Translations under genes and position numbers: made by a program
In this document: positions 1-64,000 of the stretch, piece by piece
Position numbering within the stretch: the first letter of the stretch is position 1
Layout: every line of letters begins with the position of its first letter
The notes under the pieces: model-generated
Database searches by the model: none
What the model was told of the DNA's origin: nothing
The model's input: the letters and a program-made list of their open reading frames with translations, nothing else
Source of the DNA: Rebecca billardiae RCC1528
Taxonomy: Eukaryota > Protista > Haptophyta
DNA length: 64,000 bases
Direction: 5' to 3'
Assembly: GCA_965240325.2 (NCBI GenBank)
Contig: OZ251232.1
Coordinates: 992,001-1,056,000 of the forward strand

Positions 1-569
1 GGTCACGGTGCGCGAGGCTGGCGCGCATAGCACCCAATGGTCTTTATTTATTCTATATTACTGCCCATTCCCCCCCGCGCGTTCGCTTGCTCGGACGCTT
101 GGCGGCCGCCCCGGCGCGTGCGCGGACGGCGTGCGCCGACGCAGCTTGGCTGTGATCGCTGTGCCACTACGAAAGTAAGCTGGCGCGGCTGCGCCAGGGC
201 CGGCGGCGGCGCGGCGGAGGACCAGTCACGCCGGCCGAAGGGCTATATAGAAACGGGCTTTGCTGAAGAGAGTCAGTGGCTGCATGGTAGTCCCATGCGC
301 ACTGGTTCAAGGCACGGCTGCACTGTGCACACGTCGGCACGACTGCTGACTGCTGTCGCCTGCCGCCCGCGACCGGCCGACGACCGCGGTGATCATGATC
401 AGCTGCTGCTGATGGGCCGAACCGCGGCCGCGTGCACAGGCTGGGGCGGGACGGCCCGCGGCTGCGGACGCGGCGGCTGGCGGCGCAGTCGGCGCCGGGA
501 GCGGGCATGCAGGCCGACAGCTGCGCGCGCCCACACTGCCCAACGCGCGCCATCCTCCTCCAGGCCTCC

Positions 570-2339
570 CTAGATGCGGAGGGTCCCGCCGTCGCGGCCA
601 CTGCCTTCCCAGGCCTGTTTGATGACGGCATTCTGAGCAGCGCTCAGCTTGTTGCCCCTGTGTGCACAGTGGAGGCACGCCGAGGGGAGGGGAAGCGCGG
701 AGAGGCGAGCGCCGCGCTCGCGCGAGGTGGGGTGGGCAGTGTCAGCCCACGCCGCTGCGCACCACACGCCGCGCCGTGCACCGCACCGCACCGCACCGCT
801 GCGCGCGCGCCGCCACACGCCGACTGCCGAGGGGCGGCGCGCGCGCCCCGCGGCGAGTGCGCCGGGCGCTGCCGCAGCCTCGCGCGACGGCGCTGCTGCG
901 GCGCCGTGCGCGGGTGCTCGCACGTGCGCGCGATGCGCACGGCGCGCGAGCCCCCCCCCCCCACCCCCCCTTCCGCTCGCGCCGCGCGCCGCCTCCCTCG
1001 CCGCGCCGTGCATGCGCGTACCCCAGGTGGAGCACCTGCAGCTTGGTGTTGGTGCGGAGCGCCTCCGCCAGCGCTGTGCCGGAGACGTCCGTCAGCTGGT
1101 TGTAGCTGTGTGCACAGCGGAGGCACGCCGAGGGGAGGGGAAGCGCGGAGAGGCGAGCGCCGCGGTCGCGCGGGGTGGGGTAGGCAGTGTCAGCCCACGT
1201 CGCACCGCACCACGCACCGCCCACCGCACCGCACCGCACCGCTGCGCACGCGCCGCCACACGCCGAGGGGCGGCGCGCGCGCCCCGCGGCGAGTGCGCCG
1301 GGCGCTGCCGCAGCTTCGCGCGACGGCGCTGCTGCGGCGCCGTGCGCGGGTGCTCGCACGTGCGCGCGATGCGCACGATGCGCGAGCCCCCCCCCACCGC
1401 CCCTTCCGCCCGCGCCGCGCGCCGCCTCCCTCGCCGCGCCGTGCGTGCGCGTACCCCAGGCCGAGCCACTGCAGCTTGGTGTTGGAGCGGAGCGCCTCCG
1501 CCAGCGCTGTGCCGGAGACGTCCGTCAGCGTGTTGTCCCTGTGTGCACAGCGGAGGCACGCCGAGGGGAGGGGAAGCGCCAAGAGGCGAGCGCAGCGGAC
1601 GCGCAGGGTGGAGTGGGCAGTGTCAGCCCACGCCGCTGCGCAGCACGCGCCGCGCACCGCACCGCACCGCACCGCACCGCACGCGCCGCCACACGCCGAG
1701 GGGCGGCGCGCGCGCCCCGCGGCGAGTGCGCCGGGCGCTGCCGCAGCCTCGTGCGACAGCGCTGCTGCGGCGCCGTGCGCGGGTGCTCGCACGTGCGCGC
1801 GATGCGCACGGCGCGCGAGCCCCCCCCCCCACCACCCCTTCCGCCCGCGCCGCGCGCCGAACCCCTCGCCGCCCCGTGCGTGCGCGTACCTCAGGTAGAG
1901 CTTCTGCAGCTTGGTGTTGGTGTGGAGCGCCTCCCCCAGCGCAGAGATGTCCGTCAGCTGGTTGCCGCTGTGTGCACAGCGGAGGCACGCCGAGGGGAGG
2001 GGAAACGGAGAGAGGCGAGCGCGGTGGTTGCACGCGGTGGAATGGGTGGTGTGAGTCCACGCCGCTGCGCACCACGCACCGCGCACCGCACCGCACCGTC
2101 CAGCGCCATGCTGAGCGCGCGCTGCCGCACCGGCCGCGTGCGCCGCCCGCCGTGGGGTGACGCGCGATGTGGGGCGCGCGCCGGGCGCTGCCGTAGCCTC
2201 GCGCGACGGCGCTGCTGCGGCGCCGTGCGCGGGTGCACGCGCGGTTGCACGCGCTGCACACGGCGCGCGGCCCGTCCTTCCCCCACTCCACCGCACGCGC
2301 CGCCCGCCGCCCCCCTCGCCCCACCGTGCGTGCGCGTAC
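570..2339 (-). repeat. Tandem exon+intron LRR cassette array of gene A (~430-nt unit)
   Basis: Three internal LRR exons (78, 84 and 84 nt) and a cap exon, separated by four highly similar introns. Confidence 0.92.
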
Positions 2340-4297
2340 CTCAGGTGGAGCGTCTGCAGGCGGCAGCTGTCCGCCCGCAGCGCCTGCGACAGCAGCCGCA
2401 CGCACTCGCCGTCCACGCCCGTCCCGTCGAGATCGAGCTTCGTCAGCTTGGCACTGTGCGCGGCGAGGTGCGCGATCGCCTGCGCGTGCGCCGCCACCGC
2501 CGTCTTCTTCTCCCACTCCGCCTCCTCCAGCCCCATCAGCGCATCTGCTGAGCCCACGCCCACAACTCGTGCGAGCGCCTCGAGCTCCTCCGCAGAGGCA
2601 CGGACTGGAGGCGACGCCGCGCGCGGCTGCTCCTCAGCGGCGCGGACGGGTGGTGGCGCCGCCGCGCGCGGCTCTGCGGCGTTCAGCGTCTCGACGAGCT
2701 CGGTGGCACTGGGTCTGAGCACGTATTCCGTTCGCACGCATCGCTCCTTCAGGCGGCGGAGTGCCCTTGGCGTGCCGGCTGGCAATCCAACCTTGGCCGG
2801 TGCGTTCGGCTGCTGCTGCGTGAGCAGCACCTCGACCAGCACGCCAAAGCTGAAGATGTCGGCCTTCTCGTTCGCGCGGCCAGCCATCGCCTCTGGCGCG
2901 GCATATCCTGGCGTTCCCCCTGCCTGCGACACGAACGATCGCGACATGGTGCGCGCCAGCCCCACATCTGCGAGCTTGGCCAGGCTGTAGTCCTCGTTGA
3001 GGAGCACGTTAGCCGGCTTGACGTCGTAGTGCACCACGGGCGGCTCGAGCGTGTGCAGGTAGTGCAGCGCGTACGCCACGTGCAGCGCGATGCGCTGCCC
3101 GCCCGCCGCCCAGGCCACGCGCGTCGGCTCAATCGCGAGCGCGTCGCTCAGGCTACCGCCGCCCATGCGTTCGGTGATAATCATCATATTCTCCGGCTCG
3201 TCGCACGCGCCGTACAAGACCACGATGTGCGCGTGCCGCAGCTGGTGCAGCATCCCCACCTCGCGCTCAAACTCGCGGCGCGCTTCGGACCCCGCGGCGT
3301 TCAGCCGCTTCACTGCGACGGGCTGCGCGATGCGCAGCCGCGCCGCGTACACGCGCCCAAAGCCGCCGCTGCCGAGCAGCACCTCGCCGCCATCCGCGCC
3401 GCGCTCGATCTCGACCTCGGCCGGGTGCACGTACCACTGCTGACGCGGCGCTGGCGCGGGCAGGCTGTTCACGCCGGCACCATGATGCTGCGCAGCGCCG
3501 GCAGCGCCGCGCTCGGCGAGGCGGTGGTAGCGCGCACACGCGTCCGCGTCCTCTCGCAAGTAGATCTCGCCAGGCCGGTGCATCACGTCGACGACGTGCG
3601 CGCTGCCGTCGACGTGCACCGCGTTCCACGCGTGCGCTCCAGCGGACACCCTCCCCGCGAAGTCGCCGCGCACCAGCGCGCACTCGATGCCCTCCGCGTC
3701 GCACAGCACCTTGAAGAGCAGCGCGCGGTGCCGGCACACGCCTAGCGAGATGTCACCGAGCGGCACGAGCATCGAGCCCCTCTCCTGCACGAGGGCGTTG
3801 ATCTCTTGGTTGGACTGCTCGACAAGATCGTCCGTCAAGCCCCCGAGCCGCTCGGACACGTGCGCGCCCAGCACCTTGATGCGATCGCGCATGTCCGTGA
3901 TGGGCTGCAGCCGATAGCGAGCTTCCTCGATGCAGTCGCGCAGGGACGCGTCGATGCGTGTGTCGACCACGAGCACCTCGCGGCCGCCGGGCGCGCCAGC
4001 GGGACGGCGAGCAAGATCAGCTGGTGCGGGTAGCGCAGCATCACGGGCCATCCGGCCGGCGTCGACGAAGCCGTCGCCCACGCGCGTGTCGAAGTCGAGC
4101 TTGTGCTCGTTGAAGTACCGCTCGGCGCTGGGCGCAAGGGGCAGCACGAGCACACGGTCGAGCCCGACCTCGCCGATCGCGCTGCCTGGAGCAAGCACGA
4201 GTCGGTCATCGCCGATGCACGCGCTCACGCGCGCACGGGCACCGCTGCCGACGATCACCACTTCCTTCCCGACGAGGCTCTCAGGGGACATCATCAC
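570..4297 (-). CDS. LRR-cassette gene A: EDR1/CTR1-like (transglutaminase-fold) domain + Ser/Thr kinase + RI-like LRRs; exons complement(570..657,1022..1105,1455..1538,1890..1967,2340..4297)
   Basis: EDR1-type motifs GVCRHRALLFKVLCD/HAWN/VVDVM; kinase motifs LGSGGFGRVY, VAVK, HYDVKPANVLL, ADVG, GTPGYAAPE. GT(ACGC)...CACAG phase-2 introns of 349-372 nt. Splicing gives in-frame LxxLxLxxNxL repeats ending KQAWEGSGRDGGTLRI*. Confidence 0.88.
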
Positions 4298-4530
4298 AGT
4301 TCGCGACTCTAGAGGTAACTACTTACTACCGACGAAGCTCTCGAGAGTACGGTAGTAGTGGTGGAACTTAGAGTAGTATCAGACCTGCTTTGCGTCATTG
4401 TTTCGCCCCATCAGGGAATCAACCTGGAGCCTCGAACCCCAAGTTGGCCGGCGCCGCCACGACGCCCGCAAAGTGGCTGAAGTGGCGTGCGGCCTCGCCT
4501 CGGGTCCGCGCTGGCGAAGGCGGAGGCTTT

Positions 4531-4780
4531 GTGACGGTGCGCGAGGGGGGCAGGCCTGGTAGCACCTAATGGCCCCTCAGCTGACGCGCATGGCTCGCCG
4601 CCGTCACTCAGTGGCCTCTTCAGCGCCCAATCCGCCCAAACTGTGTTTGTGTGACTTCAGTGCGTTCGCTTGCGGCTCACGCTTCATCTGCAAGGGCCAG
4701 ACGCAGGATCTGTGAAGAGAGAGCTTCGTCTATGCTAGCCGAATGCGCACTGCTGGTTCAAGGCAGAGCACAAGCGCTTG
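4531..4780 (+). repeat. Diverged direct copy of sequence at ~1-330, the downstream flank of gene A
   Basis: Shared blocks in the same order: ACGGTGCGCGAGG, TAGCACC-AATGG, GCGTTCGCTTGC, TGAAGAGAG, ATGCGCACTG, CTGGTTCAAGGCA. Confidence 0.55.
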
Positions 4781-5430
4781 TCGCGGACAGAAGCGGACGC
4801 GGCGGTAGCCGTAGGCAACGACGTTGCGTGGCTTTGGCGCGGTCGGTCGGCCCCTGTGACACTGACAGACAGTCGAGTGCCGCGGTGCTCGGATCAGCAA
4901 ACGACGAAGAAAGATGCGATCCTTTTGACCCCTACGCGTAGTGAGGCCCGCGCGGCGCGGGCTGCACGCTGCGCACCGCTCCGCCCTGCACCGCGGGCCA
5001 TATTGTTGAAAAACAAAATCAGCAGTCTGACACTACTATACACTCACTTCTATACAGCAGCAGTCAAATCATACGCGCGGAATGAGTCTATCTCTTCGGT
5101 ACCCATGGTGAAGCCCCGGTCCCGGGGCTTCGTGCATGGCGGCACTTCGTTCGAGCCTCCGCCGCGAGGCATAGAAGCTAGTGCGTCGGTGGGGATCCGT
5201 TGCTGGGCATGTTGCGCATATGTAAGTTCCCGCGTCAGACTAATAGTCAGTCTGCTGACTATAAGACAGACGAGCTGAGAAGCCAGAGGCGCTGTACTCG
5301 GCTAGCAGCAGCCCTGGTGCCGACACGCCCACTGTACGGAGTAACTACCTGCGCTGCCGCCACTCAGACAGTTGTGCATCATGCACTCGTCTATATATCT
5401 CTCTCTCTCTCTCTATAGATATAATTAATA

Positions 5431-6717
5431 ATGACCGCGTTCCGCGGTCCTTTTCTGCATAGAATCAACGCAGTTGGGGGCCCGCGGTGGCCGTGCAATC
5501 GCGGCTCTCCGCCGTAGTGGCAGTTCGCCAGTTGAAGTCGGTTCTGAGATGACTGAAGCTATATTAGTCCGACCGTCGCCCTGCCTGCGCGACCGCGAGA
5601 CTCATTCACACTTCACACAATCACAGCAGCGGACCTGAGACCGCACCCGGCACCGGTCGTCAAATCGGACGTCCGTCTGACAACTAGCTGCCAAATGTCC
5701 AACTGGCTGAGCAGCTCGGATCCGACCCGTCCGCGATCGTGCCATCGGCATCGGAATTACTACTAGTAGCTGCCAAACTGTGTCCAACTCTGGCTGATCA
5801 GCTCGGATCCGACCCGTCCGCGATCGTGCCGAGTGAGTCGTGCCGCGGAGCTCGGAGTACTGAAGGAGTCGGGTGTGACAGCAGGGTGCTTTAGCGCTGC
5901 GGCCCGTGCCAGCCAACGACCAGACGTACTCTGGCCACTTGACCCGTTGCACGGGTGAGTGACCGTACGCCCTGCCTAGTGCCTACCGCGCGCGCCGCGC
6001 GACCGGCGACTCGGGGTGATGGAGAGCGGATGGCGACAGCAGCAGCAGTCCTCATGAAGACGATGAAACTGACGGCACGGGTGCACGAGGTGGCAGGCGA
6101 AAGCGCGCCGACGAGACCGCATTTGACACACCTGAGCCGCACGCGCGTGCCGTCGCCGAGCGGCGAGCGCTGCAAACGCGCAACCGTACCGCGCGCGCCA
6201 CGACGGCGCGGCACTAGCTGATGCAGGCCGTACTGCCGGCACTGCTTCTGCGATCATGCGCCACGGTCGCAGCTGACTGCGTGAGCAGCAAGCGGGAGGC
6301 GGGTCCGGAGGCACGTGCAGGCGCCGTCCCGCATATCCGCCATCGCCCATCGTGCCGGGGCACGTCACCTCCGACGATCCGGATGTGGCCCAGTCCGGAC
6401 GTCACTCGATCCGGGAAGACGAGTACGATTCGCTCGTAACGAACCGTTACACTAATGTCACGTCCAGCTGACGTCCAGATCGCACTTTACTTAAGGGAAT
6501 CAGCTGGGCGCGGTTTTTTTGGCCTGATAGACCTTTCAATGCGATCTCAAAAACTCGAAACTCGGTCTCCGCCAGCCCTAAAAATCGCCCCCCGTCCCTT
6601 TTTTTCCGCCGCCCCCCGTCCCTTTTTTCTTGATCAAAGATCTTTTTGAAACGTATGGTTCGGGCCCGCTGGTGCGGGCTCCACGCTGCGCGCTCCGCCC
6701 TGCACCGCGGGCCATAA
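5431..6717 (-). mobile_element. Non-autonomous Helentron/Helitron2-like element, copy 1
   Basis: Both ends match the element at 61281-63161 in opposite orientation. It has the terminal TATGGCCCGCGGTG, a subterminal inverted copy of GGCCCGCGGTG and the terminal hairpin GACCGCG-GAA-CGCGGTC. An internal ~60-nt direct repeat lies at 5683-5830. Confidence 0.6.
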
Positions 6718-6768
6718 CAGCACTTGACAGCATCACAGGAGTTCACGTAGTCTATATATATATATATA

Positions 6769-7269
6769 TGTCAAAAGCCCAAGGCAGCCATTGGCGCCAT
6801 TCCCCAGCTCGAGGTTTCAATCTCAAGGCGCTGAGCAATTCTAAGCGCCACCATGCTGAGGCTTCATTCCAATTCAAAACCTTATCATCGACCTCAACTG
6901 TCGGTTTTATTCACGTCCAGTGCACCAATTCATTCATCATCATTCATCGTGCATTTCATAATGGCCAACAAGCGTCGCGGAACAATCCAGGAATCAAAGC
7001 TCCTGAGATGTTCTCAAGCCTTCGCAGGGCAATGCACTATCAGATCATTCCGAGAACGTGCCTTCGCAATCAGAAGCCGAGAAGCATCTCCAAACTTTCT
7101 AATCACGAAAGTTCTGAGATAAGTCCTTCTTGAGAACCCTACAAAGGTTTTTCTCAGCGATCTGGAGCCACACCAGCAACAAAACCGAACTGATCAGCAA
7201 GCAGCAGGGAGACCCCTGCGCCACCATCGCCAAAGAGCGAACCTCCGCCAGCGCACGAAGTGCCAATCA
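6769..7269 (+). repeat. 5' LTR
   Basis: TGTCAAAAG...GCCAATCA; no differences seen by eye against 13978-14478. Confidence 0.96.
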
Positions 7270-10200
7270 TGAGCTCATGGGAGCTTCGCGGCGGACAACG
7301 TGGGAACACACCGCGCGGACGCGCGCGGTTTCACCCGAACTCGAAGGTCGACATCCGCGAGGATTTGACCAACAACAACAACATCGTACCGGCGATGCGG
7401 GACGCACAGCGCCAATCGCACCGCACCGAATACTCTCGACCTCCCCAGCTGTCGCAAGGCAAGTGGACGCGTACCCCGATCCACTGGCAGCGCTCATTCG
7501 AGAACCTCGACTCCCGCTTCGGACCTTCCCAGCGGATCGAGCAAGATCCCAACCGAGTCAACGGCCGCTACGGTGACGACGCCGAGCGCCGCCGAGAACC
7601 AAGGGACGTGCGCCGCAAGCGGCGCCACCACATCGAAGTACCTGAAGGCGAGTCGCGACGCCCGGAGCACTTCGGGTCACACATCCACGTGCCCCCGCAG
7701 TGGGACCCGTCCCAGCCGCTCCAGCAGCTGGACCACAACAACCAAGCCCAGCGGCGCGCGGTCGACCGACACGCGCCGATCGAGCAGAGCGCCGCCGCGC
7801 CGCGCGCCGCGCCAACTTACTCCATGACGACCCCCAGCGCGCAGACGCAACAGGGAGGATCGCTGGAGTTCGAGCCGTCCCCATATCCCCAGCAGCGCCG
7901 CGGAGCGCGGGGATGGAGCGGGCCCTCCAAGCCCATGGCGGAATGTTGGGCGTCGCCCACGTTCCAGCCGAGCTGCGACAACCTGTCGTCGTCCACGCTC
8001 TCACCGACACCGACCGACGGCGATTTTGGGACGTCTTCCACGATGGCGGCGCGACCCGGACTCACCAGTCGCGACGACCAGCCGACAAGCTTTGTCGCAG
8101 CACCGGGGCCATCGCCGCCGGTGGGCGCGACGCCCCACCTCTCCATCAGCAGCCTCGTCCCAGACTTCCAGGAGCTGCTCAAGGACTACCCCTTCGACAC
8201 GGGGCAGATCCCCCACGATCCCGGACAGCGGATGCAGCCAGTCGAGGCGATCGCACCGGAGCTCGAGTACCTCGGCGACTCGCCGGGCGATCTGGTGAGC
8301 ATCGATGAGGTCGTCGCCGCGCTCTACGAAGTGGCCCTCATGGGCATCAACGAGCCCGACCAGAAGCCGATGGACGTCGTGGAGAGCTTCTTCCACGACA
8401 TGGGAGGTACGCGCAGCGCTCCGACTAACCACTCCCACACCATCCTGTGCTGCAGCAAGGCAGCATGGGAACAAGATGCCCGCGATCGGCATCGCATGTC
8501 CTCATTGTTGTCCACTTACCCCCTCCTGTCTGCCAGCAGCTGGTACGGTGTGAGCGAGACCTTCGACTGCATCATCCCAGAGATCCCGTCGCGCAAGAAC
8601 CTGGGCAACGGCATCTACAGCAGCCAGTGGAGTGAGATTGACACCGATGATCCAGAGTCGTGCCAGCCATGCGACAATCAGTCGTGCACATCGAGGCATT
8701 GCCTTCTTGAGTGCAACATCTGTGGGATGGGCAGAGTCTGCAGCTACCGATGCGCAGACGCCATCCAGGTTCAGCATCAGCTCGAATGTGAGCAGATCAT
8801 CCAGTTTGCAGCGATGAACGATGGGATTGACATCGATGATGATGGCATTCACGTCCACCAACAGGACGGACCCGTCGCAGCGGCTGATCGCCGCAGCCTG
8901 AGCGTCGTGAATGACGCAGGCGCCAGCCTCGATGATATTTGCCCTTGGCGGCCATCTAAACGATGCACTATCTACTCGGGAGGCTTCATCGCAGCAGCCG
9001 CAGAGCGGCATCAAGGTCACAACTACACAGTTGGAGACTATGTGCGGGAAAGGGACGAGCTTCACCAAAGCAAGTTTGATCTCATGTTCCATTGTAACGA
9101 CGCACTCCTACAGCCAGGTGTCGCATGCTTACTGCACGACGAGTTCTATGGGCTGACTTCTGAAGCAGGCGAGGGACACTCGCCAGCTGACGACGGTCCA
9201 CCTGGACATGGCACAAACTACCCGCCTGCCGCGACTGGCGCCGACAACAGCGCACAGCAGAGCAGCGATGGGGACGAGTCCTCTACGTCGGACATTGACA
9301 GCTATACCACAGCAGAGGACCACATTGAGACAAGCTCGCCCCACGCGTCACCGCGAACGCGCAGAAATGGAAGCGAAGCTTGCACCTACTTGCCCGACGC
9401 ACATGCAATGATGGCTGTGCAGACAAGCCAGCTCGGCGTCGGAAGCTACAAGCTGAATTTCTTCACAATCAAATCGAAAATGGCTATCCACGGAGCGATC
9501 AAGGACGCAGTCACCGAGGTCAAGGCTTCCTACAAGGGAAGAGCGACCGACACTACGTCGTCCATGGTCACCCTCGTCGAGGCCAGGCTCTCCGGATACG
9601 CGCTGGCCGAGGCAGCCGTGTGGACAGCCGAAAATGCTATTCGGGAACCTTACGCAACCGCATTCGCAAACATGGACGCGGACACCACCATCATGCAGAT
9701 GACGATCGTCTACGAGCGATCGGTGGAAGTACTTTTCAAGCGTATCAAGGACATGATGCTGCCAAGTCTCTTTTCGTACCTCGAGTCGAAACGGCACATC
9801 GTGAACCCGAATGAGAATTTCCTGAATTTACATACTCTGCTCGAAATCTTCGAGCACGAGCTGAACGTATCGACCATGTCGGAGCTCCGAGCTGAGTTCA
9901 AGAAGCTCTACCCGGACCGACCGACCCCGGTGAGCGGCCCTGAGATGATCAAGCAAACGGTGGAGATGGTACGCGCATCACGCTATCGAGAGCTAGACGA
10001 CGCCACACTCCTCGTGTTCAAGCTGTACAACGGGATGCACGAGCACCCAGAGGTCTACTCGACCGTCATCTCTATTTACGGTTCAATGTCGCCCCAGCAA
10101 TGCGTGGCGCAGACCGAACAGCTCACCGCCCAGATCGAGGACGCATACAGGCGTTGGACTCAGTCGCCCAAGGGACGACAGGCAACGCAACGTGACCCCA

Positions 10201-13200
10201 AGCGGGGCGGTCCCGCGCACGCTCTCAATACTGAGGAGGCGGACCGCCGACAACCAGCCGTCACGTGCTCGCACTGCGGGCTACGCAATCACACCGCAGA
10301 GCGGTGCTGGAAGCTACATCCAGACTTGCGGCCACCCAGGCCGCCCGGTGCACCAAAACAGGGCAACTTCAAGCCGCCCGCCAAGCCCGGCGGGCGTGAC
10401 GGCAAGTTCATCAAAGTACCTCCGCCCCCCAAGCGGGCGGGGAGGCCGCGAGCCCAGATGATGCAAGACGAGGACATCGACCCGGAACCCGATGACGCAG
10501 ATCTCGAGCCGACGCAATACGCGTATCTGGACTCGGGCGCGTCCCAATCATTTGTCGATATCAACCTCGGCCTGCTACACAATGCTCACCCGATCAGCAT
10601 GTCTGTCAAGGTCGCCAAGCGCGACATTGAGCTACACGCATCCAAGGCAGGCGACATGTACGTATACTTACTCGACGCCGACTCAGACACAACCGTGCCG
10701 GTGTGCCTGGAAAACGTAGTCGGAGTCGAAGATCTCGATACTACTCTCTTTTCAGTCAACGCGTTCGCCGCGGCCGGAATGGCTGTGGTGTTCGACGAAC
10801 GACCATACATCCGCATCGGCCCCAAGAGGGTTCATTTGCGCCCCGACAACACTGTCGGATTCAAGGCAGTCGTACCCAAGGCCGAGACAGCCATGCCCGC
10901 CACCGCGGACGACATGCCACCAGACGTCGACCCGATCAAGAACGGGCGAAAGATCACGCTCTGGCAATCCAGACTAGGATACGCCGATATCAAGCGTGTA
11001 CGCGCAACCTACCGCGCGAACGACAAGATGTCGGAGGCATCGCCCTGCACGTACCAGCCCTCCGACGTTGCCAAGTTCAAAGCTAAGCCGTTCCCGGGCA
11101 CACGTGAGAGGACAACTCGACCGCTCGAGATGCTCCACAACGATGTCATCGGGCCCATCAACGGGCTGCCCGCCAAGACTCCAAGGTGGGGAACTCTATT
11201 CATCGATGATTTTTCCGGATACATGCGCTTCTACGACATGCAAAACAAGGCTGAAGCGCCGGAGAAGCTCGACCTCATGGCCAGCGAGATGGGAGCCAAC
11301 TCTCTATCCGCCACCATGCAGAACAAGGGCATCGCCGGATGCACCATTCACCTCGACGGAGGCCGAGAGTTACACTCAAAGAATTGGAACCGAGTCCTTC
11401 GCAGGTACGACATGCTATGCAACTACATGTCGCCCCCCCACACGCAGCAGCTGAACGGCGTCGCCGAACGTGGCCTCGGAGTCATCATGAATGACGCCAG
11501 GACAATGCTGTACCTCTCAGGCGTACACCACAAATGGTGGCATTGGGCAGCCAAGTGCGCTGCCGCGCAACGCAACCTGATGAGCAAGCATCCTACCAGC
11601 GATGGCAAGCTGGTTTCACCGCACGAGTTGATGTTTGGCACCTCGCCCGGGCCATTCCTGCAAAAGCTGAGAGTCTGGGGCTCGCCCTGCATCTACCTCG
11701 TACAGTCGATCAACAAGCAGAACAAGCTACTCCCGCGCGCGCGGGAGGGCATCTTATTGGGATACGGATTTGACGGTATCTTCGAGCGAGGCGCCATCAA
11801 GCGATCGCACGGATACATCGTTTTGAGTGCCGACGACGGGAAAATCGTCATCACTCGGCATGTCAAGTTCAACGAGCAAGTCATTTTGGATCGAATCTCT
11901 ACGCATTTCAAGGAGATCCGCGAAATTCGGGACCCCCTGCTGGCGTGGAGCGCTCGGCGACCTCCTCAAGGTGCAGATGCTGGTAAGACCCATGACAGCA
12001 ACACCATCGAGGAGGGCGACGAAGAGTTTGCCAGCAGCAGCAGCGACGCCGACAGCGGCTCCGAGCGCGGAGGAGACGATCCACCACCGCCGGACGAGAA
12101 ATCAGACGACGATGACGACGAGGATGACGGGGACGGCCCCGACGACGACGAGAAGGGAGATGACGGCGACGACGACGGTGATGAAGACGGCCCCGGAGCT
12201 GGAGGCGGACCATCGCCCAGCAACGCGCCGCCGCAGCCGAAGCAGCCTCCTCCCTCCGCCGATCGTCGCCCACAGCGGACCCGCAACATGACTGGCAAGT
12301 CATACTTCCCGTCGACGCGGCGCGCGCGCGCGCGCGCGCAGCTCGCGCAGCTCGCATCAGATATCCCGGTACCTACATCGTTCAAGGAAGCGATGGAGAG
12401 CAAGCAAGCATCCGATTGGACAAGGGCTATCATGGAAGAATACGAGGCCCACGACAGACTGGGCACATTCACGCCCGTCGTTGTTCCCAAAGGGAAAGCA
12501 ATTATCCCATCGAAGCTGGTCTTCAAGGTCAAAGCCAATCCAGATGGTACCATCGAACGGTACAAGGCAAGATTGGTTGGTCAAGGCTTCCGCCAGATTC
12601 AAGGAGTCAATTACGACGAGGTGTTCTCGCCTACTATCCGGTACGAGAACGTACGCCTCCTATTGGCACTGACGACGGAGCTACGAACACCAGAAAGACC
12701 TTGGATCGTCCACTCCGCGGACGTGAGTACGGCGTACCTCCAAGCCCCTTTGGAGGACGGCCTGAAGATCTACACTACGCTACCCCCGCTGTACCCGTGT
12801 ACTCTCAAGCCACCCGAGGGGCATGTGGTCGCGGCCGACTGGGATATGGCCCTTCCAGGATTTAAGCAGAGCGGCCGACGATGGCACCTCCGCCTCAGCC
12901 AGAAACTGCGAGAGAAAGGATTCAAGAAACTCGCACAGTCGGAGTGCATCTTCGTCCGCATCTCCGGAGACATCATCGACGTCATCGCAGTGTACGTGGA
13001 CGATCTGCTTATTCTGAGCAGCTCCCCCGACAGCGCAAGGCCCAGCTCGATTATTGAGGAAATTCGAAAAGAATTTACCCTCCGGGATTTGGGACCAGCA
13101 ACGACGTTCCTGGGCATGAATATCACCCAGGGGCCCAAGTCGACGACTATCTCCATGTCACAGTACATCACCGATCTCCTCAAGAGGCACGACATGAGCG

Positions 13201-13970
13201 ACATTACGCCCGTCGACAACCCATGCAGATCGGCAGCAGAGCAACCGACATCAATCGAGACAGACGATTCATCATCGTGCTCGTCGGAGGAATCAAAGAC
13301 CTACCGAGCAATCGTCGGAGCGCTACTATTCATCATGAACACCTGCCGACCCGACATCAGCTATGCAGTCAACATGTTGGCAAGGTACATGGCAAGCCCA
13401 AGTTCGAACGACCTTAAAGGTGCCAAGCGAGTGCTCAGGTACTTGGCCGGGACAAAGAATTCCGGCATCACTTTCAAATCAACACCTACTCAGCCACGGA
13501 CGGAGATGTTTGTGGACTCGGATTGGGCCAACGATACGAAAGATCGCCGCTCGACCGGGAGCTATATCTACTTCCACGCAGGCGGCCCAGTATCGTGGCG
13601 CACCTTCAAGCAGTCAATCACAACCCTCTCATCATGTGAGGCCGAATATGTCGCTCTCGCGGAAGGAGCCAAAGAGGCAGTTTACCTACGCGACGTCATC
13701 AGCGACATTCTCAATATTCCCAAGACGCCCATTGTGATCCATGAGGACAACAAGGGGGCGATTGATCTCTCGAAGAACAGCATTCATCATAAGCGCACCA
13801 AGCACATCGACGTACGACACCATTTTATTCGAGATTGTGTCGACCTCGGTGCAGTCAACATTATCAAGGTACACACATCGGAAAACATCGCCGATTGTCT
13901 TACCAAGGCGCTACCCAAGGACAAGTTTGCAAAATTCCGAGACATCATGGTTGCACCAGTTTCGAATTGA
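7269..13970 (+). CDS. Copia gag-pol polyprotein (single uninterrupted ORF, ~2230 aa)
   Basis: Zinc knuckle CSHCGLRNHTAERC; protease YLDSGAS; integrase HNDVIGP/HLDGGRE/LNGVAER; RT YKARLV/KQSGRRW/YVDDLL; RNase H FVDSDWA/CEAEY/HEDN/ADCLTK. Confidence 0.95.
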   Translation: MSSWELRGGQRGNTPRGRARFHPNSKVDIREDLTNNNNIVPAMRDAQRQSHRTEYSRPPQLSQGKWTRTPIHWQRSFENLDSRFGPSQRIEQDPNRVNGRYGDDAERRREPRDVRRKRRHHIEVPEGESRRPEHFGSHIHVPPQWDPSQPLQQLDHNNQAQRRAVDRHAPIEQSAAAPRAAPTYSMTTPSAQTQQGGSLEFEPSPYPQQRRGARGWSGPSKPMAECWASPTFQPSCDNLSSSTLSPTPTDGDFGTSSTMAARPGLTSRDDQPTSFVAAPGPSPPVGATPHLSISSLVPDFQELLKDYPFDTGQIPHDPGQRMQPVEAIAPELEYLGDSPGDLVSIDEVVAALYEVALMGINEPDQKPMDVVESFFHDMGGTRSAPTNHSHTILCCSKAAWEQDARDRHRMSSLLSTYPLLSASSWYGVSETFDCIIPEIPSRKNLGNGIYSSQWSEIDTDDPESCQPCDNQSCTSRHCLLECNICGMGRVCSYRCADAIQVQHQLECEQIIQFAAMNDGIDIDDDGIHVHQQDGPVAAADRRSLSVVNDAGASLDDICPWRPSKRCTIYSGGFIAAAAERHQGHNYTVGDYVRERDELHQSKFDLMFHCNDALLQPGVACLLHDEFYGLTSEAGEGHSPADDGPPGHGTNYPPAATGADNSAQQSSDGDESSTSDIDSYTTAEDHIETSSPHASPRTRRNGSEACTYLPDAHAMMAVQTSQLGVGSYKLNFFTIKSKMAIHGAIKDAVTEVKASYKGRATDTTSSMVTLVEARLSGYALAEAAVWTAENAIREPYATAFANMDADTTIMQMTIVYERSVEVLFKRIKDMMLPSLFSYLESKRHIVNPNENFLNLHTLLEIFEHELNVSTMSELRAEFKKLYPDRPTPVSGPEMIKQTVEMVRASRYRELDDATLLVFKLYNGMHEHPEVYSTVISIYGSMSPQQCVAQTEQLTAQIEDAYRRWTQSPKGRQATQRDPKRGGPAHALNTEEADRRQPAVTCSHCGLRNHTAERCWKLHPDLRPPRPPGAPKQGNFKPPAKPGGRDGKFIKVPPPPKRAGRPRAQMMQDEDIDPEPDDADLEPTQYAYLDSGASQSFVDINLGLLHNAHPISMSVKVAKRDIELHASKAGDMYVYLLDADSDTTVPVCLENVVGVEDLDTTLFSVNAFAAAGMAVVFDERPYIRIGPKRVHLRPDNTVGFKAVVPKAETAMPATADDMPPDVDPIKNGRKITLWQSRLGYADIKRVRATYRANDKMSEASPCTYQPSDVAKFKAKPFPGTRERTTRPLEMLHNDVIGPINGLPAKTPRWGTLFIDDFSGYMRFYDMQNKAEAPEKLDLMASEMGANSLSATMQNKGIAGCTIHLDGGRELHSKNWNRVLRRYDMLCNYMSPPHTQQLNGVAERGLGVIMNDARTMLYLSGVHHKWWHWAAKCAAAQRNLMSKHPTSDGKLVSPHELMFGTSPGPFLQKLRVWGSPCIYLVQSINKQNKLLPRAREGILLGYGFDGIFERGAIKRSHGYIVLSADDGKIVITRHVKFNEQVILDRISTHFKEIREIRDPLLAWSARRPPQGADAGKTHDSNTIEEGDEEFASSSSDADSGSERGGDDPPPPDEKSDDDDDEDDGDGPDDDEKGDDGDDDGDEDGPGAGGGPSPSNAPPQPKQPPPSADRRPQRTRNMTGKSYFPSTRRARARAQLAQLASDIPVPTSFKEAMESKQASDWTRAIMEEYEAHDRLGTFTPVVVPKGKAIIPSKLVFKVKANPDGTIERYKARLVGQGFRQIQGVNYDEVFSPTIRYENVRLLLALTTELRTPERPWIVHSADVSTAYLQAPLEDGLKIYTTLPPLYPCTLKPPEGHVVAADWDMALPGFKQSGRRWHLRLSQKLREKGFKKLAQSECIFVRISGDIIDVIAVYVDDLLILSSSPDSARPSSIIEEIRKEFTLRDLGPATTFLGMNITQGPKSTTISMSQYITDLLKRHDMSDITPVDNPCRSAAEQPTSIETDDSSSCSSEESKTYRAIVGALLFIMNTCRPDISYAVNMLARYMASPSSNDLKGAKRVLRYLAGTKNSGITFKSTPTQPRTEMFVDSDWANDTKDRRSTGSYIYFHAGGPVSWRTFKQSITTLSSCEAEYVALAEGAKEAVYLRDVISDILNIPKTPIVIHEDNKGAIDLSKNSIHHKRTKHIDVRHHFIRDCVDLGAVNIIKVHTSENIADCLTKALPKDKFAKFRDIMVAPVSN

Positions 13971-13977
13971 GGGGGCG

Positions 13978-14478
13978 TGTCAAAAGCCCAAGGCAGCCAT
14001 TGGCGCCATTCCCCAGCTCGAGGTTTCAATCTCAAGGCGCTGAGCAATTCTAAGCGCCACCATGCTGAGGCTTCATTCCAATTCAAAACCTTATCATCGA
14101 CCTCAACTGTCGGTTTTATTCACGTCCAGTGCACCAATTCATTCATCATCATTCATCGTGCATTTCATAATGGCCAACAAGCGTCGCGGAACAATCCAGG
14201 AATCAAAGCTCCTGAGATGTTCTCAAGCCTTCGCAGGGCAATGCACTATCAGATCATTCCGAGAACGTGCCTTCGCAATCAGAAGCCGAGAAGCATCTCC
14301 AAACTTTCTAATCACGAAAGTTCTGAGATAAGTCCTTCTTGAGAACCCTACAAAGGTTTTTCTCAGCGATCTGGAGCCACACCAGCAACAAAACCGAACT
14401 GATCAGCAAGCAGCAGGGAGACCCCTGCGCCACCATCGCCAAAGAGCGAACCTCCGCCAGCGCACGAAGTGCCAATCA
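13978..14478 (+). repeat. 3' LTR
   Basis: Direct repeat of 6769-7269, followed by ATATA. Confidence 0.96.
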
Positions 14479-14835
14479 ATATATAACGATATATATATTT
14501 ATTTATTTATTTATATTCTGATAACTAGTAGTCGTCGTCCGATCCGATACTATCGTATCTGAAATAACGGGCACGGCTGCGCTGTGTCGAGCGTCGGCAC
14601 GACTGGGCAGCGGTCCGCTGCTGACTGCTTGGGCCCGACCGCGGCATCCGGAAGCGGATGGCGCCGCGTGCACAGGCTGGGGCTCGACGTGGAGGCTGCT
14701 GGCGGCGCAGTCGGCGCCGCCGGGCGCGGGCGCGCGCGGCCGACGGGCGACGGCTGCGCGCGCGCCAATACTAATATGCCCGACACGCGCCATCTTCGAG
14801 GCCTCTCTAGATGCCGAGGCCCTGGCAGCGGCCTC

Positions 14836-17800
14836 TCAACTCAAGGCCTGTTGGATGGTGGCTTTCTGAGCATCGCTCAGCTGGTTGCCCCTGTGTGCCG
14901 AGCGGGGGCACGCAGAGGGACGTGTGCGCGCGGAGAGGCGAGCGCGGCGGTCGTATGGGGTGGGCGGATTGGGTGGTGTCAGCCAACGCCGTTGCGCAGC
15001 ACGCGTCGCGTACCGCACCGCACCGCCACGCTGCCCGCACGCATGCGGCGCACGCGCCGCCGCACCGGCCACGTGCACCGCTCGCCATCGGCCGCGCGCG
15101 GATGCGATAGCGGCGCGAGCACCCACAGTAAACAATTCGATTTTAGCCGTCACCGTAACCTGTCCGCACTTCCGCCCAGTGGGGATGCGCTGGAATTTTT
15201 TTGATGCCCCGTTCGCGGCACTTCGCGCCGCCACAGTGGGGAAAGATCGGGCCGAAGCCGTTTGAGCATGGTCGTTCGCGCGCACGCCCATTCGAATCGA
15301 TGGCGCGCTCCGAGCGGCGGGCGTGCGCGCATGTGTGCCGCGAGGGGGGCTGCGAGGCGTCGGTCGGCCTGCCAAGGCGGTTCCCCGGGGCGGCGTCACC
15401 CTCGCCCGCCCCTCCTCGCCCACCCTCGCTCCACGGGCGGCCACACGTGACCTGTTAAGATGACTTCACGGGAGCCGCGCGGCACGCGCGCGGAGAGGCG
15501 AGGAAGTGGTGTTTCGCGGAAAAACGTTCTATAGCATTGTGCTCAACCCATGTGGGCACCCGCTCCACAAGTTTGTACGCCGCCAAACCGCACACAGCGG
15601 CCTGAGCAGCTCCCAGACTGACTTTCGCTCTTGAAGCCTGTTTTTGGGCCAGATCTTGGTGTGGATGTAGCGCGGCGAGGAGGCGCCGGGCGCGCGCCCG
15701 AGCTGCGTGCTGGCACTCGCCATGACCCATAGGCATCGTCCGTCGCGAACGACCCGGCTCGCCTCGACCTCTCCGACCCGCCGGGCAGCCACGACCGAGC
15801 GCGCAGCCAACGGTGTCCAAACAGAGGCTTCTCAGACCGCGTGGGATGGGCATAGGCGCGAGAGAGGGCGCCCAGCGCGCTCTTGAGATGCACAGGAGCA
15901 CGCACTGATGCGTATGGAACCATCCCATCACGATCGCCCCGACCTGGCGCGCCCTATCTGGCCCGTCAGGCTGCCCGCGCCGCCGCCGCCGCGCCACGCC
16001 GCCGCCACAGGCGCCGCCGCATCGCGGGCACGTGGGTAAGTCTGTATTCAACAAATACAGAATTTCCGGTGCGGCCCTCTTTTGGGCGGCAAGGTCGATC
16101 TGGTCGACACCTGCCGCGCGGCATGGGCCACGGCGCGGCGAGGTGGCGGCTGGCGCACTGCGGCGCGGGCGGGATGGCTCGAGGACACCACCGCCCCGCC
16201 TCCCACGCCGCGCCGAGCGCGTGCGCCGTGCTCTCGTCGCGTACCGAATTTCCTGCGGCGAGCGACGCCACACAGCGCGACCATGCCATCGCGCGACGAG
16301 GTGCGTTCAGCTCAGCGATTTGTCGTATTTGTTGAATACATGCGGGTACGAATCGGACGCACGACGCCCTCGACGCACACGTCGAGAGCCACGCGCGCGG
16401 CGTGGACTGGCACGCGACGCGGAGATGGCGGGCGCGGTGCCGCGGGCGCGCGACTGGTCTAGAACAGCACAATGAAGCGTGGGACGGCGCCGCGCGCGTG
16501 GGCTCGCTGCCGTCTCCTCGCAGTCGAAAATATCTGTGCACCAGTTCTGCCTGGGGTTGGGCCGGCCTCGCACGCGGCACGCGGGCACTGTTGCGGGGAG
16601 GAGTGTGATATGGCAGGCTGTGGCGAGGTGGATGGCCGTGTAGGAGTATGCTGGGAAGGGCCGTTCCCGCGCTCGCGCGGTGCCTCGCGCACGCCTCGTC
16701 GAGGACGAGCGTGTTTGAATGGCTCCCGGGAGGCCTGAGGCATTCGCTTGTTGACGGCAGCTCGCAACAGGTGCACACGACGAAGGTGACGACCAGGCAC
16801 TCCGGCGAGGGCGGCTGTGCTGGCAGCAGACCGTGCATTTGGAGTAAGATGCGCCATCTTACGCGCCGCTTCGCCTCGCTGCATCGCCGCACTGAGCAGC
16901 AGGGCCCCACGCTCACGAATGGCTCACCACGAGCTACGTGACCGGCCAGCCGCGTGCAACCCGGCGAGGCAGAGAGGGGCGGAGGGATGGGGAGGCTGGG
17001 TGGGGTGTTGCAGTCCCGTGCCCTGGGCACTCGCCAGGCGCCTGCGCGACCACCGTAGCGTCTTCTGTGCGCTCGTGCGGCCCGCGCGATAAATTCCCCG
17101 AAAATCGGCTCGCATCGGACAGGTTACGGTGACGATAATCCCGTTTTTGTTCACTGTGCCATGCGCGTCCGCAGCCTCGCGCGACGGCGCTGCTGACACG
17201 GTGCGCTACCCTGCCTCCCCCTCACTCCACCGCACGCGCCGCGCGCCCCCCGCCTCGCCACGCCGTGCCTGCGCGTACTTCAGGTGGAGCGTATGCAGCT
17301 TGGTGTTGGTGCGGAGCGCCTCCGCCAGCGCCTTGCCGGAAACGTCCGTCAGCTGGTTGTGACTGTGTGCACCGCGGGGGCACGCCGAGGGGAGGAGAAG
17401 TGCGGAGAAGCGAGCGCGGTGGTCACATGGGGTGGGGCGGGTGGTGCCAGCCCACGCCGCTGCACATCAAGCGCCACGCACCGCACCGCACCGCCCACCG
17501 CACCGCCACGCTGCGGCTGCGCACGCACCGCAGCACCGGACGCGCACACCGCTCGCCATCGGCCGCGCGCGGATGCGATAGCGGCACAAGCGCCAGGCGC
17601 GACCGCAGCCTTGCGTGACGGCGCTGCAAACACGGTGCACGACCCTGCCTCCCCCCGACTCCACTGCACGCGCCGCGCGCCCCCCGCCCCCCCCTCGCCG
17701 CGCCGTGCGTGCGCGTACTCCAGGTCGAGCAGCTTCAGCTTGGTGTTGGTGCGGAGGGCCTCCGCCAGCGCTGTGCCGGAGATGTCCGTCAGCTTGCTGT

Positions 17801-20800
17801 CCCTGTGTGCACAGCAGAGGCACGCCGAGACAAGGGGAAGCACGGAGAGGCGAGTGCGGCGGCCGCGCAGTGTGGGATGGGCGGTATCCGCCACGCAGCT
17901 GCTACCACACACTGCGCACCGCATCGCACCGCACCGCTGGGCGCGCGCCCTGTGGCTGTGCGCACGCGCCGCCGGACCGGCTGTGCGCGTCGCCCGCCGT
18001 GGGGTGGCGCGCGTGGCGTGGCGCGCGCACCGGGCGCGGCCGCAACCTAGCGCGACGGCCGCGCCGCACGCGGTTGCCCGCGCTGCACACGGGGTGCAAC
18101 CCTGCCTCCCCCCACTCCACTGCACGCGCCGCGCGCCTCCCGCCTCGCCGCGCCGTGCGTGCGCGTACACCAGCCTGAGACACTGCAGCGAGGCGTTGGT
18201 GTGGAGCGCCTCCGCCAGCGCTGTGCCGGAGATGTCCGTCAGCTGGTTGCGGCTGTGTGCACAGCAGAGGCACGCCGAGGGACGGGCGCGCGCGGAGAGG
18301 CGAGCGGCCACGGGGCAGGATGGGTGGTGTCAGCCAATGCCGCTGCATACCACGCACTGCCCACCGCACCGCACCGCACCGCTGTGCGCACGCCGCCGCG
18401 CTGGCCACGCCACGCCGCCCGCTGTGGGGCGGGCGCAAGCGGCGCGGCGCACGCGCCGGGCGCGGCCGCAGCCTCGCACAACGGCGTTGCTGCGGCGCCG
18501 TGCGCGGGTGCGTGCGCTGCACACGGCGCATGAACCTAACCTCTCTCCCCGCTCCGCCACATGCACAGCGCGCCCCTCGCCTCGCCGCGCCGTGCGTGCG
18601 CGCACCTCAGCTGGAGCTGCTCCAACTTGGTGTTGGTGCGAAGCGCCTCTGCCAGCGCCTTGCCGGAGACGTCCGTCAGCTGGTTGCGGCTGTGTGCACA
18701 GCAGAGGCACGCCGAGAGAAGGGCGCGCGTGGAGAGGCGCGCACAGAGGTCGCAAGCGGTGGGATGGGCGGTATCAGCCCACGCCGCTGCGCACCACACA
18801 CCGCAACCGCACCACACCGCTGCGCGCGCGTCCTGTGCGCACGCGCCGCCGGACCGGCTGCGCGCGCCGCCCGCCGTGGGGCGGTGCGCGTGGCGTGGCG
18901 CGCGCGCCGGGCGCGGCCGCAGCCCCGCGCGACGGCGGCGCCGCACGCGGTTGCCCACGGTGCACACGGCGCATGCACCTCCCTCCCCCAACTCCACTGC
19001 ACGCGCCGCGCGCCCCCCGCCTTGCCACGCCGTGCGTGCGCGTACTACAGGTCGAGCTCCCGCAGCGAGGTGTTGGTGCGGAGCGCCTCCGCCAGCGCTG
19101 TGCCGGAGACGTCCGTCAGCTGGTTGTGCCTGTGTGCACAGCGGGGGCACGCCGAGGGAAGGGGAACCGCGGAGAGGCCAGCGCGGCGGGCGCCCGGGGT
19201 GGGACGGGCGGTGTCAGCCCACGCCGCTGCGCACCACGCACTACCCACAACACCGCACCGCACCGCCACGCCACGCGAGCGCCCTGTGCACGCGCGCCGC
19301 AGCACCGACCGCGCGCGCCGCCCGCCGCGAGCCGGCGCGCGCGCCGCGGCGCGGCCGCAGCCTGGCGCGATGGCCGCGCCGTGCGAGGGTGCCCACGCTG
19401 CCCACAGCGCGCGACCCAGCCACTCCCCACTCGATCGCACGCGCAGCGCAATGCCTGCCCCGCCGCGCCGTGCTTGCGCGTACTCCAGGTCGAGCTTCTC
19501 CAGCTTGGTGTTGGTGCTGAGCGCCTTCGCCAGCACCTTGACGGAGACGTCCGTCAGCGGGTTGTCCCTGTGTGCTCAGCGGGGGCACGGCGAGGGACGG
19601 GCGCGCACGGAGAGGCGAGCGCGGCGGACGCGCGGCGTGGGGTGGGTGGTGTCAGCCCACGCTGCTGCGAACCACGCACCACGCACCGCACCGCACCGCC
19701 ACACTGCGCCGTGCGTGCGCGTATTCCAGGTAGAGCCACTTCAGCGAGGTGTTGGTGCGGAGCGCCTCCCCCAGCGCTGTGCCGGAGACGTCCGTCAGCT
19801 TGTTGCGCCTGTGTGCACAGCAGAGGCACGACGAGAAAAGGGCACGCGCGGAGAGGCGAGCGCGGCGGACGCACGAAGCAGGATGGGTGGTGTCAGTCCG
19901 CACCGCGCAGCGCACCGCACCGCCACGCCACGCGCACGCCCTGTGCGCACGCGCCGCAGCACCGGCCGCGCACGCCGCCAGCTGTGGGGCGGTGCAAGCG
20001 CCGCGGCGCGGCCGCAGCGTGGTGCGACGGCGGCGCCGCGCGCGGGTGCTCACACTGCTCACTGCGTGCAACCCTGCCTTCCCCCACTCCACCGCACGCG
20101 CCTCGCAACCCCCGCCTCGCTGCGCCGTGCGTGCGCGCACCTGAGGTAGAGCTTCTGCAGCGAGGTGTTGGTGCAGAGCGCCTCCGCCAGCGCTGTGCCG
20201 GAGACGTCCGTCAGCTGGTTGCCGCTGTGTGCACAGCGGAGGCACGCCGAGGGAAGGGGAAGCGGGGAGAGGCGAGCGCGGCGGCCGCGCAGGGTGGAAA
20301 GGGCGGTGTCAGCCCACGCCGCTGCGCACCACGTACTGCCCACCGCACCGCACCGCACCGGCACACTTTGCACGGGCCGCTGCACCGGCTACGCGCGCCG
20401 CCCGCCACGGGGCGGAGCGCGCGGTGAGGCGTGCGCCGGGCGCGGCCGCAGCCTTGTCTGATGGCGCCGCTGCGGAGCGGCGCGCGGATGCCCGCGTTGC
20501 ACACGGCGCACGGCCCTCCCTCCCTGTCCCGCCGCACGCGCCACGCGCCGCACGCCTCGCCGCGCCGTGCGTGCGCGTACGTCAGGTGGAGCTCCTTCAG
20601 GCAGCAGCTGTCCGCCCGCAGCGCCTGCGACACCAGCCGCACGCACTCGTTGTCCACGTCGGTACGGTCGAGATCGAGATTCGTCAGCTTGGCATTGTTG
20701 TGCGCGACGAGATGCGCAATCGCCTGAGCGTGCGCCGCCACCGCCGTCTTCTTCTCCCACTTCGCCTCCTCCAGCCCCATCAGCGCCTCCGCTGAGCCCA

Positions 20801-21962
20801 CACCCGCAGCGAGCGCGAGCGCCTCTAGCTGCTCCGCAGCGGCACGGACGGGCGGCGGCGCCGTGCGCGGCTCGGCTGCGGCGGTGGCTGCGGCGGTCTG
20901 TGGCGGGACCTCAGAGTCGACCCGTTTCGACGATGGTGCCGGGGCCTGCCCTGCCGCGGGCTCAGGCCCAGAGCCCTCGCGAGTGCCGCCGCCCTTGGCT
21001 GGCTGCTGCTGCGCCTGCTTGGCTTTGAGCAGCCGGGGCGGCACGCCAGAGAGGCTCAGCTCCTTCACCTCATCCAAGAAGCGGCGGCAGCGCACGCCCG
21101 AGCTGAGGCCGTACCGCTTCAGATCGTCCACCTCGAGGTAGCGCAGATCCTTCCCGACGAGCTTATCACCTCGCGCGCCCGGCACAAGCTCGTCGAATTG
21201 GAGCGAGGCGAGCAGGGCGCACACGCCCTCGCAGTCCACCGTGTCGAGCTTCACGTTGGCTGCCAGCGGCTCGGACGGCGCAGCGGTGGCGTGTGACGAA
21301 GGCGAAGCGGCCAGCTCGATGCTCGCGCCCACCTTGCGCGCTACCAGCTCGAGCAGGTGGTCCTTGTCCTCGGCCGGCAGCTCGAAGAGGGACGTGTCCT
21401 GAGGCGGGTAGCAGTTGAGTGCGCCAAACCTGTCCAGGACTTCGTACCGTTTCACCTTGTAGTCGTCGATGTCCTTGCCTGGGAGGAGCTCGCGGAGCGG
21501 CCACTGCTCGGCCTTTGGCGGTGGCAGCCCCTTCTCTGTGCGCACCGGAATGATCGCGCAGCCGCGTTTGATCGCCGCGCTGATCTCCTCGAGGCACGGC
21601 ATCGAGCGGTAGAGCGCGCGCGAGAGGAGGACGATCAGCACCTTGGCCTTGGCATCCTCACTATCGATGCGCAGGAGGAAGTGCTTCCAGTTCGTGCCGG
21701 GCGGTACGTGGAGGCCCGTGACGCACGCCAGCCCCACCGCGTCCAACGCGAGCACGAGCTCAGCCGCATCGTACACGCCCGGGCCTGTGCCCGGCTCGTC
21801 AACGTCCTTGCGGTGCCCGGTCGCGTACGAGACGACGATCTCGGGGTAGAAGTTCTTGAACTCCTCGGGCATGCGTTTGCCCAGATGCACCTGCAGCTTG
21901 TTCACGACCGCCTTCGTCGTCTTCTCCTCGCGCTCAATCCCCTTCCAGCGTGGTGTCGTCAT
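14836..21962 (-). CDS. LRR-cassette gene B: TIR + SAM + RI-like LRRs; exons complement(14836..14890,17279..17362,17719..17802,18169..18252,18606..18689,19046..19129,19484..19567,19725..19808,20141..20224,20581..21962)
   Basis: TIR motifs EIVVSY and AKVLIVLLSRALYRSMPCLEEISAAIKRGCAIIPV; SAM-like VCALLASLQF...LVGKDLRYLEVDDLKRYGLSSGVRCRRFLDEV. Same N-cap as genes A and C, then eight 84-nt phase-2 LRR exons. One donor reads AT instead of GT. Start placed at MTTPRW. Confidence 0.82.
15124..17158. mobile_element. Non-autonomous EnSpm/CACTA(CMC)-like DNA transposon in the last intron of gene B
   Basis: Imperfect 43-bp TIRs CACAGT(A/G)AACAA...CGTCACCGTAACCTGTCCG and a 2-bp CC duplication. Removing the element restores a 351-nt intron matching the neighbouring empty intron near 17581-17610. 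No transposase ORF is seen. Confidence 0.85.
17279..20580 (-). repeat. Tandem exon+intron LRR cassette array of gene B
   Basis: Eight 84-nt exons with related introns of 332-366 nt, plus one of 157 nt. More diverged than arrays A and C. Confidence 0.92.
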
Positions 21963-22842
21963 TAAGCCCGCCCTGCCACTTCGAGCGCTGCTGGAGTGCT
22001 GGGTGCCTGGCCCCGGCCGGCCGGGGGATATGACTCCACAGGAATCAGAATGGGCCCTATGGGGGTACTGTGAACGGCATACAGGGGGGTCCAGATGGTG
22101 GCGGGTACTTCGATGGTGGCTGGCCAGGTAGTGCGGCACGTCCGTGCCTCTGGACGGGCATTGAGCCGTGGCGAGGTCGCCAAATCGCGCGGCGTGGTCC
22201 CAGAGAAGGCTGCTGCTATCACTGACCAGCTTGCTAGCCATGCCGGTCGTTGATCACCCCGCCGTTGACAGGCGCGCACACGCCACGCGTAATCGCATGG
22301 CAGCCGTGTCGGACGGCGGTCGCACGACTACCGCGTAGCCAACATTGATCGTCAGACTCACGACTTGTGGGGTCAGGCAGAACATTGATAGGTCTGCACC
22401 CTCGCCTGGCATGCCCCAGAGGTCAACACAGCCATCAGAAGGGTGATCCTGCCCACTACTTGCCCATCCTTCCCATGCGCAGTCTCGCGCGCGCCGGTCA
22501 CACGATGACGTGGACGTGGACGTGAGAGTGGTCGAAAAGTCGGAAGGGAAGCTGTCACTCACGCACGCGCGCTCGTACGGCGACGCCGACCGGCGAGTGC
22601 AACGCCCCCCTGTCCCGGACGTTGCACTCGCGCCTTGGATCGCGGTGGGACGGCCATTCACGCCCGCCATGGCTTCCCTTCAAAACTCCCCAACTTCATC
22701 TGGACCCCCCTGTATTCAGCATACATTACCATCCCGAGGCCAATCGATGACGATTATACGAGCGAAAGGATGAATACTGTAGGCGCGCGCTCAAAATAGC
22801 GTACAGTACCCGCCTACCCGGCCACGGAACTGAAACCGTTTG

Positions 22843-24015
22843 TCAAAATGACGCTCGGGCTCCCGACGCAGGTGCGTGCACGGCCCTGAGACTGGCGACG
22901 GCAGTCGTCTGCTCGGCGCCATTATGACCTGCGCGGGTTGGCCCCGTCCGCAGCGCCGCGCTCGCGTTCGCCCCGTCCGCGTCGCCGCCGAGGCACTGTC
23001 CCCCTTCGCCCAGCTGCCAGAGGCCGTTCGCCTTGAGCGCCATCACCTTCTTGGACGCGCCCCAGATGCAGTTGGCGTGGAGCGCGACCGTGCCGGGCCG
23101 CAGCCGCACGCGCGTGCCGTCCCTCCACTTGGAGAGGGCCCGCCCGTTGGGAAACGCGTGCAGCGGCAGCGTCGCCCACGCGAGCCGCTCGGCCCCGCGC
23201 TTGCTGCGCGCGGAGAGCAGCCTGTTGAGCAGCGCCTGGTCGTGGCCGTCGCGCTCGCCCGCGCGCTCGCATGCGCCCACCCACGCGTCCAGCAGCCGAG
23301 CGTTCTGCTCGTCGGCGCGCATGTAGTACAGCCCCGTGTTCACCTCGTCCGCAGTGTCCTCGACGGTGAACGCCAGGCCGGGCGGCTCGCCCCGCGGCCC
23401 ACCGCCGCCGCCGCGGCCGCGCGGCACGCGTGGCGGTCCGAGCCGAGTGAGAAACGCGAACGGATCTGCGAGCAGGACGACGTCCAGGTCGCACCAGAGC
23501 ACGTGCAGGCCGGCGCGCAGCGCGGCGCGCACAAAGTGCGGCTTGAAGAGGAGCAGGTGCCGCCACTTGCGCCGCTCGGTGAAGTTCACCGCCGGCAGCA
23601 GCGCGCGGCCATCCACGACCTGCGCGCGCCTCGATCGCCCAAACTCGAGCGCCTGCTCGTCTGTCGCCGCGGCGGCGTAGTTGTCGATGCGCAGCCTGCG
23701 CAGCGTGCACAGCCAGTGCTGCAGAAAGAGCGTCGCGAAGTCGTAGCTGCGCCCCATGCTGAAGCTCCCGAGCACGAGCGTGCCCGTGCCGTGCGAGTAC
23801 TCGACCAGCTGAGCGCGTGCCGCCTCGTACGCGCTCGAGCGCGCGCTCGGCGGTGCACCGCGCTCGGCCGGGGGCTGCGCCGCCGGGAGCGGGTGTGCGG
23901 GCGTGCTGCGGTGCACCACCGCCGTCGAGCGCAGCAGGGAGAGCGCGAGCACGAAAAAGGCCACGGCGAGGAGCCATCCGAGCCGCGTCCGGAGGTGGCC
24001 GCCGCCATGGGGCAT
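22843..24015 (-). CDS. Nucleotide-diphospho-sugar transferase (GT77-like) type II membrane glycosyltransferase
   Basis: N-terminal TM segment WLLAVAFFVLALSLL; KPHFVRAALRAGLHVLWCDLDVV (DxD), VNTGLYYMR, HDQALLN, FPNG, HANC. Confidence 0.85.
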   Translation of the reverse strand: MPHGGGHLRTRLGWLLAVAFFVLALSLLRSTAVVHRSTPAHPLPAAQPPAERGAPPSARSSAYEAARAQLVEYSHGTGTLVLGSFSMGRSYDFATLFLQHWLCTLRRLRIDNYAAAATDEQALEFGRSRRAQVVDGRALLPAVNFTERRKWRHLLLFKPHFVRAALRAGLHVLWCDLDVVLLADPFAFLTRLGPPRVPRGRGGGGGPRGEPPGLAFTVEDTADEVNTGLYYMRADEQNARLLDAWVGACERAGERDGHDQALLNRLLSARSKRGAERLAWATLPLHAFPNGRALSKWRDGTRVRLRPGTVALHANCIWGASKKVMALKANGLWQLGEGGQCLGGDADGANASAALRTGPTRAGHNGAEQTTAVASLRAVHAPASGARASF

Positions 24016-24100
24016 CCATGCGCTGAGTGGCCGCCTCGGCCTGTCACTCTGCCGCAAGCCCGACGCGGGTCGCGGCACGTGATTGCGGGAGATCGGCACG

Positions 24101-26692
24101 ATGGCGGATGCGCACCCCACAGTCGTCGACGTGTCCGAGGAGTCGGTGCGTGCGGCGGAGCGCGCGGCGAACGAGGACTCCGTGTACGACGTCTCGCCGA
24201 CGTCGATCCTCTGCTACGCGCAGGGCTCGTTCGACCTCGTGCGAGCCGACCTGCGCCGCGCGCTGCCGGCGGCCGCCGCCGCGGCCGCGGAGCGCGTGCT
24301 GATCGACGCCGGCGTGGCCGACGCGTTTGCGATGCGGCGCGAGCTGGTGAACTTCAAGAAGATCTGCCTGAACCTGTTCCAGTCGAGCGTGCTGCACGAG
24401 AAGATCCTCAAGCAGCTCTGCACCTACTTCTGGTGCGACCTGCTCAGCCACGCGCGCGGCACGACCGACGCGCCCGGCCCGGAGCAGCGGCGCTACTCGG
24501 AGCTGTCGCTCGCGCTGATGCGCTTCCAGGGCTCGATGCGCGGCGTGCACGACGCGCGCGACCAGTGCAAGGCGATCTGCTCGCTCCCGCGCCACCCGGC
24601 CATGGCGTGGCCCAAGCGCGTGCTGCAGGGCGCGCTGCCGTCCGCGCTGCACGTCTGCTCGCTGCTCGGAAAGGTCCGGAACTTTCTCGAGCAGCGGGAC
24701 GCGCTGATGGCGACGTGGATGCGGCGCTTCGTGAAGTGGGAGGCGGCGCACGCGCGCAGCGTGCACGGGCCGCCCGCCGCCGCGCCCTCGGCCGAGCCGC
24801 CCTCGCAGCACGAGCCGGGCGCGGCGGCGGCCGCGCCGAGCACCGCGCCGCCGCCGGTGGAAGCGGCGCCGCCCGCCGCCGCCAGCCGCGGCCGCGCGCG
24901 CCGTGAGCCGCGCGCCGGCGCCGTGCCGCCGCCGCCGCGCGCGCTGGGCGAGGCCCTTGGCGCGCTCGAAGCGCGCGGCTGGACCGAGTCGGCGCGCGGC
25001 TTCGTCTCTCAGGTGCTGCTGGCGCGCGGCGCGCTCAAGGCGCTGCACATGCGCGAGGCGGTCGCTGAGTACGCCGCCTGCCTCGAGGGCATCCTGGCGC
25101 AGGCGGAGGGCGCCCTCGCCGCCCTCGAGGCGGCGCGCCCGCCGGACGCGGCGGGCTCCGTCGAGGCGGGCCGGCTGGAGATGTTCGTGCAGCAGCAGCT
25201 GTGCGCGCTGAGGGGCTGTATGCCCATCGCCGCGGACACGCTGCGCGTGCTCCGGCGCATCGAGGCGGTGCGCGCCGCGCGGCCGCCGCCGCCGGACGGC
25301 GGAGCGGCGACCGCCGGCACCACGGAAGCCGCCGCCGCGCCCGCCGCCGCGCCCGCCGGCGGCGCGGGCGCAGCCGACGGCGCCGCGGACGTCCGCCTCT
25401 TCGTCGCGGGCGACTCGGACATGCGCGGCCTCACCGCCATGTACTACGACCCGAGCGTGTGCCGCATGCCGGAGCTGCTCGCAGAGACACGGCCGCTGGT
25501 GGCGCGGTACCACGGCGCGATGCTGGGCGAGCTGCGCGCGCACGGCTGGCCCGCGCGGCTGCAGCGGCGCGCGCGCTCGGGCCGGCAGCACGAGCACGAG
25601 TGCGTGCGCTGCGCCGAGCTGCTCTCGGTGCTGTGGGTGTGCCGCGGCCTGTGCTTTGCGTGCGAGGACGCGGTGCGCGCGCACGGCTGCTGCCCGTACT
25701 GCGGCGCCGGCAGCGCCGCCAACGCCAATGCGCCCGCCAACGCCGCCGCCGACGCGCCCGGCGGCGCGCCCGCGGGCTCGCCCCGGCCAGGCGACGGCAC
25801 GGCGGCGGCGCGGCCGATGCGGGACCACATCGGCAAGCGCAGCGGGCGGCGGCGCGCGCCGTCCCTCTTCTGCAGCCACGCCGGCCGCTGCTTCGTGTGC
25901 GACGAGCATTCGTGCGCCGCGTGCCGCCTCGTCCGCGGGGACGGCGAGGACGTAGAGGCACTGGTCGGCACGCTCGCCTCCTCCGCTCCGCCGCCGGCGC
26001 GCGAGGTGCCGAGCGGCGGCGGTGCGGGCGGCGACGTGAGCGCGAACGCCGCTGCCGCCGGCAGCGGCGTGCTGGGCGAGGCAAGCGCTCCGGCCGGCGC
26101 ACCCGCGCCGAGGCTGCGCGCGCTGTGCCTCGACTTTGATCGCACACTCGCCTCCACACGCGGAGGCGGCTCGCCGCTCGCCGGCACGCACACGCTGGAC
26201 GCTGAGCTCGCGGCCGCGCTGCACCAGGCGCTCGCGCTCGGGGCAGCCGTGGCCGTCGTCACGCGCAACTCGAACACGCGCGACATCCGCGCCTTCCTGA
26301 GCGCGCGCGGCGTGCCCGCGAGCGTGCGCGTCGTGCACACGCCCAGGGGAGTGAGCAAGGCGGACGTGATGCGCGCGGAGGGCCTGCTCGGCGACTGGCC
26401 CCCCGCGCGCGCGCACGCGCACGCCGCCGGCGCGGCCGCGATTCGCGAGGGCGGCGGCGCGCTCGGAAGCGCGGCCGCGGTGCGAGACGGGGCGGCGGGC
26501 GCGTCGGGCGCGGCCGCCGACGTGTGTGCGCACGTGCGCTCCCCCGTGACCGTCTTCGTCGACGACTCGATCGCCGAGCACGACGAGCCGACGCTGAGCG
26601 CGGACGCGCGCGTGGTGCGCGTGCTCTTTGTGCGAGGCCCCGCGCCCGCGCCCGCGCCGCCTGCGCCGCCGCCGCCAGGCGGAGCCGCATGA
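24101..26692 (+). CDS. Protein with Cys-rich region and C-terminal HAD-like phosphatase domain
   Basis: HAD motifs LCLDFDRTL (I), VVTRN (II), SKADV (III), VFVDD (IV); CxxC clusters upstream. Starts divergently, 86 bp from the GT77 start codon. Confidence 0.72.
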   Translation: MADAHPTVVDVSEESVRAAERAANEDSVYDVSPTSILCYAQGSFDLVRADLRRALPAAAAAAAERVLIDAGVADAFAMRRELVNFKKICLNLFQSSVLHEKILKQLCTYFWCDLLSHARGTTDAPGPEQRRYSELSLALMRFQGSMRGVHDARDQCKAICSLPRHPAMAWPKRVLQGALPSALHVCSLLGKVRNFLEQRDALMATWMRRFVKWEAAHARSVHGPPAAAPSAEPPSQHEPGAAAAAPSTAPPPVEAAPPAAASRGRARREPRAGAVPPPPRALGEALGALEARGWTESARGFVSQVLLARGALKALHMREAVAEYAACLEGILAQAEGALAALEAARPPDAAGSVEAGRLEMFVQQQLCALRGCMPIAADTLRVLRRIEAVRAARPPPPDGGAATAGTTEAAAAPAAAPAGGAGAADGAADVRLFVAGDSDMRGLTAMYYDPSVCRMPELLAETRPLVARYHGAMLGELRAHGWPARLQRRARSGRQHEHECVRCAELLSVLWVCRGLCFACEDAVRAHGCCPYCGAGSAANANAPANAAADAPGGAPAGSPRPGDGTAAARPMRDHIGKRSGRRRAPSLFCSHAGRCFVCDEHSCAACRLVRGDGEDVEALVGTLASSAPPPAREVPSGGGAGGDVSANAAAAGSGVLGEASAPAGAPAPRLRALCLDFDRTLASTRGGGSPLAGTHTLDAELAAALHQALALGAAVAVVTRNSNTRDIRAFLSARGVPASVRVVHTPRGVSKADVMRAEGLLGDWPPARAHAHAAGAAAIREGGGALGSAAAVRDGAAGASGAAADVCAHVRSPVTVFVDDSIAEHDEPTLSADARVVRVLFVRGPAPAPAPPAPPPPGGAA

Positions 26693-27202
26693 TGATGATG
26701 TGATCGACGATATGCGACGATCGACTAGCAGCAGCAGCATCAATCGTAGTCATCAGCATCAGCAGTGCCAGTCTTAGCTTATTAGCATCGTCGTCATTCA
26801 ATCGCCGTCGCGCGTAGACGATCGATAGTGACGATAGTCGACCGCCCGTCGTCGCGCGTGCGCTGCGTCGACCGCCGTCGACGGACTCACTCGACGCGCG
26901 TCGTCATGTCTGACTCATGACGACTCGCGTCGTCGTCAGCATGCATGATATGGCGTGTACGTACTAGTCATCGACTCGGTCTCGGACTCGGTGTCGTCGT
27001 CGTCATGCGCGCAGTATATGCGCATCGTCGTCATCCGATCGTCATCGTATTCGTCATCAATCAGCAGACTGCTACGACGACTACGTACGCGCAACTGCTG
27101 ATGCTGCGTGCGCATGACAGCTGCGCGCTGCCAGGGTACTAACTACGCGACGAGCGGCCTGCAAGCTGAGACTATGAACTCGCGAACGTCAACCGTTACC
27201 GC

Positions 27203-27734
27203 TAGTGGGGTCCGAGCTCCGACCGTTACACTCCCGAGTGACACGATCTCCCGAAATCTCGAAATATGAAATGTCTCCTCGGTTCCTAACGGTTTGCTGA
27301 TGAGTCCGTTTAAGTTCGTTTTGGCTTAATTCCAGGGTGTAGAATCCGCCTGTGCCAATTTCAGACTGCCAAAATGTGACGATCTAGACGGTGCGATTCT
27401 GGTGCAAATCGCGAGATCACCTTGGACTGGAGATAGATCGTGTATCTCCGGCCCCTACTAATGTTGCCGAGATCGCGTCGAGATTGATGAGGTCGTATAT
27501 CTCCAGTATATGCATCATGATGCTGTGACGATACATATTTTTTTCGATCGCACGACGCAAAACTTGTAAGCGTGACCCCAGGTCATCAGACTGCTCAGTT
27601 CAGGCGAATATTGACGCATATATATATCCCGAACGAATATATAAGTTTGAGAGCCGCCTCAACTGCTCAAGACGACAGGAAGTTGGCGGACGATTTTGTG
27701 CCACGCACCCCCCAGTGGGGCCCTGACCCCTCTA
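27203..27734. mobile_element. Non-autonomous hAT-like element / MITE (532 bp)
   Basis: Short TIR TAG(T/A)GGGGTC, perfect 8-bp target duplication GTTACCGC (27195-27202 and 27735-27742), and lower GC than the flanks. Confidence 0.8.
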
Positions 27735-27875
27735 GTTACCGCGCGTCGTAGTGTTTACTGATGCCGATGCGACTCTGCTCACACAGATGATGAATAATCG
27801 GGCGTCGATTCATATATCCGATCGTCAGATGACGAAGCGGATGCCGAGCGTGATGCCGATGATAGGATGGCCACG

Positions 27876-29568
27876 TCACGCGCGCTCGACCGCCGCAAAG
27901 CGCGAGGGCAGCCCTCGGTTCTCGCGCGCCGTGCGCCGCACCTGCGGCGGCACGGCGCCCTGCACGTCGGGCGGCAGCGGGCGCTTGCGCCCGGCCGTTG
28001 GCGCGCCGTCCGCGCTGTCTGCGGGCGCTGCCTCCGGCCGCGCGGCCGCCGGGGCGTGGCTGTCGCCCAGCCCGGGCCGCGCCTCGGCGGGCGCGGCGGC
28101 GGGCGGCGGCGCCTGCTGCTGCGCCTGCTGCTGCGCCTGCTGCGCCTGCTCCGCTGGGTGCTGCGCCTCCGCGGGCGCGTGCTGCGCCCGCTGCTGCTCC
28201 TCGAACGCGCGCGCGCGCCGGCCACCCTTGGTGCGCGCGGGCCCATCGTACAGGTGGGCCGCGCTCTGGCGCTCTTTCTTCAGCCGGAGCTCGGTCGGCG
28301 TGGGCGTGGGCAGCGGGCGCTTGCGCGAGGCGGCGGCGGCGGCGGCGGCGGCGGCGCCGCGCGCGCCGCGGCTGCTGCCCGAGTCGGCGCCGCTGCTGCC
28401 GCCGCCGAGCGCGCGGCGCGGCGCGGCGGGCGGGCGCGCGGCGGCGCGCGGCGGCGCGGCGGGTGCGCGGCCGCGCGCGCTGCCGCCGCCGCCGCTGCGG
28501 CGCGCCGCCTTGCGAGGCATCTGCACCGCGAGCGCCCGCTCGACCGCGGCCGTGACAGCCGGCTCCGTGGCGAGCTGCTGCTTCAGATGCGCGAGGAACG
28601 GCGCTGAGAACATGCGCAGCAGCGGCAGGCGGTCGGGTACGCGCGCCGCCGCCGCGCGCTCCGGCGGCGGCGGCGCCGAAGCGGCGGCGCCGCTGCGGGC
28701 GGCGGCCGCGGCGGCGCCGCCGCGCACGCCGCCGCCGCCGCCTCGCGTCGACGCGCCCGCGGCGGCGCGCGGGCGCGGCGCGGCCGCCGCGAGCGCCTGC
28801 GCGCGCGAGGCGGTGCGGGCGGAGGTGCGGCTGCCGCGGCTGCGCGCCGTGGCCGCCGCGCCCTCGTCCGCCACCGCGGGCGCCGCCGCAGCGGGCGCCG
28901 CCGCGGCGGGCGCGTCCGCCGCGGGCGCGTCCGCCGCCGCGCCGCCCTCGCCGCCGTCCGCGCCGCCGTCCCCCTCGCCCTCCGCCTCCATCGGGCCTGC
29001 GCCGCGCGCGCCGCCGAGCACGGTCGTGCCGGCCAGCCCAGGCGAGCCGGAGAGCGGGAGGAGTCCCTGGGGGCCCTCTTCCTCTGTGCACAGGAGGAGC
29101 GCGGTCGCAGGGGACACCGAGCCCGCGTGCGCCGCGTGCGCCGCGTTGGGAAGCGGCGGCGCGGACGCCGCGCCGTCGTCCGCGCGCTCCGCCGACGCTT
29201 CGGCCGCGCCGCCGCCGCCGGCCGCGGCCTCGGAGGCCGCGGAGCCCTCGAGCCACTCGCGCGCGCCGTCGTGCAGCTCGCGCAGTGTGAGCAGCACCGG
29301 CGTGTCTGTGAGCAGGCGCTCGCCCGCCTCGAGCGCGCCCAGCACGTCGTCGAGCGACGGCTGGCCCCGCTGCACGAGGCGCAGCGCCGAGCGCTTGAAC
29401 GCGTGCGCCGCGCTGGCGAGCGAGGCGAGCTCGTGCAGCAGCGAGACGCGCGCGGCGCGCGCGGCGTCGGAGCGCGCGCCCGCGAGGAAGCGCTCCGCGT
29501 CCGCGGCGGCGGAGGGCGGCGGCGGCTGCGCGTGCGGCGGCGCCAGCCCCGGCTCGCTGAACGGGTCG

Positions 29569-29604
<36 letters not shown>

Positions 29605-30561
29605 ATCGCGTCCAGAAGCAGCGCCTCCGCCTGCGCACCCGCGCCGGGCAGGGCGCGGGGCGGGCAGGGCGCAAAGCGCGCGGGCGCGCGCGCGGGGCGT
29701 GGGCGCACGCGCGCGGCGGCGACGGTCGCGGTGAGCGACGCTTGCCCGCGGCGTGTCCCCGCGTGTGCCGGCCGGCGGGCGCTCCGTTGGTGGCGCGCGC
29801 GCAGCGCGGTGCGCGCGCGGCGCGCCGCCCATCGGGGCAGCGAGGGAGCGCGCGGCGCGTGCGGCAGCGCACCTCGGCAAGCAGCGGCTTGGACGAGTGC
29901 GCGCCCGGCGCCGCATATGGCTCGGCGCCCAGCGCGCCCTGCTGCCGCCGCCGCGAGCTCAGCGCCGCGTGGTGGCACAGCCGCGCCGCGCTGAGCTCCC
30001 ACCGGCTGAGGCGCGACAGCCCGCGCCGCACCGCGCCGCCGGCCGGCAGCTCGAGCGGCAGCGACTCCGCCGCGTCCGAGAGCTCGATCAGCGCGACCGG
30101 CGGCAGCGGCCTCTGCGCGCACACGCACGCGCGGCCGCGCGCGCGCGCGGCAGGGGCGGGCCGGGCAGGAGCGCGCGCGCGCGCGTGAGCTCAGCGACGG
30201 CCGCGCGCGCGCACGCCCGAGGTGGCGCGGCGCGGCGCGCGGCGCAGCGGGGGGCGGTTGTCGCGCCCGGCCCGCGCTCACACAGCCGAACACGCACGCA
30301 CACGCGCGCCCACGCGCACACGCGCGCCCACGCGCACCCGCGCGCACACACGCACCGCGCGCACCTGCATGGCGGCCATCCTCGCCTCCAACTCGTCCGC
30401 GCGGCCGAGCGCGGCCCGGCACGCGCCGAGCGCGCGCACGCTCCACGCGAGTTGTGTGCCGAGCCGCGCGCCAAGGGCAGCGAGCTGAGCGCTGTCGAGC
30501 TGTTGCGCAGGGCCGGCCTCCGCCTCCGCCTCCGCGTCCGGCTGCGGCTCGGCGGCGGTCT

Positions 30562-30592
<31 letters not shown>

Positions 30593-31713
30593 CGGCGGCG
30601 GCGGCGGCGTGGGCGAGGCCGGCTGCTCGCGTCCGTCCAGCAGCAGCAGCAGCGGCGCGCCGTGCGGAGCTGAAGCCGTGCGAGCGACTGCCGCCTTGGT
30701 GTCCTCCGCCTCCGCCTCCGCCGCCTCCGCCTCCGCCGCCTCCGCCGCCTCCGGCTTGGCGGCGGCGGTGGGCGCAGGCGTGGGCGTTGCGGCTGGCAGC
30801 GGCGGCGCTCGCGGCAGCCCAGCCAACTCGCCAGGCTGCGCCGCCGCCGCCGCGGCCGCCGCGACCGCCGCCGCGTCGCGTGCAAACTGCCGGAGCAGCG
30901 GGTGGCACGCCGCGAGCGCGGCGCGGACGGCGGTGGCGCTGGGCTTGGCGCGGCGCGGCGGCGCGCGCGGCGCGGCGTGCCACGAGCCCGCGTGCACGAG
31001 CGTGGGAGGCTGCGTCTCCACGGCGAGCAGCTGCGCGAGCACTTCCGACACGGGCGCTGTCGGCACGGGCGGCGGCGGCGGCGCTGCGGCGGGCGGCGCG
31101 GCGGCGGGCGCGGGCGAGGCTGGCGCGTGTGCGGGCGCGGCTGCAACGGCGCCGCCGCCCGCGTGCAGAGCGACGGAGGCGGCGGGCTCGCTGTCCGCCA
31201 CCGCCGGCGGCGCCACGGCGGGCGGCGCGCCCTCCGCCGCCGCGCTCGCCACGGGTGCCGCGCCCGCAGCTGCGCCCTCGGCGCCCACCGCCGCGGCTGG
31301 CTCGGCCGCGGCGGCGGCGGGCGCGCACGCGGCGGGCGCGCGCGCTGAGGGCAGCGCGGCGGCGGGAGCGGCGCTGGTCGGCGCGGCTGCCGCTTCGTGC
31401 AGCGCCAGCGGCGGCGCCTCTGCCTGCGCCGCCTGCGTCGGCTGTGCCGGCTGCGCCTCCTCCTCCTCCTCCTCCTCGTCCTCCACCGCGAGTGCGCTCC
31501 CCGGCGGCGGCTCGAGCGGCACCTTGCAGCGCGCCCACGCGTGGGCCAGCATGCCCACGTGCAGCGCAGGCGTGCAGCGCAGCAGCTGCGTGCTCGCCAG
31601 CGCCTCCTCGAGCTGCGCCGGCCGCACGGCGGCGAAGGCGCTCGGCGGCCCGCCGCCGCCGCCCTCGTGCTCGGCGGCCGGCGCGCCGGGCATCGCCGCG
31701 CCGCGCTTGACGT

Positions 31714-31752
<39 letters not shown>

Positions 31753-32228
31753 GCAGCAGCGAGCCGGCGGTGCGCGCGACCCACGCGTCCGCGGACGCGA
31801 CCGCGTGGGCGAGCGCCTTCGCCTCCGGCACGGTGCACGGCAGCGTCTCCACCTCCGCCAGCAGCGCGCGCGCCTCGTGCAGCGGCGCGCAGCGCGCCTC
31901 GAGCTTGGGCCGCGCCGCGCGCCGCCACTCGGGCGGGTACGGCACGCCGCGCGCCGCCGCGCACGCCTCACACTCGTAGCTCTCGAGACGCGAGGCGCGC
32001 GCGCCGGACAGCCCGACGCAGCGCGTGTGGAACCAGCGCGCGCACCGCTCGCACTCGACCATCGGCTGGCAGTCGTCCGGCATCGAGCACACGCAGTACA
32101 GCTCCTCGCCCGCGGTGATCGTCCAATCACGCGCGAGCTCGGCGAGCTCGCCCTCGGTGAAGGCGGGCAGGCCGGTGGTGGGCGCGCGCGCGGTGGCGGT
32201 GGCGCCGGCGCGCGAGCGGCCGGCGCGC

Positions 32229-32268
<40 letters not shown>

Positions 32269-35200
32269 GCGCGCCCGCCGCCGCGCCCGCCGCCTCCGAG
32301 CCCGCGTCGTCGTCGTTGTCGTCCGCGCCCGAGGCGGACGCGGCGACTGAGCCGGCGCGGCTCGCGCCGCCCGCGCGCGGCCTGGGCGCGGCGGCCGCCG
32401 GGTGCGCGGCGAGCACCGGCGGGGCGAAGAGCGCGCCAAAGCGGCGGCGCCACGCCGTGCCCGCCGCCACCACCGCCATCACCTCCGCCGACTCGGAGGC
32501 GAGCACGCCGAGCCGCTGCGCCTCGCGCGCCGCCTTCTCAAATCGAGACAGCTCGGGCCGCGCGCCCGGCCGCTCTGTGCGCGCGCGCGAGAGCAGCGCG
32601 CTCGCGGACTGGCGCCAGCCCGCGCCCTCGCTCAGCTGCGCGTCGATCCACGAGATCTCCTCGAGATCGGCGTGCAGCTTGAGCCCCTCGGCGCGCAACG
32701 CCTCGAGCTGCGCGGCGGGCAGCTGCGTGTCCAGCGCCTCGAAGACCGTCTTGCGCCACGCTTCAATGTCGGCCACGCGCGCGGAGAGGCGCGCCCACTG
32801 GCGCGAGGCGGTGGCGAGCACGTGCTGCGCGGAGGGCAGCGCGCCGCCGATCCCGCCGCCGCCGCCGCCCGCCTCGGCCGCCATCACCGCCGCCGCCTCC
32901 TCCGCGAACTGCTCCGCCTCGCTCGCGGGCGCGGACGCGCGCGCGGCGGACGCGCGCGCCGTGCGGCGCGTGGGCGGCCCCTTGGCGAGCGCGGCGAGCT
33001 TGGCGGGGAGGTTGATGGCCTGCCCCGCCTCGACGAGCGCGAGCAGCTCGGACGGCTTGGCGAGCCCGGCGCGCGGCGACGGCGCGCCGCCGCCGCCGCT
33101 CGCCGGCGCCGGCGCGGGCGCGCCGGCCGGAGCCGCCGCGCCCGCGCCCGCGTCCTCGTCGCCTGCCGGTCCGAGCGCGCGCACGGCCTTGCGCGCCCAG
33201 ATGGCGACCTCGAGGAACATGGCGCACGGGATCTGCACGGGGATGGTCTGCCTGCGCGCGCGCGGGCGCGCGCGCGGGCGGCGTGCGCGGCGGCGCGGAG
33301 GGCGCGCCGCGGGCGAGGGGGCGGTCGAGTTGAGGCCGCGCGCCGCCCCGGCGCCGCGCGCCGAGCCGCCGCCGCCGCGTCGTGCGCCGCCGCCCCGCGC
33401 AGAGGCACACACGCGCACACACGCGCACGCGCGCGCACGGCGTGCCGTCCGCGCGCGCGCCTGTGCTTGAGCAACGCCTCGAGCTCAGCGGGCGGCAGGT
33501 CCTCCGCGAGCGCCGTGCGCAGCTGCGCCTCGCACGCGTCCGCCTCGCCAATCACGCGGAGCAGCTCCACCTGGGGGCGGGGGGCGAGGCGGGTGCGGAG
33601 CGGGGGAGCGGGCGGCGCGCGTCTCGGCGCACGGCACGCGCGCGCAGCAGCAGCACGCGCGCGCGCGCGCGCGGACGCGCCAGCGCGCGGCTCCTCCGCG
33701 CCGGCGGCGGGGCAGGGCGGCTTGCGGCAGACGCCGACCACGCCGCGCTTCGCTTCGCTGCAAACGGAAGGGCCCCCCGCGTGGGAGAGAGAGGGGGGTC
33801 AGGGAGCGGGCGGGCGCGTGCGCTCACCTGCTGGTCCATTACAAAGTGCATGCCCTCCGCGCCCTCGGCGAGCGCCCGGAGGGTTGAGAGCTCAGGCAGA
33901 GGGCCCGTCGCGTGCCGCGTCGCGTGCGGCCGCACCGCGCGCGCGCGCTCCACCCAGTCGCGCGCGTCCGCCACCGCGTCAAGCAGCGCGCGCGCGCCGG
34001 GCACGTCCACAGCCAAGCCCTCCAGCTCGCGGGCGAGGTCGACGGCGACGCGCATGCGCGGCTTGTGCAGGGGCGGCAGCGAGCGCGCGCTGCCGAGTGA
34101 CAGCTCGTCGATCCGCGCGCGCAGCGCCTCGCCGGCCGCCTCGCGCTGCTGGCACTCCTTGAGCATGGCCGCCGCCGAGCGCACGAGCTCTGAGCGCTGC
34201 GCCGCGTCGCGCACGGCGCCGAACGCCTCGGCGTCCGCGCCGCCCGGCCCGCCGAGCACGCCGCCGCCGCCGCCAGCGGCGGCGGCGGCGGCGGCCGCGC
34301 GCGCGGGCGCGCGCCGCGCCGCCGCCTCGAGCTCAGCCAGGACCTGCGCGCCGTGCACGTTCAGCTCGGCCAGCGCGCGCAGCGTGGGCGGGCGCGAGGC
34401 GCTCGCCTCCGCGCCGCGCAGCCACGCGTGCGCGCGCACGAGCAGCGCGAGCACCGGGTACTCAGCGGTGCCGCGCACGCGCAGGTCTGCACCCTCCGCC
34501 TCGAGCGCGCGCAGCGTCTCGGCGCACTCCGCAGAGCTGTCCGCGCCGCGCATCGCCCGGCGCGCGCGCTCGGCCCACGAGCGCAGCGCGGCCGCGCGCT
34601 CCTCGAGCGCCGCGCACTCGCGCAGCGGCAGGCCCAACTCCTCCGCCTGCGCGAGGAGCGTCTCGATCTGAGCGAGTCGGGACGCCTCCTCGCCGCCCTC
34701 CGCCGCCGCCTCCGCCGCGTCGAAGGCGGCGGCCGGCGCGGCAGCGAGTGCCGCGCCGTCCGCCGCGGCCGCGCCCTCGCCGTCGGCGCCGTCGGCGGGC
34801 GCGGAGGCGGCGGAGGCCGCGGGCGCGTGCGCGGCCGCGGGCGCGAGGAAGGGCCGCGCACGCTGCACCCACGCGTGCGCCGCCGACACCTGCGCGCGCG
34901 GTGGCGTGCGCGCGCGCGCGCGCGCGCGCGCACGGCGCGTCAGCACCGCCATGCCGCCGCGTGCGCGCGCAGGGCGCAGCTGCCGGCACGGCCGCCGCGC
35001 CGCGCGCGCGCGCCGTGCGCACCCGCTGCGCCAGCCGCTCGACGTCCGGCAGCTCGATGCCGTGCGCAGCGAGCGCGCGGCCGTCCTCGACCATGGCGTC
35101 CGCCTCGGCGAGGGAGATGGTGGCCGGCGCGGTGCCGTCCTCCGCGCCCGCGGCCGTGGCGGCGGCCGCGCTCGCCGCCGGCGCGATCGTGGCCACCGCC

Positions 35201-37757
35201 GCCGCCAGCGTCTTGCCCCGGTCCTGCCGCGTGCCCAGCCTGCGCGTGAGCAGCAGCTGCGCGGCGTGCGCCCAGCCGCGCGCGCGCGCGATGAGCGCAA
35301 GCATCTCGGACACCTCAGCGCACGGGTGGCTGAACGGCTCAGCCTCGCGCGCCAGGCTGAGCAGCGCGCGCAGGCTGAGCAGCCCGCTGCCGCCCTCGGC
35401 GGCGGCGGCGGTGGGCTCGGCGGCGGAGGGCGCGGCGGCGGCGGCGGAGGGCGCGGCGGCTGGGCGTGTGCCTGCGCCGACGGCTGAGCCCGCCACCGCC
35501 ACCCCGCCGCCCGCCGCCGCCCCCACCGCGCCCGCCGCCATCGGCGTCGCGCGCTCGAGCCAGCCCGCGATGGCGCCGAGGTCCGCGCCGAGCGCGCGCG
35601 CCTCCGCCAGGTCCACGCGCACGCGCCGCGACTCCGCGGCGAGCGCGCGCCACTCTGAGAGGCGCGGCATGTCCTCGGGAGTCGGCGGCGCGGGCGTGGG
35701 CGCGCGCGCCACAGGCTCCGCGCCGCCGCCTCCGCCGCCGCCGCCGCCGCCGCCGCCGTCCTCGCCGGCGGGCGCCGCGGGCGCCGCGGCCGTCGCCGCG
35801 CCGCCGCCGCCCGCCGCCGCCCTCGCACGCGCCAGCAGCGCCTGGTACCGCGCGCGCCACGCGCGCGACGCGGCGGCCGCGTGCTCGAGCTGCGACAGCA
35901 GCGACGCGCGCTCCGCGGCACGCGCGCGCCGAGCCGCCGCGCCCGCGTCCTCGGCCTCCGCGCCCGCGCGGTCGGCGTCGGCGTCGGCGCTCGCGCCGTC
36001 GGCGCCACCCGCGCCGCCGTGCTCCGCGCGCGAGTCCGGGCGGCCGGGGGCCGGACTGTCGAGCGCGCCCGCGGCGCGCGCGCTCGCGCAGAGTCGCGCG
36101 ATCGCCTCGAGCGTGGCGCGCGCCTCCACGCTCGGTGGCACGCCGGGCGGCGGCGCGACGCCGAGCACGGCGCGCGCCGCCGCGGCCCACGCCGCGTGCT
36201 CGCGCGCCGCCGCCGCCTCGAGCGTCGCCTCGTGCGCCGCGACCGCCGCCGCCATCGCCGCCGGCGAGGCGTCGGCGTGCGCGTCGGCGGCGATGGCGGC
36301 GCGCACGGCCGCGCCCAGCTCGTGCGGCGCGGCCGCGAGGCCCTCGCCGCCGTCCGCCGCCTCCGCCGCCTGCGCCGCGAGCACGAGCGCGTGCCGCGCG
36401 CGGCCGGGGTCGTACCCGCTCGCGTGCAGCGCGCCCAGCGCCCCCTCGAGCAGCCGGGCGCACGAGGCGCCGCCGTCGAGCCGGGCCACGCGCTTGGCAA
36501 AGGCCACGTACTGCCGCAGCCCGGACTGCCCGGACTGCGGGCCCTCGGCGCGCCAGCGGCACACGGGCTCGCCGCCCTCGGCGGCCGCGCGGGCGCGCGC
36601 GCCCTCGCCGCCCGCGCCCTCGGCCTCCGCGCCGCCCGGCGGCGGCGGCAGCAGCGGCGGAGGTTCGACTTGGAACCTCGCCGGGTCGATGCGCGGGGGT
36701 ACGTACCGCTGCTGCTCGCCGTTCGGCCCGCGCGCGACGGCGGCGGCGGTGCCCGGCTTCGCGGGCGCGCGCCGGCCGGGGCGGTGCGCGGGGCACGCGA
36801 ACTCGCCCACCGGCGCCTCGGTCAGCGGCGGGCTCAGGCAGTGCAGGTGGTACGACCGGTCGCACCGGTCGCACAGCAGCAGCTGCCCACCGCCGTAGCA
36901 GGAGTAGCAGTAGTCGTCGTTCGTGTCGCCCGCGGCCTCGGGCGCGGCGGCGGAGGCCGCCGCGGGCACGCTCGCGCCCGCGACGCCGACGCTGCCGTCC
37001 AGCCCCTCGGCTGCTGCGCCTGCGCGGCGGCGGCGCGCGCGCGCGCGGGTCCGGCGAACAGCGAGGCGCGCGGCGCGGCGGCGCGGCGCGGCGGCGATCG
37101 CACGGTGAGCAGGCGCGCACGCGCACGCAGCGGGGACGCGGCGGATCGTGGCGGCCGCTGGCGGGCACAGCGCATGGCCCTTCCCCCGTCCACGCGCCCC
37201 GCGCCCGTCCCACGCGCTCGGACCGCGCGCCGCTCGCGCGCCGCGGCGGCGGCCGCCACCGCCGTGCATGCACGCACGTACGCGCGCCCACCGCCGCGCG
37301 CGCGCGCGCGCGGTGCGTGCGCAGGACGGGGCCGCGGCGGCGCGCCCCGCGCGGGGCGGGTGCGCACGCGCCGAGCTTCTCCCGCCCGCGCGCGCCGCGC
37401 ATCTGCCGCGCGCACCGCCAGTGCCTTCGAGCGCGGCGGCGGCAGGCTGCTGACCAGAGAGGGGAGCTCCAGAGGCGATGACTGCGCGGAGGGCGCGCGG
37501 AGGAGGCGCGGCGGGCGAAGCGGCGCGGGCGGGCGGACGGTCGAGGAGGCGTGAGGCGAGCACGCCCATGCGGCGAGACCGCGCCGCGCGCGGCCCCTGC
37601 GCCTGCAGCCGCACGCGCGCCGCGAGGCGCGCCGCGCCAGCGCTCGGCGCCGCTGCCGCGCACCGGCGCCGTGCACGGGGTCGCCCTCGGAGTAGCTCGC
37701 GGCGCCGTACGCGCGCAGCCGGGCGCACGAGTCGGGAGGCTCCAACCAGTCGGCCAT
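27876..37757 (-). CDS. Large multi-exon chromatin protein: PHD + ELM2-like + PLU-1-like helical region + PHD; exon limits and start approximate
   Basis: PHD CYSC...CDRCDRSYHLHC...CPAH (~36790-36925) and PHD LYCVC...ECERCARWFHTRC...CEAC (~31960-32105). PLU-1-like W..RA..AL helical repeats spread over ORFs 34462-37728, 33552-36500, 30278-33418 and 27876-31964, joined by GC-rich introns. Confidence 0.72.
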
Positions 37758-37969
37758 CGCGCCGCTGCGAGCCGCAATCAGCGCCGGCGAGCGAGCGTCC
37801 GGCGCGGCCAGCGGCGGCGCGCAGTCTCGCGGTGCCTGCTGCTGCAAGGAGCCCAGGCCTGGCTGCGAAGAGCGATCCGGGCGCCCGGACTGTGGGCCGC
37901 TGCCAAACTGCCAGCCATCCTGCGCCGCCCCGGCCGGCGAGCGCAAGGCGGAGGGCACGGCGCGTGCGC

Positions 37970-39047
37970 GCGGGGCGGGCTGCTGCGCGTGGTGCTCGTG
38001 CTGGGCGCGGCGGGCGGCGGCGGCGGCGAGGGCGTGCCGCCGCCCGCCGCGACGGCGGCCGAAGCGGTGCGCGCCGGCGCGCCCCTCGGCCGCTCCCTGG
38101 TCTTCGTCAAGACCAAGAAGTGCGGCGGCACGACGGCGGCCGGCGTCTTCCGCCGCATCGGCGCGCACCACAACGTGAGCTTCTTCTCGCCGCAGGTGCG
38201 CCGCGCGGGGCAGGCGGAGCTGCGCGCGTGGGCGGACGCGCAGCGCGCGCGGCTCGGCGCGTCCGCGCCCCTCGGCTGGGCCGAGGAGGCCGAGCTGCCC
38301 GCGTGGCTGCCCGAGCTGCTGCCGGGTGCGTTCCGAGCGACCATCCTGCGCTCGCCGATCGAGCGCGCGTTCGCCGCGTTCTACCACTTCGCGATGAACC
38401 ACGGCAAGCCGAACACGACGGAGGCGAAGCGCAGGTGGGTCTCCGCCGAGGCCTCCTCGATGTTCGACTACGTCCGCGGCGCCGCCACCACCGTTCGCGC
38501 CGCGCTCGCGCAGTACGACCTTGTGCTACTCGTCGAGCGGCTGCCCGAGTCGCTCGTCGCGCTGCAGATGAGCCTGCCGGGCGTGCGGCTGTGCGACGTG
38601 CTGTACATGCCGGCGAAGACGAAGCACTTCTCCGCGCGCCGCCGCCCGCACATCCCGCTCGCGTGGGAGGAGCCGCAGCTCGTCGCGGACGTGCGCGCCG
38701 CGTTCGGCGCCGGGCGCGACGCCGCGCTGTACGACGCGGCGAGCGCCGCGCTGGACGCGGCGGTGGCGAGGCTGCGGCCGCACGGCTTCGACGCGCGCGT
38801 CGCCGCGCTGCGCGCGATGCTGCGCGGCGCGCAGCCGGCGTGCGCCGACCCCGCCTCGCGCAAGGCGCTGCAGTGGGCGGTGTTCGGCCGGCAGGCCTTC
38901 CCAAAGTCGCGCTGCTACCACCGCGACACCGGGTGCAACTACAACTGCCTCGACGCGTGGGCGGTCAAGCACCGCGCGTGCGGCAGCGACGCCGTGGCAG
39001 CGCGCGACGAGTTACGCGGGGATGCGACGGCCACCGCGCCGCGGTGA
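37970..39047 (+). CDS. Sulfotransferase (Gal-3-O-sulfotransferase-like); start codon not identified
   Basis: PAPS-binding motifs LVFVKTKKCGGTT and TILRSPIER..FY, plus YDLVLLVERLPESL and DAALYD. Confidence 0.75.
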
Positions 39048-39235
39048 CCAAGCCCCGCGTGCGCTGACGACCACCCATGGTGCCACTGGCACTGGCCCGG
39101 GGTCGCAACAATGGATTGCGAACCGTCGCCTGGTCGCATTACGCACAACACACTTTTACGCAACACCTCTTAACCTGATGCCCACCCCCGTGGTCTTCTA
39201 CCGTATTTGCAAATAGGACAAAGTTCGGGCGCAAA

Positions 39236-39335
39236 GCGTCCAATCTTTGTATGTGTGGACGCGAGAGCGTCCAATCTTTGTATGTGTGGACTCGTTCGGG
39301 CGCAAAGCGTCCAATCTTTGTATGTGTGGACTCGT
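39236..39335 (+). repeat. Three copies of GCGTCCAATCTTTGTATGTGTGGAC
   Basis: Seen directly, in a lower-GC intergenic segment. Confidence 0.85.
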
Positions 39336-40553
39336 TTACTTGCATAGAAATCTTCCCCAAAATGTGGCGAGAATTACCCACTTCGCTATGAGCCTGTGAA
39401 TATGGCCACAGCGATGCCGCGAACCGTTTCGTTACGATAACCACCCTGCGCTCGCCTGGGCGTCGTGGACGTGAGCAGTTCGAGCCTCCAGCAGCCGGCC
39501 GGTTCAACCTTGTGAGTTCCATCGCGTCGCACCGCCCGGAGGGCACGCACGAGACGTGGTGCCTCCGCCGGCGCTGTGGCGCTGGTCGCAATGGGAGGGC
39601 CTCAACCTACTCCCAGGGCTGCCCTCGACGAGCTGCGTCGCGTCTATGGTTGCATCCCCGAGTGGATGGTCGACGAACGACTCCATGTTAAGCGCGCTCG
39701 GGGCGATGTCCTGCGTCTCGCGATGCCTCGACCTCGGGGGCTGCGCGAGACGCTCGGGCTGCACATGCCGGGGGTGGACCCCCTCGACGCGTCGGCGACG
39801 CACATTGCCGTGCTCAAACGCGTCATGCGCTGCATTCCTGTGCACATGCGCGACGCACATGGGTGCGTCAGACGCGCGCTGCGCGAGGCAAAGGCTCCGC
39901 CTCAGCCTCAGCGCGTCGCGCGATGCCGGCGCGCGACGCGCGGCCTCGATCTTCCTGACGTGGACAGCTTCGACGTGACGGGCACACAGATTGCCGTGCT
40001 GGAGCGCGTCGCGCGCTGCGTTCCCGCACACATGCATGCCGTGCAAGCACGCGTGCAAGGCGCGGTGCGCGTGGCGCATTCAGATATTATAGATGCGATC
40101 AGTCGATATATATGACGTAAATAATGGCGCGCGCTCATCGTCGGACCAAGGCCGCGCACACCGGCCAGGGCGACCCCATCCACTATCTGCACCACTGCAT
40201 CCGCAACTCGAACACGGCCTCGGCCAACGTCGACGCGTACAAGTACATGATGACCAAGGGCTGGCGACGACTGCAAATACTTCAGCGGCATCCCTGGGCA
40301 CCTACTTCCTCCGTGTGATCCGGCATCGACGACGACTACGTCCTCACCCGCGGCCAACGCGCTCACACCCTCTGTCTCCAATCAGTACTTCGACAGACGA
40401 ATCAGGAGAGCTGCGCCCTCGTGCCTGTGTCCGTTAAATCCGATAGAATTGGTATACGGTCGGGTCACCAGGTACGGTGTCGGCGCAGCAGACCACGTAT
40501 ATATATATACTATACTCCGGATCTCGGCTTACAGTGTCACGTCCACTCCTAGC

Positions 40554-41363
40554 TCAGTCGCCGAACCGGCCGTACAGAGACGCTCGGTACAGGCGCCAGC
40601 TGGTCATGGCGGCCGCCTCGACCGCGACGTCGAGGGCGAGCTCGTCGGTGCGGCGCACGATGATGAAGTCGGCGGCGGTCGCGGGGAACCCCGGCTCCGC
40701 CCACGCGCCGATCGCCGCCGGCCCCACCTCCGCGTACAGCTGCGCCTGCGTGAGTAAGATGAGTAGGCCGGTGGCGAACGCGCCGGCGCGCGCCGTGTAT
40801 GCGAGCGTCTGCAGCGTGGAGCCGCCGGCGCCGTAGGCCTCCTTGGTGTACGCGGCGGCGGCGAAGGCGCCGAGCACCCAGCACGTCGCGAGTGTGATGC
40901 CGTGCCCCACGGCGGGCAGCACGAACGGCAGCGCGCGCACGTCCGGCACGAACGCGGCGGGCACCAGCCATGATGGCCGCGGCAGGCCGCCGGCCAGAAT
41001 GACGGTGGCGAGGAGGACGGGCGCGGAGATGGCGACGAGCGAGTCGGCGATGGGCAGGCCGCCGTCGTCCACGCGCGGGCGCATGAAGCGGCCGAGCACG
41101 CCGTCCTCCACGCTCGCGTCCTGCTCAGTGCGCGCGCTGCCGTCGCCGTCGTCCTCGTCCGCGCGCGCGCGCTTGGGTCCGTCCTCCTCTTGCGGCGGCG
41201 GCGGCGGTGGCGGGGCATCAGCGCCAGCCATGCGCACGGCGGAGCGTGGGGAGAGCGCTGGGCGCGCGCGTGCGACGCGCGGGGCGGGAATGCCGCCGTG
41301 GCATGCTGGCGCGGCGAGCAGCAGCGCAGCCGCGAGGCTGAGCGATCGCCGCGTCGCCGGCAT
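40554..41363 (-). CDS. Hypothetical membrane protein with signal peptide and transit-like sequence (probably plastid-targeted)
   Basis: 269-aa ORF with hydrophobic leader LSLAAALLLAAPAC, an Arg/Ser-rich stretch ending AVRM, and 3-4 hydrophobic helices. Confidence 0.7.
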   Translation of the reverse strand: MPATRRSLSLAAALLLAAPACHGGIPAPRVARARPALSPRSAVRMAGADAPPPPPPPQEEDGPKRARADEDDGDGSARTEQDASVEDGVLGRFMRPRVDDGGLPIADSLVAISAPVLLATVILAGGLPRPSWLVPAAFVPDVRALPFVLPAVGHGITLATCWVLGAFAAAAYTKEAYGAGGSTLQTLAYTARAGAFATGLLILLTQAQLYAEVGPAAIGAWAEPGFPATAADFIIVRRTDELALDVAVEAAAMTSWRLYRASLYGRFGD

Positions 41364-41662
41364 CGCGCGGTCGTCGTTCTGACGTTCCGGGCTTCCGGCG
41401 CAGAATTAGTAATAATATTAGGGGAGCATAGCATAGTAGTAGGCACTGTATGGATGGATAAATCGCAAAGTGGAAAGTGTTTAACCACAGAATCGTCAGC
41501 CACTTCTTAGCTAGAGGCCCCTCGGTAGATCAGGCCTGGGCAGCCAATGAGCTACTTTCTCCGCGCATCAAAACCTCAAAAAGAATCTGCGCGGTTTCCG
41601 AAGCAGCGCAAACTCAAGGCGGACAGGTCCGAGGACCGCTTCGAGGTCGCCCGCGAGGAAGG

Positions 41663-44600
41663 ATGGCCCGACTCGCGCCGACAGCACCGTGCATCTGCCC
41701 GCTCACGCTCGAGCCGCCGGCGGAGCCGATAACCACACCGTGCGGGCACACGTTCGAGCGTGCTGCGATAGAAGCGCACCGCAGGAGCGTTCGCTCCCGT
41801 GATATCGCTGCGACGTGCCCCATATGCCGACAGCCTCTCGCGAACGAGGAGACCGAGTGCTTCGGCCTTGCTGTCAACGTGGCGATGCGAGATGCCGTTC
41901 GCGAGTGGGAGGCGGCGCGCGACCTCGCGCAGGACCCCTGGTCGTCAGCGCACACGCGCACGTTTGAGGTCGCCGACCTCTCCATCGCGCAAGGCCGGCC
42001 GCTCGGCCGCGGGGCATTTGGCCGTGTCCGCCGGGCTTCCCTTCAGCCTGAGGGGCTCGAGGTCGCCGTGAAGCAGGTGCCGACCGACGACGACGCGACA
42101 GCGCGCACTGCCAAGCGCGAGCTCGACGCGCTCAGTCGGCTGCGCCATCCGCACATCGTGCAGCTTCTCGGTGTGGTCAACCATGCCGACGATGGCGAGG
42201 TCTGGCTGGTGCTCGAGCTCGCCGAGCACGGATCCCTGCGATCGCTCCTGGGGAGCGGAGCCGCTCGCACGGCCGCGTTCGGCTCTGACGTTGCGCTGCC
42301 GGGCGTGACGCGCACCTTCTTCCGAATTGCGGGCGAGGTCATGTGCGCGCTTGCATTCCTGCACAGGCACGGCGTGACGCACGGTGACATCAAGCCGGAG
42401 AACGTGCTCATCTATGCTGGCGGCGCGGCCAAGCTCGCCGATTTTGGCCTCGCGTCGATATCTGAGACGATGCGCGAGAAAGGGCTGCGCCTGTCGTCGT
42501 CGAGCGCGAGCGTTGGCCCGCGCGGCACGGCTGGCTACATGGCACCAGAGGTTGCGCGCGGCGCGGCGAAGCCTTCTCCGCCATCCGATGTGTTCAGCGC
42601 CAGCATCGTGCTCGCGTACATGCTTTCCGGCGAGACGCTCTTCAGCAACGTCGCCAACCACGATCCGTTCGTGCTCACGAACGCGATCATCCAAGGCGCG
42701 CGGCCGAGGCTCAGCGCGCCTGTGCACCACCACGAGCAGGCCCTGCACGAGCTGCTCGCGGGCATGTGGTCGGACTCTGCCGCACTGCGACCGCAGGCTG
42801 CTTCCGCGAGGATCGAACTGCGCTCGATGATGGAGCCGGGGGGTGACGAGCGGCCAGCCAGCGGGGCGCGCACGGCGGCTGCAGAAGCAGAGCGCGCTGC
42901 TGCGGAAGAGGCGAGGCGCACGGCGGGTGCAGAGACGGCGCCGCGTGCGGCGCCGCCCGTCCGCGCCGCTGCGGAGCAGCCGCACGCAGCGGCGCCGCCC
43001 GTCCGCGCTGCAGCGGAGCAGCCGCGCGCGGCGGCGGCGCCGCCACCCGTCCGCGCCGCTGCGGAGCAGCCGCGCGCGGCGGGGGCGGCGCCACCCGTCC
43101 GCGCCGCTGCGGAGCAGCCGCGCGCGGCGGCGGCGCCGCCACCCGTCCGCGCCGCTGCGGAGCAGCCGCGCGCGGCGCCGCCTCCAGTCCGCGCCTCTGC
43201 GGAGCAGCTCGAGGCGCTTGCACGCGCTGTGGGCGTGGGCTCAGCAGAGGCGCTGATGGGGCTGGAGAAGGCGGAGTGGGAGAGGAAGACGGCGGTGGCG
43301 GCGCACGCGCAGGCGATCGCGCACCTCGCCGCGCACAGTGCCAAGCTGACCAAGCTCCGTCTCGACGGGACGGGCGTGGACGGCGAGTGCGTGCGGCTGC
43401 TGTCGCAGGCACTGCAGGCGGACAGCTGCCGGCTGCAGTGGCTCTACCTGAGGTACGCGCACGCACGGTGGGGCGAGCGGGGCGGCGGGCGGCGCGTGCG
43501 GTGTAGTGGGGGAAGGACGGGCCGCGCGTCGTGTGCAGCGCGTGCACCCGCGCGTGCACCCGCGCACGGCGCCGCAGCAGCGCCGTCGCGCGAGGCTGCG
43601 GCAGCGCCCGGCGCGCGCCCCACATCGCGCGTCACCCCACGGCGGGCGGCGCGCGCGGCCAGTGCGGCAGCGCGCGCTCAGCATGGCGGTGGACGGTGCG
43701 GTGCGGTGCGGTGCGCGTGGTGCGCAGCGGCGTGGGCTGACACTGCCCACCCCACCCCGCGCGACCGCGGCGCTCGCCTCTCCGCGCTTCCCCTCCCCTC
43801 GGCGTGCCTCCGCTGTGCACACAGCTCCAACCAGCTGACGGACGTCTCCGGCACAGCGCTGGCGGAGGCGCTCCGCACCAACACCAAGCTGCAGTGGCTC
43901 TGGCTGCAGTACGCGCACGCACGGCGCGGCGAGGGGGGCGGCGCGCGGCGCGGGCGGAAGGGGGGTGGGGGGGGCTCGCGCGCCGTGCGCATCGCGCGCA
44001 CGTGCGAGCACCCGCGCACGGCGCCGCAGCAGCGCCGTCGCGCGAGGCTGCGGCAGCGCCCGGCGCACTCGCCGCGCGGCGCGCGCGCCGCCCCTTGGCG
44101 TGTGGCGGCGCGTGCGCAGCGGTGCGGAGCGGTGCGGTGCGCGGCGCGTGGTGCGCAGCGGCGTGGGCTGACACTGCCTACCCCACCCCGCGCGACCACC
44201 GCGCTCGCCCCTCCGCGCTTCCCCTCCCCTCGGCGTGCCTCCGCTGTGCACACAGCTGGAACCAGCTGACGGACGTCTCCGGCACAGCGCTGGCGGAGGC
44301 GCTCCGCACCAACACCAAGCTGCAGGGGCTCTGGCTGGGGTACGCGCACGGATGGCGCGGCGAGGAGGGCGGCGCGCGGCGCGGGCGGAAGGGGGGGGTG
44401 GGGGTGGGGGGGGGGGCTCGCGCGCCGTGCGCATCGCGCGCACGTGCGAGCACCCGCGCACGGCGCCGCAGCAGCGCCGCCGCGCGAGGCTGCGGCAGCG
44501 CCCGGCGCACTCGCCGCGGGGCGCGCGCGCCGCCCCTCGGCGTGTGGCGGCGCGTGCGGTGCGGTGCGGTGCGGTGCGGTGCGCGGCGCGTGGTGCGCAG

Positions 44601-46093
44601 CGGCGTGGGCTGACACCACCCACCCCACCCCGTGCGACCGCGGCGCTCGCCTCTCCGCGCTTCCCCTCCCCTCGGCGTGCCTCCGCTGTGCACACAGGTA
44701 CAACCAGCTGACGGACGTCTCCGGCACAGCGCTGGCGGAGGCGCTCCGCACCAACACCAAGCTGCAGACGCTCTGGCTGAGGTACGCGCACGCACGGCAC
44801 GGCGAGGGGGTCGGCGCGCGGCGCGGGCGGAAGGGGGGGGTGGGACGGGGGCTCGCGCGCCGTGCGCATCGCGCGCACGTGCGAGCACCCGCGCACGGCG
44901 CCGCAGCAGCGCCGTCGCGCGAGGCTGCGGCAGCGCCCGGCGCACTCGCCGCTTGGCGCGCGCGCCGCCCCTCGGCGTGTGGCGGCGCGTGCGGTGCGGT
45001 GCGGTGCGGTGCGGTGCGCGGCGCGTGGTGCGCAGCGGCGTGGGCTGACACCACCCACCCCACCCCGTGCGACCGCGGCGCTCGCCTCTCCGCGCTTCCC
45101 CTCCCCTCGGCGTGCCTCCGCTGTGCACACAGCCTCAACCGGCTGACGGACGTCTCCGGCACAGCGCTGGCGGAGGCGCTCCGCACCAACACCAAGCTGC
45201 AGGTGCTCTGGCTGCAGTACGCGCACGCACGGCGCGGCGAGGGGGGCGGCGCGCGGCGCGGGCGGAAGGGGAGGTGGGAGGGGGGCTCGCGCGCCGTGCG
45301 CATCGCGCGCACGTGCGAGCACCCGCGCACGGCGCCGCAGCAGCGCCGTCGCGCGAGGCTGCGGCAGCGCCCGGCGCACTCGCCGCGGGGCGCGCGCGCC
45401 GCCACTCAACGTGTGGCGGCGCGTGCGCAGCGGTGCGGTGCGGTGCGCGGCGCGGCGCGTGGTGCGCAGCGGCGTGGGCTGACACTGCCCACCCCACCCC
45501 GTGCGACCACCGCGCTCGCCTCTCCGCGCTTCCCCTCCCCTCGGCGTGCCTCCGCTGTGCACACAGCGGCAACAAGCTGACGGACGTCTCCGGCACAGCG
45601 CTGGCGGAGGCGCTCCGCACCAACACCAAGCTGCAGCAGCTCGACCTGAGGTACGCGCACGCACGGCGCGGCGAGGGGGGCGGCGCGCGGCGCGGGCGGA
45701 AGGGGGGGGGGGGGGGGGGGGGGGGGGCTCGCGCGCCGTGCGCATCGCGCGCACGTGCGAGCACCCGCGCACGGCGCCGCAGCAGCGCCGTCGCGCGAGG
45801 CTGCGGCAGCGCGCGGCGCACTCGCCGCGGGGCGCGCGCGCCGCCCCTCGGCGTGTGGCGGCGCGTGCGGTGCGGTGCGGTGCGGTGCGGTGGGCGGTGG
45901 GCGGTGCGCAGCGGCGTGGGCTGACTCTGCCCACTCCACCCCGCGCGTCCGCGGCGCTTGCCTCTTCGCGCTGCCCCTCCCCTCGGCGTGCCTCCACTGT
46001 GCACACAGCGGCAACCAGCTGAGCGATGCTCAGAAGGCCGCCATCAAACAGGCCTGGACAGGCAGTGGCCGCAGCGGGGACCTCCACACCTAG
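41663..46093 (+). CDS. LRR-cassette gene C: U-box + Ser/Thr kinase + RI-like LRRs; exons join(41663..43452,43825..43908,44256..44339,44698..44781,45133..45216,45567..45650,46009..46093)
   Basis: U-box CPLTLE...PCGHTFERAAI...TCPICRQPL...N.AMR; kinase LGRGAFGRV, VAVK, HGDIKPEN, DFG, GTAGYMAPE. Five exact 84-nt phase-2 exons with GTACGC...CACAG introns of 347-372 nt. Confidence 0.9.
42940..43205 (+). repeat. Coding minisatellite (PPVRAAAEQPRAA(AA)), about 5-6 copies, in the linker of gene C
   Basis: 42-48-nt units seen directly. About two units occur in gene A (~2590-2675) and one in gene B (~20830-20875). Confidence 0.9.
43453..46093 (+). repeat. Tandem exon+intron LRR cassette array of gene C
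   Basis: ~435-nt unit; a 60-nt exon core is identical in all five internal exons. Confidence 0.94.
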
Positions 46094-46431
46094 GGATGCC
46101 TGGAGGATGGCACGCGTTGGGCAGTGTGGGCGCGCGCAGCCGTCGGTCTGCATGCCCGCTCCCCGGGCGCCGACTGCGCCGCCAGCCGCCGCGTCCGCAG
46201 CCGCGGGCCGTCCCGCCCCAGCCTGCGCACGCGGCCTGGTCGCATTACTATACTACTAGATAGTCTCATTCATCCCGCCCGCTGTCGCGAACCGGCGCCG
46301 CTTTCTAGTCTTCGCCCTCCCTCCAGACCTGCTCCTTGATTCCTTGAATCTCGTCATCACAGTGTCCATGGCAACAGCGCGGTGGCCGGCGTAGGGAGCC
46401 CGACGGGTAACACTGCATGCGTGCCCTGGGC

Positions 46432-47815
46432 ATGGGCCGCGCGGCCGGCAGGGCGCGCGAGCTCGTGCTCATCACGGATCCTGGGCCGGACCCGGACGAC
46501 GTGAAGGTCTGCGCGTGCGCCCCCTCCTCCCGTTCGCTGCCGCCGCGCGTCGTCGCCGCGTGCGCCGCGCTGATCGCCCTTGTCCGCGCGCCCGCCCGCC
46601 CGCTGCGACTCGCCTCGCCGCCGCAGGCGATCCTGATCGCCGGCACGCTGCACAAGCGCGGCGACATCGTTCTGCGCCTCGTCGTCACGAACGGCGGGCA
46701 GCAGGCCCGCAATCGCGCGAGGCTCGCGCGCTGCCTGCTCGACGCTCTCGGCGTGCGCGCCGTGCCTGTCGCGGTCGGTAGCGCAGGCCGGCCGTACACG
46801 CCTGTCGCGCACGAGTACGCGCTCGCGGGGTACGACGCGGTGGACGAGGCGACGCTCGACCCGGACGCGCACGCCTCGCTCCTCGGCGTGCTGCGCAGCG
46901 CGCGCGAGCGCGCGCTCACCGTCGTGTGCATCTCGAGCCTCCGAGATCTGGCGGACGTGGCCGCGGCCGAGCCCGCGCTGCTGCTGTCCAAGGCTGAGCG
47001 CGTGGTGGTGCAGGCGGGGCTGGAGTACGACGAGGGCGCGGCGCGGTGGCGCCCCGACACGAGCATGAACAACGAGTTCGACCGCGACGCCGCCGCCGCC
47101 GTGTACGACTTCTGCTTCGGCCGCGGGCTGCCGCTGACCGTTGTCTCGCGCCACGCGGTGCCGCAGCTGCCGATGCAGCTGGCGCGCTCGTTCGCCGAGC
47201 GCACGGCGTCGCCCGTGATGGCGTACCTCGCGAACGCGCAGTTCCTCGGGCTGGCGGGCCTGTGGCAGAAGCTGTGCGCGGGCGAGCTCCCCGCGCGCTG
47301 CACCAAGCAGTGGTACTTTGAGACCTTCTGCGGCGTGCGCGCGAAGCAGTTTGCGTCGAAGGGGCTTCAGCAGCTGGGCGCGGACGCGGACATCGTGCCG
47401 CACCTGAACGGGTACGTGAAGCCGTACGACGTGTGCGCGCTGATGACGGTGCTGCCGGGCAAGCCGGGCGCGGCGTACGCCGCGTGCCCCGTCGCGGATC
47501 CGCGCACGCCGGCCTCGCCGCCGTCCGGCGCCGCGACGCGCTCGCCGCCGCAGCAGGCAGCGCCGGCGCCGCCGGCCGCGCAGCCGGCGGCAGCACACAG
47601 GCTGCACCTCACGGCCGAGCACGCGATCGGCGTGGAGCACGTGGTGCAGCTGCTGCGCAACGTGTACCACGACGTCGTGCTCGCCACCGCGCCCGAGCCG
47701 AAGCTCAACCCGCACCTCGCCCGGGCGCTCCCCACCGACAGGCGAGAGCTGCGTGCCAACTCGCTCGAGGGACCGCCACGGCTCGACGCGCCGTCGTGGC
47801 GCGGCCGGCTGCGGC

Positions 47816-47854
<39 letters not shown>

Positions 47855-49920
47855 CGGCGGACGCGGTGCTCAGCGCCGCGGAGATCATCGAGCTCTTCCA
47901 CCTCAGCCTCGCGCGCACGAGCGCGCGGCTGCAGCACGTCACCCGCGTCGCGTCCGCGGGCGGCGTGGCTCTCTTCCTGCTGTCGGTCGCTGTCGTGTTT
48001 TTGGCCTTTGACACGCCGCCGCCGCCGGGCGCGGGGCGCGAGCAGCTGGCGACGCGCGAGCTGGTGGGGCAGGCGGCGTTCAACCTGGCGGACCTCTCGA
48101 TCGCGCTGGGCGTGCTCGCCCTGCAGCCCATCGACTCGCACCGCGCCGCGACGCGCGCGACCACCGTCGCCATCGTCGCCGCCACGGTGCTCTACGCCGT
48201 CCCGGGGATCCCTCAGACGGTCGAGGCGCTGGGCTCCGACCCGCCGGGCGGGTACGGACTCTCGGAGGTGCGCGGCTGCAGCGAGGACATCAGCCGCGGC
48301 TGGCGGGTCGCGATGGGCGTGCGCCAAGGGCAGAGCATCCTCGTGTACTTCGGCTTCGACCTGTGGCTCGTGCTCGTGTGGCTGCGCACGCGCCGGCAGC
48401 CGGCGGGCATGGCGCAGGTCGTGCGCGTGCGCGCGCTCTGGACGGCGTGCATGCTCAACCTCGCGCTGCAGGCGTGCCCGCGCGCGCCGCTCCGGATCGC
48501 GCGCTGCTTCGACGCGCAGGCGCGCGGCGAGGGCAACCCGCCGTGGTTCCTCCCGTGGCTCGTCCCCATGTACGCCCTCGCGCTCGCACTCAACTGCCTG
48601 ATGCTCGCGCCAGGCGGCCGGCTGCGAGTGCAGGGGCTGCTAGCGCGCTCGGCGTGCGCCGGGCGCGGGGCCCTAGCGCGGCCGCGCGCGCACGCAGAGG
48701 CCGCGCTCGCGCCGCTGATCGGGTACGGCTCGCTCACCGCGCTCGAGCCCTCGCGCGTCGTGCCCGAGGCTCTGCGCAACCTGCGCGCCGCCAGCCTCGG
48801 GCCAGACGCCCTGCGCTACGCGCGCTTAAGCGGCGGCGGCGGCGGCGGCGGCGGCGGCCGGGCCGACAGCGGCGGCGGCGGCGGCGGCGGCTGGCCTGAC
48901 AGCGGCGGCGGCGGCGGCTCCTCGCGCCATGGCTCGGAGGTGAGCCGCGGCTCGGACGGCGGGAGCGAGGCGCCGCTCACGCCGGGCAGCTGCGCCCGCC
49001 GCTCCCCCAGCTCGCTCTCGAGCCGGCTCGGCGGCCGGCTCAGCCTCTCGCTCAGAACGACCGGCGCGGCGGTGCGCAGCGCGACCGCGTCGCTGCGGCC
49101 GCCGCGCGCTGCGTTCAACGCGCCGACCACGCTCGTGGACCTGCGGCAGGACCGCGCGCTGCGGCCGGAGGTGCTGGACGCGTTCGTGCTCCACTCGGAC
49201 ATCGACGCGGAGGCGGAGCGGCGCAGCGCGCTGCGCCGCTGGGCGCGCACCTTCCACGCGCGCCACGGCCGCTACCCCGCGGTCTGGCTCGACGCGCTGT
49301 GCGCAGACCCGGTGCTTGACCGGCGCGAGGCGCTGGCGCACGAGGTGGTCGCGATGTGCCGCGCGCGCACGCTGCTCTGCCTGGTGGGCACGAGCTTCGT
49401 CGCGCGGCTCGCGTGCATCGGCCGCCTCCTGGCGTGGCGCGCGACGGGCGGCTCGCTCGAGGATGTCGAGGTGCTCGTCGTCGGCCGCTCCGAGGCGGAG
49501 TACCGCGCCGTCGTCGCGGCCGTCGATGCGTTCCACGTCGTGTATGCCGAGCACAACCGCCCTGACGCGCCGGCGGCCGGCGGGGGCTCGGCGGGCGCGG
49601 CGCGCGGCGGGCGCGGCGGCGCGCGCGCGCGCATCAGCGGGGCGCGCGACGACCAGGGCCCGCTCGTCCACTCGATCGAGCTCGCGGGCCCGCCGAGCGT
49701 GAACGAGCTCGTGCGCTCGCTGCTGCCGCCCGTGCAGCGCGCCGCGGACGAGGCGATCGCCGCGCTCGCGGCCGCGGGCGGCGGCATGATCAGCGCAGGG
49801 GACGACTCGTCCGCTGAGAGCGCCGGCGCCGCCGGGCGGGCCTCCGTTCTGGACGCGGTCGCGCCAGCCAGAGCCGGCGGCGTCGCCGGCGGGCAGGACA
49901 AGCTGCGTGCCCGCGTCTAG
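46432..49920 (+). CDS. Nucleoside hydrolase-like domain + multi-pass TM region + degenerate TIR-like domain; in-frame intron 46507..46626
   Basis: LITDPGPDPDDVK|AIL (IU-nucleoside hydrolase-like Asp motif) and NNEFD; about 6 hydrophobic helices; C-terminal DAFVLHS...ALRRW...GRYPAVWLDALC...LLCLVGTSFVARLAC. Confidence 0.68.
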
Positions 49921-50040
49921 CGGGCGCTACAGTAGCGGCGGTCATCAGTGACGAAGCCTCAGCGATGCGCCATGATCAGGACCCAGAGCGGGCGAGAGCC
50001 GCCATCTTGTCGTCGAATAAAAGCGCGCCAGCAGCCCAGC

Positions 50041-51164
50041 ATGGCGCCCGACGTCCAAGACGATGACAAAGATGATGATGGCGATGATGATCTCTCGTGG
50101 CTGGCGGCGGAGGTGCGCGACCTGTGGGTGCCACGTGGCGCGCACGCCGTGCCTCGCCTCCCCGCTCCCCCCGACCCGCTCGACTTTCTGCGCGCGCACG
50201 TGATGATGAGCGTGCCGTGCATCGTGCGCGGCGGCATGGACGGGCCCGAGTGGTCGCGCGCGCGCGCGTGGACGATCGACTCGCTGGCCGCGCGCATGGG
50301 CGACGCTGAGGTGAGCATCAACGTGACACCCGACGGCCTGGGCGACGCCGTGAAGCGCGAGGGCGGCGCCGCCCTCTTCGTCAAGCCCGAGGAGCGGCGC
50401 ATGCCCTTCTCGCGCTTTGCGGAGCTGCTGCGCGCGGGCGCGGACGCGGCGGGCGAGGTGGTGTACCTGTCGGAGCAGAACGACAACCTGCGCACGGAGC
50501 ACGCGGCGCTCGTCGAGGACGTGCCCGCGTCCGTCGACTGGTTCGCCCGCGCCGTCGGCTGCGAGCCCGAGGCGCTCAACCTCTGGGTCGGCGACGCGCG
50601 CGCCGTCACGTCCGCGCACTCAGACACGTATGAGAATCTGTACTGCGTGCTGGCCGGGTGCAAGCGCTTCACGCTGCTCCCGCCAACCGACCCGATCGGC
50701 GAGGACCTGCTCGAGCGCGCTCCGGCGCGGTACGTGCGCGCGCCCGGCGGCGCGTGGGCCATCGAGCGCGACGCGCCCGGCCCGGGCCCGGCGCGTGTCC
50801 CGTGGATCGAAGCGGACCCGGCCGACTCGGCGCAGCTGCGCGCCGGCTCGGCGGCCGTGACGATCGACGTGCGCGCGGGCGAGATGCTGTACCTGCCGTC
50901 GATGTGGTACCACCGCGTGACGCAGACCGAGCCCACCATCGCCGTCAACTACTGTGCGCGCGCGCGCGCCCAGGCCGCGCCGCGCCGCGCGCCGCACCCG
51001 CCTCTGTGCCACGATCGCGCCGCGCGCTCATGCGCCCCGGCTGCGTCGTGGCGCGCGCAGGGCACGACACCATGGCTGCAGGCGTCAGCCCCGTGCAGCT
51101 GTTCGCGCAGTTCGTCCGCCGGCTGCAGCGCCGGCGCGCGCAGCAGACCGCGGCTGCCTCATGA
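50041..51164 (+). CDS. JMJD7: JmjC/cupin-like hydroxylase, JMJD7-like; exons join(50041..50953,51061..51164)
   Basis: VTPDGLGDAV, YLSEQNDNL, NLWVGD...SAHSDTYENLYCV, KRFTLLPP, GEMLYLPSMWYHRV; splicing restores IAVNYWHD. Confidence 0.85.
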
Positions 51165-51706
51165 CCGCCCCGCTTTTGTCGCGGGGCTGCCGTGTGACCG
51201 TGTCTGCCTGTGCGTGCCGTGAACGGCTTCGTCGACAGAATGTGCGCCAGCCGACTACAGGTCCTCGATTCCAACCGCATCGCCTGCACCACAACGTACC
51301 ACATGATGCGCGTCACGGGCTCTGCCAGACGTCGCAGCCCCCGGGTGTCACGAGTCGAGTCAGGTGGCGCAGCCGGAAACTGGAAAGCCGCGCCCAAAAC
51401 TCCAAAAGGCCAATTGCCGATATAAGACGGCCATTGTCCGGGCAGGCACAGCCGCGTGCACCGGACGCCACGCGCGTTGTTGAAACGTCTTGTCCGTTTC
51501 GAGCTCGGCGAAAGGCGCGGGCCGAAATTTGGCCAATTCCCCTATTGAGCATGAACCCGCTCACGGCCGCATCATCAAGGAGGCTCGGAACTGTGCGAGC
51601 CAAAAGGCATCGCCGCTCGTTCGCACCACCCAGCGCTCGGGACTGCCGACGAGAGGCTCGCCTTTCAGCCAGCTCGCGCGCCCGGGGACGAGTGCGCCGC
51701 GCGGCG

Positions 51707-54700
51707 ATGCCGATCGGACGCGTGCCCACGGCGAAGCCGACCGCCATGCGCGGTGGCACCGGCTCCTTCGCCGCCGCCCCCGAGCCGCCGCGCCCTCGGC
51801 TCGGCGACGAGGGCGGCGAGCGCAAGGTCTCGTTTGGCAAGCTGCCGGCGTACGCGGGCGCCGACGGCGCGCCGAGCAGCTCGTACGCGCACGCGGAGGG
51901 CGCGAGCGTGGCCGAGCCCGCGGAGACGAGCGAGTACGACGAGATGCTCGCGCTCCTCAGCCCCGGCGCCTCGGCCGAGCACCGCGCCTCCAACGTCGAC
52001 GTCTCTCAGCACGAGAGTGAGTATGTGAGTGAGACCGCGCTGAGCGCGCTCACCGCGAGCGCCGAGGCGCACGGCGGTGGCGCGTACTCGGGCTCGTACA
52101 CGGTGGACTCGCGGTACGCCGCCTCCGCCGGTGCCGAGCACACCTACGCCTCCGACGCGCGCCACGAGAGCGCGTCCTCCGCGCAGTACGACGCGCGGCA
52201 CGAGCGCGCGGCCGCCCTGGCCTCCGAGCACGGCGCCGGCGCGCACGCGCACGGCGCCGAGCAGCCGCACGCGCCCGCGGAGGTGCGCCGCGAGAACTCG
52301 CGCGGCGAGCTCGGGTACATGCCGCGCGTGGTGCCCCGCGTCGGCTCGCAGGGCCGGCTGCTCGAGTCCGTCGCGGTGCACAAGCACCAGCTCGGCTCGT
52401 CGTCTCGCTCGTCATCCTACTCGCGGCTGCACGGGCCAGAGAAGGAGTCCAAGGTGGTGGTGATGGGCGTGGGGCTGCGCCCGATGGTCGAGACGACGCT
52501 GAGCCACTCGTACGGCTACCAGCCGCCGCGCCGCCCGTTCGAGACCAAGGGGCGCGCGCGCACGCCCTCCGCCGCGGACGAGCGCCGCTCGAACCGGGCG
52601 TCCGATGCTGGCCGCTCGGCGCGCGCGTCCGGCGCAGACGCGCACGCGCACGACGGCGCGGCGGAGGCGCGCGGGTACGACGACGCGGGCGTCGCGGAGG
52701 CGCAGCGGCGCGCGCAGTCGGCGCCGCGCGTGCGCGTGAGCGGCACCTCGCCCGAGCGCGACGCGGCGGACGCGGCGGCCGAGGCGTCGCGCGCGCCGCG
52801 GCACGCGCTACCTCACCCGGCGTTGCCTGCGCACGGCTCGGCGGCGGCCGGGCTGCGCGACGACGACCCGCTGCGCAAGCTGCTGCCCGACGACGGCGGG
52901 ATGGGCAACCTCCTCGCGTACCAGGCCGCGACGGTCGCGGCGGCGCGCGAGGGCCGCGAGGTGATCACGGCGGGCCCGCGCGCCGGCCGCGCCGCCGGCA
53001 CCGACGACGCGGACGCGCCCGCGTCGCCGCACCCGTTGCGCTCGATCGCGGCGGGCGCGGCCGCTGTGGGCGACGCGCGGCCGCGCGCGCACGGCGGCGC
53101 GGTCGACGTGGGCTCGCTCACGCTGCCCGCGCCGGGGGCCTCGGACGCCGACGAGCTGCTCCCCTCGCCCTCCCTCCGCGGCGCGCCGCGCGTGGGCAAC
53201 GCGGTGGAGGAGATGGATCGGCGCGAGAGGCGCGCGCGGCGCGAGCGCCAGGCGGCGGAGGAGGCGGCGGCGCGGAGCAAGCAGCAGCGCGAGGCGGCGG
53301 GGCTGTCGGCGGCGCGCGGCGCGACGTACGTCTCCGACTCCACGAGTACCACGGCGGACGCCGCGTCGATGACCAGGGCGGAGGCGGCCGTCTCGGCCTA
53401 TTCGTCCGCGACCGCTCATCACTCCTCCGCCTCTGCGTCGGCGGCGCGCGCCGCTGTCGACAGCTCGGTGGGTGCGAGCTATGCCGAGCGCGGCACGGGC
53501 TCTTCCGAGGCGATCTCGCCCGGCATCGTGCCCGGAGGCCGCTTCGGCCCGCCGGACGCCTTCCAGCGCAACCCCTCGTCCGCGTACGTGCTGCCACCCG
53601 CCGCCGGCGGCGGCGGCGGCGGCGGCGTCGGCGGCGGCGCGCCCTCACCCGGCTTGCGCGCGCGCTCGCCGTCCGACCGCTGGGGCAGCGCGGCGCCGGC
53701 GATTCCGGAGGAGCCGTACGAGCCGACGCCGGGCGGCGAGCAGCGTGCGGGCGTGGGGATCGTCGTGCACCGCGCCTCCGCCTCGGACGCCGCCGAGAGC
53801 GCGAGGCGCGAGGCGGCCGCGTACGCTGAGGCGGAGGACGCTCGGCTCGGCGCGGAGTTTGGCGCCGCGGCCGCCGACGATTCGGAGCGCCATCGGTTGA
53901 GCGAGCTCGAGGCGAAGACGCGCGCCGCGGCGGCAGGCGAGGGTCTGATGGGCTCGCCCAACGTGCGCATGGCGGTGACGCACTGGGAGGCGGGCGGCAG
54001 CTCGACCAACCCCGCGGGCGGCGCCACCTCGATCGAGATGGACGTCCCCGCCACCTCCGCGCCGCGGCCGCACTCGTCCGGCCGCCGCTCCAACGCGTCG
54101 CGGCTGTCCGGGCAGTCGAACATCTCGATGTTCTCGTACGGGCAGGGCGGGCAGGGCGCCAGCCTCGGCGCGACGCGCGGCACCGAGCCCGGCGCGGAGC
54201 AGGACGCGGAGTACGACGACTTTGACGAGATCCTGCTGCAGGCCGCGGCCGCCACCACCATTCAGGCGGGCGCGCGCGGGCTGCACGCGCGCCGCAGCTC
54301 GCTCGAGGGCTCCGGCGGCTCCGAGGGCGGGCTGGAGGGGGCGTCGGCGCAGCAGCGGAGCACGGTCGTCACCACCACCACCGTGCGCACCACCACGGTC
54401 AACGCGCAGTACACCCTCGCCCGCGGCGGGCCGGGCGGGCACGGCAGCTTCATGTCGGCCGAGCGGCTTGCGCTGGAGGAGCGGCTGCGGCTGCAGGAGC
54501 GCCAGTTGGCGGAGCAGGAGGCGGCGGCGGCGCGGATCCAGGCGCACGCGCGCGGGTACGTGGTGCGCCGCGCGTACACGGAGCACGACCTCGCCGACGC
54601 CGCGCGGCGCGCGCAGCACCACCACCCGCCGCACCCCGAGCCGCCGGCGGTGCAGACCACCGCGCAGCTGCGCGCGCTCGAGCGAGAGCACCTGCGCACG

Positions 54701-57700
54701 CAGGCGCGCGTCATCCTGCGCACGCAGGTGGGGCAGAACGCGGTGGCGGACCTGCGCGCGCGGAAGGCGGCGGTGGACCGGCAGAAGTCGGACTCGCACC
54801 TGCACGAGCGCGCGCACGACGCCGCCACCGCCATCCAGGCGCGCGAGCGCCAGCGCGTCGCGCGCCACCGCTACCAGTCTGAGCGCGCGCTGCTGCGGGA
54901 GCACTCGGCCGCGGTCGAGATTCAATCTCGCGAGCGGCAGCGCGCGGCCGCGGCGGCGTACAAGAAGCAGCGCAGCATCCGGCGGCGGGTGGAGCACATG
55001 CGCACGCTGCTCGCGCGCCGGCGCGAGGCGGCCACGCGAATCCAGGCCTCGTACCGCCGCCAGTCCGCCGCGATCGAGGCCGAGATGCGGCGCGCGGCGC
55101 GCGTGCACGCGCACGAGGCGGGGGCGGCCATGCTGATCCAGGCCGACTACCGAGGCCACCAGGTGCGGCAGCTGGTGCGCGAGCAGACGGACGCGTCGAT
55201 CGTCGTGCAGGCGGGGTACCGCGGCCACCGCGCGCGCTCGCACCTCGAGCAGGAGCAGCACGCCGCCGCCGTCATCCAGGCGGGCGCGCGCGGGCGGCGC
55301 GCGCGCGCGCGCACCGAGCGCCGGCGCCGGCACGCGGCCGAGCGGCGCGCGCGCGCCGAGGCGCGCGCGGCCGCGCGCGCCGCGTCGGAGGCGGAGCGGC
55401 AGCGGCAGCTCGAGGAGGAGGCGGCGGCGCAGGTGCAGGCCGGGTACCGCGGCCACCGCGCGCGCACGCAGCTTGAGCAGGAGCAGCACGCCGCCGCCGT
55501 CATCCAGGCGGGCGCGCGCGGGCGGCGCGCGCGCGCGCGCAGCGCGCGCCGGCGCCGGCACGCGGCCGAGCGGCGCGCGCGCGCTGAGGCGCGCGCGGCC
55601 GCGCGCGCCGCGTCGGAGGCGGAGCGGCAGCGGCAGCTCGAGGAGGAGGCGGCGGCGCAGGTGCAGGCCGGGTACCGCGGCCACCGCGCGCGCACGCAGC
55701 TCGAGCAGGAGCAGCACGCCGCCGCCGTCATCCAGGCGGGCGCGCGCGGGCGGCGCGCGCGCGCGCGCACCGAGCGCCGGCGCCGGCACGCGGCCGAGCG
55801 GGCGGCGCGGCGCGCGGCGCGCGCGGCGGCGCGCGCCGCGGCGGCGGAGGCGCGGCGCGCGCGGCTGGCGGAGGGCGCCGCCGAGTCGGACGAGCCGCCG
55901 CCCACCGACACCGAGTCCGAGGGCAAGGACGACGACAACGACCCTTACGGCGACGGCGACGACGACGACGACGATGACGGGCGCGCGTGGTCTCCGCCCG
56001 TTCGGCTGCGCGGCGGCTCGCCCGAGCGGCCGTTCGAGCGGCCGCCGCCGTCCAAGCCGCGCGGGACGAGCGCGGCGTCGACGGGCCGCACGCCGCTCGA
56101 CGTGCTCGCCATCGAGTTCGCCCACGCCGACGCGCGCGCCGCCGAGCTCGAGGGGCGGCGCGAGGCGTATGAGGCGCAGGCGGACGCAAAGGTCGCCGAT
56201 CTCCAGTCTGAGATTGCTGACACGCGGCGCGCGGTGCTCGAGGCGAACCCGGCGCCCGAGCTCGAGGGGCGGTTCGGCCGGGGGCCGGAGGCGCGCGCGG
56301 AGGCGGAGGCGCGCGCGCGGCTCAAGGCGCTCGAGAAGAAGCTCGCCGAGTTCGAGACCGTCGCCGCGCGCCGCCTCCTCGCGCTCGACGCGGACGCGGG
56401 CCGCGAGCGCGCGCGCGCCGACGCGCTCAAGCAAGCCTTCCTGGAGGCGGCGGAGGGCGACGCGGCGGCGCTGGCGATGGTGGGGCTGAGCGCGGCGGAC
56501 GCGCGCGCGGCGGCGGCGCAGGCGGGGGCGAGGGAGGAGGGCGGCGCGCGCGCGCGGCGCAGGCCCATGTCCGCCGAGCTGCGCCTCGACGCCGACGGCG
56601 GCGCGATGGACGGCGGCAGCGGCGGCGCGGGCGGCGCGGGCGCGCGCGGCGGCGGGCGCGCGCACGCGTCGCGCGGCGCGGGCGCGCAGCAGCAGCACGG
56701 CGGCGCGAGCTGGCACGGCGGCATGTCGCGCGAGATGTCGCGCGAGGAGTTCTCGCGCGGGCGCGAGAGCGCGCAGGCGAGCGGCCGCGCGCGCGGCGTC
56801 GCCGCTGCCGAGGTGGACGTCGCCCGCGCCGAGCTTGTCGCGCTGCGCGCCGAGCTGGCGCGCACGCGCGCCGCGGCCACGCAGGCGAGCGCCGAGCGCG
56901 ACGAGAGCCGAGCCGAGTCCACCGCGGCGCTGCGCGAGCTGACGGCGGCGCTGGAGGCGGCGCGCGCGGCGCTCGCGGCCTCCTCGTCGCAGCACTCCGC
57001 CGAGAAAGCCGACGCCGCCGCGCGCGTGCGCGAGCTTGAGGCTGCGCTCCGCCGAGCGCAAGACTCCGCGGCCGCGTCCGCGGCCGAGCTGGCCGACGCG
57101 CACGCCGAGCGCGCGGCCGCGGTGCGGAGGCTGGAGGGCGAGGTGGCGTCGGCGGCGCGCCGCGAGCGCCGCTCGCAGGAGACGCTGGTCGCGGTGGACC
57201 GCGATGCCGCGGAGCGCGCGACCGGCGCGCACGCCGCGTCGAGCGCCCCCGCCATCGCCGTCCAGCCGCCGTCGCACGGCCGCGGCGCGAACGGCAGGCT
57301 GGGCGTGCCGGACTCGGCGGCGGGCGGCGGCGGCGGCGGCGCGGACGACGGCGCGTCCGACGCGGCCTCGTCCGTCGCGCCGCCGCCGCTGATCACGCCG
57401 TCCGACTCGGCGGTCCTCGTCGGCGCGGCGGGGCCACAGCTCAAGCGGCACGACTCGGCCGACGACGTGATCGACTACCACGCCCACGGAAACTACCACC
57501 AGACCGGCGGCGCGGCGCGCGGCGCGGGCGCGGGCGCGCGGCACGGCGGCCGGACGGGCACGGCGTCGCGCTCGCCGAGCGCGGCGTACGGCACGGCGTA
57601 CGGCGGGCGCGCGGGCGGCGGCGCCGGCGGAGGCGCGGGCTCGCCCAGCGCGTCCGCGGGCACGCAGACCGCCAAGCCGCCCGCGCCTCTCCCGTCGCGC

Positions 57701-60031
57701 GCCGAGCTCGCGCCCAAGCGCGGCGAGGCGGCGGTGCAGGCGTCGCCGCCGCGGCACGCGTCCGTGCAGACGAAAGGCCAGCCGGTGGACGAGTCGACGC
57801 AGGCGGTGCCGTCGCGCACGCGGCGGGTGCAGGCGAGCGAAGCGGAGCTGGACGAGGCGTCGGGCCGCGCGCGCCGCGCCAACCCGCGCGCACGCCCGCT
57901 CTCTGCCGGCGGCGGCGGCGGCGGCGCGCAGCCTGCCGGCCTCCGGCACCGCTCGCCACCCGGCGTGCCGTGGCGGCCTGGCGGCGGGCGCGACGACGAG
58001 TACGTGCCGGGCGTGCACGAGTCCGTGGTGATCAACTGGGCGGGCTCGCTGCGCAACCTCTCGCCCGCGGAGCGCCGCGCCGCGCTCCTCGAGCTGCGCG
58101 AGAAGGAGCACGCGTGGGGCCGGCGCCGCCCCTCGCCCGCGCAGTCGATGCGCAACCCGCGCGCCCACGCCGACCCCGTGCGCGCGCCCTCGTGGCGCGC
58201 CACGCGCTTCTCCGAGTGGCCGCAGGTGTGCGCCGCGCGCGCGCACACGCGCGGGAGGGGCGGCCCGGCGCGCGGGGCAGCGCGCACGCCCGGTCGGGGC
58301 GCACACCCGCCGCGCGCCACCGGCTCACCCTAACCCCGTGCGACGCGCCGCCCGCGCCCGGCCCGCCGCGCGCGCCGCCGCGTGTGCGCGCGTCGGCCCA
58401 CGACCCGCCTGCCTGCCCGTGGCGGTGTCCGCTCAGGAGGAGCGCAAGCGCCTCGAGTACCGGCAGCGGCGGCAGCGCGAGAACCTCTTTGAGCGCTCGC
58501 ACGACGACGACGCCTCGGCCGCGGGCATGTCCACCGCGGGCTCCACCGGCAACCTCTCCGCGCGCGGCGGCGGCGCGCCGCGCGCCGCGAGCGCGCCGCG
58601 CGTGGGCTCCGTCGAGCGCCGGCCGCTGAGCGCGCGCGGCGCGGGCGGGCACGGCAGCTTCTCGCGCGGCGGCGGCGGCTTTGAGCTCGAGCATCAGCAG
58701 CAGCAGCAGCAGCACGCCTCGGCCTCCGAGCACAAGCAGCACGGCAGCTCGGCGCATCACGCGACGGCACACACGGCCTCCGCCCAGCAGCACCAGCAGC
58801 GCAGCAGCTCGAGCCACCAGCGCACACTCACCACGTGGACGACGACGACGACGACGACGGGCGCGAACGGCGCCGTCCTCAGCAGCCACACGACGCAGCG
58901 CCACGCGTCCGCCTCCGCCTCCGCGCGCGCGGACGGCGGCGCGGCCGGCGCCGCGCCCGCGCGCCCAGGCCGCATCACCCAAGCGACCCGCAAGCGACTC
59001 GAGCGCAACGCGTCCGCGCAGTCGATGGCGTCGATGACGACGCACGCGGACGGCGGCGGCGCGCGCGGCGGCGGGCGGCAGCTCGCGGCGCCGCGGCGCG
59101 CCGCCGATGCCGAGGGCGCGCCCAGCACGCCGTCGCCCAGCCCGGCGGGCGGCGGCGGCGGCGGCGGCGCGCAGCAGGGCGATGCGTCGGCCGGCGCGGG
59201 CGCGGGCGCGGGCGCGGGCTGGGCGCTCGTCGGCTCCGCCCTCGCGCGCATCAACTCGGGGCTCTTCAGCGGCGCCGAGGCGCCAATCCCGCCGCCGGTG
59301 CAGCCGCCAGCGTCGCCCGGCGGCGCGGGCGGCGCGGCGCACGCCGGCGGCGCAGACAGGCCGGCGACATCCCCGGCGGGCAGCCCGGCGCCGGACGGCG
59401 GCGGCGGCTCGGCGCGGCGGCGCTCGGCCGCCCCGGCGATGCTCCGCCTGCTGGTCAGTCTCAACGACCAGCGCGAGTACACGCGGCTGTGCGTGGTGAG
59501 CGTGCCCAAGGAGGGCGATGCGGACATGGAAGTGCGCGCCGCGCGCGCGCACGCGCGCCGCGCGTGGCAGCGGAGGCGCAGCGCGCTCACGCACGCCCCG
59601 CGCGCCCCTCGCTCGCTCGCCCTGGCTCGCTCGCGCGCGCCGACGGACCTCAGTCGGTGCTCGCGCAGGTGGACAAGCAGATGGGCCTGACGGGCATGCT
59701 GCGCAAGGCCGAGGGTCTGTACACGCAGTCGGGCGTGCGGCTCAGCTCGGGCTCGACCGTGCGCAACGACCAGCACCTCATCGTCACGACCGAGGGCACG
59801 CACGCGCGCTTCTACTCGGCGGCCGAGCTCGAGGCCAACTACATGCCCAACACGAGCGTGCGGCGGCAGCGGCAGCGCGCCGAGCAGACGACGGACGGCG
59901 CGGACGGCGACGCGGACCAGCCGACGCGGCCGGCGGTGCGGCTCAGCGCCGGAGGCGGCGGTGCAAACGGGCACACGTCCGGCCGCTCCTCCCGCTCCGG
60001 CTCGGTGCCGCGCCGTCGGTGGGTCGGCTAG
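51707..60031 (+). CDS. Large IQ-motif coiled-coil protein with C-terminal doublecortin-like domain; exons join(51707..58225,58437..59531,59654..60031)
   Basis: Many IQ motifs (IQAGARG, IQAHARG, IQADYRG, VQAGYRG) and coiled coils. Two GT-AG introns keep the frame. The C-terminal KAEGLYTQSGVRL...NDQHLIV..EG..F resembles DCX. Confidence 0.75.
55205..55800 (+). repeat. 228-nt (76-aa) coding tandem repeat, ~2.6 copies, two IQ motifs per unit
   Basis: GTGCAGGC.GGGTACCGCGGCCACC recurs at 55205, 55433 and 55661. Confidence 0.9.
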
Positions 60032-60220
60032 CAGCACGGTGGAATATGGCCGGTCGTGCGACGCCTGGCATTGTCGTATATTCATTGTGGCAGCGACGAC
60101 GCGCTGTCGCCTGCTGTCTGCTCAGCCTGTCGTCATGCATCGTCATGACTCATCATGTAGTAGCAGTAGTCATATATCGTCGATCAATATACGCGCTACT
60201 ATACGTAGTACGCGCGAGTA

Positions 60221-61134
60221 TGGCCTGTTTTATTTCTACGAGAGCCCAAAGGCGACATTCGCCAAAACGCGGTACAATGGCGGCTTGCCCGCTGGTGCGG
60301 GCCCCGGAGCTAGTCCGGAGAAGTGATGGCACGTCATTCGCGCATTCTCGTGTTGAGGCGCTGCGCTGTGGCGAAGGATGTTGTCAGACATGCTGATTCG
60401 CCTTGCCGTGGTGCTTCGCCTTGACACAGGGGTCACTCGCGGTGCACGGCAGTGTGCACGATGCAGCGGCGGCGAGCGGCGGCAAACCGGCGCTGCAGCT
60501 GGAGGCCCTCTGCAAGCTGCAAGCACTCTGCCTTGGCTGCTGCGTCGCACCCGTGTCAGTTAGCGACCAGTTCACAGCCAGATGGACTGCAATCGCCACC
60601 AGCTCTAAACGCTCCGCCGCCACTACCTTGTCGAGCTTGAGATGCTTCCGTTCGGCGTGCGCTTGCTTGCAGCTTGCTGCCTGCATTTGAACGTGATCGC
60701 GGAAGGTTAGTAGGCCGGATGCTCAGGCCTCCTCGGCGTATAATATTACAAGGTGCGTGCCACGCGCACCCATGACGCGCGGAAAGGCGTGCACACGCGT
60801 CCTCGCGCATCTTTCAGGCTGCAGTCTTGGCCAAGATGATGAGAACAAGCCTGCCAGTGCCGCGCAGGCGCGAGCGCGCGGAGAGTTCTGGGATCCGACC
60901 CATGGTGTTGGGTGTACCTCGTGTGCGACAACGACGAGGCGGACGAGCGCCGCAACTGGATTCGTGCACTCACCGGTCACCGAGGAGTGCACGAATCGCA
61001 TTCCTTGCGCACGTGGGGGCCGCCATCGGCCGTGAGAGGTACACCCAACGGAGCGTGACACCGATTCCCACTGGCGAGCACGGGTTTGTCGCCGTGACAT
61101 AGTAAATGGAATCTGGTAGAAATAAAACAGGCCG
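60221..61134. mobile_element. Non-autonomous Tc1/mariner-like element (914 bp)
   Basis: TIR (C/T)GGCCTGTTTTATTTCTAC at both ends, flanked by TA on each side; no transposase. Confidence 0.75.
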
Positions 61135-61280
61135 TATACCGGCACCGTGCGCTAGCAGTAGTCATATGGCCCGCCGGCGGCGCGGATCGGCGCGGACCCG
61201 CCGCGGGAGTGCGCTGTGCGGGCCCTGGGCCTGTGCCCGCAGCAGAGTGCCGTAGACGTAGTGCGGCGCCTCGTCATTAT

Positions 61281-63161
61281 TATGGCCCGCGGTGTAGGGC
61301 GGAGCGCGTAGCGTGGAGCCCCGCCCGGGGGGCCCTCACTACGTTGTCAAAAAGATCTTTTATTGATTATCAAAGAAAAGGGGACGGGGGACGATTTTGA
61401 GGGCTGTTGGAGGGTGAGTTTTCGCTTTTTCGAGCCCGAGGCGGGTACGTTGGCCCTTTGCTCTCCATTAGCCTCAAGATGCGCGATTGACAAAATAGCC
61501 GCGCCCGCTCCAATTCCTGTATCTACGGACGGACGTGAGCCTGTGGACGTGCATTTGTCAGTATATCTGGGTAGTGAACGAATATCTAGCTGCTGCGATT
61601 TGTTCATTGTTGTAAATTAATATTCATACTACGGAACAAAACTTGGTCGCCATCAGTCCGGGACCAACCGGACCCAGGGCCGGACGTGTTTTTTAAAAGT
61701 AGTGCATGTGCACGGGGGTCCTACAGTAGCAGGGTATTCTACCAAGGGGGTTCCCGTTCATTCACGTTCAATCTTCTGCGACGATACGGTTGAACGACTT
61801 GAACGTGCATGGTCGTAAATGGACATGGTTCCCGGCTTCCCGCGGAAGCTCTCCACTAGAGGGCGCAAGCACTGCAGGCCGAAAAGATGATCACTCCGTA
61901 GGCGGGTATTCGTGACGAATATACAGCAGACGAAATTGCACTATGGGGCAAGGCCTTGATTGACGACTCGCGGCGCCGGTATGCGCCGGCGCGAGCCGCG
62001 ACGCGTGGAGCCCCGTTGACTCGGACCGGCGGAACTCCGTGCGCGTGCGCGTGCCGCCGCAGTACGACGCCGCGGTGCGCGAGGTGGTGGCGGGGGCCGG
62101 CCGGCGGCTGCCTCTCGCCCTCGCACTCTGCTCTCCCCGAGCGCGCCTGTCGCCTCGCAGGCCCCGCGTCTACTCCGTCCGTCTCGCCCGGCCCTCGCGC
62201 TCCGCTCCGTCACCGAGCGCGCCCGCACCGGTCTGTCGGCGTCTTGCCGGGCCGCGTGGCCGAGTCACGCCGAGTCGGCGCGCGCCCAACAACCTGCCCG
62301 CGGGCGCGTTCGTCGCTCGAGGAGGAGCGCGCAAGGGCGAGCCGAGTCCGGAGCACTACGCGAGCTCGTCGCTTGATTGAGGAATGAGGACGGGAGCGCG
62401 CCGCGACGGCACGCAGCAGCGGAGATGAGCCGGATGCGCCCGGAGCTAGCGCGGCTGAAGGGCGAGCTCGAGCTCGCGAGCTCGCTCCTCGAGTCCGAGC
62501 GCGAGCTCCTCCTCAACTCGGTCGTCGACCGCGCCGGAGGTGCAGCAGCAGCAACTCGGCGAGCACGCACGGCCACGCGGGCTGCCGATAGTGTCAGCCT
62601 GCCGCGCTGGCTGGCCGCCGCCGTGGCTTATTCGAGGCCGACGCGGCGGACGAGGAGGCGGCGGGCGAGCACGGCGGCGCGGTGGAGCAGGCGCGCACGC
62701 GCGGCGGCAGGCGCGACGCGCCGCTCGCCTCGTTCCACTCCGAGCTCCTCTCGGTCTCGCCTCTGGCGATCGGTGCGCGGAACCCTGCGCAGCGCAGGCC
62801 GGGGCCAGCAATGCCCGCTGCTAGTTGGGCGCGCGCTCTCGCTCTGTGCCGGCACGAGGCGCGCCGGCTGAGCGACCAGCGGCCCGTCGCCGAGCGCATG
62901 GCGCAGCGCGAGCACCTCAAGCAGGTGCGCCCGCACGCCGCCGCACGCGCCGGCCCGCGCCGCGCGGCGCCTCTCGCCCCGTGCGCGCGCGCGCCGCCCG
63001 CCGGCGGCCGCGCTTCCCGCCGCGCGGCACGCGGCGACAGTCCTCGGCCCGCCATATGTCAGTCAGACTGATATCGATGCCAGCAGCCGACGGAGGTTGC
63101 ACCGCGGGCCCCTAACTACGTTAATATTGGTTCTACGGAAGGACCGCGGAACGCGGTCATT
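61281..63161 (+). mobile_element. Non-autonomous Helentron/Helitron2-like element, copy 2
   Basis: First ~150 nt and last ~65 nt are homologous to the ends of 5431-6717. Subterminal inverted repeat CACCGCGGGCC at ~63100 and terminal hairpin at ~63142-63158; flanked by TTA-rich sequence. Confidence 0.6.
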
Positions 63162-63197
63162 ATTATTACTATACTACTTATATATATTATTATTATA

Positions 63198-63228
<31 letters not shown>
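63160..63228. repeat. (TAT)n / AT-rich microsatellite
   Basis: Seen directly. Confidence 0.85.
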
Positions 63229-63229
<1 letters not shown>

Positions 63230-63390
63230 TGTCCGGACCCGGTCGCGTTAGACTGCTGATGCTGACAATAATAATAATGCTGCGCTAATATATGATAACT
63301 ACGACTAATCGCGTCGCGATGATGGTCATCGCGTCACGACGTACTATATGGCGGTAGTTATTGGTACGTATTGGCGTAATTTGGCGTATA

Positions 63391-64000
63391 TCACAGCAGC
63401 GGCGCGGCAGCACCTCGTGACGATCGATCGACGACTGCCCCGGACCCGGCGGCGTTATCACCGCGGGCAGCACAGCCAACTGCAAGGTCGCTGCTGGAAT
63501 CAGCGGCTGGCGCCGCCCCAGGGCCGCCCGGCGGCCCTCCCGCCGACGGACTCGCGCGGAGCCGCCCCACTCGCATCGCGGGTCTGCCGGCCGGGGCCGA
63601 CGCGGCGGCGGCGCACGCTCCGTCAGCGGGCGTACGGGGAGCGCACTCCGCCCGCGCCGCGCGCTGCCGCGCTCGCCAGCCGGCTGCAAGCGGCATCGCG
63701 CCGAGTGCCAGCAGCAGGAGGAGGCCGGCGGCGGCGGCGGCGGCGAGGAGGGCGCGCTCGCTGCCCGGCCTCGCCGCCTCCGCGCGCGCGTGCGCCTCCG
63801 CGCCCAGCCCGTCCACGTCCTCGCACCGGCGGCCGCGCTTGCCGCACGCGCGGTGCGTGTGCGAGTGGAAGCTTCCGCCGACCGAGTAACGCAAGTAGTG
63901 CGCGTGCCGCTGCCACGGCAGCCCGTCGCCGTCGCGCGGCGTGCCCGAGGTGCTGTTGAACGGCCGGCCGAGGACGGCGCTGAGCAGCGAGTCGGTCACG
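63391..64000 (-). CDS. 3' part of a gene running off the window; possibly 2OG-Fe(II) oxygenase-like with a C-terminal TM helix
   Basis: HYLRYSVGGSFHSH resembles the LRYxxGxxFxxH motif but lacks the following Asp; hydrophobic LLAAAAAAGLLLLLALG. Confidence 0.35.
   Translation of the reverse strand, partial: VTDSLLSAVLGRPFNSTSGTPRDGDGLPWQRHAHYLRYSVGGSFHSHTHRACGKRGRRCEDVDGLGAEAHARAEAARPGSERALLAAAAAAGLLLLLALGAMPLAAGWRARQRAARAECAPRTPADGACAAAASAPAGRPAMRVGRLRASPSAGGPPGGPGAAPAADSSSDLAVGCAARGDNAAGSGAVVDRSSRGAAAPLL

What the first reader, a model, noticed from the sequence alone, without database searches (positions are those of the whole stretch)
570..46093. Modular LRR exon-cassette receptor family: three different signalling N-termini on one shuffle-ready LRR module
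Seen: genes A (EDR1-kinase), B (TIR-SAM) and C (U-box-kinase) have different N-termini. They share a linker, an N-cap (LEALA..GVGSA.ALMGLE.A.WE.KTAVAAHAQAIAHL...), arrays of 3, 8 and 5 single-LRR phase-2 exons, a C-cap exon (GN.LS.AQ...I.QA) and 3' flank. Every internal exon has a length divisible by three, so any of them can be skipped, duplicated or swapped in frame. Known: TIR, U-box and Pelle/IRAK-like kinases are innate-immune signalling domains; one-repeat-per-exon shuffling has been proposed for brown algal LRR-ROCO genes; lamprey VLRs are assembled from LRR cassettes. Inference: a combinatorial intracellular receptor system in a microalga that diversifies both recognition and signalling output.
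Basis: partly seen in the sequence, partly recalled or inferred. Interest (0 to 1): 0.95.

Follow-up and report, generated by a model that had tools for sequence, protein, structure and literature searches.

The report
Three genes share hypervariable LRR module
Three genes of a very GC-rich, probably pavlovophyte, alga join the same leucine-rich-repeat sensor tail to three different signalling heads. The tail has one repeat per exon and varies almost only at five ligand-facing residues, a design already known from brown algae and fungi, and nothing shows antibody-like shuffling.

Summary
Genes A (570-4297, minus strand), B (14836-22241, minus) and C (41663-46093, plus) carry EDR1-peptidase-like+kinase, TIR(+weak SAM) and U-box+kinase heads. 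All three share a Pro/Ala linker, a helical N-cap, 3, 8 and 5 single-repeat phase-2 exons (15 of 84 nt, one of 78), a C-cap exon and about 145-170 nt of 3' flank.

Corrections:
- B's second LRR exon has an AT donor and is probably dead.
- B's C-cap lies 2.4 kb downstream, beyond a transposon insertion.
- SAM is below the Pfam threshold.
- The head-to-module junction lies inside exon 1, not at an intron.

New results:
- Variation is packed into five codons, the x positions of LxxLxLxxNxL. In the A/C units 13 of 15 such sites vary, against 1 of 69 framework sites and 53 of 347 intron sites.
- The A and C modules are 91-96% identical, introns included, while their kinases are 35% identical.
- Expressed relatives carry the same N-cap module.

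My reading is a germline, fast-evolving family of cytosolic LRR sensor-effector proteins. It is shaped by tandem exon+intron duplication, module transfer or conversion between loci, and diversifying selection. Combinatorial splicing or somatic shuffling is untested, because no RNA data were available. Earlier notes of this scan report the same cassette design at other loci of this genome.

The parts
2340..4297 (-). Gene A exon 1 (first ATG at 4294). EDR1/CTR1-peptidase-like domain about 3563-4126, kinase about 2804-3379 (HYD and DVG motifs, a non-RD kinase), shared linker and N-cap from 2677 to 2340.
1890..1967 (-). Gene A LRR exon A1: 78 nt, a 26-residue repeat, phase 2-2.
1455..1538 (-). Gene A LRR exon A2, 84 nt.
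1022..1105 (-). Gene A LRR exon A3, 84 nt.
426..657 (-). Gene A C-cap exon (657-570, stop codon ends at 570) and the 3' flank shared with C (569-426).
20581..22241 (-). Gene B exon 1 (ORF ATG at 22241; the real start is probably Met94 at 21962). TIR_2 match about 21522-21767, weak SAM_2 match about 21057-21236, shared linker and N-cap from 20883 to 20581.
17279..20224 (-). Gene B LRR array of eight 84-nt phase-2 exons: 20224-20141, 19808-19725 (B2, donor AT, probably dead), 19567-19484, 19129-19046, 18689-18606, 18252-18169, 17802-17719, 17362-17279.
14891..17278 (-). Gene B last intron, 2388 nt, holding a 2035-bp insertion (15124-17158) with 43-bp imperfect terminal inverted repeats that start CACAGT.
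14663..14890 (-). Gene B C-cap exon (14890-14836, stop TGA) and the shared 3' flank down to 14663.
41663..43452 (+). Gene C exon 1. U-box about 41693-41914, kinase about 41990-42805 (HGD and DFG motifs, non-RD), 48-nt linker repeat in 5.7 copies at 42947-43208, N-cap and first LRR at 43190-43452.
43825..45650 (+). Gene C LRR array of five 84-nt phase-2 exons: 43825-43908, 44256-44339, 44698-44781, 45133-45216, 45567-45650. The exon+intron units are about 435-440 bp and 93-97% identical.
46009..46236 (+). Gene C C-cap exon (46009-46093, stop codon ends at 46093) and the 3' flank shared with A, to 46236.

Best explanation
A, B and C are three germline genes for soluble, probably cytosolic, sensor-effector proteins. 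I saw no signal-peptide-like or membrane-spanning hydrophobic stretch by eye; no predictor was run.

Each gene joins a different N-terminal enzyme or signalling head to the same C-terminal module. The heads are EDR1-peptidase-like+kinase, TIR with a possible SAM, and U-box+kinase. The module is a Pro/Ala linker, a helical N-cap with cryptic first repeats, ribonuclease-inhibitor/NLR-type 28-residue LRRs and a C-cap.

Shown:
- The arrays grew by tandem duplication of exon+intron units of about 435 bp.
- The whole module of A and C (about 2.2 kb, introns and about 145 nt of 3' flank included) is 91-96% identical, although their kinases are only 35% identical. The module was therefore copied or converted between the two loci recently, with its 5' edge in the coding linker repeat.
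- Within each repeat, five codons (25, 27, 1, 2 and 4, the x positions of LxxLxLxxNxL) are saturated with non-synonymous differences. Framework codons change more slowly than the introns.
- These five positions are the outward-facing residues of the beta-strand and the loop after it.

Inferred:
- The concave face binds varied ligands and is kept diverse by selection.
- Ligand binding controls the head (kinase activity, ubiquitin ligation, or TIR NAD+ cleavage or oligomerisation through SAM).
- The family serves recognition of biotic non-self, such as viruses, bacteria or conspecifics.
- Diversity arises in the germline over evolutionary time, not by a programmed somatic or splicing generator.
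For: - Gene models and phases.
- Head domains.
- Module boundaries and identities. Kinases of A and C are 35% identical.
- Intron tree: the Ai1/Ci1 pair has 100/99 support. Ai2-4 and Ci2-6 form one clade (100/99) with the two genes intermixed. B is separate and older.
- Hypervariability, units A2, A3 and C1-5: variable columns are 13/15 hypervariable, 1/69 framework and 53/347 intron (Fisher 7e-9 for hypervariable against intron, 6e-4 for framework against intron). Pairwise differences are 0.50, 0.019 and 0.057. Of the 21 extra codon types at hypervariable positions, 20 change the residue.
- B shows the same pattern: 0.48, 0.11 and 0.21.
- Invariant N3, L26 and L28 are interleaved with the hypervariable codons, so the selection acts on the protein and is not a regional mutation effect.
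- Fold: the AlphaFold model of the homologous module of P0011 (pLDDT 89.8) has strands at positions 25-28 plus 1. Its best PDB matches are ribonuclease inhibitor and NLRP/NOD2 LRR domains.
- The spliced modules match LRR_6-type proteins.
- Expression of the architecture in relatives: P0011 sits on a contig with an uninterrupted 2.1-kb ORF, and P0012 is an MMETSP transcript.
Against: - There are no RNA data for this organism. Splicing, expression and isoforms are unverified; the only run gave unspliced DNA-like contigs.
- The immune role is inferred only from domain types and the selection pattern.
- The TIR call sits exactly at the Pfam threshold, with no PDB, PADLOC or NCBIfam support. B's head has no detectable homologues.
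- The star-like unit tree cannot separate one past module copy from continuing exchange between loci.
- The hypervariability test uses paralogous repeats within one genome, not population or orthologue data.
Confidence: 0.7

Rival explanations
1. This is a programmed combinatorial diversification system. The symmetric phase-2 cassettes would be skipped, duplicated or swapped by regulated alternative splicing or somatic recombination, giving many receptor isoforms per cell or clone.
For: All 16 cassette exons are multiples of three and phase 2-2. Only two forward joins would create a stop codon. In brown-algal ROCO genes with the same phase-2 single-LRR exons, alternative splicing of LRR exons is reported (PMC11378527). 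Each ligand-face strand is split between two exons, so a new junction makes a new strand.
Against: There are no isoform or read data. The genes are complete germline ORFs with strong, uniform splice sites. The window holds no orphan cassettes outside the genes. The heads are joined to the module within an exon. The diversity seen is fully explained by germline substitution at five codons.
Confidence: 0.1
2. These are not immune receptors. The LRR module would be a substrate or partner adaptor for endogenous signalling, for example targeting of the kinase or the U-box ligase in the way LRR substrate receptors of ubiquitin ligases work. Its variable face would follow fast-evolving endogenous partners, such as mating or cell-cell recognition proteins.
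For: RI-type LRRs are general protein-binding modules. The fold search also returns axonemal and cytoplasmic-lattice LRR proteins. No NOD/STAND domain is present. The U-box-kinase-LRR architecture is conserved in a relative.
Against: Saturated non-synonymous divergence at ligand-face codons, at about 9 times the intron rate, is typical of antagonistic co-evolution. The same module is joined to a TIR domain. Recent copy-number change and module transfer fit known receptor families (PMC1805685, PMC3341825).
Confidence: 0.15
3. The arrays are assembly artefacts or decaying pseudogenes: collapsed or expanded tandem repeats, or non-functional remnants.
For: The tandem units are 93-97% identical and hard to assemble. 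B2 has a dead donor and Bi3 carries a deletion. A transposon sits in B's last intron.
Against: All three spliced frames are open from start to stop. Framework codons are under purifying selection relative to the introns. One public contig reproduces a B exon-intron junction without a mismatch (record 5). Relatives express the architecture.
Confidence: 0.05

Closest known systems
Brown-algal ROCO (LRR-ROC-COR) and LRR-kinase genes with one LRR per exon (Zambounis et al. 2012, PMC3341825; Teng et al. 2024, PMC11378527)
   Same: There is one repeat per exon. The exons are symmetric and, as here, phase 2. They duplicate and shuffle in tandem, dead exons occur, and positive selection acts on a few concave-face positions. 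They are proposed as candidate immune receptors.
   Different: The brown-algal exons are 72 nt and encode plant-type 24-residue LRRs placed N-terminal to a ROC-COR GTPase. Here the exons are 84 nt and encode RI/NLR-type 28-residue LRRs placed C-terminal to kinase, U-box or TIR heads. There is no ROC-COR. The organism is a haptophyte-like alga, not a stramenopile. The introns are homogenised together with the exons.
Podospora anserina NWD/HNWD family and fungal NLRs with highly internally conserved repeats (Paoletti et al. 2007, PMC1805685; Dyrka et al. 2014, PMC4986451)
   Same: Near-identical repeats carry 4-5 hypervariable interaction-surface positions. Repeat number varies. Repeat domains are similar or exchanged between paralogues that carry different N-terminal effector domains.
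   Different: The fungal repeats are WD, ANK or TPR, with no LRRs reported in that survey. They lie in one exon and follow a NACHT or NB-ARC domain. Here the repeats are LRRs, each on its own exon, and there is no NOD domain.
Vertebrate ribonuclease inhibitor and NLRP/NOD LRR domains
   Same: The LRR class and fold are the same: best PDB matches have TM 0.72-0.75 to RI, NLRP9 and NLRP7, with LRR_6-type sequence matches. A modular exon organisation of these LRRs is known; this rests on my own knowledge and was not checked here.
   Different: The vertebrate exons encode a 57-residue A+B repeat pair (own knowledge). NLRs have a NACHT domain. Ribonuclease inhibitor has no effector head.
SARM1 (ARM-SAM-SAM-TIR)
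   Same: B combines a TIR with a SAM-like segment, and its nearest ESM-Atlas feature clusters are SARM1/Ect4 families. A repeat domain could act as an autoinhibitory sensor.
   Different: The domain order is TIR-SAM-LRR. There is one weak SAM and an LRR in place of ARM. No sequence homologue was found.
Lamprey variable lymphocyte receptors
   Same: The binding surface is an LRR concave face diversified at few positions, and the repeats are cassette-like.
   Different: VLR germline genes are incomplete and are assembled somatically from flanking cassettes (own knowledge). Here the germline genes are complete and spliced conventionally, and no orphan cassettes were found.

Membership tests
RI/NLR-type LRR (Pfam LRR_6 class) | Repeats of 28-29 residues, LxxLxLxxNxL strand followed by a helix, forming a curved solenoid | tested here: met
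   The repeats are 28 residues, one of 26. LRR0 and the spliced modules match LRR_6-rich proteins, including NACHT-LRR proteins. The model of the homologous module matches RI and NLRP folds best. Single exons alone are too short for Pfam.
One-LRR-per-exon shuffling receptors (brown-algal ROCO type) | Each LRR on its own exon, with symmetric phase and a length that is a multiple of 3 | tested here: met
   16 of 16 exons are phase 2-2, of 84 or 78 nt.
One-LRR-per-exon shuffling receptors (brown-algal ROCO type) | ROC-COR GTPase next to the LRRs; 72-nt plant-type LRR exon | tested here: not met
   Pfam finds no Roc or COR domain. The exons are 84 nt and RI-type.
One-LRR-per-exon shuffling receptors (brown-algal ROCO type) | Diversifying selection on concave-face residues | tested here: met
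   Hypervariable columns 13/15 against intron columns 53/347, Fisher 7e-9. The positions map to the strand and the following loop.
One-LRR-per-exon shuffling receptors (brown-algal ROCO type) | Alternative splicing of LRR exons | not testable with these tools
   No RNA run was listed. The laid contigs were unspliced.
NLR / STAND receptors | Central NACHT or NB-ARC nucleotide-binding domain | tested here: not met
   Pfam finds none in the exon 1 of A, B or C.
Fungal-type highly-conserved-repeat receptors (NWD-like concerted evolution) | Internal repeat identity above 85%, with few hypervariable surface positions | tested here: met
   A/C units are 93-97% identical, introns included. The framework is 98-100% identical and five codons are hypervariable. 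B's units are older, at 75-86%.
Fungal-type highly-conserved-repeat receptors (NWD-like concerted evolution) | Repeat exchange between loci | tested here: inconclusive
   A and C units are intermixed in the tree, and identity between genes (94.4%) equals identity within genes (93.8-94.9%). A single module copy at about 6% divergence explains this as well.
TIR-domain proteins (gene B) | Significant match to a TIR profile | tested here: met
   TIR_2 scores E 3.3e-6 and 28.0 bits, equal to the gathering cut-off. ESM-Atlas neighbours are TIR families. There is no PDB, PADLOC or NCBIfam match.
TIR-domain proteins (gene B) | Catalytic glutamate of NAD+-cleaving TIRs | tested here: inconclusive
   By eye, a C-L-E-E-I segment sits where the consensus has the catalytic Glu after the beta-C strand (translation). 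No residue-level alignment to a solved TIR could be obtained, and the single-sequence AlphaFold model failed (pLDDT 34).
SARM1 family | ARM-SAM-SAM-TIR order with tandem SAM domains | tested here: not met
   The order is TIR, then one weak SAM_2 match (E 0.009, below cut-off), then LRR.
EDR1/CTR1-type kinases (gene A) | N-terminal EDR1/CTR1 peptidase-like domain followed by a kinase domain | tested here: met
   PF14381 scores 4e-28 at residues 58-245 and Pkinase 6e-39 at residues 307-498. Homologues at 50-55% identity occur in Pavlovales sp. CCMP2436 and in metagenomes. The C-terminal LRR module is an addition to this architecture.
Lamprey VLR-type somatic assembly | Incomplete germline gene flanked by donor cassettes that lack splice sites | tested here: not met
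   The germline ORFs are complete with canonical splice sites. All 16 core matches in the window lie inside the three genes.

The most novel reading that the evidence does not exclude
Pavlovophyte haptophytes may have a receptor repertoire without a NOD domain. One hypervariable RI-type LRR cassette module, with its own N-cap and C-cap, would be moved or homogenised among genes with many different effector heads. This window shows kinase, U-box-kinase and TIR-SAM heads. Relatives and earlier notes of this scan add membrane (XK-like), SAM and kinase-RBR heads. Exon skipping or unequal exchange of the phase-2 cassettes would add further variation in sensor length and in the junction residues. 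This would be an independent solution to the task done by NLRs in plants, animals and fungi, in a group whose antiviral recognition is unknown.
Probability: 0.3. Interest if true: 0.8.

Novelty: new variant of a known kind. Interest (0 to 1): 0.6.

Why it matters
Almost nothing is known about how marine microalgae recognise viruses and bacteria. In the haptophyte Gephyrocapsa huxleyi, the TIR genes linked to virus resistance carry no LRR or NBS domain (PMC12489294).

A family in which one fast-evolving LRR sensor is wired to kinase, ubiquitin-ligase and TIR outputs gives concrete candidate receptors to test. The five hypervariable positions per repeat are precisely mapped.

It also extends a design principle to a third eukaryotic lineage and to RI/NLR-type LRRs. 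That principle is near-identical repeats, few hypervariable surface positions, and repeat domains shared among different effector heads. The phase-2 single-repeat exons are the same as in brown algae.

The D. lutheri genome paper, the closest published genome description I read, does not mention LRR genes (PMC8379373).

Tried and rejected
1. RNA evidence. The first run search on gene C listed nothing. The second, on B exon 1, gave one sample of unknown kind. Its contigs were laid on 16900-22300 (5401 letters, within the operators' limit). They were short, mostly 90-95% alike and unspliced, with no joints.

2. N-cap search in the word-indexed protein database: no hit. B exon 1: no hit.

3. Metagenome contigs searched with the N-cap alignment and with the exon-core DNA pattern: nothing. 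The bacterial and archaeal genome collection was not used, because it does not apply to a eukaryote.

4. Single-sequence AlphaFold of the TIR-SAM region failed (pLDDT 34), so no fold search of B's head was possible.

5. PDB sequence search, PADLOC and NCBIfam gave no TIR or SAM support.

6. Pfam on single 27-residue exon peptides is uninformative, because the exon cuts the LRR_6 model.

7. Downstream of the Pavlovales CCMP2436 EDR1-kinase homologue there is no N-cap module, only an RI-type LRR ORF on the opposite strand.

8. I considered that the introns might be dispersed 'introner' elements and rejected it. Outside the three genes the window has only weak GC-rich low-complexity matches.

9. 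I considered that regional hypermutation at exon edges might explain the variable codons and rejected it. Invariant codons 3, 26 and 28 are interleaved with the hypervariable ones, and 20 of 21 variants change the residue.

Full report
**Organism and setting**

The window averages about 72% G+C. The best named homologues of gene A's head are from Pavlovales sp. CCMP2436, at 51-56% identity. The published Diacronema lutheri genome is 73.25% G+C (PMC8379373). The source is therefore probably a pavlovophyte haptophyte, but I could not identify it.

**Anatomy**

TRF finds three arrays with periods of 433-442 bp, at 644-2359, 17192-19699 and 43694-46022. A search with the exon core finds 16 copies: 3 in A (minus strand), 8 in B (minus) and 5 in C (plus), and none elsewhere in the window.

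With the uniform sites GTACGCG...GTGCACACAG, all three genes assemble into open frames:
- A is 763 residues in the frame opened at 4297. The first ATG is at 4294 and the stop codon ends at 570.
- B is 795 residues, with its stop at 14836.
- C is 826 residues in the frame opened at 41477. Its ATG is at 41663 and the stop codon ends at 46093.

Every intron is in phase 2. The LRR exons are 84 nt, except A1 at 78 nt.

Pfam gives these heads:
- A: EDR1/CTR1-peptidase-like domain plus kinase.
- B: TIR_2, exactly at the gathering score.
- C: U-box plus kinase.

SAM in B is below threshold. An ESM-Atlas feature search places the B head nearest to SARM1/Ect4-type SAM+TIR clusters, with scores of 0.93 and 0.92. 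This is a lead, not a proof.

Both kinases read HYD or HGD instead of HRD, so they are non-RD kinases. From my own knowledge, this trait is associated with pattern-recognition signalling. I did not test it here.

**Corrections to the observation**

- Exon B2 has an AT donor, and the next intron is cut down to 157 nt. It is probably a dead exon, like the 'inactivated exons' of Ectocarpus (PMC3341825).
- B's C-cap exon lies 2388 nt beyond B8. A 2035-bp element with 43-bp terminal inverted repeats sits in that intron.
- Joining B4 to B7 or to the C-cap would create TAG.
- A and B are neighbours separated by a copia element. C lies 19 kb from B, behind unrelated genes.

**The shared module and its edges**

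By blastn, homology between A and C starts at A 2677 / C 43116, inside a 48-nt coding repeat (APPPVRAAAEQPRAA). This repeat has 5.7 copies in C, 2 in A and 1 in B. From there the homology runs colinearly to 143 nt past the stop codons, at 91% over 2048 nt.

Identity of A to C, piece by piece:

| Piece | Identity |
|---|---|
| N-cap | 93.5% |
| Intron 1 | 93.3% |
| Internal introns | 94.4% |
| Last intron | 94.3% |
| First 150 nt of 3' flank | 96.5% |

Beyond that, homology ends. Upstream, the two kinases are only 35% identical as proteins. B shares the same module at 74-79% identity, from 20883 to 14663.

Two points follow:
- The module was copied or converted between A and C recently. N-cap dS is 0.087.
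- The junction lies within exon 1, so classical intron-mediated exon shuffling did not join heads and module.

**Age of the architectures**

An exhaustive HMMER search with the N-cap found only two proteins that cover it.

- P0011 has U-box, kinase, linker, N-cap, 26-residue LRRs and C-cap. It is 43% identical to C over the U-box and kinase (E 5e-84). It lies on a 2.8-kb contig with an uninterrupted ORF, which looks like a transcript.
- P0012 is an MMETSP transcript with a hydrophobic N-terminal part, N-cap, LRR and C-cap. Its N-terminus has only a weak XK-related feature lead.

So the C-type fusion is old and is expressed in a relative.

For A, a metagenome scaffold encodes an EDR1-kinase (50% identical) followed in the same orientation by intronless RI-type LRRs of another subtype. 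The CCMP2436 homologue shows no module downstream. B's head has no detectable homologue.

**Repeat dynamics**

The intron tree shows three things:
- Ai1 pairs with Ci1 (100/99 support).
- All internal introns of A and C form one clade (100/99) with the two genes intermixed.
- B's introns are separate and older, at 75-86% identity.

Identity between genes equals identity within genes. The data fit a burst of unit duplication around the time of the module copy, or continuing exchange. I cannot separate the two.

**Hypervariability**

I used a 28-codon register in which the split codon is number 1. Codons 1, 2, 4, 25 and 27 carry 5-9 different residues among the 16 repeats. Codons 3 (N, with one S), 5-7, 9, 13, 16, 17, 20, 23, 26 and 28 are invariant or nearly so.

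Among A2, A3 and C1-C5:

| Site class | Variable columns | Pairwise difference |
|---|---|---|
| Hypervariable | 13 of 15 | 0.50 |
| Framework | 1 of 69 | 0.019 (0 within C) |
| Intron | 53 of 347 | 0.057 |

Fisher's test gives 7e-9 for hypervariable against intron. Twenty of the 21 extra codon types at hypervariable positions change the residue.

Whether the units are young, or old but homogenised, these codons must be kept different by selection on the protein.

The AlphaFold model of the P0011 module (pLDDT 89.8, pTM 0.87) places the beta-strand at positions 25-28 plus 1. Positions 25, 27 and 1 are therefore the outward-facing strand residues, and 2 and 4 flank the conserved Asn. Its best structural matches are ribonuclease inhibitor and NLRP/NOD2 LRR domains.

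Each ligand-face strand is encoded across an exon junction.

**Interpretation**

This is a germline family of LRR sensor-effector fusions under diversifying selection. It is built by tandem exon+intron duplication and by module transfer between loci.

The closest known systems are:
- Brown-algal ROCO genes, with 72-nt phase-2 LRR exons and four selected concave-face sites (PMC3341825, PMC11378527).
- The fungal NWD/NLR repeat families, with concerted evolution within and between loci, four hypervariable positions, and combinatorial N-terminal domains (PMC1805685, PMC4986451).

It differs from both in several ways: the repeat class (RI/NLR-type LRR), the lack of any NOD or ROC domain, the heads, the lineage, and the co-homogenised introns.

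Nothing supports somatic or splicing-based combinatorics, and no RNA data could be obtained.

**Earlier notes of this scan**

Notes on other DNA of the same genome describe the same cassette design with five hypervariable codons. The heads they name are XK-like membrane, kinase-RBR and SAM-like, including ten 84-nt exons 285 kb away on the same piece of the genome. I did not verify them. If they are right, the family is genome-wide.

Noticed in passing
window 6769-14478: An intact Ty1/copia LTR retrotransposon lies between genes A and B. Its 501-bp LTRs are 100% identical (TG..CA), it has a 5-bp ATATA target duplication in a TA-rich stretch, and it carries a 2236-codon gag-pol ORF (RVT_2 5e-49). 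Its G+C is 56-61% against about 72% for the surroundings, so it looks very recently inserted.
   Followed up: partly
window 15124-17158: A 2035-bp insertion without a convincing ORF sits in the last intron of gene B. It is bounded by 43-bp imperfect terminal inverted repeats that begin CACAGT(A/G)AAC. It looks like a non-autonomous DNA transposon. No clear target-site duplication was seen.
   Followed up: partly
window 19724 (donor of exon B2) and 19568-19724: The donor of B's second LRR exon reads AT instead of GT, and the following intron is shortened to 157 nt. This is probably an inactivated cassette that would be skipped in frame.
   Followed up: partly
window 1890-1967 (exon A1); P0011, P0012: A1 is a 26-residue repeat (D-I-S-A-L-G-E-A-L). 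It has the same length and pattern as the repeats of the two relatives P0011 and P0012 (D-V-S-x-[LI]-G-x-A-L). All other repeats here are the 28-residue type. This could be an ancestral repeat type or a convergent 6-nt deletion.
   Followed up: no
window 43825-45216 (exons C1-C4): Hypervariable position 27 is Trp in four consecutive repeats of C, with further Trp at position 25 of C1 and position 2 of C2. This predicts a tryptophan ladder on the concave face.
   Followed up: no
window 2804-3379 and 41990-42805: Both kinases lack the Arg of the HRD motif (HYD in A, HGD in C). A also has DVG in place of DFG.
   Followed up: no
window 45702-45727 and equivalent places in the other A and C introns: Each intron of the A/C type holds a G-run of variable length, 26 G in C's last intron. 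It is a likely site of slippage and of assembly uncertainty.
   Followed up: no
L003:570-2827 (ENA metagenome scaffold): An EDR1-kinase gene 50% identical to A is followed, after a stop and a frame change, by intronless RI-type LRRs (N-Q-I-G-D-A-G-A type) in the same orientation. This may be an EDR1-kinase-LRR fusion with a short intron, in another organism.
   Followed up: partly
window 50921-58330 (+), with repeats at 55205-55856: A stop-free frame of 2470 codons has many IQ calmodulin-binding motifs (2e-18). It includes a 228-nt tandem repeat of 2.9 copies at 95% identity.
   Followed up: no
window 22843-24120 (-), 34462-37728 (-), 37551-39047 (+): Unrelated genes lie between B and C: a nucleotide-diphospho-sugar transferase, a PHD-finger protein and a galactose-3-O-sulfotransferase-like protein. 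The three LRR genes therefore do not form a tight cluster.
   Followed up: partly
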